From positions 1 through 37,749 of the forward strand of contig JBDRLS010000115.1 of NCBI GenBank assembly GCA_043812875.1: a DNA stretch of 37,749 nucleotides, given 5' to 3'. The position numbers and the translations under genes were made by a program. The notes beneath the pieces were generated by a model. That model was not told where the DNA came from. It saw only the letters and a program-made list of their open reading frames with translations, and searched no databases. Of this stretch, positions 1 through 37,749 are shown piece by piece. How positions within the stretch are numbered: the first letter of the stretch is position 1; the number at the start of each line of letters is the position of its first letter. Source of the DNA: Nanobdellota archaeon. GTDB taxonomy: Archaea > Nanobdellota > Nanobdellia > Woesearchaeales > JAHIVG01.

Positions 1-127
1 TTTTTCTGACGAGACCTGCCATATCTCCCTGTGATATACCTCAACAGTTATATATTGATGAAGAATTTCTTCGATGTTCTCGAAAATCTTTCGGATTTCT
101 CTCCCTAGATTATTAAAAAAGAATAAA

Positions 128-160
128 CCAGGTTGAAAACCTGGTGAGATTTGACGATCA
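128..160 (+). repeat. tRNA-derived fragment: an anticodon-arm-like hairpin (CCAGG-TTGAAAA-CCTGG) plus 16 nt. It is a partial copy of 235-267 inside the downstream tRNA.
   Basis: 28 of the first 32 aligned positions match 235-266. Three of the four mismatches are in the loop (GAA versus GAU at anticodon positions). No acceptor, D or T arm surrounds it. Confidence 0.6.
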
Positions 161-206
161 TAAGTACTTTAGATGAAATAGTATTTATGTGTTTTCCTTG
201 GACAGA

Positions 207-318
207 GCCGTGGTGGCAGAATCTGGTGATTGCGCCAGGTTGATGCCCTGGTGAGGTTTGACGATCTCATGCGGGTTCGAATGAATCCAATGAGACTCCG
301 ATAATCCCGCCCGCGGCG
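207..318 (+). tRNA. tRNA-Ile(GAU)-like gene with two non-canonical insertions (putative introns)
   Basis: Acceptor GCCGTGG (207-213) pairs with CCGCGGC (311-317), including one G-U; discriminator G318. D arm is GCAG..TTGC. Anticodon arm is CCAGG-TTGATGC-CCTGG (235-251). T stem GCGGG (271-275)/CCCGC (306-310) has its T loop TTCGAA..T split by 23 nt (282-304). There are 19 nt (252-270) where a 4-5 nt variable loop is expected. Confidence 0.7.
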
Positions 319-396
319 CCCAAAAACCACCATATTTCACAGCAAAGGACACATCCCTTGCACAAACCATTTAAACCCCCCTCAGTTTTTATATTT

Positions 397-1011
397 ATGA
401 AAAACATCAAGGCCATCCTCTTTGACATGGACGGCGTTCTCATCGACACAGGCCCTTCTTGGTTCCATGTATTCAACCTGGCTCGCGTGCATTTCGGATT
501 CCCCGAAGTTGACCTCAAAGATTGGCAGGAGCGATGCTGGGGGCTCACCCTCCCTGCGATTAAGGACACCTTTTTTCCCGGCATAACTGAAGAGAGACTC
601 CTCAGCTCATTTGAATCCAAGATGCATCTTTACTTCAAGCACGCGCTGCCTATGCCCCATTCAGTGAATGTCATCAACCGCCTGAAGAAGAAGTTCAAGA
701 TTGCGGTCGTGACGAATGGCACAAAAAAGATGTCTGATCTGCTCCTTCCGAAACTTGGAATCACTTTCGACGCTGTGCTTACATCAGATGACGGTGCAGA
801 GAAACCCTCACCAGACCTGATTATCAAGGCCTGTGAACTCTTGCAGGTAGCTCCGAAAGATACTGTCATGATCGGTGACGTTCCCGTGGACATGGAGGCT
901 GCGAAGGCAGCTGGCTGCATAGGCATCGGTTTTGGTATTGACGGCGATTACAGAGTAGAAAGCTTTTTAGAGTTATTGAAACTATTAGGTGAACATCATG
1001 GACCCCTTTGA
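397..1011 (+). CDS. HAD-superfamily phosphatase/hydrolase
   Basis: DxDG motif FDMDGVLID at the N-terminus and a GDxxxD-type motif (MIGDVPVDMEAA) near the C-terminus. ATG 397 is preferred over the upstream in-frame extension; an AT-rich TATA-like stretch lies just upstream. Confidence 0.85.
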   Translation: MKNIKAILFDMDGVLIDTGPSWFHVFNLARVHFGFPEVDLKDWQERCWGLTLPAIKDTFFPGITEERLLSSFESKMHLYFKHALPMPHSVNVINRLKKKFKIAVVTNGTKKMSDLLLPKLGITFDAVLTSDDGAEKPSPDLIIKACELLQVAPKDTVMIGDVPVDMEAAKAAGCIGIGFGIDGDYRVESFLELLKLLGEHHGPL

Positions 1012-2371
1012 TGCCATAAGCCCGATAGATTTCAGGTATGCCAACGAAAAGCTGAAGCCTCTCAGCGAGAATGCATTCATCAGTTATCTCGCCAAAGTGG
1101 AGCTGGCGCTCGTCGAGACTTTGGCTGATTACAAGATCTGTTCGCGCGAGGCAGTCGAACAAGTCAAGCAGGCAGTGGAAAAAGTCACTGCGAAAGAGGT
1201 CTATGAGGAAGAGCACCGGATAAAGCACAATATCCGCGCATTGGTCAATGTCATCCGGAAGAATGTCAGCGACGAGGTAAAGCCATATGTGCATTTCACT
1301 GCAACAAGCCATGACATCATCTGCACAGCCGATGCCTATCGTTATAAGCTTGCGGCAAAGGAGCTTGTCGTGCCATCACTTCTCGCGCTTGAGAAGGAAC
1401 TCATGCGCCTCACCCTTCAAGAGAAGGACGCTCTCCAGATCGGGAGGACGCATGGCCAGCACGCCGAGCCTATCACTGTGGGATTTGCCTTTGCCGAATA
1501 TGTTTCCCGGCTCGGGCAGCGCATCACTAAGGTGAAAGCTGCAGCTGAGGATCTCCGAGGGAAGATAGCTGGCGCTGTCGGTGCCTATAATGCGGCATCA
1601 TTGTTCTTTGACGAGCCTGAGGTGTTCGAGAGGGCAGTGCTGACCAAACTCGGGCTGAAGCCGAGCACTCACTCCACACAAGTCGTTGAACCAGAGTTTA
1701 CAGTGGATTTTGTCCACAGCCTTGTCTCGGCATTCGGGGTGCTCGCCAATCTTGCAGATGATCTCCGGCATCTGCAGCGCTCAGAGATAGCAGAAGTTGC
1801 TGAGTCATTCGGCTCAGCGCAGGTTGGCTCATCGACCATGCCGCATAAGCGCAACCCCATCAGCTTTGAAAACGTCAAATCCCTCTGGAAGGAGTTCGTG
1901 CCGAGGATGCAAACATTATATATGGATCAGATTACAGAGCACCAGCGTGATTTGACCAATTCTGCATCCATGCGTTTCGTCCCCGAGATCATCGCCGCAT
2001 TGGTGATAGCTGCTGATCGTCTCACTTCAACGTTAAGCAGATTGATCGTGGACCATAAGCAGCTCTCCAAGAACTTTTCCATGAGCAAAGACCTTATCCC
2101 TGCAGAGCCATTGTATATTGTCTTGGCAGCCCATAACCATCCAGATGCTCACGAAAAGGTGAGGGAACTTGCACAGGCATCCAGGGATTCCAACAAGTCG
2201 TTTATTCAGCTGGTGAAGGCTGATCCTGGCCTGAGACCATACCTCAAGAAGTTCACCAAAAAGCAATTGGCGGCAATAGAACATCCTGAACTTTATACCG
2301 GAAAGGCCTCGGAAAAAGCTGAAAAAGTGGTGACATACTGGAAGAAACGCCTGCTTCTCACTCTTGATTGA
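998..2371 (+). CDS. purB: Adenylosuccinate lyase
   Basis: Fumarate-lyase superfamily signature GSSTMPHKRNP and a PurB-like N-terminus SPIDFRY. An AGGTGA ribosome-binding-like site lies 8 nt before ATG 998; the ORF opens with GTG at 989. Confidence 0.9.
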   Translation: MDPFDAISPIDFRYANEKLKPLSENAFISYLAKVELALVETLADYKICSREAVEQVKQAVEKVTAKEVYEEEHRIKHNIRALVNVIRKNVSDEVKPYVHFTATSHDIICTADAYRYKLAAKELVVPSLLALEKELMRLTLQEKDALQIGRTHGQHAEPITVGFAFAEYVSRLGQRITKVKAAAEDLRGKIAGAVGAYNAASLFFDEPEVFERAVLTKLGLKPSTHSTQVVEPEFTVDFVHSLVSAFGVLANLADDLRHLQRSEIAEVAESFGSAQVGSSTMPHKRNPISFENVKSLWKEFVPRMQTLYMDQITEHQRDLTNSASMRFVPEIIAALVIAADRLTSTLSRLIVDHKQLSKNFSMSKDLIPAEPLYIVLAAHNHPDAHEKVRELAQASRDSNKSFIQLVKADPGLRPYLKKFTKKQLAAIEHPELYTGKASEKAEKVVTYWKKRLLLTLD

Positions 2372-2708
2372 GCGGCTTGACGATCAGGTACCACACACTG
2401 CCGGTGATGAGGATGGATGAGAGGATGAAGAGCAATGGATTGTCCATCTTCTGGTTGTTCGCGGATTCAAGGGTATAATAAAGGCTTTTGCATTGGACGA
2501 CATCAGTACAGAAGCTCTTTTCATCGAGTGTGCAGCAGACTTCCTTCTCTTCGCAATCTGAGGCTGCCTGGCACATCGCGCTATCTTCAGCAATATCTTC
2601 GACAATGGCATATCCAGTGGCAGTCAAATGATTTGACCGGATGAAGAACAGCGTTAAGGAGACTACGATGAACACAGCTAACATCTGTGTGGCTATTGCG
2701 TATTTCAT
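2358..2708 (-). CDS. Small Cys-rich membrane-anchored protein (N-terminal signal/anchor, C-terminal TM helix), function unknown
   Basis: Hydrophobic N- and C-terminal segments flank the Cys-rich core CQAASDCEEKEVCC..C..C. A consensus GCTTTATATAC box has its first T 30 nt upstream of the ATG at 2708. Confidence 0.7.
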   Translation of the reverse strand: MKYAIATQMLAVFIVVSLTLFFIRSNHLTATGYAIVEDIAEDSAMCQAASDCEEKEVCCTLDEKSFCTDVVQCKSLYYTLESANNQKMDNPLLFILSSILITGSVWYLIVKPLNQE

Positions 2709-2747
2709 GGGATAATCAGCACGCGGGAAGTATATAAAGCTTTCCGT

Positions 2748-3368
2748 TCACCAGCTCAAGGTCACTTCAGCCCCTTTTGAAAGCGCTAGCTTATGTCTGA
2801 CATGTTCCGGAGCGATGAATTCAATGATCTCTTTGGCATGAGAGGTTCTCTCCGGAAAGATCAATGCTCCCCTGATATCCTCGAGCCATGCTGCTTTGCC
2901 ATATACCGGACCGAATGTCCTCCCATTTTTTGTAAATCCTTTAACTTCCTTCATGACCTGCCCGGCGAGGAATGCCCGGAGCTTGTCTGGATTAACCTTG
3001 ATGTTTAATGTCCCCAGATAAGGGATGAAGGAAAACGCTTCCGAGAGGGATTCCTTGTAGTGCCCCATATAATATTTCCCTTCCCCTAAGCCGGTTACGA
3101 TCCTGCCTTTGAGCGTGCTGTTTTTTAAAAATAGGGATGCAAGCTTCTCGAATTCCTCCCTGAGCCCAGCCATGCCTTTCTCAGTGAGTTTAGCGGTGAA
3201 GCCTGCCGGGCTGGTTGTGAGAGTGATCAAGCCGGCGCTCTTGAGATCACCTAGTATCCTCGAGGCGGATTGCTGGGACATATTCAGTTTCTTGGCGAGC
3301 AAGCCGGTAGTGGACTCATATTCCTTAGAAAGCCCCTTGCTGGCAAGCTCCTGGAGCATCGGTTGCAT
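2748..3368 (-). CDS. ribK: Winged-HTH domain fused to CTP-dependent riboflavin kinase (RbkR-like bifunctional regulator/kinase)
   Basis: The C-terminal half carries archaeal RibK motifs (GLGEGKYY, YLGTLNIKV, PERTSH). The N-terminal ~70 aa look like a wHTH (LAKKLNMSQQSASRILGDLKSAGLI). A TATA box sits 30 nt before the ATG. Confidence 0.85.
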   Translation of the reverse strand: MQPMLQELASKGLSKEYESTTGLLAKKLNMSQQSASRILGDLKSAGLITLTTSPAGFTAKLTEKGMAGLREEFEKLASLFLKNSTLKGRIVTGLGEGKYYMGHYKESLSEAFSFIPYLGTLNIKVNPDKLRAFLAGQVMKEVKGFTKNGRTFGPVYGKAAWLEDIRGALIFPERTSHAKEIIEFIAPEHVRHKLALSKGAEVTLSW

Positions 3369-3403
3369 TACTTAAAAGAGAGTAGCATATTATATAAAGT
3401 TTG

Positions 3404-3805
3404 CTATAACCCAAGAGCCTCATCTATCTTCTTGGCGATAGCTCGCATATGTTCCAATGTCAGAGATATATCCCCCTCGATTTCATCGATCAAGGCTTCA
3501 AGGTTCTCCACCCTGATCAGGTAATATCCTTTCTCATGGATGACCAATCCTGAGGAGATCAGCTTGTTGATGTGATGCACCACTGTCCCCCTGCTGAGCC
3601 CTGTCCGTAATGCAAGAGTGTCAGAAGTGAGGGGAAGCTTATGCCTTGTCGACTTCAACAACTCGACGAATATCCGGAACAGGCTCTTGTCCTTGTCTCT
3701 CTCTGAGAACAAGCCGAGGCTCTGGCAGAGCCATTGCAGGTCATCATTGAGACTTGTTTTTACAGGGTGCCTCGTCCTGATGATGGTGATCCTGGTTGTC
3801 GGCAT
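3404..3805 (-). CDS. Small winged-helix transcription regulator; candidate autoregulated chaperone-operon regulator
   Basis: HTH segment LTSDTLALRTGLSRGTVVHHINKLISSGLV. TATA-like CATTAAAAAG (3827-3836, minus strand) lies about 29 nt before the ATG. The palindrome 3806-3822 abuts the start codon. Confidence 0.75.
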   Translation of the reverse strand: MPTTRITIIRTRHPVKTSLNDDLQWLCQSLGLFSERDKDKSLFRIFVELLKSTRHKLPLTSDTLALRTGLSRGTVVHHINKLISSGLVIHEKGYYLIRVENLEALIDEIEGDISLTLEHMRAIAKKIDEALGL

Positions 3806-3822
3806 GTTGATGTTAGGTCAAC
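3806..3822. promoter_or_regulatory. Operator-like palindrome GTTGAT-GTTAG-GTCAAC between the TATA box and the start codon of the wHTH gene
   Basis: 6-bp inverted arms with a 5-bp spacer. The only other copy of this architecture in the window is at 7308-7324, in the grpE leader. Confidence 0.55.
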
Positions 3823-3949
3823 ACAGCTTTTTAATGGTTTCCATCCTCCAGGTCTCATTTCTATTCTCAAGTAGGGAAAAGTTTAAATATCAAAACGTAT
3901 ATCAGTATACAAAAAAGGTAAACAATTAGAAAATGAGGAGGAATGCCCA

Positions 3950-5857
3950 ATGAAAAAAGCGTTTTTTGTTCTAGGAATATTTCTACTATTCGTCGCTGCG
4001 TGCGACACGAACACCGCCGGTGAGCGGACGTTGAATACTGCAACAAGGGATCCTGCAGCGTTGAAGTGCACGGATTCTGACGGCGGTCATGAGTATTATG
4101 TCCAAGGTGTTGTCGAGGCTCGTGGTGAGCAGAAGGTAGATTTCTGCAGCGGTCCTGTCGACATTCATGGTAATCAGAATCAGCTGACGGAGTACTTCTG
4201 TCAGAGGGATCGGATCATGTCAGAATTGTATACTTGTCCTGATGGGTGTGCTGAGGGTGCATGCCTTGAACCTGCGTTCAATGATCTTGCAGTAACAAAT
4301 CTATTCTTCGAACCTGCTGATCCAGAGTTAGGGGATCCTCTTGGAATCAATGGATCCATCTGCAATTTCGGTGATGAGCCTTTATCAGGAGAAATTATCA
4401 TTAGCTGCTCCATTGAAGGTCCTCTCGGAGGTTCTGGCGGCGGATATCCTAGGTATATTAACTTGCAGCCGCATGATTGCATCTATGCTGGTTGTGCAAC
4501 AACGGTGAATGAGCCTGGAATTTATACAGGCACCATCTCCATTGATCCTCAGGACATCCCTGATGATGATCCATTCAATAACAATATAAGCATCTCGGTT
4601 GAAGTCGAGGAAGTGAATGAGACCCATCTCGCTTGTATAAATGAACAGTGTCTTAATATGCAAGGTCCTGGCGTGGATGAGTGCAGCGGCCACCAAGATT
4701 GCTGGCAATGCGATATCCGAGCAACCCTGAATGAAGGAGAAACTGATGATTATTCATTCAATGGAAATTCATTCCACATCACTTCAGACTATATCAGCTC
4801 AAGCGGTGCACGCTTTATTGTCAATTTGGAAACTACGAACGTTCTTTCCGAAGGCGAGCAATTCACGCTCTATGATGATTCTGTCATCGGCACAATTGAG
4901 TTATTGATCCCTCCGAACGGAACGAACATGTCCGATAAGGTTGAGTTCTGCATTGACGTCGCGGTGAATGAGACAAATGGGACCTTTGTACATCAGGGTG
5001 ACACTTTTTACATTGGTGTTGATCAATGCCATGCTCAGATGGAGTACACAGGGAATAACAATGCAGAAAATTATGTGCTGCTAAAAGAATTGAGCACGGG
5101 TGTCGTCCACATGGTTTCCTATGAGGCTTATGAACCTCCTTATGGCGGTCAAGCAATTCTGACCCTTTACGGCATAGATTATCTCTTCAGATATGACGAG
5201 TCGTCACACACCCTTTATCTTGAATCGGTCCTTTCACCATGCGACCTCGGCGACGAGTTCGCTGTGAAGGATGATGTCTTCACCGTCGGTGTCGGCGAAT
5301 GTGCTGAAGATGTTGAGTATACTGGTTGGACCAACGCAGATGATACCTTTAGACTAAAAGTACTCTCAACTGACGTGACCTATGAGATCAACTACGCGCC
5401 ATTCCAACCGCCTTACGGCGGCGGCGGAACATTCACCTACAACGGTGAAGATCATGAATTCCGCTATAGAGAAGACAACCACATCCTCTACAAGGAAGAT
5501 ATCTACCCACCTTGCCCAGGTGGCAACGGCTCAAGCAACACCTCGGACACCACACCCCCTGATATCCTTCAATTTACAGGGAATAATTCAAATGTCAGCA
5601 ATATGATCCAAGGGTATCTCGGCGCGAGGGATGCGGAAAGCGGCATGAAAGAACTCCAGGTCTACATGAGGTTTAACGGACAAGGATCTTTCCACTTTGT
5701 GGACCATAACATTGCATGCAATGAACAAGCATATTGTTACTTGCATTTTACTTCTGCAGTGAATGGGACAAACACTTCCTTCGTCCAGTTCCAAGGAAAA
5801 GCCTACAACGGCGAATGGTTGGAGACAGTAGAATACCTCAACGTGATCCTGTCTTAA
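3950..5857 (+). CDS. Large secreted/lipobox surface protein: Cys-rich module, CARDB-like domain, two 82-aa tandem repeats, many N-glycosylation sequons
   Basis: Signal peptide with lipobox-like LFVAAC and a GAGGAGG ribosome-binding site. Cys-rich module CTDSDGG...CPDGCAEGAC. CARDB-like segment ending DDPFNNN. Sequons include NGS, NET, NGT, NMS, NTS and NVS. Confidence 0.85.
   Translation: MKKAFFVLGIFLLFVAACDTNTAGERTLNTATRDPAALKCTDSDGGHEYYVQGVVEARGEQKVDFCSGPVDIHGNQNQLTEYFCQRDRIMSELYTCPDGCAEGACLEPAFNDLAVTNLFFEPADPELGDPLGINGSICNFGDEPLSGEIIISCSIEGPLGGSGGGYPRYINLQPHDCIYAGCATTVNEPGIYTGTISIDPQDIPDDDPFNNNISISVEVEEVNETHLACINEQCLNMQGPGVDECSGHQDCWQCDIRATLNEGETDDYSFNGNSFHITSDYISSSGARFIVNLETTNVLSEGEQFTLYDDSVIGTIELLIPPNGTNMSDKVEFCIDVAVNETNGTFVHQGDTFYIGVDQCHAQMEYTGNNNAENYVLLKELSTGVVHMVSYEAYEPPYGGQAILTLYGIDYLFRYDESSHTLYLESVLSPCDLGDEFAVKDDVFTVGVGECAEDVEYTGWTNADDTFRLKVLSTDVTYEINYAPFQPPYGGGGTFTYNGEDHEFRYREDNHILYKEDIYPPCPGGNGSSNTSDTTPPDILQFTGNNSNVSNMIQGYLGARDAESGMKELQVYMRFNGQGSFHFVDHNIACNEQAYCYLHFTSAVNGTNTSFVQFQGKAYNGEWLETVEYLNVILS
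4997..5515 (+). repeat. Two in-frame 82-aa tandem repeat units inside the surface protein (aa 350-431 and 441-522)
   Basis: GDTFYIGVDQCHAQMEYTG...PPYGG...FRYDESSHTLY...SPC aligns with DDVFTVGVGECAEDVEYTG...PPYGG...FRYREDNHILY...PPC. Confidence 0.8.
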
Positions 5858-5878
5858 TTTTTTTTCTTTCCTTTTTTT
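5858..5878. terminator. T-rich tract between convergent genes (archaeal oligo-T terminator candidate)
   Basis: tttttttctttccttttttt lies directly after the stop of the + strand gene and abuts the stop of the minus-strand PIN gene. Confidence 0.5.
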
Positions 5879-6266
5879 ATTCTAATAATTCATGAGTTGA
5901 TAATACCTTCACTTCTTTCTGCTCCTTCAATCGTTTATCATTGCTCCAGATAGGGCACTGAAGCATAAGCGCGACGGCAAGATATTCTGCGTCATCTGGA
6001 TCGGGTGATATCCTAGTTGCTTCAGATAGAAATGCCTCGTGTTGGCTGGTGAAATGAATGCGAGAAATAATATCTGATGCGACATTCATGAACTCGAAAG
6101 GATCAAGTCCGGTCTTTTGTCTGATTTTCTCTTTATGACAATGGATTTCATCCAGGAGAAATTGAGGTGCAAAGAGTTGGAGATCTGAATCATATATGTA
6201 GTCGAGTGTTCTTCCCTGAGCGATCAGCGCAGCGATGAATATATTAGCGTCAATGACGAGCCTCAT
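5877..6266 (-). CDS. vapC: PIN-domain toxin (VapC-like)
   Basis: N-terminal MRLVIDANIFIAALI and later acidic residues typical of PIN. It overlaps the upstream small antitoxin-like gene by 17 nt. Confidence 0.8.
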   Translation of the reverse strand: MRLVIDANIFIAALIAQGRTLDYIYDSDLQLFAPQFLLDEIHCHKEKIRQKTGLDPFEFMNVASDIISRIHFTSQHEAFLSEATRISPDPDDAEYLAVALMLQCPIWSNDKRLKEQKEVKVLSTHELLE

Positions 6267-6483
6267 TAAGTCGTCTTTTATGCATCGCTTTATTTATCTT
6301 CCTTCCGATTTCCAAAGAATCCTTCTCGGTGAGCTTAGATTTTTCAACAATTTTCTTTAGGATTTTTAAATGCTCGATCTTTTCACGGATAGCTACTCTT
6401 GCAACCTCTGACCAATTTATCTCTCTGGATGATTCCATCTCTCTTTTAAGGTCATCAGGTACGCTGAGTGTTATTGTTGGCAT
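6250..6483 (-). CDS. vapB: Antitoxin-like small DNA-binding protein (VapB-like, ribbon-helix-helix-type N-terminus)
   Basis: 77 aa, reading ITLSVPDDLKREMES..NWSEVARVAIREKI. It is translationally overlapped with the PIN gene. ATG 6483 is preferred; the ORF opens with GTG at 6492. Confidence 0.7.
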   Translation of the reverse strand: MPTITLSVPDDLKREMESSREINWSEVARVAIREKIEHLKILKKIVEKSKLTEKDSLEIGRKINKAMHKRRLNEARH

Positions 6484-6581
6484 TGTTTTCACCTTATATT
6501 TAATTTATTTAATACTGTGTAAATATTTAATCTATATTAATCTTTCTATAAACAAAGTTCAGTAAGCGATTGCTTCCGGCC

Positions 6582-6596
6582 AAAACCTTTATAACC
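6582..6596 (+). promoter_or_regulatory. BRE/TATA promoter (AAAACCTTTATAACC)
   Basis: The first T of TTTATA (6588) is 31 nt before ATG 6619, which implies a leaderless mRNA. Confidence 0.6.
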
Positions 6597-6618
6597 AAGC
6601 TGATGCTTTATTCATCCT

Positions 6619-7215
6619 ATGAGGTGGCTGCTCTTATCAACAATCCTATTCTTCACAGCTTGCACCATAACCGGCAACGTCGTCAACGAACCAGTTCCTT
6701 TCTATTGCCACGAGTCTGATCCTGGCAAGGACTTCATGACCTATGGTGAGACTTGCTTTGGCGCCGACTGCAAGCAAGATTACTGCGAAGGCCGTGCTAT
6801 CGTCGAGCATTACTGCAAGGACAACACTATCCAAGAAGGCCATTTCACCTGTCCAGGTGCGTGCGAACACGGGCAGTGCACTGACAAGCGCTACGATACC
6901 GGCGCCTATGACCTCCATTGGCAGCCTCAGATGCCGCGGCCAGGAGAACAAGTCAGCATCTATTATGTCGTCAAGAACACTGGTAATATCGACCAGGTGG
7001 CGTCGTGGAGCGAGATCTGCATCACCGGCATGGGATGCATCAAGGAATCTGTCCCCAGGCTCGATCCAAACGAAGAGCATACCCACCTCAGGAGGATCAC
7101 ATTCCATACTTCTGGTGATTATGATGTCTGGTTCCGCACTGATATCAATGATGTCATCCCCGAGATTGATGAGACGAACAATGAGCGGAAGGACACGATC
7201 TTAGTCCGAAGGTAA
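6619..7215 (+). CDS. Secreted Cys-rich module + CARDB-like domain protein (smaller paralog of the N-terminal part of 3950-5857)
   Basis: Signal/lipobox-like FFTAC. Cys-rich module CHESDPG...CPGACEHGQC. CARDB-like end IPEIDETNNE. Confidence 0.8.
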   Translation: MRWLLLSTILFFTACTITGNVVNEPVPFYCHESDPGKDFMTYGETCFGADCKQDYCEGRAIVEHYCKDNTIQEGHFTCPGACEHGQCTDKRYDTGAYDLHWQPQMPRPGEQVSIYYVVKNTGNIDQVASWSEICITGMGCIKESVPRLDPNEEHTHLRRITFHTSGDYDVWFRTDINDVIPEIDETNNERKDTILVRR

Positions 7216-7265
7216 CCTCATAATCAGGATATCATTTGAATTTCTCTGTTTTTCTTCGTTATTCC

Positions 7266-7280
7266 AAAAGATTTAAATAC
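7266..7280 (+). promoter_or_regulatory. BRE/TATA promoter of the grpE operon (AAAAGATTTAAATAC)
   Basis: The first T of TTTAAATA is at 7272. The window's usual spacing predicts a transcription start near 7303, giving a leader of about 46 nt that contains the palindrome. Confidence 0.5.
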
Positions 7281-7307
7281 AACCTATGACTAAGTAAGAT
7301 AGATTTG

Positions 7308-7324
7308 GTTGACTTAAGGTCAAC
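7308..7324. promoter_or_regulatory. Operator-like palindrome GTTGAC-TTAAG-GTCAAC in the grpE leader
   Basis: Perfect 6-bp inverted arms with a 5-bp spacer, just downstream of the predicted transcription start. Same architecture as 3806-3822. Confidence 0.55.
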
Positions 7325-7348
7325 AACAGCATGACAACGTGAACTGCA

Positions 7349-7864
7349 ATGAAAAACAAACACACACCCCAAAAAGCGCTTGAAGAAGCGAAAAAAGAGC
7401 TAAGCCTGCTTGAATCTGCAAAAGACGAGATGAAAGATACCTTACAACGCGTCCAGGCAGAGTTCGAGAACTACAAGAAACGTATTGAAAAGGAATCAGC
7501 CCAGCGATGCCTTTGCGTAAAGGCGTCATTCCTGAAGGAACTCCTCCCGATTGTCGACAGTTTCGAGAAAGCATTGGAGCATCCGACAGAAGGAGAGGAT
7601 TTCATCAAAGGAATGGTTCTTATCCAAGACCAGCTTTTATCCATGCTCAAGAAAGAGGGTATCCATCCGATAGATACAGGAGGCAAGCATTTTGATCCCC
7701 ACCTCCACGAGGCCATGACGCACGGCGAAGGGGAGGACGGCATCATCCTGGAAGAACTGCAGAAGGGATACACGATGCATGATATAATCATCCGTCACAG
7801 CAAGGTCAAGGTAGGCAAACATGACACTGATAAAAAAGACCACCAAGACGAAAACCATCATTGA
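7349..7864 (+). CDS. grpE: Nucleotide exchange factor GrpE
   Basis: Coiled-coil N-terminal half (RVQAEFENYKKR) and a C-terminal FDPHLHEAM motif. First gene of the dnaK locus. Confidence 0.9.
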   Translation: MKNKHTPQKALEEAKKELSLLESAKDEMKDTLQRVQAEFENYKKRIEKESAQRCLCVKASFLKELLPIVDSFEKALEHPTEGEDFIKGMVLIQDQLLSMLKKEGIHPIDTGGKHFDPHLHEAMTHGEGEDGIILEELQKGYTMHDIIIRHSKVKVGKHDTDKKDHQDENHH

Positions 7865-8351
7865 GCTCGGCAAAGGCTGCGGAGCACTATGCCATTGGAG
7901 CGGGCACTGCTGCAAGCACACTTCAGCTATCCTCGTCGGAAACGAAAAGAAAGAGCTCGCCGAGGACATGGGCCTGTCTGAAAAGGAATTCGAGAAGCGA
8001 TACCTTGAAGACACGACGCGCTTCAACACAAAACTCAAGCAGTTCAAGCAGAGAAGAGAGAAAGGCAGGCCCCATGGTCCCTGCATCATGCTTACGGAGA
8101 CAAATCGGTGCAGGATCCATGATATCAAGCCATTGTATTGCAGGACAGGGAACTGTCGAAATGAGCATGGCGAGGCCATTGCCGTATGGTTTGCGCTCAA
8201 CCATTTTGTCAACACGAATGATGCAGAGTCCATGAGGCAATGGGCAGCTTACCTTAGGACACACCCGACCATCCAGGGAGGGAAGCTGGAAGAGCTCATT
8301 CCAGACAAGAAGCATCTCTCAAGGATCCTCACCCATGAACTGTTATATTGA
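7821..8351 (+). CDS. YkgJ-family Cys-cluster (putative Zn/Fe-chelating) protein
   Basis: Cys cluster CGALCHWSGHCC followed by GPCIMLTETNRCRIHDIKPLYCRTGNC, matching the CxxCxxCC-family pattern. Overlaps the grpE 3' end by 44 nt. Confidence 0.7.
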   Translation: MTLIKKTTKTKTIIELGKGCGALCHWSGHCCKHTSAILVGNEKKELAEDMGLSEKEFEKRYLEDTTRFNTKLKQFKQRREKGRPHGPCIMLTETNRCRIHDIKPLYCRTGNCRNEHGEAIAVWFALNHFVNTNDAESMRQWAAYLRTHPTIQGGKLEELIPDKKHLSRILTHELLY

Positions 8352-8356
8352 TCAAG

Positions 8357-8674
8357 ATGAAAACGCACACACCTCCAAGAGGGAAGCAAAGGATGTTCCT
8401 CAAAGCTGAGGCCATCCTGCGCTACCTCACCCAGGATGATGAACACCTTGACACATTGATCATGTGCAAGGGCTCTGAGGTGGAACTCATCACATCGGAC
8501 GCGTCGCTCTACAGCGCGATGGCCTCTGTTGAAGATCATAGCAAGATCAAGTTCAATAAGCTGACCAAGTTCCTCGAAGTGGTGGATATCCATTCATCGA
8601 AGGAACGCGGTCAAGAGAAGAAAGTCCTCACGCACGAGGACGTCGAAAATTTAAGGAAAATCGCACTAAGGTGA
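8357..8674 (+). CDS. Hypothetical protein between the YkgJ-like gene and dnaK
   Basis: The ORF fills the gap exactly, with its stop overlapping the extended dnaK ORF. No recognisable motif. The start is ambiguous (TTG 8348, ATG 8357 or ATG 8393). Confidence 0.5.
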
Positions 8675-8679
8675 TACAC

Positions 8680-10563
8680 ATGGGAAAAATAATCGGCATT
8701 GATTTAGGGACAAGCAATTCAGCAGCAGCATTCTTAGAGGCCGGAAGGCCGAAAATAATTCCTTCCGCAGAAGGCGCATCCCAGTACGGCAAGGCCTTCC
8801 CCAGCTTCGTCGCATTCACCAAGGACGGTGATCTCCTCGTCGGAGAGCCTGCAAAGAGGCAGATGGTCTCTAATCCAGAACGCACCGTTCTCGCTGCAAA
8901 ACGCAAGATGGGGACGACACACAAATACAAGATCAACGGCAAGGAGTATACCCCTCAGCAGATCTCGGCATTCATCCTGCAGAAGATCAAGAAGGATGCA
9001 GAAGAATTCCTCGGCGAGAAGGTCGAGAAAGCGGTCATCACTGTCCCTGCCTATTTTGATGACAACCAGCGGCAGGCAACAAAGGATGCAGGCGCCATTG
9101 CAGGATTGGAGGTCGTGAGGATCGTCAATGAGCCGACGGCCGCGTCATTGGCCTATGGCATCGACAAGAAAAAGGAAAGCAAGATCCTTGTCTTCGACTT
9201 CGGCGGCGGGACATTGGACGTCACCATAATGGAATTCGGGGACGGCGTCTTTGAAGTCAAGTCGACCTCTGGAGACACACAGCTCGGCGGGACCGACATG
9301 GATGAAAAGATCATGGGGTTCTTGGTCAAGGAATTCAAGAAGCAGGAAGGCATTGACATAAGCAAGGACAGCATGGCTACCCAGCGCCTCAGGGAAGCGG
9401 CAGAAAAGGCCAAGATAGAGCTTTCCACCACACTGGAGACAGACATCAATCTGCCGTTCATCAGCGCCACGGACGCCGGTCCGAAGCATCTGTCCATAAA
9501 GCTGCGGAGAGCCCAGCTCGAGGAATTGGTCATGCCCCTCATCGAGAAATGCAGGAACCCTGTTGAGCAGGCATTGAAGGATGCGAAGCTCACCAAGGAT
9601 GATATAGACAAGGTCATCATGGTCGGCGGTCCGACGAGGATGCCTATTGTCCAGAAGTTTGTCGAAGACATGGTCGGGAAGAAGCTAGAGCGCGGCGTCG
9701 ATCCTATGGAATGCGTCGCCATGGGCGCTGCGATCCAAGCGGGTGTCCTCGCCGGCGATGTGAAAGATGTCCTTCTCTTGGACGTGACTCCTCTTTCATT
9801 AGGCATCGAAACCCTTGGAGGCGTCTTCACCAAGCTCATCGAGCGAAACACGACAATCCCGACGAAGAAGAGCCAGATCTTCTCGACAGCAGCCGATAAT
9901 CAGCCAGCGGTGACCATCAATGTGCTCCAAGGGGAACGTTCGATGGCTTCAGACAATAAGAATCTTGGACGGTTTGATCTGGTGGGCATCCCTCCTTCAC
10001 CAAGGGGAATCCCCCAGATTGAGGTCACCTTTGACATCGATGCCAATGGCATAGTCCATGTCCACGCAAAGGACCTGGGGACGGGGAAAGAGCAATCGAT
10101 CCAGATCACTGCAACCCAGAAACTCAATGATGAAGAGATTGAGAAGATGAAAAAGGATGCTGAAGCCCATGCCTCCGACGACAGGAAGAAGAAAGAGGAA
10201 GCTGAAACCATAAACAATGCGGAAACCTTGGTATACACGACCGAAAAGCTCTTCAAGGACATGGGAGATAAAATGCCAAAAGAACAGGTCGAGCCTGTCC
10301 AGAAAGAGATTGATGAGCTGAAAGGACTCCTTAAGCCAGAGAAGAAGGACTCCGCGGCGATCAGGGCAAAACTTGATGCGATCAACGAGAAGGTGCAGAA
10401 GATAAGCACCGAGCTCTACCAAAAGGCCGCACAAGAGCAGGCAGCCAAACAGGCTGAGGAAGCTAAGAAAGCCGGGAAGAAGGACGGCAAGAAAGAGAAG
10501 GTTGTCGACGCTGATTATAAAGAGACGGATGATAAGGCCGATGACAAGGAAACCAAGAAATGA
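8680..10563 (+). CDS. dnaK: Hsp70 chaperone DnaK
   Basis: Hsp70 motifs [19 protein letters not shown] and [14 protein letters not shown] lies 4 nt before ATG 8680. Confidence 0.95.
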
Positions 10564-11669
10564 CCAAGGACTACTACGAGACCCTGGGCCTGCAGAAAGG
10601 TGCGTCCAAGGAAGAGATAAAGAAGGCGTATAAGCGGCTGGCCAAAAGGCTCCATCCCGACGTCAATAAGGATAGCGATGCCGCTGAGAAGTTCAAGGAG
10701 ATCAATGAGGCTGCGGCTGTCCTGGGTGATGACCAGAAGCGTGAGCAGTATGACCGCTTCGGCACAGCCGGCGCAGGAGGGGGCTTCTCAGGATTCGACT
10801 TCTCAGATTTCATGTCCGGCGATGGCGGCTTTGACTTCGACAACATCTTTGATACTTTTTTCGGCGGAGGGGGGGGAAGGAAACGCCGCACCTCGCATAG
10901 AGGCTCAGACCTTCGCTATGACATCGAGCTCTCGCTTGAAGAGGTTGCCAAGGGCATAAAAAAACGCCTCTCTCTCACTAAGATGGACATATGCAATGAT
11001 TGTCATGGCTCAGGGGCGGCCTCTGACAAGGATATCTCATCATGCAATGAATGCAATGGTCAAGGCATCAAGCAGGAAGGCAGGAGAACACCTTTCGGCG
11101 TCTTCATGACGCGTACGACATGCAATAAATGTCAAGGCACCGGCAGGATGATCACCAAGCTTTGCTCCTCCTGTAGGGGGAATGGCAAGCTTGAGAAATC
11201 AAAGCGTCTCGATGTCGATATTCCAGCTGGCGTCGACGATGGAACACGCCTGAGGGTGGCGGGCGAGGGAGAAGCAGGAAGCAGAGGCGCTCCTTCAGGG
11301 GACCTCTATGTGGTCGTCCATGTCAAAGACCATGAACTCTTTGAGCGGCAAGAGGATAACCTCTTCTTGGAATGCGAGATTACGTTTCCTCAAGCAGCGC
11401 TGGGCGCTGAGATCGATGTCCCGACCATTGACGGCAATGCGAAACTGAATATTCCTGCCGGCACGCAATCTCATACGACGTTCCGCATGCGCGGCAAGGG
11501 ATTGCCGCATCTCAATGGCTATGGCTCAGGAGACCAGATGGTCCGCGTCCTGGTGACCACTCCGAAAAAGCTGAATGCAAAAGAGAAAGAGATCCTTAAT
11601 AAATACGCGAAGCTGACCGGCGACACTGTCAAGCCGAGCAAAGGCTTCTTCTCGAAATTGCGCGGATGA
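10560..11669 (+). CDS. dnaJ: Co-chaperone DnaJ
   Basis: J domain with HPD, a G/F-rich linker, and four CxxCxGxG repeats ([32 protein letters not shown]). ATGA overlap with the dnaK stop. Confidence 0.95.
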
Positions 11670-11746
11670 AAAACATCCTCAACCAGTATATGATTCTACT
11701 CCTGAGGGGGGAAAAGTTAAAATAGGTTCTCAATTTACCTTTAACC

Positions 11747-13027
11747 ATGGCGCCCACACAACCATCCCAAAAAAGACTTCTTACACCAAACTATGGTTTC
11801 CTTGACCAACTTCCCGCCTGGTATGCACCTGGAAGCATGGAAGAAATCGCATTTGGCAAACGATTTGGACCAAATATGACACAAAGAAGATATGATGGGG
11901 AGAAATGGAAGGATCCTGAAATCAGTCAGGGAAGAGGGTTAACTCTCGATGGCACCTCTTTAGTCTTTTCTTATGGTGATGAACTTTTTGAGGGTTGGAA
12001 GGCATTCAGACATAAAACAGGTGAATATGAGGACCAGGTAGTCATGTGGCGTCCTGATAAGAATGCTCAACGTCTTAATCGTGGAGCAAGAAGAATGAAT
12101 ATGCCTGAGATGGATGAAGCTGAAATGATAGAAATGTGGATGCGCCATCTTCATGCTGAGAAGCATCAAATCCCCCATGACACGAAAGGCAATCCTCTCG
12201 ATGGAGCCGCGTTTTACGGCCGTCCGATTATGATTCCATTAGACGAGGGGTTTCGCATTGAAGATAGTGTGACCCATCTCCATTATGTCGTAGGAGGGCC
12301 GGTCGGACCTTATTTCGATGCAAAATCTAAAGGGGCCACCATGGTCATTACACTTGATCATCCTCGTGTTGTAAAGAAGGGCATTGGTGATATCAAAGCT
12401 GGTCCTAACTACGCGTGGGCAAAAAAAGTCCAAGCATGGGCAAAAAGGACTTTTGGTGCGGCTGAAGTCCTCTACCTTGATCATTCAGATCCTGATCCTT
12501 GGAAATGTAACATTACAGAATACGGTGCTGCGAATCATGCGCACATAAAAGATGGCAAGTTCTTCTTTTCACCCGAAGGTAATTCTATGATTCTCGATAG
12601 CACTACCCGAGGTTCACTTGAAGAACTTGCAGAATTCAAACAGGGTCATGGATTGACTGTCCTTCGACAGAAGTTGCCACTAACTGAACTTGTAGATGGT
12701 CTAAAATCAGGAGAGTTGTCAAACCCCATGGCCATTGGAACCGCTGCAGTGCTTGCTCCAATAATACGATACATAATCGTTCAAGGGGGGTACGATCCTG
12801 AAACCGGAATGCTAGAGGGTGGGAACGTTGTTGATGACTTTCTTATAAATGATGGTGAAGTCCGCGAAGAGTCTCGAGAACTCCATCGGATGTATACAGA
12901 AATGCAAACCGGAAAGAGACCGGCTCCTGAAGGTTGGATTCAGCCCATTGGAAGCTTTGATGAATCCCCAACCGGTGTTGAAAAGATCATTCAATCACAC
13001 GATCCAGAGCATCCGAAGAACGTATAG
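11747..13027 (+). CDS. Class IV (branched-chain-type) aminotransferase, divergent, with terminal extensions
   Basis: YGDELFEGWKAFR, WRPDKNAQRLNRGARRMNMP, GIGDIKAGPNYA (candidate PLP lysine) and GTAAVLAPI match BCAT motifs. A TATA box lies about 30 nt before the ATG. Confidence 0.75.
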   Translation: MAPTQPSQKRLLTPNYGFLDQLPAWYAPGSMEEIAFGKRFGPNMTQRRYDGEKWKDPEISQGRGLTLDGTSLVFSYGDELFEGWKAFRHKTGEYEDQVVMWRPDKNAQRLNRGARRMNMPEMDEAEMIEMWMRHLHAEKHQIPHDTKGNPLDGAAFYGRPIMIPLDEGFRIEDSVTHLHYVVGGPVGPYFDAKSKGATMVITLDHPRVVKKGIGDIKAGPNYAWAKKVQAWAKRTFGAAEVLYLDHSDPDPWKCNITEYGAANHAHIKDGKFFFSPEGNSMILDSTTRGSLEELAEFKQGHGLTVLRQKLPLTELVDGLKSGELSNPMAIGTAAVLAPIIRYIIVQGGYDPETGMLEGGNVVDDFLINDGEVREESRELHRMYTEMQTGKRPAPEGWIQPIGSFDESPTGVEKIIQSHDPEHPKNV

Positions 13028-13100
13028 TTTTTCATCAAAACAAAACCTTTTTCCACATAACATACATTGATAAGGCATCCTGATTTGTGATGGACCGATC

Positions 13101-13298
13101 ATGGTGAAGGCTTTGATTGATGGAAGGGCGATCGAAGAGTCGGTTGCCGGAGACGACATCATCTCCGATGATTCAGGATCATACATCATGGTCGACGAGC
13201 CGCGGCTGTACAATGTCTATGATGGCCCGTTCGATGAGGGTCTGCTCAAACTTACAGCAGATCAAGGATTCAGCTTCAATGCGTTCACATTTGGCTAA
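13101..13298 (+). CDS. Small hypothetical ORF (65 aa), possibly a gene remnant
   Basis: Open frame only. There is no properly spaced TATA box and no recognisable motif. Confidence 0.3.
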   Translation: MVKALIDGRAIEESVAGDDIISDDSGSYIMVDEPRLYNVYDGPFDEGLLKLTADQGFSFNAFTFG

Positions 13299-13331
13299 AA
13301 ACTAATAAAGGGGAACAGTTCTAGCTAAGCT

Positions 13332-14063
13332 ATGACCCACATCACATTCGAAAGCGGCGGCCTAAAACTCCAGGGCATACTCTCCGGACCGAAGCAGGAC
13401 ACCACGAAATGTGTCATCATCGCCCACGGCTTCATGTCCAGCAAGGAGTTCGTGCATTGGCGGCATCTCTCTGATGCCCTCAATAAAGAAGGCATCGCCT
13501 GCTTCCGTTTTGATTTCAGGGGCCACGGCAAGAGCGACAAGGCGGAGATTACTGTCTCTGGAGAAGTGGAAGACCTCCGCGCCGCGATGGCATTCATCAG
13601 GACAAAAGGATACACGTCCATCGGCCTATTCGGCTCCAGCCTCGGCGGCTTGATCTGTTTCCTCTGCTATGATAGCGGAATAAACACCATGGCATTCTTG
13701 GCTCCGGTCTCTAAGCCGAAGAACCCCGGGATCATCAATGAAGACATCCTTACGACCCTGAAAGACAAGGGATCGCTCGAGATCAAGAAGAAAGACGGCA
13801 GAAAGGTCGTCATCAATGAGCAATATGTCCGAGAACGCCAATCCTTCGACCGAGAACAGCTCCTGAAATCGATATCCTGTCCAATCCTCATCAATCACGG
13901 CACTGCAGATACGGTCCTCCCTGTCCAGGATTCAGTGGAAGCGATGACCTTCCTCAATGCAGAGAGCTCATTAAACATTGTTGAAGGTGCAGACCACACA
14001 TTTAGAGGTCACGGCAATGAACTTATTGAGAAATCTCTTTCTTGGTTCCAGCGTTTTTTATAA
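13332..14063 (+). CDS. Alpha/beta-fold hydrolase
   Basis: Nucleophile elbow GSSLGG (GxSxG), IIAHGF near the N-terminus and GADH near the C-terminus. TATA-like CTAATAAA lies about 29 nt before the ATG. Confidence 0.8.
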   Translation: MTHITFESGGLKLQGILSGPKQDTTKCVIIAHGFMSSKEFVHWRHLSDALNKEGIACFRFDFRGHGKSDKAEITVSGEVEDLRAAMAFIRTKGYTSIGLFGSSLGGLICFLCYDSGINTMAFLAPVSKPKNPGIINEDILTTLKDKGSLEIKKKDGRKVVINEQYVRERQSFDREQLLKSISCPILINHGTADTVLPVQDSVEAMTFLNAESSLNIVEGADHTFRGHGNELIEKSLSWFQRFL

Positions 14064-14502
14064 TTTCAATGACTGCCGCAGGCACAAGACCTGATACATC
14101 TCTATGCGTCCGTAATCTCTTCCGAATTTCTGTTGCATGGATATGCTTATATTTTGGAAGCTCCTTGATCTGGAATCCGGCCTGGAAGAAAATATCCTGT
14201 ACCCTTTTATTTCCAGACCAGACGACATCGAAATCCCCCACCTTATTCCGGACATGATCCGCATACGAGTCATCATCAGGGATGTCAGGGACCTCAAATA
14301 ATCTTATATTCGCTCCTTTCGGAAGGATGGAGCGCAGCATCTTTTTTCTTTCAGCTGAGGAAAAAGGGTTCTCTTTTGTCCCTGATTCCTGCGCAGAGCC
14401 GATGACGATGGCAAGCGTGTCATCCTCCCCGAGGATCTTTTCGATGGCCCAGCGATGGCCCTCGTGCACTGGCTGGAAGCGGCCGATGAATAATGCCCTC
14501 AT
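14023..14502 (-). CDS. Archaeal-type nicotinamide-nucleotide adenylyltransferase
   Basis: GRFQPVHEGH (HxGH nucleotidyltransferase motif) follows directly after Met at 14502, and the size (~159 aa) is typical. The longer ORF to 14595 looks like a spurious extension. Confidence 0.85.
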   Translation of the reverse strand: MRALFIGRFQPVHEGHRWAIEKILGEDDTLAIVIGSAQESGTKENPFSSAERKKMLRSILPKGANIRLFEVPDIPDDDSYADHVRNKVGDFDVVWSGNKRVQDIFFQAGFQIKELPKYKHIHATEIRKRLRTHRDVSGLVPAAVIEIIKNAGTKKEISQ

Positions 14503-14577
14503 TGCCCTGTCTGAGCTCCTGTCTCTTTTATTATTTTCGCTAGAAACCCTTAAAAGTCCCTTATCGCTCCCCTGGTC

Positions 14578-15897
14578 ATGGGGGAAGACAATCACTTAGA
14601 TCCTGAAGTACTCTATGGTTCAGCATTAGAAAAGATCACACTATATAAGCCGCAAGAACGTCGCTTTCTTCTATGGAGCTTGGATTTTTTGATGGAACAG
14701 CAAGAACAAAAGGGAACTGAGCGTGTATCAGGCCGTCCAGGATGGACTCATCCAGCCGATACCTTTCTCAAATTATTTGATGACGATGACTATGTTCCTG
14801 ATTACGTCCTTGCCATGAATGCCCTGCTCCACGACCTTATTGAAGATAGCAAAGAAGGCAGCACAAAACACAAAATCGGTTTCCATGCCTTAGAAGAGAT
14901 TGTCGTTGACCTCATCCTCCATAATTATGTCGCCGTTCATCCAGACCTTAAAGAAAACGAGCTGATATTCGTGAACAAAGCGATTAAGGCACACTTCAGA
15001 TATGAGCGGGAGGGGGAAACCAATCATCCAGATGAACATATCGAGCGGATTGAGAGAGCATTTATTAATTTTCGACCCAGTCACTGCCAAATCCTGGAAT
15101 TGCCCAATAATCGGATGAGCTGGAAAGAATTTCTCCATTCTTCCTTGCCAGCACTAAAAAAATCCATTGATGACATGGTCAAGTTCATGGAGCTGCAAGA
15201 CTTGATGCTTCAACGACCAGATGAGTGCTTTTCTAAATACTCAGAACGAATCCGTTTCATGCCTATCGGTTTTCATGCACAACTGAAGCACGAAATGGGA
15301 ATTATTTCAAAGATCGGTGACCGATCATCAAACACTATAGATGTTGACGGCCTTCTCGCGAAGAGAAAATATGCGAATTATTTGTATCTCCTCTATAAGA
15401 ACATCCAATCCCTTGGAGGGATTAAGCATTATATCATGAATGCCGGTGCGCAACACGGCAGACTATACGAGCCCATTGCGGTAAGATATCAGAGCTTTAT
15501 CAGACGGAGCTTAGAAAGCGCTGATCGCCTCATACAGCATCTCGAAGAACATGAAAAAATAACAAACCATGATGAATGGTTATTCATGGAAAATGAGCGG
15601 CAAAGTGGGGATTACTTCTCCCACCCTGACATATTTATGGCGTCCTTGGAAGATCAAGGAGCTATACAAAGACAACGAAGGATCAATGGCATCTATGATA
15701 TCCTGAAACTATACGATCAATTCATGCATCATGAAAAGAAGAAATCTGAGATCCCCATCTCTCATGCAAGGATGCCACATTTCCATAAGGAAGCGCTCCT
15801 CTTCAGAGGAATGATTCAAGAAATAGCATCTCGAGTGAATTATTTTGCAGATAACATAAAATGCACACGCACGTACCATCATCACGTGTACAGCTAA
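14578..15897 (+). CDS. HD-domain protein with a RelA/SpoT-hydrolase-like HD..ED motif and a long uncharacterised C-terminal region
   Basis: WTHPADT ... ALLHDLIEDS gives the H...HD...ED spacing of the HD superfamily. AAACCCTTAAAAG lies about 28 nt before the ATG. Confidence 0.6.
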   Translation: MGEDNHLDPEVLYGSALEKITLYKPQERRFLLWSLDFLMEQQEQKGTERVSGRPGWTHPADTFLKLFDDDDYVPDYVLAMNALLHDLIEDSKEGSTKHKIGFHALEEIVVDLILHNYVAVHPDLKENELIFVNKAIKAHFRYEREGETNHPDEHIERIERAFINFRPSHCQILELPNNRMSWKEFLHSSLPALKKSIDDMVKFMELQDLMLQRPDECFSKYSERIRFMPIGFHAQLKHEMGIISKIGDRSSNTIDVDGLLAKRKYANYLYLLYKNIQSLGGIKHYIMNAGAQHGRLYEPIAVRYQSFIRRSLESADRLIQHLEEHEKITNHDEWLFMENERQSGDYFSHPDIFMASLEDQGAIQRQRRINGIYDILKLYDQFMHHEKKKSEIPISHARMPHFHKEALLFRGMIQEIASRVNYFADNIKCTRTYHHHVYS

Positions 15898-16490
15898 GCC
15901 TTGCCCTTATACCTTCCCCGAGACTCGACAACTTCAAAACGTTCAAGGATCTTCTCAGCGTCAATTGCATATTTCCGATAGGCTCTCAGGAATGATGCAA
16001 ATGCCTTCTCTGCGATCCTCCAGTGCTTTGAAGTGAGCGCTTGGCGCAAGAGATGCAGATCGACGGCCTTATCTTCGATGCGATGGGATTGATAGCTCAA
16101 ACCAAAGTCGATGATGGACAATGTTCTGTTCCATATCAGGTTGGATGTGGTGAGATCCCCGTGGATGATGCTCTCATTATGTAATTTTGCAATGAGCTTG
16201 CCGATCTTCGGGCAAATGAGAGGGACTGATTTCAATGTAAGGCAATCCCTTATCTTTTTTCCTTTGATCTCCTCCATGCTGAACGCGTAGTCCCCCATCT
16301 CGATGACATGAGGCACTGGAAAGCCTTTCAGCGCGAGTTTCTGCAGAAGACGATATTCCCTTCTGTTTCGGCCGCTTCGCAATAGTGCATCAATTTTTTC
16401 GTTTCGGTACCCTTTCTTGAGCCGCTTTTTAAGGAGATTCGGTGATTTTTGGATTATTACAGCTTCAGCACCGTAAGAGACAGGTTGCAT
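15894..16490 (-). CDS. bud32: Bud32 (KEOPS-associated) protein kinase
   Basis: GAEAVI N-terminus, catalytic loop IIHGDLTTSNLI, and DFGLS. TATAAAAA on the minus strand lies 29-30 nt before ATG 16490; the ORF continues upstream to 16556. Confidence 0.85.
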   Translation of the reverse strand: MQPVSYGAEAVIIQKSPNLLKKRLKKGYRNEKIDALLRSGRNRREYRLLQKLALKGFPVPHVIEMGDYAFSMEEIKGKKIRDCLTLKSVPLICPKIGKLIAKLHNESIIHGDLTTSNLIWNRTLSIIDFGLSYQSHRIEDKAVDLHLLRQALTSKHWRIAEKAFASFLRAYRKYAIDAEKILERFEVVESRGRYKGKA

Positions 16491-16554
16491 GTTCCAGAGT
16501 AGGACCAATAGCTTTTTATACATTTGCTTTCCCAGCCCAAACTGAGGTGGTTTC

Positions 16555-16740
16555 ATGGAACAACACCCCGAAGATGAAGAGCAGAATGTCTATAATGAAT
16601 CCAGCAGGGAAGACCTTCTAGAAGGCGACGAGATCAGCTCAGAAGAGGAGGCCTTTATGAAAGGCTATGAGGATGCTGATGACGAGCCTGAAGACAAGGA
16701 AGACAAAGACGGCAAGGATGAGGAAGAAGAGGAAGAGTGA
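16555..16740 (+). CDS. Small highly acidic protein (61 aa)
   Basis: It starts next to the bidirectional TATA box shared with bud32. The non-repetitive part (SSREDLLEGDEISSEEEAFMKGYED) looks like coding sequence. The 3' part overlaps the tail of the convergent ACT gene. Confidence 0.45.
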   Translation: MEQHPEDEEQNVYNESSREDLLEGDEISSEEEAFMKGYEDADDEPEDKEDKDGKDEEEEEE

Positions 16741-17351
16741 GCGAGCAGCCTCAATGCCTTATCGCAATCTTTTTTTTCTATGATGATGATGGTGTCTGTC
16801 CAGCAGGACAATTCTTCGACGATATTGATTCCTCTATCCGCCAGAAGTGAGTATACATATGCCACAAATCCAGGCACGTGCTCAAGTTCTCGTGGGCTTT
16901 TCAGGGTGATCTCCACGAGATCACTGGTTATCTTCAGAAGTGATCGTTTGAGGTAGCGTTTTACCAGTGGCACGAACTCATCGCTCGTTATGAGCATGAT
17001 CATGTTTACCCCTTCTGTCATATGCAATGTGCCTTGTCCTGCCATGATCTCTTTCTGAATCTCAATCAAGCTCGGGGAGGAGAGAGGGGAGCTGATCGCC
17101 ACGCAGATATTAGTCTTCATCGTCAAAGTCGTCGCTTTCAATAGCTCCTTGATCTTTTTCAGAGGGACTCCTTCTTTCGGGAGGTATCGTCGACAAGCCA
17201 CCAACACGGCGTCGAAGTCCCTTTCCTTGAAACCTCGTTCCGTTATGATGAGGCGCGCAAGCTTCGAGTAGGATATGATGCCCAGATGGAGTCCCTGACG
17301 TATTGTGCTGTGGTCATCCAGATGATTCCGCACTTCTTGGGTGATGTTCAT
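16665..17351 (-). CDS. ACT-domain protein (predicted amino-acid-metabolism regulator type) with a Ser-rich tail
   Basis: C-terminal ACT-like segment GFVAYVYSLLADRGINIVEELSCWTDTIIIIEKKD. ATG 17351 lies 2 nt after the stop of the upstream gene. The last ~25 codons are antisense to the acidic ORF. Confidence 0.65.
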   Translation of the reverse strand: MNITQEVRNHLDDHSTIRQGLHLGIISYSKLARLIITERGFKERDFDAVLVACRRYLPKEGVPLKKIKELLKATTLTMKTNICVAISSPLSSPSLIEIQKEIMAGQGTLHMTEGVNMIMLITSDEFVPLVKRYLKRSLLKITSDLVEITLKSPRELEHVPGFVAYVYSLLADRGINIVEELSCWTDTIIIIEKKDCDKALRLLAHSSSSSSSLPSLSSLSSGSSSASS

Positions 17352-17353
17352 TG

Positions 17354-18211
17354 TTATTTGCTCCTTGTTGTTTTCATTGGATTCCAGCCTTCTGCCAATG
17401 AGGTGCATATTTTGACGAGATCATCATAGGCCTTTATTTTTTGATCATCTATCTCATCGTCTCTACAAGCCCTATATCTTGATGCAGCTTCACTCCATCC
17501 TTCGCCTTTGACAAGCGCTAATGTTGATTCTTGGGTTTGGTCGACGCTATTCAATAAGGAAGATATCTCTTGTTGATCTTGCTTCCCTTCTATCCATCTT
17601 TGTCTACTATAATTAAAAATATCTAATAACCTAGCAGAGGGAACCTCTTCGTCTTCTTGCATTTCAATATGTTCGAATTCTGGTGGAACAGCATCTCCTT
17701 GTTCTCGGATTTGTTTTAGTTGGCTCTCAACCTTATCATCATAGTCACACCTTTCCCTGATCTTGAGGACCTCATAGAAACGTTTTTCTCTGAATAGTAT
17801 CCCTAGTTCACGCTCGTATTCTTGCTCAACACCTAAAGCCCCATAGATGATTGCAGCAAGGCAATGATTCTCTTCCTGAGCAAGCCTATTTGCCCGGCCT
17901 AGTTGTTTCCTATCATCTTGAACAAGTCTCCAAAATTCCCCAATGCCCTCCAATGACGCATTCTTTTCAAGCGGTAACTGTTCTTCTATCATTCGTCTAG
18001 CTTCATCTGTTTTGCCTATGTAATGGGTGGCCCGAGCACAAATAAAAACCCCATTATGTTTAATTAACGATTTAAGAAGGATTGCTCTGACATTAATATC
18101 AACAACTTCTTTAGCGACTATATCTGAGTAGAAGTATAGAGAAAATGGATAATTAGGTAATGCCTTTGCAAATTGTTCATATATCTTTGCTGCTTTCTGG
18201 TCAATCGCCAT
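17354..18211 (-). CDS. Hypothetical helical protein (285 aa), visibly AT-richer than its neighbours
   Basis: TATAAAAA lies 30 nt upstream of ATG 18211. It is co-directional with and abuts the ACT gene. No motif recognised. Confidence 0.6.
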   Translation of the reverse strand: MAIDQKAAKIYEQFAKALPNYPFSLYFYSDIVAKEVVDINVRAILLKSLIKHNGVFICARATHYIGKTDEARRMIEEQLPLEKNASLEGIGEFWRLVQDDRKQLGRANRLAQEENHCLAAIIYGALGVEQEYERELGILFREKRFYEVLKIRERCDYDDKVESQLKQIREQGDAVPPEFEHIEMQEDEEVPSARLLDIFNYSRQRWIEGKQDQQEISSLLNSVDQTQESTLALVKGEGWSEAASRYRACRDDEIDDQKIKAYDDLVKICTSLAEGWNPMKTTRSK

Positions 18212-18369
18212 TTTAGAGGGTAATCTCGGTATCTTTTTATAGCTATCTAATATATAAATGTTCTGTTTCGGACAAAAATGTCTATTTTGTCCCACCCTTG
18301 TCAATAGGTTTATAATGCGAAAACGAAACCGATAAATACATCACCCTTTTCTGGGAACTGGGTGATAAT

Positions 18370-19308
18370 ATGCATCTCTTATCATTAGCCGATTGGAAAT
18401 CTGAACAGATCCTGGACATCATCGATGATTCGCTCGAGATCAAGAAGCATCCGGACAAGTACAAGGACTCGATGAAGGACAAGACCTTGCTCATGATCTT
18501 TGAGAAACCAAGTCTTAGGACGAGACTGAGTTTTGAAGCAGGCATGACCCAGATGGGCGGCCATGGAATCTTTTACAGTGTCAAGGATTCGCCGCTCGGC
18601 AAGAAGGAGACCATGCATGACACAGCGAAGACCGCATCAAGATATGTTGACATCATCATGGCACGGCTGAACAAATACAAGGACACCGAAGAGCTTGCCA
18701 TGCACAGCGACGTGCCGGTTATCGACGCGTTGAGTGATGAAGCGCATCCCTGCCAGATCATTGCTGATCTGCAGACGATAAAAGAAAAAAAGGGCAAGCT
18801 TAAAGGCCTCAAGCTTTGCTATCTTGGTGATGCCAACAACAATGTCACCTATTCCATGATGCATGGCACTGCGCTCATGGGCATGGACATGACCATCGGC
18901 TGTCCAAATCATAAAAACCTCATGCCCGACTCCCGATTCATCGAAGAAGCCAAGAAGATTGCAGAGAAAACAGGTGCCTCGCTCACAATATACCATGATG
19001 CGAAGGAAGCGATCACCGACGCTGATGTTGTGTACACAGACTCGTGGATGTCATACCACATATCCTCTGATGAGGAGGCTGAGCGCAAGAGGTTGCTCCT
19101 GCCGTTCCAAGTCGATGGCGCCCTCATGAAGCATGCGCATCCTGAGGCGATCTTCATGAACTGCCTCCCGGCAATAAGGGGATATGAGCAGACCGCGGAA
19201 GTGATCGACGGCCCTCAGAGCGTCGTCTTCGACCAAGCCGAGAACAGATTACACGCTCAGAAAGCGATTATGTTGTATTTATTGAAACATAAATCAGCGA
19301 ATCCGTGA
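18370..19308 (+). CDS. argF: Ornithine-carbamoyltransferase-family transcarbamylase (divergent active-site motifs)
   Basis: FEKPSLRTRLSFE, HPCQ and VVFDQAENRLHAQKAIM match the OTC/ATC fold. However STRTR is SLRTR here, DxxxSMG is DSWMSYH, and HCLP is NCLP. Confidence 0.8.
   Translation: MHLLSLADWKSEQILDIIDDSLEIKKHPDKYKDSMKDKTLLMIFEKPSLRTRLSFEAGMTQMGGHGIFYSVKDSPLGKKETMHDTAKTASRYVDIIMARLNKYKDTEELAMHSDVPVIDALSDEAHPCQIIADLQTIKEKKGKLKGLKLCYLGDANNNVTYSMMHGTALMGMDMTIGCPNHKNLMPDSRFIEEAKKIAEKTGASLTIYHDAKEAITDADVVYTDSWMSYHISSDEEAERKRLLLPFQVDGALMKHAHPEAIFMNCLPAIRGYEQTAEVIDGPQSVVFDQAENRLHAQKAIMLYLLKHKSANP
19255..19286 (+). repeat. 32-nt perfect direct repeat, copy 1 (within the last codons of argF)
   Basis: gctcagaaagcgattatgttgtatttattgaa is identical to 19381-19412. 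Confidence 0.95.
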
Positions 19309-19380
19309 CCATCAATTTACGTGTGGGTCACGGCGTTGGACTGTAAGTCCCACCTTCCCGCTCGAGCCTGAAAAGGGTCG

Positions 19381-19412
19381 GCTCAGAAAGCGATTATGTT
19401 GTATTTATTGAA
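19381..19412 (+). repeat. 32-nt perfect direct repeat, copy 2 (preserves an alternative argF C-terminus AQKAIMLYLLKNK-stop)
   Basis: Identical to 19255-19286. It is followed in the equivalent frame by aag aac aaa tga. Confidence 0.95.
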
Positions 19413-19467
19413 GAACAAATGACCAACGTTACCTAGTGGAAAGATACAACTTAGTGAGGAGACTGTC

Positions 19468-20706
19468 ATGAACACCCTAAAACCGAAAACCGCGACTTAT
19501 GAAGCACATCCAGGAGAGGTCAAAAAAGTGGTGCTGCTCTTCTCTGGAGGTTTAGACACCAGCATCATCCTCAAATGGATCAATATCCATTACAATGCAG
19601 AGGTCATCACGCTCACATTGGACCTCGGCCAGCCAGGCATCGATCTTGTCGATGTCAAGAAGAAAGCGCTCGCATTAGGTGCTGTCAAGGCTATTGTCGT
19701 CGACGCCAAAGAGGAGTTTGCAGAGCATTACATTGCTAAAGCGATCAAGGCGAATGCCCTCTACCAAGGACAATACCCTCTCTCGACCACCATCGGCCGG
19801 CCGCTCATATGCAAATATGCAGTAAAGGTCGCGGAAGAGGAAGGATGCGACGCTGTCGCCCACGGCTCCACAGGGAAAGGCAATGACCAAGTCCGCCTCG
19901 ACGCGGGCATCATCACCTTGAATCCGAAACTCAAGGTCCTCGCTCCGGTGCGCGATTATGATCTCACCCGAGATGTCGAAGCTGATTTCGCGAAAAAGCA
20001 TGGCATCCCCATCGCCCATCATAAGGTCTCGCAATATTCGACTGATGAGAACCTTTGGGGGAGGAGCATCGAATGCGGCATATTAGAGCATCCTGAGGAG
20101 CCGTTTCCAGATGATATCTTCACCCTCACGACAATCCCTGAAAAAGCTCCAGATATACCGGACATCATCTCCCTCCAGTTTGAGCACGGCGTTCCCGTCG
20201 GCATGAACAATGTTCCCATGATGCTCCATGTCCTAGTCGACAACCTCAACAAGATAGCAGGGAAACACGGAGTCGGCATCATCGACATGGTTGAAGACCG
20301 GGTTGTCGGCCTTAAGTCGAGGGAGATCTATGAATGCCCTGCTGCGATAACCATCATCAATGCGCACAAGGACTTGGAGAAGTTCACCTCGACCATCCAT
20401 CAGAACAGCGTGAAGCCGTTCATCGACCAGAGATGGAGCGAGATGGCATATTACGGCTTGTGGAATGATCCATTGATGGACTCGCTCAACGCGTTCATAG
20501 ACACTATGAACAGCCAGGTGACCGGCGAGGTGAAGGTAAAATTATTTAAGGGAGCAGCCATACCTACTTCCCGTTCATCAAAGAACGCCATCTACGACCA
20601 TCAGCTCGCGTCCTACACAAAAGGCCAGACCTTCAACCAGGCTGCCTCTCCGGGATTCATCGAGCTGTGGAGTTTACAGACAAAGATGGCGAACCAGAGG
20701 GGGTGA
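19468..20706 (+). CDS. argG: Argininosuccinate synthase
   Basis: PP-loop motif FSGGLDTS and a typical length. GAGGAG lies before the ATG. Confidence 0.95.
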   Translation: MNTLKPKTATYEAHPGEVKKVVLLFSGGLDTSIILKWINIHYNAEVITLTLDLGQPGIDLVDVKKKALALGAVKAIVVDAKEEFAEHYIAKAIKANALYQGQYPLSTTIGRPLICKYAVKVAEEEGCDAVAHGSTGKGNDQVRLDAGIITLNPKLKVLAPVRDYDLTRDVEADFAKKHGIPIAHHKVSQYSTDENLWGRSIECGILEHPEEPFPDDIFTLTTIPEKAPDIPDIISLQFEHGVPVGMNNVPMMLHVLVDNLNKIAGKHGVGIIDMVEDRVVGLKSREIYECPAAITIINAHKDLEKFTSTIHQNSVKPFIDQRWSEMAYYGLWNDPLMDSLNAFIDTMNSQVTGEVKVKLFKGAAIPTSRSSKNAIYDHQLASYTKGQTFNQAASPGFIELWSLQTKMANQRG

Positions 20707-20710
20707 AGAA

Positions 20711-21148
20711 ATGGGAGAAACATTACAAAATCCTACTGAATCAGTAAGAGATATTGTGTTAGATGCTTTTAACAATCCATCAAAACTAGTTATGAAGCAA
20801 GTTCCTTCTGATGATGGTATTCCAGGAACAATCCGTTTATCCAGGGGGGATTATCGCATACTTTTCGGTTTTGAGTGGAAGGGAGAATGGTATGTTGTCG
20901 GGAAAAATGAATATGCTTCTGATATGGTTCCCTTGAGTAAATTATTTAGACAGCAAGATTCAACTGAGGTCCCAGAACAAGATGGAAAGACAAAACCTAT
21001 AACAGTGTTCACAAAAGGGATTCATCTCGTCGAGGTACTAGAAGGTGAAGGAGAACCAGTCTATAAAGATTTGGATGCACAAGCAACTGATGGCAAATTT
21101 TTCTGGGGAACTCCGTATACAAATGATGAACGTTTACCGAAGGGATGA
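20711..21148 (+). CDS. RelE/ParE-like N-terminal domain fused to an unknown C-terminal region, embedded between argG and argH
   Basis: FNNPSK...GTIRLSRGDYRILFGF...WYVV resembles the RelE/ParE core (yRlRvGdYRiiY). It starts 5 nt after the argG stop and has an ATGA overlap with argH. The DNA is visibly AT-richer. Confidence 0.55.
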   Translation: MGETLQNPTESVRDIVLDAFNNPSKLVMKQVPSDDGIPGTIRLSRGDYRILFGFEWKGEWYVVGKNEYASDMVPLSKLFRQQDSTEVPEQDGKTKPITVFTKGIHLVEVLEGEGEPVYKDLDAQATDGKFFWGTPYTNDERLPKG

Positions 21149-22458
21149 CAATGCCAAAACTATGGGATAAAGGAGTAGATGATGAAGAAGTCGAGCAGTA
21201 CTCTGTCTGGGGAGACCATGTCATAGACCAGGCCATGCTTCCTTATGACCTCATCGGCTCAGTTGCGCACGCAAAGGCTATCCACAAGGCGAAGTTCATC
21301 ACCACTGCAGAGCTCAATAAGCTCCTCGTCGGCCTCAAGGATATCTATGCATTATGGAAAAAAGACAAGATCGAGGTAAAGCAAGAACATGAAGACTGCC
21401 ACACCACGATCGAGCTCTATCTGACTGAGAAGTATGGTCAAGTCGGAAAAAAGATCCATGTCGGCCGTTCCCGCAATGACCAAAGCACCTGCATGATCCG
21501 CCTCTATGAAAAGGATATGCTCCTCAAAACAGCGAAGGAATGCATCTCCCTCGTCGAGGTATTGCTCGCATTCTCAAAGAAGCATGAAAAGACGGTCATG
21601 CCTGGTTTCACCCATATGCGCCAAGCCATGCCCTCCAGCTTCGGATTATGGAGCGAGGCATTTGCAGAAGCGCTCCTAAACGACCTAGACATGGTCAAGA
21701 ACGCATTCAAGCTCATCAACCAGAATGCATTGGGTTTCGCAGCCTCGTACGGTACGACTCTTCCCATTGATCGCAATTACACTGCGTCATTGATGGGATT
21801 CCCGAAAGTGATGAATGTCCTTCACGGCGCTAACTCGAGGGGGAAATTCGAGGCTGCAGTCATCCACTCCCTGCATCAGGTCATGTTGACTCTTGGAAGG
21901 ATGGCGGCCATCTTAGCAATGTGGACCATGCCGGAATTCAACTATGTCATCCTCCCAGACAAGTTGACTACAGGCTCCTCGATCATGCCGCAGAAACACA
22001 ATCCTGATGTCTTAGAGATGATGAGAGGCATGTCTGCTCATGTCCAAGGACATTACATTGCTGTCTCGTCGTCAGTGAAAGACCTCTTGTCAGGCTACAA
22101 CAGGGACACCCAGCTCAATAAGATCGGCTTGAAGGACAGCTTCGAGATGACCATCAGCTCACTGAGGATGATGCAGCGCGTAATCAAGGAGATGAAGGTC
22201 GACAAGAAGCGCTGCTGGGATGACTGCCTGCCAGAATTATGGGCGACGCAAGAAGCATACGATCTCGTCAACAAGGGCATGCCTTTCAGGGAGGCCTATC
22301 AGCAGGTCGCGAAGAGCATCGGCCAGGTGAAGAAACCGTCCCATCCAAAAGTGCCTCCATTGAAAACATCTTCATTAAAAAAACAGCTTAAGCAGGAACA
22401 CACCTTACTGGAAAGGGAACTTCAAAAATGGCACAAAGTCAAAGGACTGTTGGAATAG
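21145..22458 (+). CDS. argH: Argininosuccinate lyase
   Basis: Fumarate-lyase signature GSSIMPQKHNPD and an ArgH-like N-terminus LWDKG. Confidence 0.95.
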   Translation: MTMPKLWDKGVDDEEVEQYSVWGDHVIDQAMLPYDLIGSVAHAKAIHKAKFITTAELNKLLVGLKDIYALWKKDKIEVKQEHEDCHTTIELYLTEKYGQVGKKIHVGRSRNDQSTCMIRLYEKDMLLKTAKECISLVEVLLAFSKKHEKTVMPGFTHMRQAMPSSFGLWSEAFAEALLNDLDMVKNAFKLINQNALGFAASYGTTLPIDRNYTASLMGFPKVMNVLHGANSRGKFEAAVIHSLHQVMLTLGRMAAILAMWTMPEFNYVILPDKLTTGSSIMPQKHNPDVLEMMRGMSAHVQGHYIAVSSSVKDLLSGYNRDTQLNKIGLKDSFEMTISSLRMMQRVIKEMKVDKKRCWDDCLPELWATQEAYDLVNKGMPFREAYQQVAKSIGQVKKPSHPKVPPLKTSSLKKQLKQEHTLLERELQKWHKVKGLLE

Positions 22459-22868
22459 ATAAGGGTGATCTGGCTTTACAGCTGAGGAGACAGCTGTGGA
22501 ATAGTGACCTCTCTCCAAGACGATTTCTGAGTGATAACTATCCTCTGCTCAAAAGCCTGGAACAGATGGATGAAACTGAAATATTACATTCCCTTAAACT
22601 GAGGGAGGTTAATACATTAGGCGGAGAAGTTGATGCATGGTATGAGGCGACTGCAGCAACTTTTAAAATATACCTTTCCCTCGATGAAGTGATGGAACGC
22701 CACGGAATACATGATGACAATGAACATGATTTTTGTAGAAGCCCTCTTGATTTGTCAGATGGACATAGAAAAGAAGTCATCGTCGTCGAGTATGAGGGCC
22801 TCCCTCCGCTGAGGTTGCACTTGAAAGTCTACAATCCAGATTATCAACGACGTATGCCAAGAGACTGA
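22428..22868 (+). CDS. Hypothetical protein (146 aa) overlapping the argH 3' end by 31 nt
   Basis: Open frame with an ATG start and no motif recognised. It is followed by the hairpin GAAGA-AGG-TCTTC and a T run. Confidence 0.5.
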   Translation: MAQSQRTVGIDKGDLALQLRRQLWNSDLSPRRFLSDNYPLLKSLEQMDETEILHSLKLREVNTLGGEVDAWYEATAATFKIYLSLDEVMERHGIHDDNEHDFCRSPLDLSDGHRKEVIVVEYEGLPPLRLHLKVYNPDYQRRMPRD

Positions 22869-22944
22869 AGAAGGTCTTCTGCGTTTTTTATCTTCAAAAA
22901 GGGCATTGAAAAATACGGAAAAGTCTAGTGGAGAGCATTAACAC

Positions 22945-22958
22945 AAGCTTTATAAATA
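22945..22958 (+). promoter_or_regulatory. BRE/TATA promoter of the initiator tRNA (AAGCTTTATAAATA)
   Basis: The first T of TTTATA (22949) is 33 nt before tRNA position 1 (22982). Confidence 0.6.
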
Positions 22959-22981
22959 AAACGATGTTCTTGCTATTCAAT

Positions 22982-23115
22982 AGCGGGGTAGGGCAGCCAG
23001 GAGACACCAAAAAGTGCCTAAATGCCCGGAGGGCTCATAAACTCGTTGCGCTGTTAACCTCAGGCGCAAAGTCCGAGGAACCCTCAGGTCGGAGGTTCAA
23101 ATCCTCTCCCCGCTA
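22982..23115 (+). tRNA. Initiator tRNA-Met(CAU) with a canonical 37/38 intron (~40 nt) and an extra ~18-20 nt inside the D loop
   Basis: Acceptor AGCGGGG/CCCCGCT gives an A1:U72 pair, with discriminator A. Anticodon stem GAGGG/CCCTC has three G-C pairs next to the loop CTCATA|A. The T arm GGAGG-TTCAAAT-CCTCT is intact. D stem GGGC (22991-94)/GCCC (23024-27) encloses 29 nt. A T8 run follows. Confidence 0.8.
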
Positions 23116-23144
23116 TTTTTTTTACCACTGGACATTCTCACGTG

Positions 23145-23158
23145 AGCTTTATAAAAAA
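23145..23158 (+). promoter_or_regulatory. BRE/TATA promoter of the LAGLIDADG-like ORF (AGCTTTATAAAAAA)
   Basis: The first T of TTTATA (23148) is 32 nt before ATG 23180. Confidence 0.55.
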
Positions 23159-23179
23159 GAATAGAGCACATTAGCCACA

Positions 23180-23737
23180 ATGACTCTACCAAAAATAAAT
23201 ATCAAAGAACTGATTAAAGGAAACAAAACTTATCCAACGTGGTCTACTGGTTCTTGTCACCAGTTATACGCTACCAATGAAAAACAAAATACGATAAAAA
23301 TATTCTACACTACAAAATCAAAACGTATAATATCCCGTGTATTTCCAAAAAAGTTAACTTTATCTCCTGAATTTTGCTATGTATTGGGCTTTCTCAAGGG
23401 AGAAGGATCGAACTCACTCGGAAAATCAAATTACCGAAGATTCACTATAACAAAGTCTGATCCAGATATAATGAAATTTGTTCTTAAAATTCTTGAGAAA
23501 AATAAACTTCTATCTCTATCAAGATTAATAAATAAATCCTGTCATTTAATTCATTTCAAATTGACAGAAAAAAAAGTAATAGAATATTGGTCTGAGAAAT
23601 TAAAGTTGCCTGAAGAAAAATTTAAATGCTTTGAGGATAAGAATAAGACATCGCTTTTTGGAGTCTGTCATATTTATATCAGTGATGTTCTTTTAAGAAG
23701 AGTTGTGGATCTTATTCAAGAGAAAATCATGAGTTGA
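23180..23737 (+). CDS. Single-motif LAGLIDADG-like homing-endonuclease-family protein
   Basis: SPEFCYVLGFLKGEGSNS resembles the LAGLIDADG motif context (compare I-CreI EFLLYLAGFVDGDGS). The 185-aa size fits homodimeric members. The DNA is strongly AT-rich relative to the flanks. Confidence 0.55.
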   Translation: MTLPKINIKELIKGNKTYPTWSTGSCHQLYATNEKQNTIKIFYTTKSKRIISRVFPKKLTLSPEFCYVLGFLKGEGSNSLGKSNYRRFTITKSDPDIMKFVLKILEKNKLLSLSRLINKSCHLIHFKLTEKKVIEYWSEKLKLPEEKFKCFEDKNKTSLFGVCHIYISDVLLRRVVDLIQEKIMS

Positions 23738-23744
23738 TTTACCT

Positions 23745-23772
23745 TCTCCCCGCTATCTTCCCAATTTTTTCT
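23745..23772 (+). repeat. Direct repeat: last 11 nt of the initiator tRNA plus 17 nt of flank (tctccccgctatcttcccaattttttct)
   Basis: 28/28 identical to 26025-26052. It overlaps the last codons of the minus-strand antiporter gene. Confidence 0.9.
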
Positions 23773-25489
23773 TCCCTTTCACTCTCTTCTGCAGCGCCAA
23801 TAAATGTTTCCGTGGAATACCTCTGATCATGGAAAAGCCGCGAAAGAGCTGAATTGCCATCAATCCTAAAAAGAGCAATTCAAGATAGTTAAATGCGGGA
23901 TCAAGATTAGAGAGCAGCACAAAATTGGGCAGCATGACCGCAAAAACATAGAGGAGGATCGCCTGCCCGAAGGTTTTTAGAATGCCCTTCTCCTGGTCAA
24001 GGTCATAAGGAAGGAAGATGCGGATGAAGCTGCGAAAATGAGCAATGAAGTTCCTGAATGCCCGCACGATATCAAAGCCGATGAAGGCCAGGATGACAAG
24101 TATGAGCATGGCCAAAGTCAACAGTGTCTTCGGTTGGCGCAAAAAGAGCTGCTGCTCAGGAGATAACCACAGCCAGATATACCCTGCGAGGGCGATGAGT
24201 GCCAGAAATCCACCGACCCCGCGAAAGAAGCGTCGCAGATCATTCTTCAAGGTCAATGTCTGCTTTCGTGAATATTCGAGATTGTCATGGATGACACACA
24301 TGTATCTTGACCCTAACCTGATCGGCTTGAGCATCCAATCAGGCATGCATCCCATGCAAAAATTTCCAAAGGCTTCATAGCGCGTGACCGCGAGAGGAGT
24401 GATCAAGGTGGAGAGGAAGATCACTGCAGCCACCATGCTCACCAAGTCAAATCCTGGATTGAGAGGATCTGCAATGGCGACGACGAGCAGCGAAAACTCC
24501 CCTATCGGGACCATGGCCAAGCCGGCGAACGCCGCCTGCTTCCCGGATAAGCCTCCGAAGAGATATCCGCCTGTGCTGATGGCAAAGCTCTTGGCAATGA
24601 CTGTGAACACAAAGAATGCCAGGATGATCGGCCACATGGTGATAACCGTGTTGAAGTCGACGAGCGTCCCAAGGGAAAAGAAGAACAACGACGAAAACGT
24701 CAAGACGAAAGGATGGATGGCATGTTCAATGCTTTTTGCTGCAGGAAGCGATGCGATCAGCGTACCTGCAAGAAAGGCGCCTACAGATGAGGATATACCA
24801 AGTACTGTCGCCAGATAGCTCATTCCGACTAGCAATCCCAATCCGAGAAACATTGAAGTCTCTTCTGAACTGTAGGCTAAGATCCAATTGATGGCCCATC
24901 GCAGAACACGTTTCAGCACCACATAGGTGATGATCAGCACCAGGAATGCTGCAAGCAAGGGAGAGAGCAGATCACCGGGCGTTCCTTGCACACTGGAAAA
25001 ATAGGTAAGAGCGAACACGCCGAAGATATCCTCGATGATGAGCACCGCGATCAAAAGCTGAACCTCATTACGATCGACGAGCCCTTTAGCCTTTAGGATC
25101 CGGATCATGATGACCGTGCTTGAGATCGCTAGAGCAACGCCGAGAGCAAGAGACGAGATCACGTCAAAGCCCAGCAAGAGCGCAAGATAATAGCCGGCAA
25201 ACACCACTAAACCAAGCTTGAAGATGGCCATCATCAATGCTTTCCCGCCCAAATTCAGTAATTTCTGGATATTGAACTCGATGCCGATGGCGAATAAGAG
25301 CAGGATTGCCCCGATCTCAATGGCCAGGTGGATCAACTCACCGTCGCTGATGTAGCTGAGCGCATTCGGACCGACGATGGCTCCGATGAGCAGTAATCCG
25401 ATTGCCGTGGGTTGTCTGAATCGGGTTGCGAGGAGCCCTCCGAGTAGGGAGAATCCGAAAATCAGACCGATCTCGACCCCGGCGACCAT
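23753..25489 (-). CDS. Cation:proton antiporter (CPA2/Kef-type Na+/K+:H+ exchanger) with extra C-terminal TM helices
   Basis: 578 aa and polytopic. The N-terminus EIGLIFGFSLLGGLLATRFRQPTAIGLLLIGAIVGPNAL is typical of CPA transporters. GCTTTTTATATCC lies about 27 nt before the ATG. Confidence 0.85.
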   Translation of the reverse strand: MVAGVEIGLIFGFSLLGGLLATRFRQPTAIGLLLIGAIVGPNALSYISDGELIHLAIEIGAILLLFAIGIEFNIQKLLNLGGKALMMAIFKLGLVVFAGYYLALLLGFDVISSLALGVALAISSTVIMIRILKAKGLVDRNEVQLLIAVLIIEDIFGVFALTYFSSVQGTPGDLLSPLLAAFLVLIITYVVLKRVLRWAINWILAYSSEETSMFLGLGLLVGMSYLATVLGISSSVGAFLAGTLIASLPAAKSIEHAIHPFVLTFSSLFFFSLGTLVDFNTVITMWPIILAFFVFTVIAKSFAISTGGYLFGGLSGKQAAFAGLAMVPIGEFSLLVVAIADPLNPGFDLVSMVAAVIFLSTLITPLAVTRYEAFGNFCMGCMPDWMLKPIRLGSRYMCVIHDNLEYSRKQTLTLKNDLRRFFRGVGGFLALIALAGYIWLWLSPEQQLFLRQPKTLLTLAMLILVILAFIGFDIVRAFRNFIAHFRSFIRIFLPYDLDQEKGILKTFGQAILLYVFAVMLPNFVLLSNLDPAFNYLELLFLGLMAIQLFRGFSMIRGIPRKHLLALQKRVKGKKKLGR

Positions 25490-25551
25490 GGCTCAATTGT
25501 CTTTTGAGGATATAAAAAGCTTCCGTTCTACTCCCAGACCCTGACAATCCC

Positions 25552-25575
25552 CTTCCCAATTTTTCTCTAAAAATT
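25552..25575 (+). repeat. Direct repeat cttcccaatttttctctaaaaatt
   Basis: Matches 26037-26061 apart from one T of the T run. Its first 15-16 nt also match 23757-23772. Confidence 0.85.
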
Positions 25576-25604
25576 TATAAACCAGCATTCATTCCCCCTT
25601 TCAT

Positions 25605-25961
25605 ATGGTAGCAGATCATGGACCTCCTTGGTATCGAATTGTATCTGTCAGACCGGACAGAAATTGGCAAGGAGAAGGAAGCCGAGGATATATGAACCAG
25701 GTTTGGCACCGATCCTCTACACCAGGAAATGACACTTCTGATTTTAATATCTCTATGATCGGTGGAGAGCCAATTGGACAGGAAATTTATCTTTTTCATG
25801 TTGACCAGAAAGAACTTGGCGATAGAAATATAAACGATCTTCTCGGCTTGCGTGTAACGGTTAGTGGAAGATCTGGCGAGAGGAGATTACTCCCAGCAGA
25901 TGGAAGTAGTCCCATCCCCTATACTAAGTACTTACAAGCTTCAGTTCAAGAGATGGAATGA
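25605..25961 (+). CDS. Hypothetical protein (118 aa) in the third cassette
   Basis: AAATTTATAAACC has its first T (25574) 31 nt before ATG 25605. No motif recognised. Confidence 0.5.
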   Translation: MVADHGPPWYRIVSVRPDRNWQGEGSRGYMNQVWHRSSTPGNDTSDFNISMIGGEPIGQEIYLFHVDQKELGDRNINDLLGLRVTVSGRSGERRLLPADGSSPIPYTKYLQASVQEME

Positions 25962-26017
25962 ACGCGATAGTTCCTTCTGTCTTGAGGCCGTCTCGAACCT
26001 ACGGGAATCCTAGAAAG

Positions 26018-26061
26018 CAAATCCTCTCCCCGCTATCTTCCCAATTTTTTCTCTAAAAATT
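26018..26061 (+). repeat. Partial initiator-tRNA 3' end (18 nt) plus flank; reads like an unoccupied copy of the insertion site
   Basis: caaatcctctccccgcta matches 23098-23115. The next 17 nt match 23756-23772, and the last 25 nt match 25552-25575. Confidence 0.9.
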
Positions 26062-26065
26062 GTAC

Positions 26066-26290
26066 ATGTTTTCGTCATTCTCCGAAGTAGGTATAGGACA
26101 TCCTGAAAAATTAGTTGATAAAGGAACAAGAAACGAACAAAAATTAAGAAGAGATAATGGCGAATTTAGACCATTAAATCAACTTCAAGTTTTTACAGAT
26201 GCAGGTCCGATTTCATTTCATTATGAAAGCGCCAAGAACTTAGGATTGCCGGATGCACTCTACACAGACAGTCAATCTTGGCAAATTTAA
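26066..26290 (+). CDS. Hypothetical small ORF (doubtful)
   Basis: Open frame only. The TATA box present in the sister repeat at 25571-25580 is disrupted here. Confidence 0.3.
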   Translation: MFSSFSEVGIGHPEKLVDKGTRNEQKLRRDNGEFRPLNQLQVFTDAGPISFHYESAKNLGLPDALYTDSQSWQI

Positions 26291-26317
26291 GAGTTTAACA
26301 CAAATATTCTGCATTCT

Positions 26318-27331
26318 TTACCACACCCCGGCAATCATCTCCCCGCACGAACAGCAACCCTCCTTTAGATGATTCTCCACAACAAGAAACCCATGCCGTT
26401 TTATCAGCAATGCATTGCATTCCGGACAATGGGTGTTCTCCTTGTCACCAGCGCGAAGATTCCCTACATAGACATACCTCATCCCAACATCCTTGGCGAT
26501 CTTCCAGGCCCTATCCAAGAGTTCAGCAGAGGTGGATGGCAAATGATCCAGCTTATAGTCAGGGTGGAACGCAGAGAAGTGCAGCGGCACATCCGCGCCG
26601 GCATGCTCCTTCAGCCAAAGGCACATCTCCTCGATCTTGTCCAGATCATCGTTCAGCGTCGGGATGACAAGGTTTGTGACCTCAAGCAGGACATGTTTCT
26701 GCTTGGCCCAGAACTCAATCGAGGCTAAGACGTCTTTCAGGAAGGAAGCAGTGGTCGTCCCATAGAATTGTTGAGTGAATCCTTTTAAGTCGACATTGAT
26801 ACCATCCAAGTGAGGCGCCAATTCCTTTGCAGGCCCTAAACAAGTGAAGCCGTTGCTCACCATGACCGTCCTGATTCCCGCTGCCTTCGCCAGTTTGAAG
26901 ATGTCCAAGCAATACTCGAAGAAGATCGTCGGCTCATTGTACGTCGCTGCGATGCTCTCGCAGCCATGCTCTTTCGCCAATTGTATCATCTGCTCAGGAC
27001 TGACTTCCTCCTCAGGATACTCGCCAGGCTTCGTCTGTGAAGTATGCCAATTCTGGCAATGTTTGCAGCGAAGATTGCAGCCAACAGTTCCAAAGCTGAG
27101 TACCTTGCTCCCCGGCAGAAAGTGAAACAAGGGCTTCTTCTCGATGGGATCGATCTGCAATCCGGTCAATTTCCCATACACGAGAGTATATAGCTTCCCC
27201 ACGACATTCTTGCGCACATTGCAGAAGCCGATCTTCCCATCTTGGATCTGGCAGTAGCGCGGGCAGAGTGTGCACCTGACAGTGTTTTCTTTCCCTTGAT
27301 AGTCCTGTTCGTAATATTTCGCCTTGATCAT
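26318..27331 (-). CDS. AmmeMemoRadiSam-system-type radical SAM enzyme (PflA/PflX-like activase family)
   Basis: CNLRCKHCQNW (CxxxCxxC) preceded by the family-typical N-terminal Cys cluster CTLCPRYCQI..GFCNVRKN. A TATA box lies about 28 nt before the ATG. Confidence 0.85.
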   Translation of the reverse strand: MIKAKYYEQDYQGKENTVRCTLCPRYCQIQDGKIGFCNVRKNVVGKLYTLVYGKLTGLQIDPIEKKPLFHFLPGSKVLSFGTVGCNLRCKHCQNWHTSQTKPGEYPEEEVSPEQMIQLAKEHGCESIAATYNEPTIFFEYCLDIFKLAKAAGIRTVMVSNGFTCLGPAKELAPHLDGINVDLKGFTQQFYGTTTASFLKDVLASIEFWAKQKHVLLEVTNLVIPTLNDDLDKIEEMCLWLKEHAGADVPLHFSAFHPDYKLDHLPSTSAELLDRAWKIAKDVGMRYVYVGNLRAGDKENTHCPECNALLIKRHGFLVVENHLKEGCCSCGEMIAGVW

Positions 27332-27364
27332 GCAATCACAATACCAAAGTTGCTATAAATACTT

Positions 27365-27551
27365 TTCCGACCCACGACCGGGTGATCTTGTCCGAACAAG
27401 GAAAAGCGAGACCGCGGTCCATAATCTTGCAGGTCCACAGCGTCGTGATACTGAAAGTCCCGCTTCTTGGTGTCCTTAGAGCTCTGCTCTTAGCTACGAA
27501 CTTTAGTGAGTTTGCTAGCCTTTGTAAAGGCTAGGTGGAGGTGGCCGGGCC
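27365..27551. ncRNA. Candidate structured RNA or decayed RNA gene in an unusually GC-rich intergenic region (identity unknown)
   Basis: No ORF is present. Perfect hairpins at 27515-27534 (CTAGCCTTT/AAAGGCTAG) and 27387-27400 (CTTGT/ACAAG). The 7-bp pairing 27406-27412/27457-27463 has an A-C mismatch on the + strand that becomes G-U on the minus strand. Confidence 0.25.
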
Positions 27552-27592
27552 AATAATAACATTTAAATAAAGTGTTCGTGAAAGAAGAGACC

Positions 27593-28237
27593 ATGAGAAT
27601 ACTCATTGCGGCCATGCTTCTTTTTCTCACTGGCTGCATTGGATCCTCTACCGTGCTTGATCAATTGGAATCCTCCTTGGATTCCTTCAATGCTTGTGAG
27701 GGCATACCTTCTGTAGAAGAGTCGTGCAAAGATTCGGTAGAGCAAGACAAATGTTCATCGGTGTTCTCGTATATCAGCGAAAGAAGGCAGGGAATGTGTA
27801 ATGAGGAAAATATTGTGCGTGGCCTCATCCAAGATGACCGAGGCGGGTCCTTCGAACAAGTGAATGAGGCAAACGAACGATTCCATTACTATGCAACGCT
27901 CTGGGTCTTTGAGCTGGCAGGATTTGGCATGGCCTCAAAAACAGGTACAGATGACCTAAAGGAAATTGAGTTACAAGCGATCAAAGAAAACTTTGAATCC
28001 CTTTCCGACAAAGGGCTTCCACCCCAAACACGTGAGAAATATGACCGCCTTGCAAGATCAGTGTCTTTCACAGATGAGGATGGATCGCATCTCCTTTCTG
28101 TGATCATGGAGAGATGTGAGCAAGAGAAAAGCGAACTTCAAAAGGCCATCGAGGAAGATGATAATTTTAAAATGGCCTATACGTCTGGCTTCTTGAAATC
28201 TTGCACAGACTTTCTAAATCCGCCCCCGGCAAAATAG
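27593..28237 (+). CDS. Lipoprotein-like secreted protein, function unknown
   Basis: MRILIAAMLLFLTGC is a lipobox-type signal. TTTAAATAA has its first T (27562) 31 nt before ATG 27593; the ORF opens with GTG at 27572. Confidence 0.7.
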   Translation: MRILIAAMLLFLTGCIGSSTVLDQLESSLDSFNACEGIPSVEESCKDSVEQDKCSSVFSYISERRQGMCNEENIVRGLIQDDRGGSFEQVNEANERFHYYATLWVFELAGFGMASKTGTDDLKEIELQAIKENFESLSDKGLPPQTREKYDRLARSVSFTDEDGSHLLSVIMERCEQEKSELQKAIEEDDNFKMAYTSGFLKSCTDFLNPPPAK

Positions 28238-28270
28238 AGAGAATATAATAAACGAAAGAAAAAAAAAGAT

Positions 28271-29026
28271 TTACTCAGCGAGCTTCTGCTCAATCACTGC
28301 TTCGAACGCCTGGAATGGCTGCGCTCCAGATAAGAGCTGTCCATTGATCAAGAATCCTGGCGTTCCACGGATTCCGCCAGTGGTTCCGTCGCTCATGTCC
28401 TTTGCAGTCTCAGCTGCGTGCTTGCCAGAGTCGAGGCATGCATCGAAATCAGCCTTGTTAAGGCCGAGCTCTGCTGCCCAGGCCTTGTAATTGGCGACAC
28501 TGATGCTTCCTTGATTCTCGAAGATCTTGTCGTGCATCTCCCAGAACTTGCCTTGGTCATGTGCACATTGAGCTGCTTCTGCAGCTTTTTGAGCTTGTTG
28601 ATGGAAGCTCAAAGGGAAGTCTTTGAACACGATCTTGACCTTTCCCGTGTCGACATATTTCTCTACGATCTGGCCGTATGTCTGTGTGTAGAACCTGCTG
28701 CAGAATGGACATTCAAAGTCGCTCCATTCGATGATGGTTACCGGAGCATTCGCATCCCCTTTTACAGGATCAGTGTCATCGATCAACTTCTTGAAGTCAA
28801 CACTTGGTGTTGGCGCAGGAGGCGCGGGTGCAGGCGGCGCTTGAGGCTCTGATGGCACATCTGCAGTCCCTTCCTCTGTCCTCGTCAGGGTTAGGTCCTT
28901 AAGGGTATTGTTGATGGCTCCTAACTGAAATGACAGCACTACGAGTAAAATTACCGTGAGTGTTGATGTCCCAAGGAGTATTCTACTGATAGGCGTCTTT
29001 TTATGGTGGTGTGTCTGTTGTTCCAT
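28271..29026 (-). CDS. Membrane-anchored DsbA-family thiol:disulfide oxidoreductase
   Basis: Thioredoxin-fold CPFC active site (WSDFECPFCSRF), an N-terminal TM anchor and a Pro/Ala-rich linker. ATTTTAAA lies about 25-30 nt before ATG 29026. Confidence 0.85.
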   Translation of the reverse strand: MEQQTHHHKKTPISRILLGTSTLTVILLVVLSFQLGAINNTLKDLTLTRTEEGTADVPSEPQAPPAPAPPAPTPSVDFKKLIDDTDPVKGDANAPVTIIEWSDFECPFCSRFYTQTYGQIVEKYVDTGKVKIVFKDFPLSFHQQAQKAAEAAQCAHDQGKFWEMHDKIFENQGSISVANYKAWAAELGLNKADFDACLDSGKHAAETAKDMSDGTTGGIRGTPGFLINGQLLSGAQPFQAFEAVIEQKLAE

Positions 29027-29136
29027 ATGTATGCACCCCGCATATTCTTTAAAATAGTTAATTTCCATCTAAAGACGGCTATTTGGTATATAAACCTTTC
29101 CTTAGATATGACAAGGATTGATTCTAACCATCTTAG

Positions 29137-29152
29137 AAAAACCTTTATAAAT
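29137..29152 (+). promoter_or_regulatory. BRE/TATA promoter of rnhB (AAAAACCTTTATAAAT)
   Basis: The first T of TTTATA (29144) is 30 nt before ATG 29174. Confidence 0.6.
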
Positions 29153-29173
29153 GGCCCAGATTACACACTGAAT

Positions 29174-29812
29174 ATGATCATTTGTGGAGTAGATGAGGCA
29201 GGTAGAGGTCCTTTGATAGGTCCGCTCATGATCGCGGGCGTCGCCATCGATGAAAAGGACCATTATAAGCTCGTCCAGATGGGCGTCAAGGATTCTAAGC
29301 AGCTCTCGCCGAGGATGCGAAAGGCCCTCTCGAGGAAGATTCGGGCCATAAGCAGATGGAAACTCGTCGAGGTCTCCCCCAAAGAGGTCGATAACTCAGT
29401 ATTATCAAAGTCGGATAACCTCAATTGGCTCGAAGCAAAGGTCACCGCAGACATCCTGAGAGAGCTCCAGCCGGACAAGGCCTGGCTCGACTGCCCGAGC
29501 CCTAATCTAAGAGCATATAGAGAGCGCGTCTCGAATGATATCGGCGAGCATAAGATCAAGCTCATCGCAGAGCACAAGGCTGATGAGAACTATCCTGTCG
29601 CCTCGGCTGCATCCATCATTGCCAAGGCCGCGAGGGATGATTACATGAAGAAGCTCGAGAGCCGGCTCGGCCTCATCATCGGCTCTGGCTACCCTGCTGA
29701 CCCTCGGACGCAGAAATTCTTGAAGGAGCATGGCAAGACCCACCCAGATATCTTCCGCAAGAGCTGGGCCTCTTGGAAAGCAGTATCTCAAATGAAGCTG
29801 GGAGAGTTCTGA
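29174..29812 (+). CDS. rnhB: Ribonuclease HII
   Basis: GVDEAGRGPLIGPLMIAGV follows directly after Met 29174, with ASIIAKAARD later. The upstream ORF extension to 29003 overlaps the divergent DsbA-like gene. Confidence 0.9.
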   Translation: MIICGVDEAGRGPLIGPLMIAGVAIDEKDHYKLVQMGVKDSKQLSPRMRKALSRKIRAISRWKLVEVSPKEVDNSVLSKSDNLNWLEAKVTADILRELQPDKAWLDCPSPNLRAYRERVSNDIGEHKIKLIAEHKADENYPVASAASIIAKAARDDYMKKLESRLGLIIGSGYPADPRTQKFLKEHGKTHPDIFRKSWASWKAVSQMKLGEF

Positions 29813-29886
29813 TAATAACCACTCCTAAATGATAAGGTTTTTAAGTAAAAGTCCATTCCCATCCATTACGTAATGAGGAAATTTCA

Positions 29887-30126
29887 ATGAAAAGAACAGC
29901 CACTACATTAACCGTGTTTTTAGCACTCTCTGCTGCTGAGCAAGCGCGAGCTGTCACAGTTGAACCAGAAATTATCGGCATGGAGATGTTTGATGACGCC
30001 CATTTAAAAGGATTAAGAGAATACCATTATGGCATGACATTTGTCAATGACCTCGGCAATGGTGAGTACGGCTTTCGAGTCAGGATTCTCCCTGAACGAC
30101 TGGGTGGTGGCCCTTATCCCCCCTAA
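29887..30126 (+). CDS. Signal-peptide-bearing ORF (79 aa); probably the 5' part of a gene interrupted by one in-frame TAA
   Basis: Signal peptide MKRTATTLTVFLALSAAEQARA with GAGGA before the ATG. It is in the same frame as 30193-30846, with only the stop at 30124-30126 in between. Confidence 0.55.
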   Translation: MKRTATTLTVFLALSAAEQARAVTVEPEIIGMEMFDDAHLKGLREYHYGMTFVNDLGNGEYGFRVRILPERLGGGPYPP

Positions 30127-30192
30127 TCACCGATTGGATTAGCGGGCAGGATATGCGCATCTGAACTGAGGGGATGCTGCATTTCAAGCGAA

Positions 30193-30846
30193 TTGAGGCA
30201 TACGTTTGCTGAATATTTGACGCCTGATGCAGATTATGATCCTTCTATGAGTAGTCTCCTTGAAATATCCGTCCTGAGATATTTCTTCCTAGACAATGAC
30301 ATACAAGAGGAACGGGAAACTGTCCACGGCTGGCCAAAGTCCTTCATCTACCCAGACGGAGAAGATGGCATGAGGCGAATGCTCGGAAAGCTCATCACCG
30401 GCCGCGAAGACGATGGCGGCTTCCACCTGCGCATGTTTCCACAGACCAGCACCTCAGAATTCCATGTCCCTCGCGAATTAAATTTTGTAGGTAATGAGTG
30501 GGTCTTCAATGCAATGAATCCTGATTTCCGCAATGACTATCAAGGCTTTGGTTTCCCCAATAATGGGCTTTACAAATTCGGTTACAATATCGCTGATCCG
30601 GATGAAGAAAAGCTCGACACAACCATACTAGATTATGTTAAAGCTCATGGGGAACTACCAAAAGATCTGAGCATGTATCCAGGCGCAGACCTGGTTATTC
30701 AAGCTTCATCTGGCGCAGAATTACTCATGGCTGTCAGAGATAACAGGATCCATATTCAGATGCCCTCAGAGATGCTCTATAAGGGTGCTGGCAAATTAGA
30801 CAAGATCATGTCAGGAGCATCGATAACGTCGCTTTCTCCAGATTAA
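30193..30846 (+). CDS. Hypothetical ORF (217 aa from a TTG); probably the continuation of 29887-30126
   Basis: It has no ATG, TATA box or ribosome-binding site of its own. The reading frame is open all the way back to the TAA at 30124. Confidence 0.5.
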   Translation: MRHTFAEYLTPDADYDPSMSSLLEISVLRYFFLDNDIQEERETVHGWPKSFIYPDGEDGMRRMLGKLITGREDDGGFHLRMFPQTSTSEFHVPRELNFVGNEWVFNAMNPDFRNDYQGFGFPNNGLYKFGYNIADPDEEKLDTTILDYVKAHGELPKDLSMYPGADLVIQASSGAELLMAVRDNRIHIQMPSEMLYKGAGKLDKIMSGASITSLSPD

Positions 30847-30916
30847 AAATTGCCCTTTCCGCAACATTTATATATACCTTTCCAGTTAGAAGAGCTATCA
30901 AAATAGGGGTGATTAT

Positions 30917-31258
30917 ATGAAAGCGAAATTAGGGCCATGGGCTTTTGTTATCGGTTTAGTTCTAGCATTATTGGTTGCTGTGTTCAGCGCATCATCGCCG
31001 CCGACATGGGCAGTGTTCGTGCTTGCGGTGCTCGGTGTCGTCGTCGGCTTGATGAACGTTACCCAGAAGGAGACGCAGACATTCTTGATTGCGACAATCG
31101 CGTTCCTCCTGAGCTTCAACGTGCTCAGCGCTGTCTTCACGACGCTGACCTTCGGCTGGACTGCGGTAGCAAGCTTCTTTGACCTGATGAGTGTTTTTGT
31201 TGTCCCGGCAGCGGCCATCGTGGCGATCAAGGCGCTTTTCAGCGTAGCCAAGGACTGA
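30917..31258 (+). CDS. Small integral membrane protein (about four TM helices)
   Basis: Hydrophobic helices throughout. GGGGTGAT precedes the ATG, with a TATA box at 30867. It is followed by a long T-rich tract. Confidence 0.75.
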   Translation: MKAKLGPWAFVIGLVLALLVAVFSASSPPTWAVFVLAVLGVVVGLMNVTQKETQTFLIATIAFLLSFNVLSAVFTTLTFGWTAVASFFDLMSVFVVPAAAIVAIKALFSVAKD

Positions 31259-31262
31259 AGTC

Positions 31263-31285
31263 TTTTTTTTCTTTTTTATTTTCCT
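31263..31285 (+). terminator. Oligo-T terminator candidate
   Basis: tttttttt c tttttt a tttt lies immediately after the stop codon at 31258. Confidence 0.5.
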
Positions 31286-31364
31286 CATACAAAACCTTTA
31301 TATATACCCCGACAGTTATAGCAGGTAGTCAGTCTACTTTTCAGAGACGACAAAAGAGGAGACA

Positions 31365-34300
31365 ATGACACGTATTTTGCGCATGGTTATGTCCGGCTTC
31401 AAGAGTTTTGCCCTTAAGACAGAGCTCATTTTCGGAGAGGAATTCAACGTCATTCTCGGCCCGAACGGTTCCGGCAAGTCAAACGTCTTGGATGCGCTCT
31501 GCTTTGTCCTCGGGAAAGGCTCTTCCAAGGAGATGAGGGCAGAGCGTGCTGCCAACTTGATCTACAATGGCGGAAAGAAGAAGGAGCCGGCGAAACAAGG
31601 GGAAGTTTCCATATTTTTCGACAATTCAGAGAAGACGTTCCCCACCGAAGAACCGTTTGTCAAGATCACCCGGATTGTGAAACCGACTGGGCAATCGACA
31701 TACAAGATAAATGACAAGACAAGGACACGACAGCAGATCCTCGAGCTTCTCGCCATCGCCAAGATCAATCCTGATGGGTATAACATCATTCTCCAAGGCG
31801 ATATCGTACGCTTCGTCGAGATGTCAACAGACCAAAGAAGGATGGTCATAGAAGAGATTGCAGGAATCTCGATGTATGAGGAGAAGAAAAACAGGGCACT
31901 GAGAGAGCTTGAAAGGGTTGAGGGGAGGATCAATGAGGCTGATATCGTCCTCAAAGAGCGGAAGACCTATATCGATGAGCTGCAGAAGGAGCGAGACCAG
32001 GCGATGAAGTTCAAGGATGCAGGCACTAAGATCAAGCAGAACAAGGCATCCTTGCTCCATTATCAAACTGAGGAAAAGCAGAAAGAGCTCAAGGAAAAAG
32101 ATGCATTGACTTCCTCAAGGAAGAAAGATATCGATAAAATCCAGGCAGAGATCACAAAGCTCAAGAAGCAGGTCGAAGGAAAACAGGGCGTCATCAAGGG
32201 ACTCAATGATCAGGTGGAGCAGCAGGGCGAGAAGGAACAGGTCAAGGTCCATAAGGAGATTGAGCAGTTCAAGGTCGATATCGCCACCAACAAGACAAGG
32301 ATAGGATCATGTGAGAATGAATTGCAGAGAATCAACCAGCGCAATGACCAACTGCATAAGAGCTTGGCAGATGTCGAGGAAAAGATTGCCCGCCTCGAGA
32401 AGGAGAAGACCGAACTTGCCCAACAGGAAAGCTCGAACAAGAAAGATCAATCTATTGTGGATCAGAAGATAGCAAAATTCCGGACCGATGCCAATCTCGA
32501 CAAGGCAGGGGACATTGAGCAAGACATAGAGAAGCTCGATAACCTGGCTGAGGAGAAGCAAAAAGAGATCCAGGACCTTAGGGAGCGGCAGCAGGAGCTG
32601 ATGCGGGAGAAAGACCGCCTTGAATACCAGCTCCAATCTGTCGATGAAAAGATTGAGAAGGTCATGAATGTTGCAGCTGAGCAGAAAGAGGAGCTTGCCA
32701 GGCTCAAGGAGATGAAGCAAGACTTCAAGAGGACCACCTTACGGTTGAACACCCTTCTGAATGAGGATTCCTCCCTTGCCGCCCAGCTGGCAAACGCGAG
32801 GACGAAACTCCAGGCTGCGAACGAAGATATTGCAAAGCTGCAGGCACAGCAAGCCTCACTCAGGGAAAAAATATCCTTGGGGACTGCTGTCCAGAAGATC
32901 ATTGAAAGCAAGAGCAAGTTTCCCGGCATCGAGGGCACGGTATCAGAGCTCGGCCGGGTCAAGAGCGAGTATGCCATGGCCCTTGATGTTTCCGCTGGAG
33001 CAAGGATAAAGAGCATCGTTGTCGATAATGAAGATACCGCATCCAGATGCATCCGCTATCTGAAGCAGAACCGATTTGGCGTCGCATCATTCCTCCCCCT
33101 CAACAGGGTAAAAGCAGAGCCTGCAAAGCCCTTCCCCCATGCAGGGGCAAAAGGGGTCATCGGCAGGGCGATCGACCTCATCAATTTTGATGCGAAGTAT
33201 AACCGGGTCTTCAACTATGTCTTCGCCAACACCATCGTCGTCGAAACAATTGACGTCGCCAGAAGACTGGGAATAGGGCGATATCGCATGGTGACCTTAG
33301 AGGGGGATCTCTGTGAGATCTCCGGAGCGATGCACGGCGGCTTCCGGAGAAAGGAGAGCCATACGGGCTTCCAGCAGAAAGAAGTTGGTGCAAACATCGC
33401 AAAGTATGAGGAAAAGGCCGCTGACTTGGAAGGGGTCGTCTCCCATCTCGAGATCAAGCGCAAGGGCTCAGATGAGGAGATCACCAAGCTACGCCAGGAC
33501 AAGGCCATGATGGAAGGGGAAATCATCAAATTAGAGAAGAGCCTCCATCTTGAAGAAGGTGACCTGGATGCCAATAAGATATTGAAGAAAGAGCTCAGCG
33601 AGAAGGCAATGGGATCTGACAAGGCGCTGATGGAACTCCAGAATAAGATAGGGGCGGTAAATAAAGAGCTTGCCGCCTTGAAGATGAAGAAGAATGATCT
33701 CAGGAGCACGATCACTGAGTTGAGGAATCCGGCAAAGCTCGCAGAGCTTAATACGTTTGAGCAGAAACGGACCGAGCTGAAGGAGCAGCTCATCAGCATC
33801 CAGGGAGAGATGAAGAACATCACCTCGCAGATCGTCTCAATCCTCAATCCTGAGAAAGAGAATATTGCGAAAATCCTGAAACAGCAGGATAAAGAGGAGA
33901 CCCGGTTCGCTTCTGAAATAAAGGACCTTCAGGCAAGGATCAAGACACAAAGCGCTGAACTGGTGAAGAAAGAAAAGGATGAGAAAGTGTTCTATAACCA
34001 ATTCAAGGAACTGTTCACTAAACGCAACACTGCTTCCGATGAGATGCAGAAGCTCGAGACGAGGATCATCAAGAAAGAGGAAGAGATCAGGAGTTCAGAG
34101 CACAGGATGAACGCGATATCATTAGACATCGCCCGCCTCAGGGCAGAGATGGCAGGCATCGAGCATGAGGCAAAGCAGTATGAAGGAGTGAAGATAGTCA
34201 ACAAACCGATTGAGCAGCTGAAGAAAGAAATCAGCAATGCTGAACGCATGGTGACAGGCATGGGCAATGTCAACATGAAAGCATTGGAGATCTATGAGAC

Positions 34301-34850
34301 TGTTGAGAGGGAATACACTGAATTGCATAAGAAGAAAGAGCGTCTCTCCGAAGAGAAAGAGGATGTCATGGTCATGATGAACGAGATCGAGACCAAGAAG
34401 AAGGATCTGTTCATGAAGACTTTTGACCAGATCCAGGAGCATTTCCAGCGCATCTTCAGCACGTTGACGACCAAGGGGAGTGCAGAGCTTGTCTTGGAAG
34501 ACCCTGATACAGTGTTTGAAGGCGGCGTGAGGATACGTGTCAAGATCACCGGGAGGAAGTTCCTCGATATCAGGTCATTGTCCGGTGGCGAGAAGACGCT
34601 TACTGCGCTCGCGTTTATCTTCTCAATTCAAGAATACGATCCTGCTTCATTCTATGTCCTCGACGAGGTTGACGCCGCACTTGATAAGAGGAATTCTGTC
34701 AGATTGGCTGAGCTTGTGAAGCAGTATGCAGACAAGGCGCAGTACATCATGATCAGCCACAATGACAACATCATCGCTGAAGCCAATATCCTCTACGGCG
34801 CCTCCATGAACGAGCACGGCATGACCAAGGTCGTGAGCCTGAAAGTTTAG
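31365..34850 (+). CDS. smc: Chromosome segregation ATPase SMC
   Basis: Walker A GPNGSGKSN, long coiled coils, a hinge (GVASFLPLN), the signature motif LSGGEKTLTALAF and Walker B FYVLDEVDAALD. Confidence 0.95.
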   Translation: MTRILRMVMSGFKSFALKTELIFGEEFNVILGPNGSGKSNVLDALCFVLGKGSSKEMRAERAANLIYNGGKKKEPAKQGEVSIFFDNSEKTFPTEEPFVKITRIVKPTGQSTYKINDKTRTRQQILELLAIAKINPDGYNIILQGDIVRFVEMSTDQRRMVIEEIAGISMYEEKKNRALRELERVEGRINEADIVLKERKTYIDELQKERDQAMKFKDAGTKIKQNKASLLHYQTEEKQKELKEKDALTSSRKKDIDKIQAEITKLKKQVEGKQGVIKGLNDQVEQQGEKEQVKVHKEIEQFKVDIATNKTRIGSCENELQRINQRNDQLHKSLADVEEKIARLEKEKTELAQQESSNKKDQSIVDQKIAKFRTDANLDKAGDIEQDIEKLDNLAEEKQKEIQDLRERQQELMREKDRLEYQLQSVDEKIEKVMNVAAEQKEELARLKEMKQDFKRTTLRLNTLLNEDSSLAAQLANARTKLQAANEDIAKLQAQQASLREKISLGTAVQKIIESKSKFPGIEGTVSELGRVKSEYAMALDVSAGARIKSIVVDNEDTASRCIRYLKQNRFGVASFLPLNRVKAEPAKPFPHAGAKGVIGRAIDLINFDAKYNRVFNYVFANTIVVETIDVARRLGIGRYRMVTLEGDLCEISGAMHGGFRRKESHTGFQQKEVGANIAKYEEKAADLEGVVSHLEIKRKGSDEEITKLRQDKAMMEGEIIKLEKSLHLEEGDLDANKILKKELSEKAMGSDKALMELQNKIGAVNKELAALKMKKNDLRSTITELRNPAKLAELNTFEQKRTELKEQLISIQGEMKNITSQIVSILNPEKENIAKILKQQDKEETRFASEIKDLQARIKTQSAELVKKEKDEKVFYNQFKELFTKRNTASDEMQKLETRIIKKEEEIRSSEHRMNAISLDIARLRAEMAGIEHEAKQYEGVKIVNKPIEQLKKEISNAERMVTGMGNVNMKALEIYETVEREYTELHKKKERLSEEKEDVMVMMNEIETKKKDLFMKTFDQIQEHFQRIFSTLTTKGSAELVLEDPDTVFEGGVRIRVKITGRKFLDIRSLSGGEKTLTALAFIFSIQEYDPASFYVLDEVDAALDKRNSVRLAELVKQYADKAQYIMISHNDNIIAEANILYGASMNEHGMTKVVSLKV

Positions 34851-34866
34851 AAAACCTTTATAAATG
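34851..34866 (+). promoter_or_regulatory. BRE/TATA promoter (AAAACCTTTATAAATG) driving the tRNA-Glu locus
   Basis: The first T of TTTATA (34857) is 32 nt before 34889, the first base of the duplicated tRNA 5' segment. Confidence 0.6.
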
Positions 34867-34888
34867 GATTCTGGTTGCCTTTTCGTAC

Positions 34889-34902
34889 GCCCCGTTGGTG
34901 TA
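34889..34902 (+). repeat. Exact copy of tRNA-Glu positions 1-14 (GCCCCGTTGGTGTA), 97 nt upstream of the tRNA body
   Basis: Identical to 34986-34999 and located at the predicted transcription start. Confidence 0.9.
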
Positions 34903-34985
34903 CCCACGGCCATCTTTTTTCCTCCCTCGCGGTTGGCAAAAAGCTGGACCAAAAAACAGATGTGCGGGTTTCCTGCGGTGTTAAT

Positions 34986-35205
34986 GCCCCGTTGGTGTAG
35001 TCCGGCCAATCATACGGCCCTCTCGACACGAGAAATCCAAGATTTCGTCGGCGAAAGGCCGTGACTCGGGTTCGAACAGCTTTTTCATCCTCGCGGATGA
35101 AAAACCTGGGAAAACAGTTGAACGACCCTGAAGTTCCTCAAGGTCAAGAGGGGTATCTATGATACCCCAGGAATCCCAGAAGCGTCGAAAGTCCCGGACG
35201 GGGCA
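34986..35205 (+). tRNA. tRNA-Glu(CUC) with a canonical 37/38 intron (30 nt) and a 115-nt intron in the T loop (59/60)
   Basis: Acceptor GCCCCGT/ACGGGGC with discriminator A. The D arm GTGT-AGTCCGGCCAA-TCAT is typical of archaeal tRNA-Glu. Anticodon stem CGGCC (35015-19)/GGCCG (35057-61) carries the loop CTCTCG|A. T stem TCGGG (35066-70)/CCCGG (35193-97) has its loop TTCGAA..T split by 35077-35191. A T run follows. Confidence 0.8.
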
Positions 35206-35298
35206 TTTATTTTTTAATAATAGCCTGGATTAATATTGAGTAAGTCAATAAGAAAAGATCATATGCTCTTTTAGATATCAAATTAAACTCTAGAACAA

Positions 35299-35637
35299 TT
35301 AAAACGTGTATCTGCAAGGAGGTGCATTCATTGAAGTCTCTAATGCATCTCCATTGTTTGATGCTAGTCCTTTAGTATATTCTGCGAATTCCAAAATTTG
35401 ATCCCGAGTAAGACCAGCTTCATGATGTGAAGCTTCAGTGAACATGCGGGCAGCAAGTTTATATGAATCCTTTTGACCAGGATCAGCTGATTCATTCGCA
35501 CGCTCTATCAGCTCTAGCGCTTCAATCAGAAATCCTATGGCTTCAGACCCATGATCCCCTTGATCAACATTGCTGACACCAGCAAGAATATTTATTAATG
35601 AAATTCGATGTCCGGGAATGTGTTGTTGATTTACCAT
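35299..35637 (-). CDS. Hypothetical protein (112 aa), AT-rich region
   Basis: GATTTAAATA on the minus strand has its first T 30 nt before ATG 35637. No motif recognised. Confidence 0.5.
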   Translation of the reverse strand: MVNQQHIPGHRISLINILAGVSNVDQGDHGSEAIGFLIEALELIERANESADPGQKDSYKLAARMFTEASHHEAGLTRDQILEFAEYTKGLASNNGDALETSMNAPPCRYTF

Positions 35638-35715
35638 GCAACCTTTAAACCACATCTCCTATTTAAATCTTTCTATTATTTACCACTATTAAGTGGCTAA
35701 TACTTAAAAAGGCGA

Positions 35716-36168
35716 TCACTTCAACAGCGCCACGTCTTCCCCGCCAAACGCCGCGCCATGCAAAGAAAAGTGAGAAGATTCTTGAACTCCGCGGAGTGTC
35801 ACCACGCTGCTCGAATCGAGATGGGCATCGATCCTCGCGACAAGGCTATCCATTTCTGCATCGCTTGCTTCATTTGCCCGCTGGAATGATATGAGATTGC
35901 TCTTGATGATCGGCCTCCCCCCAATGACGCCTTTCCGGAGGGGAATTTCAGTACCATCGCAGAGGTAGAGCATTGCTCCAATTGTGAGTGATTGAATGCT
36001 ATCAGCTTTCACCTCAACCTCTACAGGTCCATTTGAACAAGCAATATCTTTAGGTTGTACTGAGGCATAGAAGTCTGGTGCCGGCACTGGATCAGCTTTC
36101 ATTGCAAAATACCCTAATATAAGAGGGATGAACAATATGCTTTGCCTGGCCCTATACATTAAATCCAT
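35716..36168 (-). CDS. Hypothetical secreted/membrane-anchored protein
   Basis: N-terminal hydrophobic segment SILFIPLILGYFAM. A consensus CCTTTATATAG box (36193-36203, minus strand) lies 33 nt before ATG 36168; the ORF opens with TTG at 36189. Confidence 0.6.
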   Translation of the reverse strand: MDLMYRARQSILFIPLILGYFAMKADPVPAPDFYASVQPKDIACSNGPVEVEVKADSIQSLTIGAMLYLCDGTEIPLRKGVIGGRPIIKSNLISFQRANEASDAEMDSLVARIDAHLDSSSVVTLRGVQESSHFSLHGAAFGGEDVALLK

Positions 36169-36192
36169 GATTGTTCCAGCAATTCTCAATGA

Positions 36193-36203
36193 CTATATAA
36201 AGG
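36193..36203 (-). promoter_or_regulatory. BRE/TATA promoter (CCTTTATATAG on the minus strand)
   Basis: Matches the window consensus and is spaced correctly for ATG 36168. Confidence 0.55.
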
Positions 36204-36319
36204 TATTCCACTTCTGCCCATCCCACCTAAGTAAGTTTTTCACAAATATGGAACATACGTTCCGATAATAAGAGAGAACGCACATTTAATAAAGACCCGA
36301 GATATGAGAACATTCACTT

Positions 36320-36449
36320 GCCACGGTGCGACAATCTGGTACTCGGGTGGTCTCGAAAACCGCTTGGCGCAAGCCTATCTCGGTTCAAACGAGAAACTCT
36401 GTTTCGAGCCCAGAAAAATGGAGTTTTTCTGAATGTCCGGGCCGTGGCG
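36320..36449 (+). tRNA. tRNA-Ser(CGA), class II, with a 46-nt intron in the T loop (59/60)
   Basis: Acceptor GCCACGG/CCGTGGC with discriminator G. Anticodon arm GTGGT-CTCGAAA-ACCGC. 15-nt variable arm containing the hairpin GGC-GCAA-GCC. T stem CTCGG (36379-83)/CCGGG (36437-41) has its loop TTCAAA..T split by 36390-36435. A T6 run follows. Confidence 0.8.
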
Positions 36450-36494
36450 CTTTTTTCACAATTCTTATATAGATACTTATCATTCATGGTTCAG

Positions 36495-37175
36495 ATGATG
36501 CCTGAGAAGCCGTATAGAAATCTGATGAAAGACCTTTTCCTTTACACATTGATTCTTTCATTTCTGAGCTGTGCTTCACAAAAAAAAGTTTATGTTCCGA
36601 TTGAATTTATAAAAGAAGGGGTGCATACATACGCAAACGGGGTGTTTGCGAATTTCCAGCCGAATACATTTCTTGTTGAATTACCTAACTCTGACCTGGA
36701 CCAGACCGTTCGAGGCTTCGACACAAATAACAACGGAATTGTTGATGAGATTGAGATGGATATATCCATCAGCCCCGATGAGACACCCTATAAGGATATT
36801 CAACATATCGTCGTGGAAGCTGAATTTCAAGATGAAAATGGCGACTACATTTTTCTGACGGATTTCAACATAGGCTTACCTGAAATCATTGCATCGGACC
36901 ATACTAAAATCTGCGAATATTTTAAGGCAAGAGTGAATGAATATCAAGAGTATTTCACGAACGCCTATCAAACACAAGAACCGAGAGCCAATGATAGATT
37001 AGAGCATTCCTTGATCATATCGATGATAGACAGAGATGCATTAACCTGGTATTCAGAGTGGACTCCTGGCGGATTGGTTATATCCCCCACCCCCTACAAG
37101 GAAAATAATGAAGCCATTCTTGAATTCGAACACCAACCTGAGCTGAATAAGCTCAATTCTCCAGAGAAGAAGTGA
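36495..37175 (+). CDS. Lipoprotein-like secreted protein, function unknown
   Basis: Lipobox-like LILSFLSC. CTTATATAG lies about 30 nt before ATG 36495, with alternative ATGs at 36486 and 36498. The long ORF from 36318 runs through the tRNA-Ser gene, so that part is discounted. Confidence 0.7.
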   Translation: MMPEKPYRNLMKDLFLYTLILSFLSCASQKKVYVPIEFIKEGVHTYANGVFANFQPNTFLVELPNSDLDQTVRGFDTNNNGIVDEIEMDISISPDETPYKDIQHIVVEAEFQDENGDYIFLTDFNIGLPEIIASDHTKICEYFKARVNEYQEYFTNAYQTQEPRANDRLEHSLIISMIDRDALTWYSEWTPGGLVISPTPYKENNEAILEFEHQPELNKLNSPEKK

Positions 37176-37225
37176 CCAAAGCAGTGGCGGTTAATTTTAT
37201 AAAGCTATGTGAAATCCCTATAAAG

Positions 37226-37660
37226 ATGCCAGACATGTCATCAAACATCATCGGCGGCGCAGTCGTCTTTCATGAAGGGAAGATCGCCCTTGTCCAAGAA
37301 GCCGGCACCTCAGCTAGAGGAACGTGGAACATCCCTGCAGGACATATAGAAGAAAGCGAAGACATCATCACAGGCACCTTGAGAGAGATCAAGGAAGAAA
37401 CTAACCTTGATGTCGAACTTGTTGGTCTCATCGGCGTCTACCAAGGAAAAAGCCCGAAAGGAATTGACCATCTCCGGTTCTTCTTCAAAGCAAAGGTCAT
37501 AGGGGGAACACTCAAGCATCAAGAGGGAGAACTCTTGGATGCGAAATGGATCACCCTTGACGAATTCAAGAAAATGGATGACTCAGAACTCAGAGATGAT
37601 AAGATGAAGCGCGCAATTCTCGACAGCGACACCATAGTTCCCTTAGAACTCTTAAAATAA
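37226..37660 (+). CDS. Nudix hydrolase
   Basis: Nudix box GHIEESEDIITGTLREIKEETNL (Gx5Ex7REUxEExGU). TTTATAAAG has its first T (37196) about 30 nt before ATG 37226. Confidence 0.9.
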   Translation: MPDMSSNIIGGAVVFHEGKIALVQEAGTSARGTWNIPAGHIEESEDIITGTLREIKEETNLDVELVGLIGVYQGKSPKGIDHLRFFFKAKVIGGTLKHQEGELLDAKWITLDEFKKMDDSELRDDKMKRAILDSDTIVPLELLK

Positions 37661-37749
37661 AACTTAACAAGAACAAAATAGTTTTAAAAGATTTATTCTA
37701 GTAGAATTTTTCACATTAACTTAATTACTTGTAGAGCATTTACCAGAAG

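Follow-up and report, generated by a model that had tools for sequence, protein, structure and literature searches.

The window, that is, the whole 37,749-nt stretch analysed (contig JBDRLS010000115.1), comes from the metagenome-assembled genome (MAG) of an uncultivated DPANN archaeon, which has 1.495 Mb and was obtained with a MEGAHIT-type assembly. No tRNA gene is reported in it by ARAGORN or by Rfam (in gathering and E-value modes), because each tRNA gene of the window carries two introns. Manual removal of the two introns from each gives cloverleaf folds for tRNA-Ile(GAU), initiator tRNA-Met(CAU), and tRNA-Glu(CUC), and the three tRNA genes recognized earlier are thus real. Standard tRNA matches number only 18 in this genome, which is 93% complete. 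An earlier note described direct repeats at four loci, these three tRNA genes and the argF 3′ end. All four repeat sets are present where they had been placed, but they do not represent a single kind of event, as had been assumed; the loci are related and differ in kind.

The first repeat lies at the tRNA-Ile locus, which contains the following features.

128-159, plus strand: orphan tRNA-Ile-like fragment with the anticodon arm, the variable region, and the start of intron 1
207-318, plus strand: tRNA-Ile(GAU) with introns at 257-270 and 283-305; the spliced form is a cloverleaf in ARAGORN

Positions 128-159 and 235-266 are identical at 28 of 32 nt, at an offset of 107. This had been taken for an inserted piece flanked by repeats, a view that has to be given up because the supposed insert holds the tRNA’s own 5′ part and promoter. 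The repeat is a scattered tRNA fragment rather than a simple insertion. Its anticodon loop is mutated to GAA, giving a Phe-type anticodon in an Ile body. A second tRNA-Ile(GAU) copy, 5′-truncated and with the same introns, is located on contig C85.

The argF locus has the architecture of an insertion.

18370-19308, plus strand: argF open reading frame (ORF), which now enters the insert (…LLKHKSANP*)
19255-19286, plus strand: left copy of the target duplication (32 nt), within the argF 3′ end
19287-19380, plus strand: three-hairpin non-coding element of 94 nt, a 5′-truncated family member matched by covariance model R1
19381-19412, plus strand: right copy of the duplication, continuing …LLKNK*, the presumed original argF end
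19468-20706, plus strand: argG, downstream of the right repeat

The two repeat copies are identical at 32 of 32 nt (offset 126), and the last hairpin of the element needs the first 4 nt of the right copy to close. Model R1, built from other copies with the argF insert excluded, matches the element at 19300-19383 with 28.2 bits (E = 2e-4 genome-wide and 1.9e-5 in another search); the Rfam search of the window found no family for it. In the sister genus represented by genome G002, the argF stop is situated 10 nt before the argG start and the insert is absent. The best argF match among relatives is only 73% identical, and empty sites are known from other genera only.

At the initiator tRNA, repeats of 19 nt (23098/26018), 28 nt (23745/26025), 12 nt (23105/23745/26025), and about 24 nt with one indel (25552/26037) were found in the tRNA tail and its copies. 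Three promoter-bearing gene cassettes, inserted in a nested arrangement with duplications of 44, 16, and 12 nt, account for these repeats exactly.

22982-23115, plus strand: initiator tRNA-Met(CAU) with introns at 23005-23023 and 23041-23080; the spliced form folds
23105-23116 and 23745-23756: 12-nt duplication of cassette X1, TCTCCCCGCTAT
23117-23744, plus strand: cassette X1, the youngest, with its own promoter and a 185-aa ORF without Pfam match
23757-23772 and 25552-25566: 16-nt duplication of cassette X2, CTTCCCAATTTTTTCT, the second copy shorter by one T
23773-25551, minus strand: cassette X2, with a Na+/H+ exchanger gene at 23753-25489 on the minus strand
25576-26017, plus strand: cassette X3, the oldest, with a TATA box and a 118-aa ORF
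26018-26061: intact right copy of the 44-nt duplication of X3 (tRNA tail and 25 nt of flank), whose left copy is split by X1 and X2

Stepwise removal of the three units, each consisting of an insert and a duplication, restores the sequence of 26018-26061 exactly. The inserts had been described as short; here, they are gene cassettes of 0.4-1.8 kb. The 12- and 16-nt duplications are adjacent without overlap and therefore share no common recombination core. Further cassette insertions, with repeats of 21-41 nt, are present on contigs C49, C84, and C19.

The fourth locus combines an insert in front of a tRNA gene with an intron inside it.

34853-34868, plus strand: predicted BRE/TATA promoter (AAAACCTTTATAAATG), the sole one at the locus, read from the sequence
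34889-34902, plus strand: left copy of the 14-nt duplication, equal to the first 14 positions of tRNA-Glu and located at the predicted start of transcription
34903-34985, plus strand: insert of 83 nt containing a T7 run
34986-35205, plus strand: tRNA-Glu(CUC) with a canonical-position intron at 35027-35056
35077-35191, plus strand: T-loop intron of tRNA-Glu, 115 nt, homologous to the 5′ module of the G002 element

The repeat GCCCCGTTGGTGTA is identical at 14 of 14 nt between 34889-34902 and 34986-34999 (offset 97). Genome-wide, 62 direct 14-mer repeats are observed and about 23 are expected from order-3 Markov genomes, and therefore this 14-mer is not significant by length alone. It is significant by position, since it begins at tRNA +1, is as far from the only TATA box as a transcription start would be, and has an exact parallel in another genome. 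The first ~50 nt of the 83-nt insert align locally with the start of the same tRNA’s T-loop intron (score 44; 300 shuffles gave a mean of 17 and a maximum of 30). The T-loop intron, excision of which gives the tRNA-Glu(CUC) cloverleaf, aligns in turn with the 5′ module of the G002 element flanking tRNA-His and tRNA-Val(GAC), with scores of 63 (shuffle maximum 31) and 55 (maximum 39), neither of which was reached in any of 300 shuffles. As the T7 run separates the only promoter from the gene, tRNA-Glu may be silenced rather than unharmed by the insertion.

Across the genome, 72 exact direct repeats of at least 16 nt within 3 kb are observed, compared with about 2.7 expected from order-3 Markov genomes. 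The suggestion that the pattern recurs is thereby borne out; the frequency, which might have proved no higher than chance, far exceeds it. Within the whole window, identity of 28/32 at a spacing of 40-300 nt is found only for the tRNA-Ile and argF pairs, and in none of 20 Markov-2 shuffles. Duplication lengths in this genome are 10, 12, 14, 16, 16, 21, 26, 32, 32, 41, 44, and 44 nt, while contig-end repeats of 141 nt on C29 and C86 are assembler footprints. It had also been considered that the duplicated arrangement might be ancestral. Where orthologous sites can be compared, they are empty: argF-argG in one genus and tRNA-Val(GAC) in two (G001 and G006). For tRNA-Ile and tRNA-Glu, synteny is not conserved in G001 or G002, which precludes the comparison. 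By blastn, the inserts have no second copies in the genome and do not form a repeat family of high identity; it follows that either the events are old or the donors were external.

The argF element belongs to a family that the covariance model detects in 36 of 151 genomes from the order, any one of which holds at most 12 copies; contrary to what had been suspected, the phenomenon is not confined to one genome but extends across the order. The family core consists of three covarying hairpins with a conserved palindrome at the end, to which a 5′ module is added in some lineages. In a model-fitted alignment, which itself favours pairing, hairpin positions are 94% paired, in comparison with 70% for shuffled and about 45% for slid partners; compensatory changes occur in 20 of 21 hairpin pairs of the same alignment. 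The copies are located beside genes for tRNAs, C/D sRNAs, RNase P RNA, and proteins, in either orientation relative to the target, and are flanked by direct repeats of local sequence of 9-44 nt. In this genome, the family repeats measure 16, 26, 32, and 10 nt, and repeats of 44 nt flank a similar three-hairpin insert that the model misses. Elsewhere, repeats surround elements at tRNA-His in G002 (13 nt), a C/D sRNA in G073 (24 nt), a protein 3′ end in G096 (29 nt), and a tRNA 5′ end in G063 (14 nt), and the element repeat in G147 is 26 nt. G147 also contains tandem identical 97-nt units, which could be artefactual. The search with Rfam 15 found no family for the element in the window or at 21 loci; above threshold, only neighbouring tRNAs and RNase P RNA were matched, and weak below-threshold snoRNA-like matches occur beside two of the loci. 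The single RNase P match is a genuine RNase P RNA with an element module in place of P3. By eye and by Rfam, the element was ruled out as a C/D-box, H/ACA, SRP, or RNase P RNA. The hairpin 2 loops (CUGYAAG) were also rejected as tRNA-Tyr/Cys anticodon arms; a tRNA-Cys of normal form exists in the genome, and the copies are without acceptor and T arms.

Short copies range from 60 to ~210 nt, with the palindrome end fixed and the opposite end variable. The distance from the palindrome end to the repeat is 0-6 nt in most copies and, measured to the hairpin foot, 12-17 nt in three. At three junctions (argF, contig C92, and G002), the palindrome stem overlaps the repeat, whose first nucleotides are the stem’s final 2-4 nt, as would be expected for microhomology joining at these particular junctions. 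Full-length copies of 300-350 nt with their own promoters exist in some genomes (G075 and others); their core is a large imperfect palindrome with copy-specific, covarying closing helices, and those in other genomes have no flanking repeats. A lone palindrome of the family is present in the window as well; it lies close to the 5′ end of a non-coding stretch that is unannotated and preceded by a promoter.

27515-27535, minus strand: lone terminal palindrome (CCTAGCCTTTACAAAGGCTAG), 18.6 bits, model positions 65-85

Members of the family are found as introns, too. At locus L133 of G073, the module, as read by eye, is the canonical-position intron (37/38, next to the anticodon) of a tRNA-Arg. The splice region of this one locus, again judged by eye, shows a 4-bp helix CUUC/GAAG with 3-nt bulges. 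The conjecture of mobile-intron activity is supported, as the argF insert and the tRNA-Glu spacer share a family with tRNA introns, namely that in the tRNA-Glu T-loop and that of the tRNA-Arg from another genus.

Cas1 (PF01867) was found in 0 of 12 element-bearing genomes, the same search being positive in 7 of 14 control genomes, and the TnpB domain was likewise found in 0 of 12. The reverse transcriptase RVT_1 (PF00078) is absent from this genome (G000), G002, G075, G058, and G100, of which G075 and G058 have the most element copies; reverse transcriptase occurs in 10 of 36 element-bearing genomes and 32 of 151 overall, without enrichment. Tyrosine recombinases are present in 10 of 12 element-bearing genomes, this genome having five; two of the genes share contigs with tRNAs, one lying ~0.6 kb away from the tRNA cluster of C142 and the other ~5.7 kb away from tRNA-Val of C38. 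Stand-alone Y1 (IS200-like) transposases were found in 9 of 12 such genomes, and no elements adjoining their genes were found. Within the window inserts, there is neither integrase nor transposase, and no integrase lies beside any insert.

How do these elements compare with known systems? Target-site duplications of IS and MITEs are fixed, 2-15 nt long. The family resembles them in comprising non-coding multi-copy elements that duplicate the local target directly, with a large imperfect palindrome as the full-length core. However, the duplications here are variable (10-44 nt), short copies share the palindrome end only, diverged, covarying stems stand instead of conserved terminal inverted repeats, and no transposase is linked. 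Casposons use a Cas1 integrase, often target tRNA 3′ ends, and leave a duplication of 14-15 bp, and the integration of CRISPR spacers duplicates the whole repeat; a long target duplication and a preference for tRNA 3′ ends are common to these systems and ours, which differs in the lack of Cas1, in the unfixed duplication length, and in inserts that are tiny and non-coding or single genes. The earlier proposal that the inserts are unlike IS, MITEs, and casposons is thus supported by the variable duplications, the absence of Cas1 from the genomes searched, and inserts that carry no transposase or integrase. Short palindrome-based modules at gene ends, together with stand-alone Y1 transposases, recall REP/REPIN (RAYT) sequences, but the Y1 genes here are not flanked by elements and, to our knowledge, REPINs leave no long duplications. 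The lack of TnpB and of elements next to Y1 genes also sets the family apart from IS200/IS605 derivatives (PATEs) and TnpB guide RNAs. Algal introners, which are DNA transposons, generate introns and in doing so co-opt the target duplication; as with them, a mobile non-coding element becomes an intron removed by host splicing, although the splicing type in the present case is that of the archaeal endonuclease (bulge-helix-bulge). We know of no archaeal transposase or integrase with such a variable 10-44-nt footprint. Among archaea, translocatable non-canonical tRNA introns were described in Thermoproteales (Fujishima et al., 2010), and, for Caldiarchaeum, a model was presented in which a mobile element disrupts tRNA genes by integrating (Sugahara et al., 2012), both as summarised in PMC4390854. 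As far as that summary describes them, these systems and ours have in common that related sequences appear both as introns, at various positions of tRNAs, and outside introns, as DNA beside tRNA genes, that tRNA fragments are scattered, and that disruption is tied to inserted DNA. On the same basis, the present system differs in its DPANN host, its defined multi-hairpin family of 60-350 nt, its target duplications of 10-44 nt, its insertion also at protein, C/D sRNA, and RNase P RNA genes, and the lack of a recombinase-encoding 1.8-kb element.

It is highly probable that these are real insertions that duplicated their target. On balance, we favour the view that the long direct repeats are target duplications from serial DNA insertion at gene ends by a copy-in process. 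The cargo would be of two kinds, promoter-bearing single-gene cassettes and, frequently, structured, intron-like non-coding elements. During DNA synthesis, the template would be switched to a donor and, at a hairpin, back again; alternatively, fill-in of a staggered break would take place around captured DNA. By either route, the stretch between the two joints would be copied twice. Such a process is preferred to a ruler-type transposase or a site-specific integrase because of the fixed palindrome end, the variable other end, and the variable duplication length; repair or template switching as the specific mechanism is inferred only tentatively. Inserts could persist as a leader or trailer at a tRNA 5′ or 3′ end or be spliced out from inside a tRNA, and a duplication at a protein gene 3′ end would leave a near-intact terminus. 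The misfit of the tRNA-Ile locus, the full-length copies without repeats, the lack of an identical donor copy in the genome, microhomology at some junctions only, empty sites from other genera only, the T7 run that may silence tRNA-Glu, and the presence of tyrosine recombinases and Y1 transposases speak against this reading.

The recombinases bear on a rather unlikely alternative, in which the repeats are attL/attR from tyrosine-recombinase integration of plasmids, viruses, or trans-mobilised mini-elements whose interior was later lost. tRNA 3′ ends are classical archaeal att sites, the newest insert adjoins the initiator tRNA as in tandem integration, and the two recombinase genes on C142 and C38 are near element-bearing tRNA-Val loci. 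However, the window inserts have no integrase in or beside them, and one family of 60-210 nt is flanked by unrelated repeats (tRNA-Val, tRNA-His, tRNA 5′ ends, C/D sRNA, protein 3′ ends, and intergenic sequence), so each copy would need its own pre-matched att. Moreover, the adjacent initiator duplications lack a shared core, several repeats are mostly non-conserved flank (30 of 44 nt on C118), and random internal deletion would not in every case spare that one hairpin end next to the repeat. It is improbable that the short copies are retro-copies, made by reverse transcription, at a nicked target, of an RNA with a hairpin-defined 3′ end, even though one fixed and one truncated end, variable duplications, sites near small-RNA genes, and promoter-bearing full-length copies that could act as master genes resemble non-LTR retroposons or SINEs. 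Reverse transcriptase is missing from this genome, G002, and the highest-copy genomes and is not enriched with the element; cassettes with the same footprint carry their own promoters, unlike transcripts, and elements lie in both orientations.

A functional role for the duplicated pieces, as parts of split or alternatively assembled tRNAs or as guide-like small-RNA segments pairing with the neighbouring gene, appears still less probable. The extreme disruption of tRNA genes in this lineage (in G002, one tRNA is nested within another), left repeats exactly at promoter start distance (tRNA-Glu and contig C65), and C38 repeats that are 100% identical around elements diverged by ~45% would agree with it. 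On the other hand, the repeats are same-sense without complementarity to their targets, they take in sequence from protein-coding regions, promoters, and intergenic DNA, a Phe-type anticodon sits in the Ile body of the tRNA-Ile fragment, partner 5′ pieces were not found, and neither tRNA-Val(GAC) on C38 nor tRNA-Val(UAC) on C142 needs the extra repeat copies to be complete. Least credible is that the repeats arose by chance or as assembly artefacts, e.g., from strain variants concatenated by the assembler. The MEGAHIT-type MAG with its 141-nt contig-end footprints, the G147 tandem units, and the insignificance of a lone 14-mer might suggest it, but repeat lengths of 12-44 nt do not follow k-mer sizes, shuffles yield none, and independently assembled MAGs of other genera show the same architecture with a homologous element.

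A broader form of the copy-in reading is speculative and, we think, more doubtful than its parts: transposase-free DNA insertion, by copy-choice or target-primed synthesis halting at the conserved hairpin, may move both elements and cassettes, leave long variable duplications, and be the direct source of this lineage’s non-canonical tRNA introns, tRNA fragments, and nested tRNAs. If true, this would add a new class to the archaeal mobile elements and provide a mechanism of intron gain that can be observed. The origin of non-canonical introns, splitting, and scattering of archaeal tRNA genes has been debated for about 20 years, mostly on indirect sequence comparisons. Here, one family is seen in three states, as a free-standing promoter-bearing gene, as a gene-end insert with target duplication, and as a tRNA intron, and this gives a concrete, testable route from mobile DNA to intron; the insertions may reveal how introns enter tRNA genes and how these genes become fragmented. 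Standard finders overlook most tRNA genes in these genomes, and annotations and completeness estimates therefore likely undercount tRNAs. The same long variable duplications around ordinary gene cassettes point to an insertion or repair process so far undescribed in archaea; in DPANN, with their very small genomes, it could influence how genes are gained.

The four sets of direct repeats described in the earlier note, upstream of tRNA-Ile, at the argF 3' end, at the tRNA-Glu 5' end and in the initiator tRNA tail, are all present where that note placed them. The tRNA-Ile and argF pairs are the only ones in the window to attain 28/32 identity at a spacing of 40-300 nt, and 20 shuffles produced none. 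The MAG that contains the window as contig C115 (G000; 150 contigs, 1.495 Mb, G+C 47%, completeness 93%) has 72 exact direct repeats of at least 16 nt lying no more than 3 kb apart, against ~2.7 expected from order-3 Markov genomes, in line with the recurrent pattern of the note. When pairs with repeats of 14 nt or longer were screened to keep those whose flanks are unrelated on either side, which removes paralogues and coding repeats from 153 pairs, 93 isolated pairs were left, ~20 of them of at least 18 nt. Contig-end repeats with an offset of 141 nt in a repetitive protein gene (C29 6082-6251 and C86 1-170; C, contig of G000 unless stated) were rejected as a trace of de Bruijn assembly at k=141 and not a biological feature. 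Isolated repeats outside the window, with their inserts, include:

C118: 44-nt repeat, offset 114, isolated pair
C38: 26-32-nt repeat, three copies, isolated
C92: 16-nt repeat, offset 128, isolated pair
C19, 7780-8093: 41-nt repeat; insert of 232 nt, non-coding, rich in GTGACA motifs
C83, 8689-8790: 21-nt repeat; insert of 60 nt
C84, 6776-7496: 21-nt repeat; 0.7-kb cassette at a gene start
C49, 2651-3290: 21-nt exact repeat (~35 nt with two mismatches); 0.6-kb toxin-antitoxin-like two-gene cassette

Neither ARAGORN nor Rfam reported a tRNA in the window. The three tRNA genes proposed in the note are nevertheless genuine, since each folds into a canonical cloverleaf once two introns are taken out:

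207-318: tRNA-Ile(GAU)
22982-23115: initiator tRNA-Met(CAU)
34986-35205: tRNA-Glu(CUC)

Only 18 tRNA genes of the 93%-complete G000 pass the Rfam tRNA threshold, which indicates that disrupted tRNA genes are the rule in this genome; the remaining ones are probably mostly multi-intron genes missed by standard finders. An intron holding a whole tRNA was observed in G002, another genome of the order, where a complete tRNA-Val(UAC) lies within another tRNA gene (contig C21 of G002, ~13312-13700, L182), between the D arm and the anticodon arm of its host, with complementary stretches of ~14 nt on both sides (GCAAAGAAATGTGA / TCACATTTCTTGCG).

The inserts at argF, C38 (two elements in tandem downstream of tRNA-Val(GAC)), C142 (downstream of tRNA-Val(UAC)), C30 and C118 have one architecture in common, consisting of:

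part 1: hairpin 1, with a large loop
part 2: hairpin 2, with a loop that is usually CUGYAAG
part 3: spacer UUYUUUGG
part 4: terminal palindrome CCTAGCCTTT-N2-3-AAAGGCTAGG

A covariance model built on four copies independently recovered three more, at argF (28 bits, E=2e-4), at C92 (35 bits), where the 16-nt repeat was then found on both sides, and at C65, adjoining tRNA-His. Matches occur in 36/151 genomes of the order, with at most 12 copies in any genome, and no Rfam family matches the element. In 58 aligned matches (55 distinct rows), pairing in the three helices is 94%, compared with 70% in column shuffles and ~45% with slid partners, and 20 of the 21 pairs show compensatory changes, although fitting of the alignment to the model favours pairing. 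The three-hairpin module was also found within the RNase P RNA of G095 (L149, 323-690, minus strand; 120 bits), directly 5' of the GAGGAAAGUCC motif, at the place expected for helix P3. In the window, a non-coding stretch of ~190 nt with a promoter ahead of it (27370-27560, minus strand), between a radical-SAM gene and an ORF at 27572-28237, starts with GGCCCGGCCACC and holds the terminal palindrome of the family; it has no Rfam match.

Full-length copies (in G075, G100, G058, G121, G112 and G071) embed the module in a larger unit, 300-350 nt long, that has a TATA box of its own and extra hairpins, and their closing helix of 10-17 bp varies in sequence among copies while complementarity is kept. 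No direct repeats flank these copies; short copies have direct repeats of local sequence on both sides, as in the following genomes:

G002 L136: 13-nt repeat; tRNA-His 3' end (the same arrangement, decayed, on C65 of G000)
G073 L132: 24-nt repeat; 5' end of a candidate C/D-box-type sRNA, weakly snoRNA-like
G096 L150: 29-nt repeat; protein gene 3' end
G147 L156: 26-nt repeat; tandem units
G063 L159: 14-nt repeat; initial 14 nt of a tRNA (compare tRNA-Glu in the window)

The terminal palindrome of most short copies is 0-6 nt away from the right-hand repeat (12-17 nt from hairpin foot to repeat at C118, G063 and argF), and at argF, C92 and G002 the palindrome stem takes its final 2-4 nt from the repeat itself. 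The opposite end is trimmed variably, leaving elements of 60 to ~210 nt.

Gene cassettes are inserted with the same footprint. Three nested events account for the initiator-tRNA repeats. Cassette X1, a 185-aa ORF that has its own promoter, is lost together with 12 nt when 23117-23756 is deleted; deletion of 23773-25566 next takes out X2 (a Na+/H+ exchanger gene) and 16 nt; and removing X3 (a 118-aa ORF that has its own TATA box) with 44 nt restores an exact match to the intact copy at 26018-26061. None of the three inserts holds an integrase. The 12-nt and 16-nt duplications adjoin without overlap, so that the three events have no recombination core in common. C38 fits the same nested logic, with 26 nt duplicated by the older insertion and 32 nt by the younger, whose duplication may extend one base into the older insert, at its start. 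As the footprint recurs at the C49 and C84 cassettes, it appears to be a property of the insertion process and not of a single cargo. A conserved motif, CACTGGACAT-N4-6-CGTGAGC, is found immediately 5' of TATA boxes, at 23126-23160 in the window and at no fewer than 10 other loci (C33, C37, C49 twice, C72, C110 twice, C117, C120 and C137); it is probably bound by a single transcription factor, marking a putative regulon.

The tRNA-Ile locus does not follow this pattern. Its copies are separated by 74 nt that include the promoter and the 5' part of the tRNA itself, so that the note's reading of a simple insertion fails here. Of the two copies, the upstream one is an orphan fragment whose anticodon loop is mutated. 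Another, 5'-truncated copy of tRNA-Ile(GAU), on C85 (2170-2290), has the same two introns as the gene in the window and begins ~20 nt past a TATA box; it is either a pseudogene or the 3' piece of a split tRNA. Recombination or patch repair between copies may have scattered these tRNA fragments.

The element is also linked to tRNA introns. At locus L133 of G073, the module occupies, on the opposite strand, the canonical 37/38 position of tRNA-Arg(UCG), bordered, as read by eye, by 3-nt bulges and a 4-bp helix (CUUC/GAAG). In the window, the T-loop intron of tRNA-Glu (115 nt) is homologous over ~100 nt to two sequences of G002, the 5' module (an extra part in some lineages) of the element flanking its tRNA-His, with a score of 63 against at most 31 in shuffles, and the DNA directly 3' of tRNA-Val(GAC), with a score of 55 against at most 39. 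The spacer of 83 nt that separates the tRNA-Glu 14-mers is in turn homologous to approximately the first 45 nt of that intron, scoring 44 where shuffles scored no more than 30. Together with the membership of the argF insert, these homologies indicate that the argF and tRNA-Glu loci involve one element family, which is also the putative source of tRNA introns.

The fixed hairpin end, variable other end, variable duplication length, mixed cargo and occasional microhomology at junctions are best fitted by copy-choice synthesis or staggered-break fill-in. Synthesis would enter a donor and return at the hairpin, or captured DNA would be sealed in by the fill-in of a long staggered break. A retroposition-like process would match the geometry, but an enzyme for it is missing; RVT_1 reverse transcriptase is missing from G000 and from the genomes with most copies, and element-bearing genomes show no enrichment for it (10/36 versus 32/151 overall). 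Cas1 and TnpB were likewise found in none of 12 element-bearing genomes, and no insert contains an integrase; these routes are thereby excluded or made less probable. Two enzymes stay as candidates: tyrosine recombinases, which are common (five in G000), and a stand-alone Y1 transposase, present in 9 of 12 element-bearing genomes, with no element or palindrome flanking its genes. Tyrosine-recombinase genes do lie a few kb from element-carrying tRNA clusters of G000, at C38 16877-18542, together with a Y1 transposase pseudogene, and at C142 6343-6843; these regions may be integrated elements.

The window's argF is most similar to genes of MAGs that bear the labels Nanoarchaeota, Woesearchaeota, Micrarchaeota and Iainarchaeum, which places G000 among the DPANN archaea. 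The nearest genomes compared represent different genera within its family (argF identity 73% for G001, 68% for G002); the protein collection contains no same-species sequence for comparison. The note's proposal that the duplications mark insertions is supported at argF-argG, where G002 has 10 nt from stop to start, and at tRNA-Val(GAC), which in G001 and G006 has neither an element nor a duplicated 3' end downstream. The tRNA-His insertion is common to G000 and G002 and therefore arose before the two genera diverged. In G001, the spacer between argF and argG is 270 nt long and unrelated; it contains (L082, 2430-2690) a repeated motif of ~50 nt, CATGTCCCC(G)ACTCGCT…CCGCCC, unrelated to the three-hairpin element. 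No synteny of the tRNA-Ile and tRNA-Glu neighbourhoods was found in relatives.

Non-canonical tRNA introns are known to be translocatable, and integrating mobile DNA is able to create introns and scatter tRNA fragments (PMC4390854). New here are a defined structured element of order-wide occurrence, found free, inserted and intronic, and long, variable target duplications common to elements and gene cassettes.

Follow-up and report, generated by a model that had tools for sequence, protein, structure and literature searches.

Small winged-helix proteins with a C-terminal helix regulate heat-shock genes in two hyperthermophilic Euryarchaeota, Pyrococcus furiosus (Phr) and Archaeoglobus fulgidus (HSR1). 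To our knowledge, Pyrococcus has no Hsp70 system. A 2022 review names Phr and HSR1 as the only heat-shock regulators that have been described in archaea; their operators read TTTA..TGGTAA..AAAA and CTAAC-N5-GTTAG, respectively, and Phr, from a repressor site over the transcription start, blocks the recruitment of RNA polymerase after TBP and TFB have bound (PMC9133787). For the DPANN archaea, a survey of protein families reports KJE (DnaK/DnaJ/GrpE) and GroEL systems without a regulatory explanation (PMC8204110). In the searchable literature we found no prior description, for Woesearchaeota or DPANN, of the regulator or the site discussed below. We know of no work on how DPANN archaea, which so far cannot be cultured by themselves, regulate their genes.

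Here we analysed a stretch of 37,749 nt from a Woesearchaeales (DPANN) archaeon, the whole of which is referred to as the window. We propose that a 133-aa winged helix-turn-helix (wHTH) protein encoded in it is a dedicated transcriptional repressor of the Hsp70 chaperone operon, a reading to which we assign a probability of about 0.78. Several features recall Phr and HSR1: the protein is likewise a small winged helix with a C-terminal helix, a palindrome overlaps the transcription start of chaperone genes (hsp20 and AAA+ ATPase genes in their case), a further copy lies at the regulator's own promoter, where the two known proteins exert autoregulation, and the arms-N5-arms layout is that of the HSR1 operator. 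The resemblance is a functional one only. Unlike in Phr and HSR1, the operator is GTTGAY-N5-RTCAAC, the HSR1 motif CTAAC-N5-GTTAG being absent from the window; the proposed regulation is directed mainly at grpE-dnaK-dnaJ, an operon of bacterial type, and in some relatives at groESL as well; the hosts, DPANN archaea, are mesophiles and not hyperthermophiles; and no relationship of sequence or fold to either protein was detectable beyond the generic wHTH.

The locus is also reminiscent of HrcA/CIRCE in its targets (grpE-dnaK-dnaJ and groES-groEL), in the location of the regulator gene beside grpE, in the inverted-repeat operator at the promoter or start site and in the negative control that we propose. 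HrcA, however, has about 340 aa as opposed to 133, and the promoters here are of the archaeal BRE/TATA type. As for a rival regulator, the HrcA domain (PF01628) was absent from the protein and from a six-frame search of the genome, a search in which control genomes gave matches, and CIRCE (TTAGCACTC-N9-GAGTGCTAA) was not matched anywhere in the window, even when 3 mismatches were allowed. HspR/HAIR and CtsR, which repress chaperone or protease genes, likewise have operators over the promoters of chaperone genes, and we take the HAIR half-site TTGAG...CTCAA and the CtsR repeat GGTCAAA to resemble the GTTGA(C/G) arm. HspR, however, belongs to the MerR type and its HAIR arms are spaced differently, and CtsR binds a direct repeat, unlike the inverted repeat found here. 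Neither the MerR nor the CtsR Pfam model matched the 133-aa protein, and the sole CtsR (PF05848) match in the focal genome, at 21.7 bits and below the cut-off, lies elsewhere and contains two stops. Membership in the Phr/HSR1, HrcA or CtsR families was rejected, the profile, Foldseek, domain and operator comparisons all being negative.

Candidate regulator gene, its protein and the chaperone operon

On the minus strand, the start of the regulator gene reads ...ccATTAAAAAgctgt GTTGACCTAACATCAAC ATG or, over a wider stretch, ...ggaaaccATTAAAAAgctgt-GTTGACCTAACATCAAC-ATGCCG..., with the ATG (3805-3803) directly abutting the palindrome (Table 1). A preliminary description of this DNA had placed a 17-bp palindrome immediately before the ATG of the 133-aa wHTH ORF, and this placement is confirmed, whereas the TATA-like element that it named is better read as ATTAAAAA, with 5 nt between it and the operator and 22 nt between it and the ATG. 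The distance of 22 nt is consistent with a leaderless regulator transcript. The palindrome fills the gap between the TATA-like box and the ATG and would thus extend from about -17 to -1 of such a leaderless start. Directly downstream of the regulator gene lies a gene for a wHTH-riboflavin kinase fusion (RibK, PF01982 plus a MarR-like HTH; 2748-3368, minus strand), and this adjacency is preserved in the related genome G001 (L058).

Table 1. Features of the proposed regulatory system in the window
Feature	Position	Strand	Basis
wHTH gene, 133 aa (P0001), candidate chaperone-operon repressor	3404..3805	-	ORF and translation
Proposed operator copy at the regulator's own promoter, GTTGACCTAACATCAAC	3806..3822	-	sequence; 23.0 bits
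TATA-like element of the regulator gene, ATTAAAAA	3828..3835	-	sequence read; assignment inferred from spacing
BRE-like CCAAAAGA and TATA box TTTAAATA of the grpE operon	7264..7279	+	sequence; TATA = 7272-7279
Proposed strong operator of the grpE operon, GTTGACTTAAGGTCAAC	7308..7324	+	sequence; 30.1 bits
Proposed target operon grpE-CxxCxxCC-orf108-dnaK-dnaJ	7349..11669	+	Pfam; same gene order in relatives
grpE	7349-7864	+	Pfam
CxxCxxCC/YkgJ-like gene (PF03692)	7821-8351	+	Pfam
Unknown 108-aa ORF	8348-8674	+	between CxxCxxCC gene and dnaK
dnaK	8671-10563	+	Pfam
dnaJ	10560-11669	+	Pfam

A second palindrome had been reported just past the predicted start of grpE transcription, and we find it there: GTTGACTTAAGGTCAAC is a perfect palindromic copy, separated by 28 nt from the TATA box upstream and by 24 nt from the grpE ATG (7349) downstream, and would occupy about +5 to +23 of the predicted grpE transcript, subject to where exactly transcription starts. 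The genes of the operon are tightly packed, with overlapping or abutting neighbours. In most relatives, throughout the order, a CxxCxxCC gene and an ORF of ~108 aa (7821-8674 in the window) are embedded between grpE and dnaK, and their overlap with the neighbouring genes suggests that they are functional parts of the Hsp70 unit.

That the window contains only two GTTGAC-N5-RTCAAC elements also proved correct and can be extended to the entire 1.495-Mb, 93%-complete assembly, where the same two places are the only ones. By chance, 0.01 such elements would be expected per window, and none of 100 shuffled versions reached the observed count. When the genome was scanned with a position-weight matrix (PWM) built from the sites of relatives, the two sites scored 30.1 and 23.0 bits and the next best match 10.9 bits. 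The presence of the two promoter palindromes is far beyond chance. Additional regulon members in the focal genome were rejected in view of this low next score and of the thermosome promoter, at which no GTTGA palindrome was found and which therefore points to a minimal regulon here; no hsp20 or groEL gene was found in the focal assembly. Judging from these matches, the focal regulon appears to consist of the grpE operon and the regulator gene only.

From the N- to the C-terminus, the 133-aa protein has a conserved R-ITII-R stretch, a wHTH whose recognition helix is SRGTVVHHINKL, a beta wing and finally a long helix. An AlphaFold2 model (pLDDT 82) leaves the N-terminus disordered and shows a helix, then a canonical wHTH with its wing, and at the C-terminus a helix of 30 residues; the helices at 37-54, 61-68 and 72-84, of which the third is the recognition helix, and the strands at 88-91 and 94-97 together form a wHTH fold. 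In profile searches the C-terminal helix matched designed coiled coils and is therefore likely to be a dimerisation element. An alignment of 48 homologues has 27 invariant columns, among them the N-terminal I-T-I, SLGLF..RD and RGT..HH of the recognition helix, and it contains no invariant Cys/His cluster for metal or redox sensing apart from this HH.

Among the Pfam models, HTH_Crp_2 scored above its cut-off (28.8 bits, cut-off 27), while HTH_20, HTH_11 and MarR_2 remained below theirs, as did HTH_5 (ArsR; 19.3 vs 22); the NCBIfam models Lrs14 (22 vs a cut-off of 90) and Sta1 (22.1 vs 80) were both sub-threshold, with E of about 1e-4. Among solved structures, Sulfolobus tokodaii ST1889 (2d1h; E = 1.5e-6) comes nearest, with the similarity confined to the wHTH. 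A profile of the 48 members, run against the whole set of PDB sequences with a limit of E <= 10, returned no Phr, HrcA, HspR or CtsR, and the top 50 Foldseek matches were generic MarR/ArsR/ST1889 wHTH proteins only, with no Phr among them and none at E <= 1e-3. The best matches in sequence and structure are to the Lrs14/ST1889/Sso10a and ArsR/SmtB types, which share the wHTH and a C-terminal coiled-coil-like helix, and by these comparisons the protein would be classed as a generic ArsR/Lrs14-like winged helix. It nevertheless differs from these types: the matches to the specific families (HTH_5, Lrs14, Sta1) cover the wHTH only and lie below the curated cut-offs, the conserved N-terminal 35 residues and the linkage to chaperone operons are specific to the present family, and the metal-binding residues of ArsR/SmtB are not conserved in it. 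The family accounts for 286 clusters (50% identity, E <= 1e-10) in a set of 1.84 billion representatives; at least 581 species-level genomes encode a member, and the focal genome encodes a single one.

Sites in relatives, promoter geometry and proposed mechanism

The preliminary description had raised the possibility that the motif is similarly frequent at random genomic positions, and this was not the case: a genome-wide pattern search of 41 related genomes yielded 45 sites, compared with 3 for a reversed control. From gene maps drawn over ±3.5 kb around each site, we could place 29 of the 45 before grpE or hsp20-grpE, 3 on the wHTH gene's own promoter, 1 beside the wHTH gene at a contig end, 5 before other chaperone genes (groES-groEL; hsp20-groES-groEL; thermosome; two Cdc48-type AAA+ ATPases) and 1 before an unknown gene, the other 6 being apparently chance occurrences. 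Promoters of chaperone genes (grpE/hsp20, groES-groEL, thermosome, Cdc48) and of the regulator gene thus account for 38 of the 45 sites, and the thermosome, small Hsp and AAA+ promoters that had been named as likely further locations of the motif do have it in relatives (thermosome, hsp20, Cdc48). In the usual map, the wHTH gene and (hsp20)-grpE-CxxCxxCC-orf108-dnaK-dnaJ diverge from the site. The wHTH protein was found in 35 of the 41 genomes and, once the loci had been oriented, GTTGAN-TTWAR-NTCAAC was seen upstream of the wHTH orthologue in about two thirds of the relatives' loci. Seen from the chaperone side, the site precedes grpE or hsp20 in 30 of the 35 grpE-bearing relatives, with G002 counted via a looser search.

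A second set of 80 loci, which partly overlaps the 41 genomes, was assembled with back-translated peptide patterns searched against 185,579 species genomes. Within 400 nt upstream of the wHTH gene, 59 of the 80 loci have an exact site and another 12 a site with one mismatch, and the divergent neighbour of the wHTH gene is grpE or hsp20 in 67. The site before grpE is kept in other orders of the same class.

The geometry of the promoters was analysed on 81 unique chaperone-side sites from relatives. At all 81, BRE/TATA in the form ccgaaag-aTTTAWATA precedes the palindrome, with the purine-rich BRE (ccgaaag) before the TATA box and the TTTAWATA box 15-28 nt upstream of the palindrome (mode 23 nt, 41/81; second mode 26 nt, 17/81). 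Given that an archaeal TATA box is centred near -26/-27, this fixed spacing implies that the palindrome covers about +2 to +18. The original suggestion that the palindrome lies over the initiation region is thereby borne out at chaperone promoters, where it is found downstream of the TATA box and at the transcription start in 81 of 81 cases.

In 27 of the 81 loci, a weaker, degenerate site (O1; <=3 mismatches) occurs exactly 20 bp upstream of the strong palindrome (O2), compared with 0-3 matches of this type at any other offset between -40 and +40. O1 lies 3 nt after the TATA box and extends from about -20 to -4 (e.g. L042, 3481/3501, and L060), a position that matches that of the single operator at the regulator's own promoter in the focal window. 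At the focal grpE promoter, with its 28-nt spacing, no clear copy of a second site was found 20 bp upstream. The dyads of O1 and O2 are two helical turns apart, suggesting that two dimers bind cooperatively to the same face of the DNA.

At the level of sequence, the predicted repression of both the regulator gene and the Hsp70 operon through a shared palindrome is supported; from the same material we infer the binding of the palindrome by the wHTH protein, the sign of the regulation and the nature of the signal. In the mechanism that we envisage, the wHTH protein, probably as a dimer, would bind the 17-bp palindrome GTTGAY-TTAAR-RTCAAC. At the grpE promoter, the bound protein would cover the transcription start and the first ~20 transcribed bases, so that TBP and TFB would stay on the promoter and, in a Phr-like manner, the recruitment or escape of RNA polymerase would be blocked; the dimer on the strong O2 would be helped by a second dimer on the weak O1 in occluding the promoter. 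At the regulator's own promoter, occupation of the site between the TATA box and the leaderless ATG would result in negative autoregulation. Under proteotoxic or heat stress the repressor would leave the DNA, allowing grpE-CxxCxxCC-orf108-dnaK-dnaJ to be transcribed.

The position of the chaperone-promoter sites, always downstream of the TATA box and over the start as with archaeal repressors such as Phr (PMC9133787), makes it improbable that the wHTH protein binds the palindrome as an activator or dual regulator, even though the back-to-back layout puts the site upstream of the regulator's BRE/TATA, where archaeal activators bind. We judge it no more probable that the protein responds to something other than heat or misfolded protein, for instance redox state or metal: the Cys-rich CxxCxxCC protein that is embedded in the operon throughout the order would fit such a signal, but hsp20, grpE-dnaK-dnaJ, groESL, thermosome and Cdc48 as targets represent the classical heat-shock set, and the HH of the recognition helix is all that the family offers by way of an invariant Cys or His cluster for metal or redox sensing.

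Co-occurrence and joint loss of protein and site

Co-occurrence of wHTH orthologues with the motif, which had been put forward as a test in relatives, was found, and the regulator and grpE also co-occur. Among the 41 relatives, 34 encode both the wHTH protein and GrpE, 5 neither, 1 the wHTH protein only and 1 GrpE only; in G003, the genome with the wHTH protein only, the contig stops a little past the site, beside the wHTH gene. Across the phylum, the wHTH family is present in 160 of 201 sampled genomes, with both proteins in 156, the wHTH protein only in 4, GrpE only in 13 and neither in 28 (Fisher's exact p = 3e-20, a statistic that ignores shared ancestry). Four genomes of a single family, f83 (L176-L179; G076, G089, G123, G167), are among those with GrpE only. 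Their hsp20-grpE promoter is without a GTTGA site; in its place, immediately behind the TATA box, stands a perfect palindrome of another sequence (GTATGTAC|GTACATAC; in L179, ATACGTATGTACATACGTAT). The site and the wHTH protein were thus lost together in f83, which supports the assignment of the wHTH protein to the site.

This joint loss also argues against the view that another, unlinked factor binds the palindrome, or that the palindrome is a special core-promoter element, with the wHTH gene as a bystander. So do the persistence of the linkage between site and gene across the whole class, the copy of the site at the wHTH gene's own promoter in several lineages in which the gene lies apart from grpE, and the combination of a dyad-symmetric 17-mer with a phased second copy, which is typical of dimeric wHTH operators and not of BRE/TATA-type elements. 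We therefore consider this view very unlikely, although haloarchaea do regulate a heat-shock promoter via BRE/TATA and alternative TFBs (PMC2396416) and one 95%-complete genome, G168 (L181), has a perfect site (GTTGATTTTAAATCAAC) 47 nt before its GrpE Pfam match and no detectable wHTH homologue. The G168 case is either an assembly gap or a real exception.

We give hardly any credence to the palindrome working as RNA, i.e. as a hairpin in the 5' leader (a thermometer or stability element) to which the wHTH gene is unrelated, and rejected this reading: the site is transcribed at chaperone promoters (about +2 to +18) and the focal leader folds into a 7-bp hairpin, but the fold is no better than that of shuffles (z = -1.08), has no Rfam match and leaves the ribosome-binding site and start codon untouched, the arms are invariant without co-variation and positions 6/12 are unpairable in 22 of 81 mRNA-sense sites, the spacing is fixed to the TATA box and not to the ATG, the site at the regulator promoter is upstream of the leaderless start and so outside the RNA, and a second site spaced at exactly 20 bp is as expected for protein bound along a single face of the double helix.

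The reading of the wHTH protein as a dedicated repressor can be taken further, to a master switch of proteostasis for an entire archaeal class that senses stress via the DnaK it controls, in an HspR/sigma-32-like loop that would have been invented independently. We regard this extension as doubtful. It would operate by chaperone titration, free DnaK keeping the repressor active and unfolded proteins drawing DnaK away. Speculatively, the invariant N-terminus R-ITII-R-x-RK, which is predicted to be disordered, may resemble a DnaK client site, as DnaK prefers substrates with a hydrophobic core flanked by basic residues. If this were true, bacterial-derived DnaK/DnaJ/GrpE and GroES/GroEL as well as the archaeal thermosome, Cdc48 and Hsp20 would be under one archaeal-type operator.

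Chaperone repressors that bind a palindrome are well known as a kind; the wHTH family, the operator and the lineage are new. The repressor reading would also show, by example, how chaperone genes acquired horizontally from bacteria came under the promoter logic of archaea. On a practical level, the protein and its DNA site form a pair open to synthesis and in vitro testing with no need for a culture of the organism, and the regulon is very small and clean for study.

Derived layout and variant sites

In the focal window the regulator gene is located ~3.5 kb from grpE and has an operator of its own. Judged by the arrangement in relatives, this layout is derived, the common one being back to back with one shared operator region. 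In the focal genome and in G001 and G002, which belong to its family, genes for Cys-rich CARDB surface proteins are situated between the regulator and grpE, joined in the focal genome by a PIN gene. A site between the TATA box and ATG of a wHTH gene that lies away from grpE is present in the focal genome, G009, L083, L087, L090, L121 and L135, and G014 has such an own-promoter site too, though its wHTH gene still adjoins hsp20-grpE. At the regulator's promoter in the closest relatives, G001 and G002, no site was found, suggesting that autoregulation is lineage-specific. In the back-to-back layout the site precedes the TATA box of the regulator gene by about 45-80 nt, a position from which it would not repress the regulator gene, and since this layout is the common one, self-repression would not be universal. 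On this evidence, direct self-repression seems to be recurrent and not universal, with control of the Hsp70 operon as the probable constant feature.

Some lineages have variant half-sites, GTTTA/TAAAC replacing GTTGA/TCAAC in L174 (G190), L175 (G202), L122 and L148 (e.g. GTTTACTTTAAGTAAAC), which gives a half-site consensus of GTTKA. We found no convincing co-variation of the recognition helix, which is nearly invariant, with GTTGA half-sites as opposed to the GTTTA half-sites of family f81. At a single locus on an ENA metagenome contig (L151), the gene of a distant wHTH member (P0265; profile E = 6.5e-19) and an hsp20 gene are again transcribed divergently; the locus has no GTTGA site, and an AT-rich 6-N5-6 palindrome, AATGAATTTAGTTCATT, lies between two TATA boxes.

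In public records the wHTH homologues bear the names Woesearchaeota or Nanoarchaeota. Contigs encoding the protein are often labelled 'uncultured Methanosarcinales archaeon' (TPA; L073, L080, L082 and many others), probably a labelling artefact.

The Hsp20 proteins of L176-L179, the f83 loci with the different palindrome, have an additional N-terminal stretch of ~45 aa ('KVWRSGNSWVITIPSEI') that resembles the AbrB/MazE swapped-hairpin DNA-binding domain, and the Pfam model MazE_antitoxin matched in one of two with E = 0.008. The f83 Hsp20 may thus be a chaperone fused to its own repressor domain, which would have displaced the wHTH protein in this family.

Follow-up and report, generated by a model that had tools for sequence, protein, structure and literature searches.

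Nested direct repeats and a candidate one-gene cassette at the 3' end of a woesearchaeal initiator tRNA gene

Archaeal integrative elements that target tRNA genes, including the SSV-type 'suicidal' elements and those with tyrosine integrases of the pNOB8, pTN3 and SNJ2 type, are bracketed by direct repeats of the tRNA 3' part, leave a displaced tRNA tail at their far end, use one tRNA serially or in tandem, and have genes that are captured after decay (PMC8371274, PMC7253208). The locus described here, at the initiator tRNA gene of a Nanobdellota archaeon, shares these traits. It differs in that the window (the whole 37,749-nt stretch analysed) contains neither an integrase nor fragments of one, in that its units measure 0.4–1.8 kb and carry one gene each, in that its blocks of identity come in three extents, and in that one 'cargo' gene is native to the chromosome. 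In Caldiarchaeum, too, a tRNA fragment is split by a short insert from an intact, intron-bearing tRNA gene, and population heterogeneity is likewise invoked; that insert encodes a recombinase and exists in six genomic copies, whereas the segments of the window are single-copy and encode no recombinase (Sugahara et al. 2012, PMC3293823). Casposons and IS elements resemble our locus in their insertion at tRNA 3' ends with a 12–15-bp target duplication; unlike them, the window has no Cas1, transposase or terminal inverted repeats, and the first of its three segments, X1, belongs to cassettes with unconserved right ends.

Free-standing homing endonuclease genes offer a further comparison. Phage T4 provides a precedent for one-sided homing, with illegitimate repair of double-strand breaks at microhomologies (PMC2988022), and SegB, a free-standing endonuclease encoded beside tRNA genes, for local segmental duplication (PMC13096335). 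Like these, X1 looks like a selfish gene that stands alone, with a promoter to itself and a foreign composition (PMC2988022, PMC13096335). It is tightly linked to a conserved target gene in either orientation, and it shows irregular distal junctions and local duplications beside tRNA genes. Unlike them, X1 has no recognizable nuclease domain or fold, its host is a DPANN archaeon and not a phage, and what it leaves behind, consistently, is a second copy of the last 11–13 nt of the tRNA, with the target gene intact in carriers. We propose, with a probability of roughly 45%, that the 3' end of tRNA-iMet is a hot spot for breakage and insertion and that the nested repeats are the footprints of three successive events.

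The initiator tRNA gene and its nested repeats

Once its introns (23005–23023, 19 nt; 23040–23079, 40 nt) are removed, the gene is called as tRNA-Met(CAT) by ARAGORN and folds into a cloverleaf with the CAU anticodon, the A1:U72 pair and the three G-C pairs above the anticodon loop that define archaeal initiator tRNA-Met. The unspliced sequence yields no call from ARAGORN or Rfam; orthologous intron-bearing initiator tRNA genes are seen in relatives. That standard finders are blind to multi-intron tRNAs is a practical warning, since tRNA-linked insertion sites are thereby missed in these genomes. A box nearly identical to the promoter of the tRNA gene recurs at 23145–23158 (repeat family D5).

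The locus reads tRNA[A] X1 [A'B] X2 [BC] X3 [ABC], in which ABC comprises 44 nt of tRNA 3' end and trailer (Table 1). All repeats named in the original prediction were confirmed, namely the 19-nt string of A (CAAATCCTCTCCCCGCTAT), the 28-nt string of A'B (TCTCCCCGCTATCTTCCCAATTTTTTCT) and the BC string (CTTCCCAATTTTT(T)CTCTAAAAATT), each with its second copy within ABC. J3, a single string of 44 nt, contains J0, J1 and J2 as overlapping pieces, the pattern that serial insertion with target duplication predicts; the duplication lengths in the window are 12, 16 and 44 nt. J3 becomes identical to the tRNA abruptly, in the T-loop (position ~56); upstream of that point the two are dissimilar, and local alignment beyond the repeat edges found no residual similarity. 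The observed counts of the 16-nt B string and the 11-nt tRNA-end string were reached in 0 of 100 dinucleotide shuffles, neither string has a further copy within the 37.7 kb, and a chance origin of the repeats is excluded. No inverted repeats were found at segment ends in the window.

Table 1. Features of the initiator tRNA locus, with positions in the window.
Feature	Position	Strand	Details
tRNA-gene TATA-box promoter	22946–22959	+	AGCTTTATAAATAA; ~30 nt upstream of tRNA start; direct sequence reading
Initiator tRNA-Met(CAT) gene	22982–23115	+	Two introns, no encoded CCA; ARAGORN after manual splicing
Repeat A (J0)	23098–23116	+	T-loop to tRNA 3' end plus one T; 19/19 identical to 26018–26036
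X1 cassette	23117–23744	+	628 bp; left end homologous to equivalent position in L025 and L057
X1 ORF	23180–23737	+	185 aa; conserved family, 78 homologues
Repeat A'B (J1)	23745–23772	+	Last 11 nt of tRNA plus 17 nt of trailer; 28/28 identical to 26025–26052
CPA2 Na+/H+ antiporter	23753–25489	-	578 aa; Pfam Na_H_Exchanger, E=5e-53
X2 segment	23773–25551		Includes antiporter TATA box at 25510–25518
Repeat BC (J2)	25552–25575	+	Identical to 26037–26061 except for one T of the T-run
X3 segment	25576–26017	+	442 bp; TATA box at 25574–25581; 118-aa ORFan at 25605–25961
Repeat ABC (J3)	26018–26061	+	18 nt of tRNA 3' end plus 26 nt of trailer; master copy
Right flank	26066–27331		Starts with the 74-aa ORF
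74-aa ORF	26066–26290	+
AmmeMemoRadiSam radical SAM gene	26318–27331	-	Pfam

A point missed by the first reading is that the last six codons and the stop codon of the antiporter fall within the repeat at 23745–23772, the stop TAG being the antisense of the CTA at the tRNA end; the other frames that overlap repeats are 30–49 aa long. Each of the three ORFs does have a promoter, as predicted, with an archaeal TATA box 22–34 nt upstream of the start codon, an arrangement that is ordinary in this genome.

Could the pattern be an assembly artefact, in which strain variants of the locus were concatenated or sequences mis-joined at short shared words? The contig comes from a short-read metagenome bin, and repeats of 19–28 nt are near small k-mer sizes. 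However, the unique junctions between X3 and A and between X1 and A' are beyond an assembler's power to create, the large-scale gene order agrees with that of the related loci L025, L057 and others, and X1 with A' recurs in independent assemblies of other samples (L032 with L057, and L061); we consider an artefact very unlikely. The exact 24-nt A'B string has no match in the metagenome collection, which holds no close strain or empty-site allele, an exact-protein look-up of four window proteins found none on record, and a scan of the genome collection with argininosuccinate lyase gave only distant matches (Clostridia and similar). B as an ancestral trailer conserved with L061 was rejected, the similarity being reached by 186 of 500 shuffles. 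The 18-nt tRNA tail also occurs in 18 viral contigs, where it belongs to bacterial tRNA-fMet (CCA encoded, hairpin terminators) or to an unrelated archaeal elongator tRNA-Met and is irrelevant here.

The X1 cassette and its relatives

X1 differs in composition from its surroundings, both in the window (29.6% GC for the cassette versus 47%) and in L025 (0.36 versus 0.57 for the host). Within its ~0.63 kb it comprises the T-run terminator of the tRNA, CACTGGACA (23126–23134), the palindrome CTCACGTGAG (23137–23146), a TATA box (23148–23155) and the ORF, with ACTGGACA/palindrome as promoter region, and it is flanked on both sides by TCTCCCCGCTAT (23105–23116 and 23745–23756). The homologues of its protein all belong to Woesearchaeota/Nanoarchaeota, and the family has 21 invariant alignment columns and the invariant motifs GEG...YRR...GVCH.Y.SDVLLRR.

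The label 'LAGLIDADG-like', given to this ORF in the original prediction, was not confirmed. The segment LGFLKGEGS aligns to the LAGLIDADG motif, the Pfam LAGLIDADG_3 match has E=0.11, below the cut-off, and such a weak match appears in just 3 of 35 family members tested. The only profile matches, to LAGLIDADG_3 and phage-endonuclease, are weak; the sequence matches PDB 3e54 with E=0.5, and hhalign against the LAGLIDADG_3 ORF of L026 gives a probability of 3.5%. AlphaFold2 (AF2) models of the full protein (pLDDT 92) and of its C-terminal domain (pLDDT 88) found no LAGLIDADG or nuclease match among PDB structures by Foldseek, the best E-values being 3e-3 (an antibody) and 0.2 (IspF), and thus gave no match to the alpha-beta-beta-alpha-beta-beta-alpha fold of solved LAGLIDADG structures. 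Comparison of the X1 model with BFVD gave no fold match either.

X1 lies within ~260 nt of an intron-rich tRNA-iMet gene at more than 20 loci or lineages, in four orientations. Three independent lineages have X1 between perfect copies of the last 11–13 tRNA bases of their own genome: 11 nt plus T in the window (TCTCCCCGCTA), 12 nt plus T7 in L057/L032 (CACTCCCCGCTA; 0 of 200 shuffles) and 13 nt plus T in L061 (CCACCCTCCGCTA; 0 of 200 shuffles). These duplicates covary with the T-stem and acceptor sequence of the genome in which they reside, and bracketing by each genome's own tRNA end marks them as insertion footprints. The five right-copy boundaries all fall between tRNA position ~56 and +3; the duplicated tRNA bases number 18, 15, 13, 12 and 11, to which the start of B is to be added. 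In the three cassettes that have a duplicate, the right ends are unconserved, at 7, 10 and 46 nt past the stop codon, and we found neither terminal inverted repeats nor a common right-end sequence on them. The duplicate is retained in just 3 of ~14 loci with the order tRNA->X1, and no second tRNA-end copy was found upstream of X1 in loci of convergent orientation. That X1 represents a new family of cassettes with one gene each, which would insert at the tRNA-iMet end and duplicate its last 11–13 bases, appears well supported by these sequence comparisons. The predicted insertion at the tRNA end is supported for X1; for the antiporter, it lacks support in the form proposed.

One might instead read the repeats as functional RNA or DNA signals under selection, for example a tRNA-tail mimic with a T-run that serves as a terminator or processing site. 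A T-run is an archaeal terminator, every copy ends in or precedes one, and three lineages have their A' copies closely behind the stop codon of X1. Against this, most X1 loci lack a tRNA-tail copy, the distance from stop to copy ranges between 7 and 46 nt, a terminator would have no functional reason to covary with the T-stem, and B and C are confined to this genome. We hold selection for a signal very improbable.

The antiporter and the right flank

Judged by homology and gene order, the antiporter is a native Woesearchaeal gene and not foreign DNA. Its best homologue is that of L025, with 43% identity over the full length, followed by ~100 Woesearchaeal proteins at 37–43%, and its GC content (~50%) is like that of the rest of the genome. 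A truncated gene or a recent transfer was rejected, as length and basic C-terminal tail are typical of the family and no homologue exceeds 43% identity. L025 shows the series tRNA, X1, antiporter, radical SAM, DsbA and RNase HII, with matching order and orientation and without repeats; such an arrangement in a relative had been named beforehand as refuting insertion, and it bears on the antiporter.

The right flank opens a conserved backbone (radical SAM, DsbA, RNase HII, SMC) that is syntenic with L025, L057 and others. Among relatives, the interval from X1 to RNase HII varies from 0 to 7.5 kb and the cargo differs, which makes this a variable island. The X3 ORF has no genuine homologue among 1.8 billion cluster representatives and no match in Pfam, PHROG or NCBIfam. 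Its origin from part of a large surface protein was dismissed, the sole match (P0200) being a spurious one to a 27-aa repeat motif. Descent of X3 from a decayed copy of the tRNA, from a copy of X1 or from a duplicate of the right flank was likewise rejected, with local alignments no better than shuffles. Elsewhere in the window, the 3' end of the ornithine carbamoyltransferase (OTC) gene shows another duplication, of 32–40 nt, around a 94-nt insert; the insert has no second copy in the window or at any locus, and a repeated mobile element was rejected.

Does the order in L025 simply represent the ancestral state, with repeats that arose by local duplication, slippage or template switching in replication or repair, and no DNA from outside? 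The repeats are located exactly where gene content departs from L025, and the OTC duplication would be a second case in the same window. This reading leaves unexplained why X1 is compositionally foreign and why a matching local tRNA tail brackets it in three lineages. It also needs several coincidences to paste overlapping pieces of 24–28 nt into two precise intergenic spots, whereas J1 and J2 follow from J3 by just one insertion, and it sits poorly with sharp repeat edges that have no residual similarity beyond them. We judge it unlikely.

Possible routes of insertion at the tRNA end

The reported lack of a recombinase stands by domain search, although the X1 protein may itself be the enzyme. 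Among ~35 window ORFs searched against Pfam, none carries a domain of an integrase, a transposase or Cas1; Phage_integrase and related families in Pfam, PHROG and NCBIfam match none of the ORFs of 22982–26061; and no integrase, split int(N)/int(C), transposase or Cas1 lies beside X1 in ~30 related loci. Of the hallmarks of tyrosine-recombinase elements, direct repeats identical to the tRNA 3' part are present and an integrase gene, whole or split into int(N)/int(C), is absent. The locus has no Cas1 casposase, terminal inverted repeats or 14–15-bp target duplication as in casposons. Integrons combine IntI and attI with attC hairpins around promoterless cassettes; here there is no integrase, the units have their own TATA boxes, and their boundaries in the window repeat a single site directly and do not form attC palindromes. 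Of the hallmarks of IS or DNA transposons, which include a fixed-length target duplication, a transposase and conserved termini are also lacking, and the near-fixed duplications of 11, 12 and 13 nt at X1 are the sole feature in favor of that class. Unconserved right ends without terminal inverted repeats fit an illegitimate distal junction and not a transposon end.

If a tyrosine or other recombinase, acting in trans or encoded on parts since deleted, had integrated elements site-specifically in tandem, the repeats would be attL/attR remnants and the segments remains of larger elements. tRNA 3' ends are preferred archaeal att sites, with identity usually of 40–50 bp but down to 13–14 bp, and tandem integration with capture after decay is documented (PMC8371274, PMC7253208); ABC measures 44 nt and the 18-nt A copy begins in the T-loop. 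At the Caldiarchaeum tRNA-Thr locus, a 1.8-kb recombinase-bearing insert displaced the tRNA fragment (PMC3293823). We nevertheless hold this improbable, given the absence of such genes or fragments from the window and the ~30 related X1 loci, segments of merely 0.44–1.8 kb, a native antiporter, three identity blocks of different extent, and X1 right ends that are not conserved as an attP-proximal arm should be. The duplication in L049, moreover, surrounds no element: a 17-nt tRNA-end copy lies 115 nt downstream, followed by a diverged trailer copy, with no gene between, and resembles a donor allele next to a recipient allele.

How, then, would a break-and-insertion hot spot operate? The tRNA gene would be cut at the border of T-loop and T-stem (~positions 56–63), and the left end would invade a donor allele, for which the conserved tRNA serves as homology. 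DNA downstream of the donor's tRNA would be copied, whatever its content. A junction that needs no homology would then link the copy to the right break end, at whose start the tRNA tail is still present. The expected product is an intact tRNA, new DNA, and then a partial tRNA tail with the old trailer; three rounds, each at the copy attached to the tRNA, would give tiled duplications. X3 would have entered first (44 nt, ABC, duplicated), the antiporter segment second, in or back in (16 nt, B), and X1 last (12 nt, A'), so that 26018–26061 may be the displaced original site of tRNA end and trailer. The antiporter would be native DNA regained from a conspecific allele with the ancestral tRNA -> <- antiporter arrangement, and the X1 protein is the prime suspect for the putative nuclease.

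Several points weigh against the hot spot. Because repeat-free L025 has the antiporter in the same position, loss and regain must be assumed. The proposed B and ABC events are seen on this one contig, few tRNA->X1 loci retain the duplicate, and the collections contain neither an empty-site allele nor a close strain. A cut inside the tRNA would strike X1-bearing alleles too, for which an immunity mechanism is only hypothetical. The confident AF2 models of X1 match no nuclease or LAGLIDADG structure, and its sequence evidence for LAGLIDADG is marginal. A bolder version, which we find doubtful, is that X1 is a new site-specific DNA enzyme that moves the 0.6-kb cassette encoding it into DPANN tRNA-iMet genes, at their T-stem/acceptor end, the tRNA being regenerated by the 11–13-bp duplication; its cuts would make the locus a general site of gene capture, and tRNA introns at position 60/61 in some lineages would confer immunity.

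If autonomously mobile, X1 cassettes would rank with the smallest site-specific units of mobile DNA known from archaea. They would also be the first such units reported in DPANN/Woesearchaeota, a group with hardly any known mobile elements, and would carry a protein without relative in structure databases. The locus offers a concrete, testable and integrase-free route by which tiny archaeal genomes could gain, lose and regain genes beside a tRNA. Attack on the initiator tRNA gene may also be linked with its heavy intron load.

Repeat structure behind the initiator tRNA gene

The window, an NCBI metagenome-bin contig of 37,749 bp labelled 'Nanoarchaeota archaeon', comes from a DPANN, Woesearchaeota-like organism. 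Its genes run in the order tRNA, X1 (a 185-aa ORF), CPA2 antiporter (X2, minus strand), X3 (a 118-aa ORF), radical SAM (minus), 221-aa ORF, DsbA (minus), RNase HII and SMC. ARAGORN and Rfam overlook the tRNA gene because it carries two introns; spliced by hand, it yields a textbook archaeal initiator tRNA-Met. Pieces A, B and C make up a 44-nt string of tRNA 3' end and trailer, and A' denotes the last 11 nt of the tRNA plus T. All three repeat pairs of the original prediction were found where it had placed them. The strings exceed chance in a shuffling test and do not occur elsewhere in the window, and A'B contains the stop codon and last six codons of the antiporter. The promoters ascribed to the three genes are likewise present: a TATA box lies 22-34 nt upstream of the start of every ORF, which is normal in this genome. 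An assembly artefact is highly improbable: it cannot produce the unique junctions, and both synteny and the X1 architecture seen in independent assemblies contradict it.

We conclude that the 3' end of tRNA-iMet is a site of serial insertion and rearrangement. The repeat geometry arises most simply from three insertions into the tRNA-attached ABC copy: X3 would have entered first, duplicating 44 nt, then X2, duplicating 16 nt, and finally X1, duplicating 12 nt. The right-hand copies all start between tRNA position ~56 and +3.

Features of the window locus and of the loci compared with it
Feature	Sequence or content	Coordinates
Piece A	CAAATCCTCTCCCCGCTA(T)	
Piece B	(T)CTTCCCAATTTTTTCT	
Piece C	CTAAAAATT	
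tRNA end	A	window 23098-23116
X1	185-aa ORF cassette	window 23117-23744
X1 protein		window 23180-23737
Repeat	A'B	window 23745-23772
X2	CPA2 antiporter	window 23773-25551
Repeat	BC	window 25552-25575
X3	118-aa ORF	window 25576-26017
Repeat, then right flank	ABC	window 26018-26061
Carbamoyltransferase duplication		window 19255-19420
Carbamoyltransferase insert	94 nt	window 19287-19380
Repeat bracketing X1	CACTCCCCGCTATTTTTTT	L057/L032: 17-35 and 662-680
Repeat bracketing X1	CCACCCTCCGCTAT	L061: 2234-2247 and 3099-3112
Intron-bearing tRNA-iMet		L034:758-974; L053:~6238-6420
Promoter motif and palindrome	(C)ACTGGACA, then CTCACGTGAG	window 23126-23155
Promoter motif and palindrome	(C)ACTGGACA	L025:7949; L026:6959 and 7054; L037 ~8000; L053 and L052, upstream of X1
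tRNA-iMet tail copy	ATCCTTTCCCCGCTATC (17 nt)	L049:~460-600 (minus strand)
LAGLIDADG_3-type ORF	214 aa	L026:7116-7903
ParE-toxin pair		L058:222-690
tRNA-fMet 3' halves		L012:3140-3157 and 9734-9751
Conserved leader of X1	~90 nt	L060:~2330-2500; L061:~2350-2500

X1 cassettes and tRNA-tail footprints

The X1 family comprises 78 members of 180-200 aa, all from Woesearchaeota/Nanoarchaeota, with 21 invariant alignment columns. In more than 20 of the loci with enough flank, X1 and an initiator tRNA gene are at most ~260 nt apart, with X1 either downstream on the same strand, convergent and abutting the tRNA 3' end, upstream on the same strand, or divergent. It is AT-rich where its host is not (0.30 versus 0.47 in the window, 0.36 versus 0.57 in L025, the nearest relative, GCA_043806015.1).

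Besides the window, two lineages (L057/L032 and L061) have X1 bracketed by a direct repeat, in each case the tail of the genome's own tRNA. The duplicated tRNA portion measures 11, 12 and 13 nt in the window, L057/L032 and L061, and its sequence follows the local T-stem and acceptor stem. Independent target duplications account for this match to each genome's own tRNA; one old inherited repeat does not. The right end of the cassette is unlike in all three lineages (7, 10 and 46 nt past the stop codon), with neither common sequence nor inverted repeats. X1 is a site-specific single-gene cassette with target duplication. A purely functional role of the repeats is unlikely, since most X1 loci lack them.

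The initiator tRNA genes adjoining X1 in Woesearchaeota (L025-L061) contain one to five introns, located in the D-loop, D-stem, anticodon loop, variable region or T-arm, and are 94-217 nt long. ARAGORN misses or mis-calls them, naming that of L025 a tRNA-Gly. An intron sits at ~60/61 in L048, L053 and probably L057, which is where the tRNA-tail duplications start; these introns are a suggestive hint at how X1-bearing alleles might escape cutting.

Which enzyme could have acted here? As had been predicted, the ~35 window ORFs scanned include no integrase, transposase or Cas1. Tandem integration by an integrase, with later decay, would fit repeats made of tRNA tail and a length of 44 nt (PMC8371274, PMC7253208, PMC3293823), but neither the window locus nor ~30 related loci hold an integrase or fragment of one, and the variable cassette ends and a native antiporter would be left unexplained; we consider it unlikely. 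On the viral contig L012, the 3' half of a bacterial tRNA-fMet occurs twice, 6.6 kb apart; these are the att repeats of an ordinary prophage, with no relation to the archaeal locus.

A native antiporter in a variable island

Is every segment behind the tRNA a cassette, as originally proposed? The cassette reading stands for X1, with its tRNA-tail footprints in three lineages, and is not upheld for the antiporter. X3 is an uninterpretable ORFan: a search of 1.8 billion cluster representatives brought up no homologue of its 118-aa ORF. The antiporter is full-length, including the C-terminal membrane extension typical of CPA2 proteins. Its best match among 5.8 billion proteins is that of L025 (43% identity), followed by a broad Woesearchaeal set at 37-43%, and its GC content is genome-typical. 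The collections hold no relatives closer than about 55-65% amino-acid identity. L025 itself has the order tRNA-iMet, X1 homologue, HIT-like gene, antiporter (minus), PEP carboxylase, PhoU, PHO4, radical SAM (minus), DsbA (minus) and RNase HII; its tRNA tail has no further copy. Closest homologue, shared position and native GC together show that the antiporter is native and vertically inherited, occupies roughly its ancestral place and is no imported cassette, an outcome that the original prediction had listed as one that would refute it.

The backbone of tRNA-iMet/X1 and RNase HII-SMC is kept in many lineages, and the interval from X1 to RNase HII spans 0 to 7.5 kb. Its cargo differs by lineage: none, Fic, a 109-aa ORF, an S8 peptidase with carboxyltransferase and radical SAM, or, in L025, everything from the HIT-like gene to DsbA. 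Cargo is often toxin- or defence-like; L058 has a ParE-toxin pair just upstream of tRNA-iMet/X1 and a Fic gene between X1 and RNase HII. In L026, a bona fide LAGLIDADG_3-type ORF in opposite orientation ends exactly on the tRNA-iMet 3' end and is therefore a second gene family at this site. Its TAG stop reads antisense to the CTA that ends the tRNA, like the antiporter stop in A'B. L049 has a tRNA-tail copy 115 nt downstream of the tRNA, followed by a diverged trailer copy; the two copies enclose no gene.

A second duplication in the window shares the geometry of the tRNA locus, an insert plus a duplicated gene 3' end, but involves a coding sequence. Here the ornithine carbamoyltransferase gene has its final 32 nt (40 nt at 93%) on both sides of an insert that folds into a hairpin, and an alternative C-terminus with its stop codon (..LLKNK*) is preserved in the distal copy. 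The insert has no further copy in the window or any of the loci. Pure local duplication would fit both this example and the L025 synteny, yet it leaves the cross-lineage X1 footprints and the tiling of the repeats unexplained, and we regard it as doubtful.

A break-repair model and the X1 protein

Serial insertion could proceed through break repair. A double-strand break would occur at the T-loop/T-stem border; the left break end would invade a donor allele via conserved tRNA sequence and copy the DNA downstream of the donor's tRNA, whatever its content; and the copy would then be joined to the right break end without homology. Such a course would account for the seamless left junctions, irregular right junctions and partial tRNA tails, as well as for the tandem of diverged trailers in L049. 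It would also explain how the antiporter can sit in its ancestral position and yet be flanked by B repeats, through loss and subsequent regain from a conspecific allele. Precedents exist: in phage T4, one-sided homing proceeds through illegitimate break repair (PMC2988022), and SegB drives segmental duplication beside tRNA genes (PMC13096335). The locus resembles two known kinds, homing-endonuclease-like or tRNA-targeting insertion.

The obvious candidate for the cutting enzyme is the X1 protein, and X1 itself may be the answer to the puzzle of the absent recombinase. Pfam, NCBIfam and PHROG give it no significant assignment. The earlier description as LAGLIDADG-like finds marginal matches in sequence, to LAGLIDADG_3 and one phage endonuclease family, and loses ground in structure: AlphaFold predicts the window protein very confidently (pLDDT 92, pTM 0.86), and Foldseek matched neither this model nor a second (pLDDT 88) significantly to solved or viral predicted structures (PDB, BFVD). 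The predicted fold may be new, and the interest of the locus rests mainly on this family and its unmatched fold.

The X1 promoter region carries, in every orientation, a conserved (C)ACTGGACA motif and then a short palindrome just upstream of the TATA box. Both also precede the unrelated LAGLIDADG_3 ORF of L026, and may form an operator or recognition site. In L060 and L061, a conserved leader (..acgcaaa.c.gctaaattgtaattttc...aatcacttatgcag..) separates the promoter from the X1 start codon and may be a regulatory RNA element.

Follow-up and report, generated by a model that had tools for sequence, protein, structure and literature searches.

A duplicated tRNA-Glu(CUC) start and an intron-related spacer in a putative 5' leader of a DPANN archaeon

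In a contig of a DPANN archaeon of the Nanoarchaeota/Woesearchaeota type, the gene for tRNA-Glu(CUC) is preceded by an exact copy of its own first 14 nucleotides, placed at the distance from the promoter at which transcription is expected to begin, and by an 83-nt spacer that is related to an intron of the same gene. The window, which is the whole stretch of DNA analysed (37.7 kb), contains a complete gene with two introns downstream of this spacer; no bulge-helix-bulge (BHB) motif connects the upstream copy to the gene, no second promoter-like site lies between them, and the layout recurs in related genomes. The locus can plausibly be read, with as much room for doubt as for confidence, as the scar of an insertion with duplication at the 5' end of the tRNA-Glu(CUC) gene, now transcribed as a leader of ~97 nt.

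The tRNA-Glu(CUC) gene, like all features described below, lies on the forward strand. It consists of exon 1 (tRNA positions 1-37; 34986-35025), a 30-nt intron at 37/38 in the anticodon loop (35026-35055), exon 2 (positions 38-59; 35056-35076), a 115-nt intron at 59/60 in the T-loop (35077-35191), and exon 3 (positions 60-73; 35192-35205), with a T6 run at 35210-35215, 3' of the tRNA, as presumed terminator. ARAGORN accepts a 75-nt tRNA-Glu(CUC) cloverleaf once both introns are removed; on the raw DNA, neither ARAGORN, with and without intron mode, nor Rfam, at gathering and at E<=1, finds a tRNA, since introns interrupt the gene, and all three tRNA genes of the contig are missed by tRNA finders. 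Both introns were recovered by a script that looks for two 3-nt bulges with a 4-bp helix between them, formed by pairing of the four nucleotides that precede each of the two bulges, the relaxed form of the motif keeping the central helix: the T-loop intron displays a central helix of 4/4 (TTCG/CGAA) with a 5-bp outer helix, and the anticodon-loop intron a relaxed motif with 3/4 and 7 bp, respectively. The 3' end of the T-loop intron resembles the T-loop because TTCGAA is a palindrome; its interpretation as a T-loop duplicate was rejected, given that introns in TTCAAA loops end in TGAAAG. The gene adjoins an SMC gene for which close homologues exist, and a search for orthologues of the locus by way of SMC synteny failed, since the two nearest relatives keep the gene order upstream but lose it immediately past SMC, where nothing tRNA-like follows.

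The 14 nucleotides GCCCCGTTGGTGTA are present letter for letter at 34889-34902 (copy 1) and at 34986-34999 (copy 2, tRNA-Glu positions 1-14), as had been claimed in a preliminary description of this DNA, with an offset of 97 nt. Exact direct repeats of at least 12 nt within 200 nt occur only twice in the whole window, the other instance being a 32-nt terminal duplication around a 94-nt insert at the 3' end of an ORF; comparison of the 83-nt and 94-nt inserts revealed no similarity. Upstream of copy 1 is an archaeal promoter (34851-34865) in which an A-rich, BRE-like AAAACC is followed by the TATA box TTTATAAAT, whose first T, at 34857, lies 32 nt 5' of 34889. A weight matrix derived from 12 other promoters of the same contig assigns 17.9 bits to this site (the training sites themselves reach 14-19 bits), versus 2.0 bits for the top-scoring site in the spacer, and the earlier statements that 34857 marks the only recognisable promoter at the locus and that copy 2 has no TATA box of its own are both upheld. 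The same TATA motif is found 26-36 nt, mostly 30-33 nt, 5' of the ATG of 11 ORFs of the contig, and because these ORFs are apparently leaderless and share the spacing, transcription at the tRNA-Glu locus is predicted to start at 34887-34889, 30-32 nt from the first T. For the initiator tRNA, a TATA box with its first T at 22949 and a position 1 at 22982 give a spacing of 33 nt, close to that of copy 1 but not, as had been supposed, identical with it. With the start placed by this spacing, transcribed sequence would extend 5' of position 1, and the 83-nt spacer that separates copy 1 from the gene holds no promoter-like site.

The spacer belongs to a family of sequences that is associated with introns. 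Positions 34916-34962 align with 35081-35120 of the T-loop intron at 35 of 40 aligned pairs, with 7 gap positions, and the resulting score of 32 was reached by 0 of 2000 shuffles and by 0 of 1236 contig tiles. This agrees with the earlier estimate of roughly three-quarters identity to the start of the intron, and the likeness is real, although it covers only the first ~45 nt of the intron's 115. A conserved motif, GCAAAAAGCTGGACCAAAAAACAGATGTGC (34936-34965), is identical at 27 of 30 aligned bases to the 5' portion of an intron in the 16S rRNA of another genome (L018, confirmed as 16S rRNA with a ~135-nt insertion; score 35; 0 of 3000 shuffles), and a significant similarity links part of the spacer to the leader of the tRNA-Glu(CUC) gene of another MAG, L003. 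In addition, an inverted repeat (I4) with 13-nt arms that are 85% complementary allows 34910-34947 to fold into a hairpin with a T-rich 5' arm and an A-rich 3' arm, with homologues in the T-loop intron (inverted repeat I1) and in the L003 leader. When this module is defined as a T4-6 run, a variable hairpin top, AAAA(C/G)CTGG, 0-3 nt and an A-run, 0.46 Mb of sequence contains seven full matches, namely the window's leader and T-loop intron, the L003 leader, the trailers 3' of two other L003 tRNA genes, the T-loop intron of L011 and the L018 16S intron, for an estimated chance expectation well below 1. The pairwise z-scores of the members are 6-11, and their variable hairpin tops align poorly with MAFFT. 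No other intron of this contig carries the module, and the spacers of L011, L050 and L025 do not resemble the introns of their own genes. In viral contigs the conserved module motif has no match and the 14-mer gave 120 random coding-sequence matches, none of them tRNA-related, so that a viral origin of the insert is unsupported.

The layout itself is not confined to the window. Among 51 tRNA-Glu genes that share this acceptor stem, four are preceded by a copy of their own 5' end, as is one further tRNA gene (in addition to the window, at loci L003, L011, L050 and L025), and a mirror-image layout, in which a copy of the gene's own 3' end lies downstream, is also common (L014, L040, L042, L007, L048, L051 and L033); by comparison, 0.4% of random 11-mers have a nearby copy of this kind. 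The L003 CUC gene, organised as positions 1-15, 86 nt, and positions 1-15 continuing into the gene, provides the one independent homologue of the window's type of leader, and in the UUC paralogue of the same genome the homologous upstream region leads directly into position 1, in the pattern of an empty site. Most other tRNA-Glu genes follow a leaderless norm, with a TATA box 32-35 nt 5' of position 1. A metagenome scan for copy 1 together with its junction retrieved only a JGI contig (L053) with the same sequence as L003.

These observations could be accounted for by an insertion of ~97 bp, made up of 83 nt of intron-associated family sequence and a second copy of tRNA positions 1-14. Copy 1 would then be the original gene start, left where it had always stood relative to the promoter, almost without a leader, and the complete gene would have been reconstituted 97 nt further downstream, perhaps through integration, template switching or the collapse of a tandem copy. 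Since the promoter would have been left on the original start, the intact gene would be made with a leader of ~97 nt. Judging from promoter spacing, transcription would begin on copy 1 at 34887-34889; copy 1 would fold with the adjoining CCACGG, the module would make its own hairpin, and part of the transcripts may stop at a T6 run within the leader. Read-through transcripts would comprise the whole tRNA and its two true introns, which the splicing endonuclease would excise at their proper BHB motifs, and an RNase P-type 5'-end endonuclease would probably cut at 34985/34986. Removal of the leader by RNase P, an option already raised in the preliminary description, is retained by default and rests on the promoter evidence; as the leader has no BHB motif, such a cut would be needed and the leader would not be an intron.

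The insertion scar draws support from the anatomy of the locus, from the kinship of the spacer and the recurrence of the layout, from the apparent contrast, at the level of sequence, between the filled site of the L003 CUC gene and the empty site of its UUC paralogue, and from the other insert of this contig with duplicated ends, the 94-nt one described above. The related idea of the preliminary description, that the locus is a relic of a mobile-intron insertion, is upheld in a modified form: the spacer is kin to T-loop introns, to another tRNA-Glu leader and to a 16S rRNA intron, and the duplication looks like an insertion footprint, although the other introns of the contig are free of the module. 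Against the scar, the insert contains no recombinase and no terminal inverted repeats detectable by eye, and has no viral counterpart. Furthermore, a neutral scar sits uneasily with the conservation of its parts: copy 1 is 100% identical to the gene start, and copy 1 and CCACGG are kept in the window and L003 while most of the spacer has diverged, which looks like selection. When the whole precursor is folded to minimum energy, it is copy 1, and not copy 2, that pairs with the 3' acceptor strand, with an advantage of ~6.7 kcal/mol, and a neutral relic that disturbs folding in this manner should have decayed; the T6 run of the leader would, in addition, terminate part of the transcripts.

Processing of such a leader bears on the same question. 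Nanoarchaeum equitans, in work that Randau et al. are said to have presented in 2008 as 'life without RNase P', reportedly transcribes its tRNAs without leaders. The fixed promoter-to-tRNA spacing seen here resembles that reported arrangement, with a start within ~2 nt of position 1 at the initiator tRNA and in most relatives' tRNA-Glu genes, and this counts against a scar transcribed as a leader in need of RNase P, an enzyme that N. equitans reportedly does without. Unlike in N. equitans, however, the fixed distance at tRNA-Glu(CUC) points to the duplicate and not to the functional copy, and some tRNA genes of the relatives stand 3-12 nt apart and need endonucleolytic 5' processing, an activity that must therefore exist in the group. 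RNase P RNA was found neither in the window nor in 128 kb of related loci, no RNase P protein was seen on this contig, and a literature search returned nothing specific on RNase P in Woesearchaeota/DPANN or on this leader layout.

Several further elements can be made out in the leader. The CCACGG at 34904-34909, which may be a remnant of a 3' acceptor strand, forms a small hairpin with positions 4-10 of copy 1, and the L003 leader keeps this hairpin (-6.2 kcal/mol in the window and -6.8 kcal/mol in L003 by RNAfold). The T6 run within the leader (34915-34920) matches in length the presumed terminator of the gene and may itself terminate or attenuate transcription in part. The 3' part of the leader and the start of copy 2 (34959-34990) are complementary to 35150-35186 in the T-loop intron, with a duplex energy of -41.4 kcal/mol that was reached by 1 of 1000 shuffles and 0 of 743 contig tiles, and this complementarity may be a simple consequence of the homology between leader and intron. 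The leader could be a selected functional RNA element consisting of an acceptor-like hairpin, the module hairpin and a T-run, an explanation that we regard as possible but unlikely; a comparably tentative proposal as to its role is that it would tune the output of tRNA-Glu(CUC), either by attenuation at T6 or by competition for the 3' acceptor strand, or that it would serve as a processing or stability signal. In favour of function, copy 1 is exact in all five cases of upstream duplication, a statement to be read with the proviso that the search pattern used renders the tRNA 5' end invariant in all compared loci, and the leaders of the window and of L003 agree in copy 1, CCACGG, the T-run and AAAAASCTGG and have diverged in the hairpin top and everywhere else. 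In the same vein, the L011 and L050 leaders have in common a copy of 13 nt, a hairpin of ~15 bp in which the sequence of the inner stem has changed but its pairing persists, and CTCAACGG, complementary to tRNA positions 4-10. Each leader type is, however, represented by two sequences, which places covariation statistics out of reach; 47 of the 51 tRNA-Glu genes of the group do without such a leader, and no known family in Rfam matches it.

The T6 run, which lies 12 nt past copy 1, also lends itself to a different and somewhat more doubtful interpretation, in which copy 1 is a dead gene remnant that would yield a ~30-nt transcript ending at T6, and the tRNA would be transcribed from an unrecognised promoter in the spacer, such as the A-rich box ACCAAAAAACAG, located at a suitable distance ~34 nt 5' of 34986. 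The stretch following copy 1 (34903-34925) is weakly similar to the gene's own 3' end and trailer, in the pattern CCC..ACGG..CAT..TTTTTT (40 of 5000 shuffles), which, together with T6, would suit an upstream gene copy that has collapsed but retains a terminator of its own; the presence of the module 3' of two other L003 tRNA genes points the same way. Against this, the maximum of 2.0 bits in the spacer compares poorly with the 14-19 bits of real promoters, no TATA-like sequence occurs in the 39-40-nt spacers of L011 and L050, whose genes nevertheless look intact, and in L003 the leader bears no significant resemblance to the 3' end of its gene. For the last reason, and in view of the shuffle result, a collapsed upstream tRNA copy was rejected as the main reading and kept as a sub-hypothesis. 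An equally weak likeness of 34906-34915 to tRNA positions 26-35 (178 of 5000 shuffles) was likewise set aside.

The preliminary description had also offered a third intron, of 97 nt, that would join the upstream copy to the gene, and this proposal found no support. In this reading copy 1 would be the true 5' exon and the 97 nt would be spliced out, as a lineage without RNase P would need. In its favour, the promoter places the predicted start exactly on copy 1, in line with the initiator tRNA and most tRNA-Glu genes of the group; copy 1 does pair with the 3' acceptor strand in the precursor fold, and in-register removal of the 97 nt leads to the same 75-nt tRNA as simple 5' trimming, so that the two outcomes are not distinguishable. 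In addition, DPANN splicing endonucleases have been reported to accept relaxed motifs (PMC5829648). No credible BHB motif or relaxed variant exists, however, in registers k=0..15 from copy 1 to copy 2, which offer at best all-G.U central helices and no flanking helices, because between direct repeats the central helix would have to form from two copies of the same non-palindromic 4-mer. The out-of-register candidate at 34905/35001 is weak, half of its pairs being G.U; it would change the D-loop and does not survive in L003, whose leader has GTAG in place of GTAC. Moreover, copy 2 is fully intact, which would not be needed under splicing. A third intron is consequently regarded as very improbable. 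An artefact of the metagenome-assembled contig can be dismissed almost entirely, for although scaffold-gap pseudo-duplications, with identical ends flanking N runs, do occur in L003 (Ala), L007 (Glu and Val) and L033 (Ser), the tRNA-Glu locus has no N run, the homologous L003 layout is reproduced in the separately assembled L053, and the 14-nt repeat is shorter than assembler k-mers and therefore cannot cause a mis-join.

The insertion scar shares features with several known systems without coinciding with any of them. As at SSV1- and pNOB8-type attL/attR sites, an exact repeat of the gene terminus, here 14 nt, brackets an insert and the intact gene lies on the inner side; unlike at those sites, the insert is only 83 nt long (39-86 nt in the other cases), has no recombinase, ORF or att-like symmetry, and consists of intron-family sequence, and the fragment keeps the gene's only promoter, such that the insert would be transcribed as a leader. 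There are no integrase or element genes at the insert, the neighbouring ORFs having no Pfam match or being NUDIX/SMC. An integrated element at the initiator tRNA was also considered and rejected, the 2.9 kb between the gene and its 3' fragment carrying a Na+/H+ exchanger that is syntenic with relatives, and no integrase. In Caldiarchaeum subterraneum, an intact tRNA-Thr is preceded, at a distance of 1.8 kb, by a 5' fragment of tRNA-Thr (Sugahara et al. 2012, PMC3293823); the same work ties integrations that duplicate tRNA termini to intron gain, and its model, the one at population level, relies on kilobase-sized integrating elements.

A second point of comparison is intron transposition in Thermoproteales (Fujishima et al. 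2010, as summarised in PMC4090602), where highly similar sequences likewise occupy different positions in RNA genes. In the present case these are a T-loop intron, a 5' leader and a 16S rRNA intron of another genome, and the gene bears two genuine introns, one of them at 59/60. The leader copy differs from the transposed introns of that summary in lying outside the mature tRNA and in having no BHB motif, and it is flanked by an exon duplication, a feature that this summary of transposition does not include; how the introns transpose is, according to the same source, unknown. Split and permuted tRNA genes, such as those outlined for N. equitans, Caldivirga and Thermofilum (PMC3218864, PMC4033280), resemble the locus in that a short 5' piece is followed by complementary sequences, with 34959-34990 facing 35150-35186, the latter preceding the 3' piece. 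Here, unlike in those genes, a complete gene lies in between and the junctions have no BHB; the contiguous gene downstream of the fragment needs only the removal of two ordinary introns.

Because related genomes have the same layout, it may illustrate how tRNA genes become disrupted in archaea. Sequence of the intron family lies here beyond the limits of the mature tRNA and between two exact copies of the gene start, while its paralogue is a genuine T-loop intron of the same gene, and the locus and its counterparts in relatives thereby offer a concrete footprint in sequence on which models of intron gain and movement can be tested. A bolder and rather speculative proposal is that the leader represents a caught stage in the spread of introns through archaeal RNA genes, in which the module lands in tRNA and rRNA genes with a 13-19-nt duplication of the gene end, 14 nt in this instance. 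If this were true, the insert would be spliced and persist as an intron wherever a BHB can form, as in the T-loop or in 16S rRNA, and where none can form, at the 5' or 3' end, it would persist as a leader or trailer with the terminal exon copied beside it. The terminal duplications that are widespread at both ends of Woesearchaeota-type tRNA genes would then be footprints of intron spread. A precursor with a 97-nt leader in an otherwise near-leaderless lineage would, in addition, make for a clear prediction regarding RNase P-type activity.

The tRNA-Glu(CUC) gene escapes direct detection, as neither ARAGORN nor Rfam returns a single tRNA from the raw window. When 35026-35055 and 35077-35191 are spliced out by hand, ARAGORN recognizes a 75-nt tRNA-Glu(CUC) with a normal cloverleaf, encoded on the plus strand by exons 34986-35025, 35056-35076 and 35192-35205. 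The first of the removed segments is a 30-nt intron at position 37/38 with a relaxed bulge-helix-bulge (BHB), and the second a 115-nt intron in the T-loop, at 59/60, with a clean one. The start of the gene (copy 2, 34986-34999) is the 14-mer GCCCCGTTGGTGTA, and the exact duplicate claimed in the preliminary description is indeed present at 34889-34902 (copy 1). A scan of all 37,749 nt for exact direct repeats of at least 12 nt, no more than 200 nt apart, yielded two pairs: this one and a 32-nt pair at 19255/19381. The latter represents a second duplicative insertion, in which 19255-19286 and 19381-19412 surround a structured insert of 94 nt; the final 11 codons of ORF 18370-19308 are present twice, at its 3' end, and the insert, which displays no sequence kinship with the tRNA leader, changes the C-terminal tail of the ORF from KNK to KHKSANP. 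Gene order follows that of the nearest relatives, L001 and L002, up to the stop codon of the SMC gene just upstream of tRNA-Glu, and breaks exactly at the tRNA-Glu locus; synteny upstream of SMC is common to the window and L001, the nearest of all, and is lost directly past SMC, where the tRNA sits. The near homologues of SMC all come from Woesearchaeota or Nanoarchaeia MAGs, and the ORFs 3' of the locus (35299-37175) have no Pfam match.

The position of the promoter assigns different roles to the two copies. The motif TTTAWAWA is found 26-36 nt, mostly 30-33 nt (from the first T), 5' of the ATG of 11 window ORFs (as in the pairs 23148 to 23180, 25574 to 25605 and 29144 to 29174), and 33 nt 5' of position 1 of the initiator tRNA (22982). 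This near-constant distance implies that mRNAs and tRNAs are close to leaderless, and most mRNAs of the organism appear to be so; the spacing recalls Nanoarchaeum equitans, whose tRNAs are reportedly leaderless. A weight matrix trained on 12 promoters of the contig, with the site at 34857 held out, scores that site at 17.9 bits, training sites reaching 14-19 bits, and the best candidate for a second promoter within 34895-34975 attains just 2.0 bits. The intact gene thus has no recognizable promoter of its own, as had been proposed, and transcription is predicted to start on copy 1, at 34887-34889. The spacing, described earlier as equal for the two tRNAs, is so to within 1 nt (32 nt for the tRNA-Glu copy, 33 nt for the initiator tRNA).

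The sequence between the copies resembles the gene's own T-loop intron. In the alignment of 34916-34962 with 35081-35120, 35 of 40 paired bases are identical and three gaps occur, giving a score of 32 that is matched by none of 2000 shuffles and none of 1236 contig tiles; softer gap penalties raise it to 39, again unmatched in 2000 shuffles, so that a likeness first noted by eye proves significant. Each region is a hairpin whose 5' arm is rich in T and whose 3' arm is rich in A, and AAAACAG(A/T)TG follows it. In addition, 34959-34990, which spans the 3' part of the leader and the first bases of copy 2, is complementary to 35150-35186 within the T-loop intron, in a duplex of -41.4 kcal/mol (reached by 1/1000 shuffles and 0/743 contig tiles). 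The complementarity may be explained by homology of the leader to the intron strand with which 35150-35186 normally pairs.

The shared element, or module, consists of a run of four to six T, a variable hairpin top, AAAA(C/G)CTGG, and a run of A. Besides the window leader and T-loop intron, it occurs in the tRNA-Glu leader of L003 and the T-loop intron of L011 (both loci from related genomes), immediately 3' of two further tRNA genes in L003, and at the 5' end of a 16S rRNA intron in L018, likewise from a related MAG. In this last locus, 4322-5934 is a complete 16S rRNA with about 135 extra nucleotides, according to Rfam, and the window leader and the rRNA intron agree in 27 of 30 aligned bases (GCAAAAAGCTGGACCAAAAAACAGATGTGC; score 35, 0/3000 shuffles). 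The ~135-nt intron (5050-5194) is inserted between GGATTAGAT and ACCC and has a clean BHB with a TTAG/CTAA central helix and a CACC/GGTG inner helix. No further intron of the window contig contains the module, and a scan of viral contigs found none. The insert is a member of a sequence family that sits inside BHB introns elsewhere.

A scan of relatives with the first 24 nt of the tRNA, one genome per species, recovered 50 loci, most of which have their TATA box 32-35 nt ahead of tRNA-Glu position 1. In some, tRNA-Glu lies just 3-12 nt past another tRNA gene, implying endonucleolytic 5' processing in the group; at L007, the upstream tRNA has its T-loop, TTCAAAT, at the normal TATA distance from tRNA-Glu position 1 (32 nt before it), and one could speculate that T-loops double as TATA boxes in tightly packed clusters. 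An upstream copy of the tRNA start was also present in three loci, L003, L011, and L050. In L003, the tRNA-Glu(CUC) copy lies at -101, in the order GCCCCGTTGGTGTAG, CCACGGC, T-run, hairpin, AAAAACCTGGGAAAA, and its leader is closer to the window T-loop intron (score 37, 0/3000 shuffles) than to the window leader (score 25, 1/3000). In the neighboring tRNA-Glu(UUC) gene the homologous upstream region runs directly into position 1, and the two genes together display what would be expected of a filled site beside an empty one. The surrounding region (6100-7050, minus strand) holds two paralogous intergenic units of ~220 nt, one before each gene; in both, the module is accompanied by a conserved hairpin, GTGGTATTTC..GAAAYRCCAC, and by a promoter-like TTTTAAAAACC, and the leader insertion is confined to the CUC unit.

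L011 and L050 share a second leader type (4107-4159 and 2972-3023), in which a 13-nt copy of the tRNA-Glu(UUC) start, at -53 and -52, respectively, is followed by a hairpin whose inner stem differs in sequence between the genomes with pairing kept, and by a conserved CTCAACGG(T/A)AG. Since CTCAACGG is complementary to tRNA positions 4-10, copy 1 here supplies the 5' side of a ~15-bp hairpin; in the window and L003 the feature is shorter, CCACGG, right after copy 1, pairing with positions 4-10. Copy 1 and its pairing partner are kept in both leader types and the spacers have diverged, which hints that the leader could be a functional element under selection, the main rival to its reading as an insertion scar. 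The arrangement is also found at a different tRNA, in L025: positions 1-21 reappear 96 nt upstream with two mismatches, and this copy is itself preceded, at a distance of 35 nt, by a TATA box. Apparent duplications at L003 Ala, at L007 Glu and Val, and upstream of L033 Ser flank N runs and were set aside as scaffold-gap artefacts.

The 3' ends of tRNA genes display a mirror-image layout, several intact genes having their own last 11-19 nt repeated 49-130 nt downstream: L014 Ile and Glu (4053-4170 and 7028-7150), L040 (4087-4190), L042, L007 Gly, L048 Gly (3931-3995), L051 Ala, and L033 Ser (6669-6735). Among random 11-mers from these loci, 79 of 20,000 (0.4%) have a direct copy within 200 nt. 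The spacers are often akin between different tRNAs (L014 Ile vs L014 Glu, z=25; L014 Ile vs L007 Gly, z=8) and in many of them part of the sequence is complementary to the T-arm, one family carrying GGRATTTGAAC. Another family forms a hairpin, CGAGAATC-NNN-GATTCTCG, like those of anticodon introns.

DPANN splicing endonucleases with an extra loop go with heavily disrupted tRNA genes (PMC5829648), and multi-intron tRNAs are therefore to be expected in this organism. The initiator tRNA (22982-23115) has introns in the D-loop and anticodon region and has to be spliced by hand before ARAGORN accepts it; an exact copy of its last ~19 nt (CAAATCCTCTCCCCGCTAT) is found 2.9 kb downstream (26017-26035), across an interval that contains a Na+/H+ exchanger syntenic with relatives and two ORFs that match nothing in Pfam, and lacks an integrase. 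A third intron-containing tRNA (207-325) is called Ile(GAU) by ARAGORN after two segments are cut manually; its position 37 is a G, which is unusual, and its variable region contains an 18-nt hairpin. This hairpin and the anticodon arm are repeated 107 nt upstream (128-160) in a copy of ~33 nt (about 85% identical), whose loop reads TTGAAAA (GAA anticodon). A sub-threshold match to the C/D-box sRNA sR47 inside an ORF (21257-21333, minus strand; 21.4 bits, E=0.6) is probably due to chance.

Judged from sequence comparison, the 5' end of tRNA-Glu has the anatomy of an insertion with target duplication: the native promoter and original gene start would be followed by the insert and by a second start copy continuous with the intact gene. 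The earlier suggestion of a mobile-intron relic is supported in this modified form, the spacer being of an intron family and the duplication layout recurring. The rearrangement could be due to recombination with an element or allele that brought in intron sequence, as in the Caldiarchaeum model, to template switching at hairpins, or to a tandem gene copy that collapsed. Such a collapse is weakly supported by a resemblance of 34903-34925 to the tRNA-Glu 3' end and trailer, a level reached by 40/5000 shuffles.

Another of the proposed alternatives, a third intron whose insertion duplicated the exon, is rejected, as no credible BHB joins copy 1 to the gene. A BHB requires the 4-mers that precede its 5' and 3' bulges to pair with each other; in-register splice sites inside a direct repeat present the same 4-mer twice, which must hence be self-complementary, and positions 1-14 of tRNA-Glu contain no such 4-mer. 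A script that asks for a helix of 4 bp flanked by 3-nt bulges and sets the cut behind the second base of a bulge recovered the T-loop intron (central helix TTCG/CGAA, 4/4; outer helix 5 bp) and, in relaxed form, the anticodon intron (3/4; 7 bp). Between the copies, the best that registers k=0..15 offered was a set of four G.U pairs lacking a flanking helix, nor was there any motif that would cut at 34985/34986. The sole out-of-register candidate, 34905/35001, was discarded, with half its pairs wobble, a lengthened D-loop, and no counterpart in the homologous L003 leader. In the minimum-energy fold of the whole precursor, copy 1 pairs with the 3' acceptor strand, and forcing the fold onto copy 2 costs 6.7 kcal/mol, making copy 1 a potential competitor rather than a splice partner. 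The default reading is thus that of a leader: transcription would begin on copy 1, the T6 run at 34915-34920 would halt some transcripts, and a putative RNase P-type cut at 34985/34986 would take off the leader.

The closest described case is that of direct repeats of a tRNA terminus flanking an integrated element. There, a tRNA-Thr 5' fragment lies 1.8 kb upstream of an intact tRNA-Thr with a newly acquired intron, and the authors proposed that introns can be gained through element integration (Sugahara et al. 2012, PMC3293823). In contrast, the inserts in the window and its relatives measure 39-86 nt and carry no genes; in the window, moreover, the promoter is retained, and the insert is intron-family sequence predicted to be transcribed as a leader. 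Similar introns at different positions are known in Thermoproteales, by a mechanism that the summary in PMC4090602 of Fujishima 2010 leaves unexplained. A short leader/trailer architecture of this kind was not found in the literature searched, which is not proof of absence. The layout belongs with tRNA-fragment direct repeats and disrupted archaeal tRNA genes, and the locus offers a testable footprint for the entry of intron-family sequence into RNA genes.
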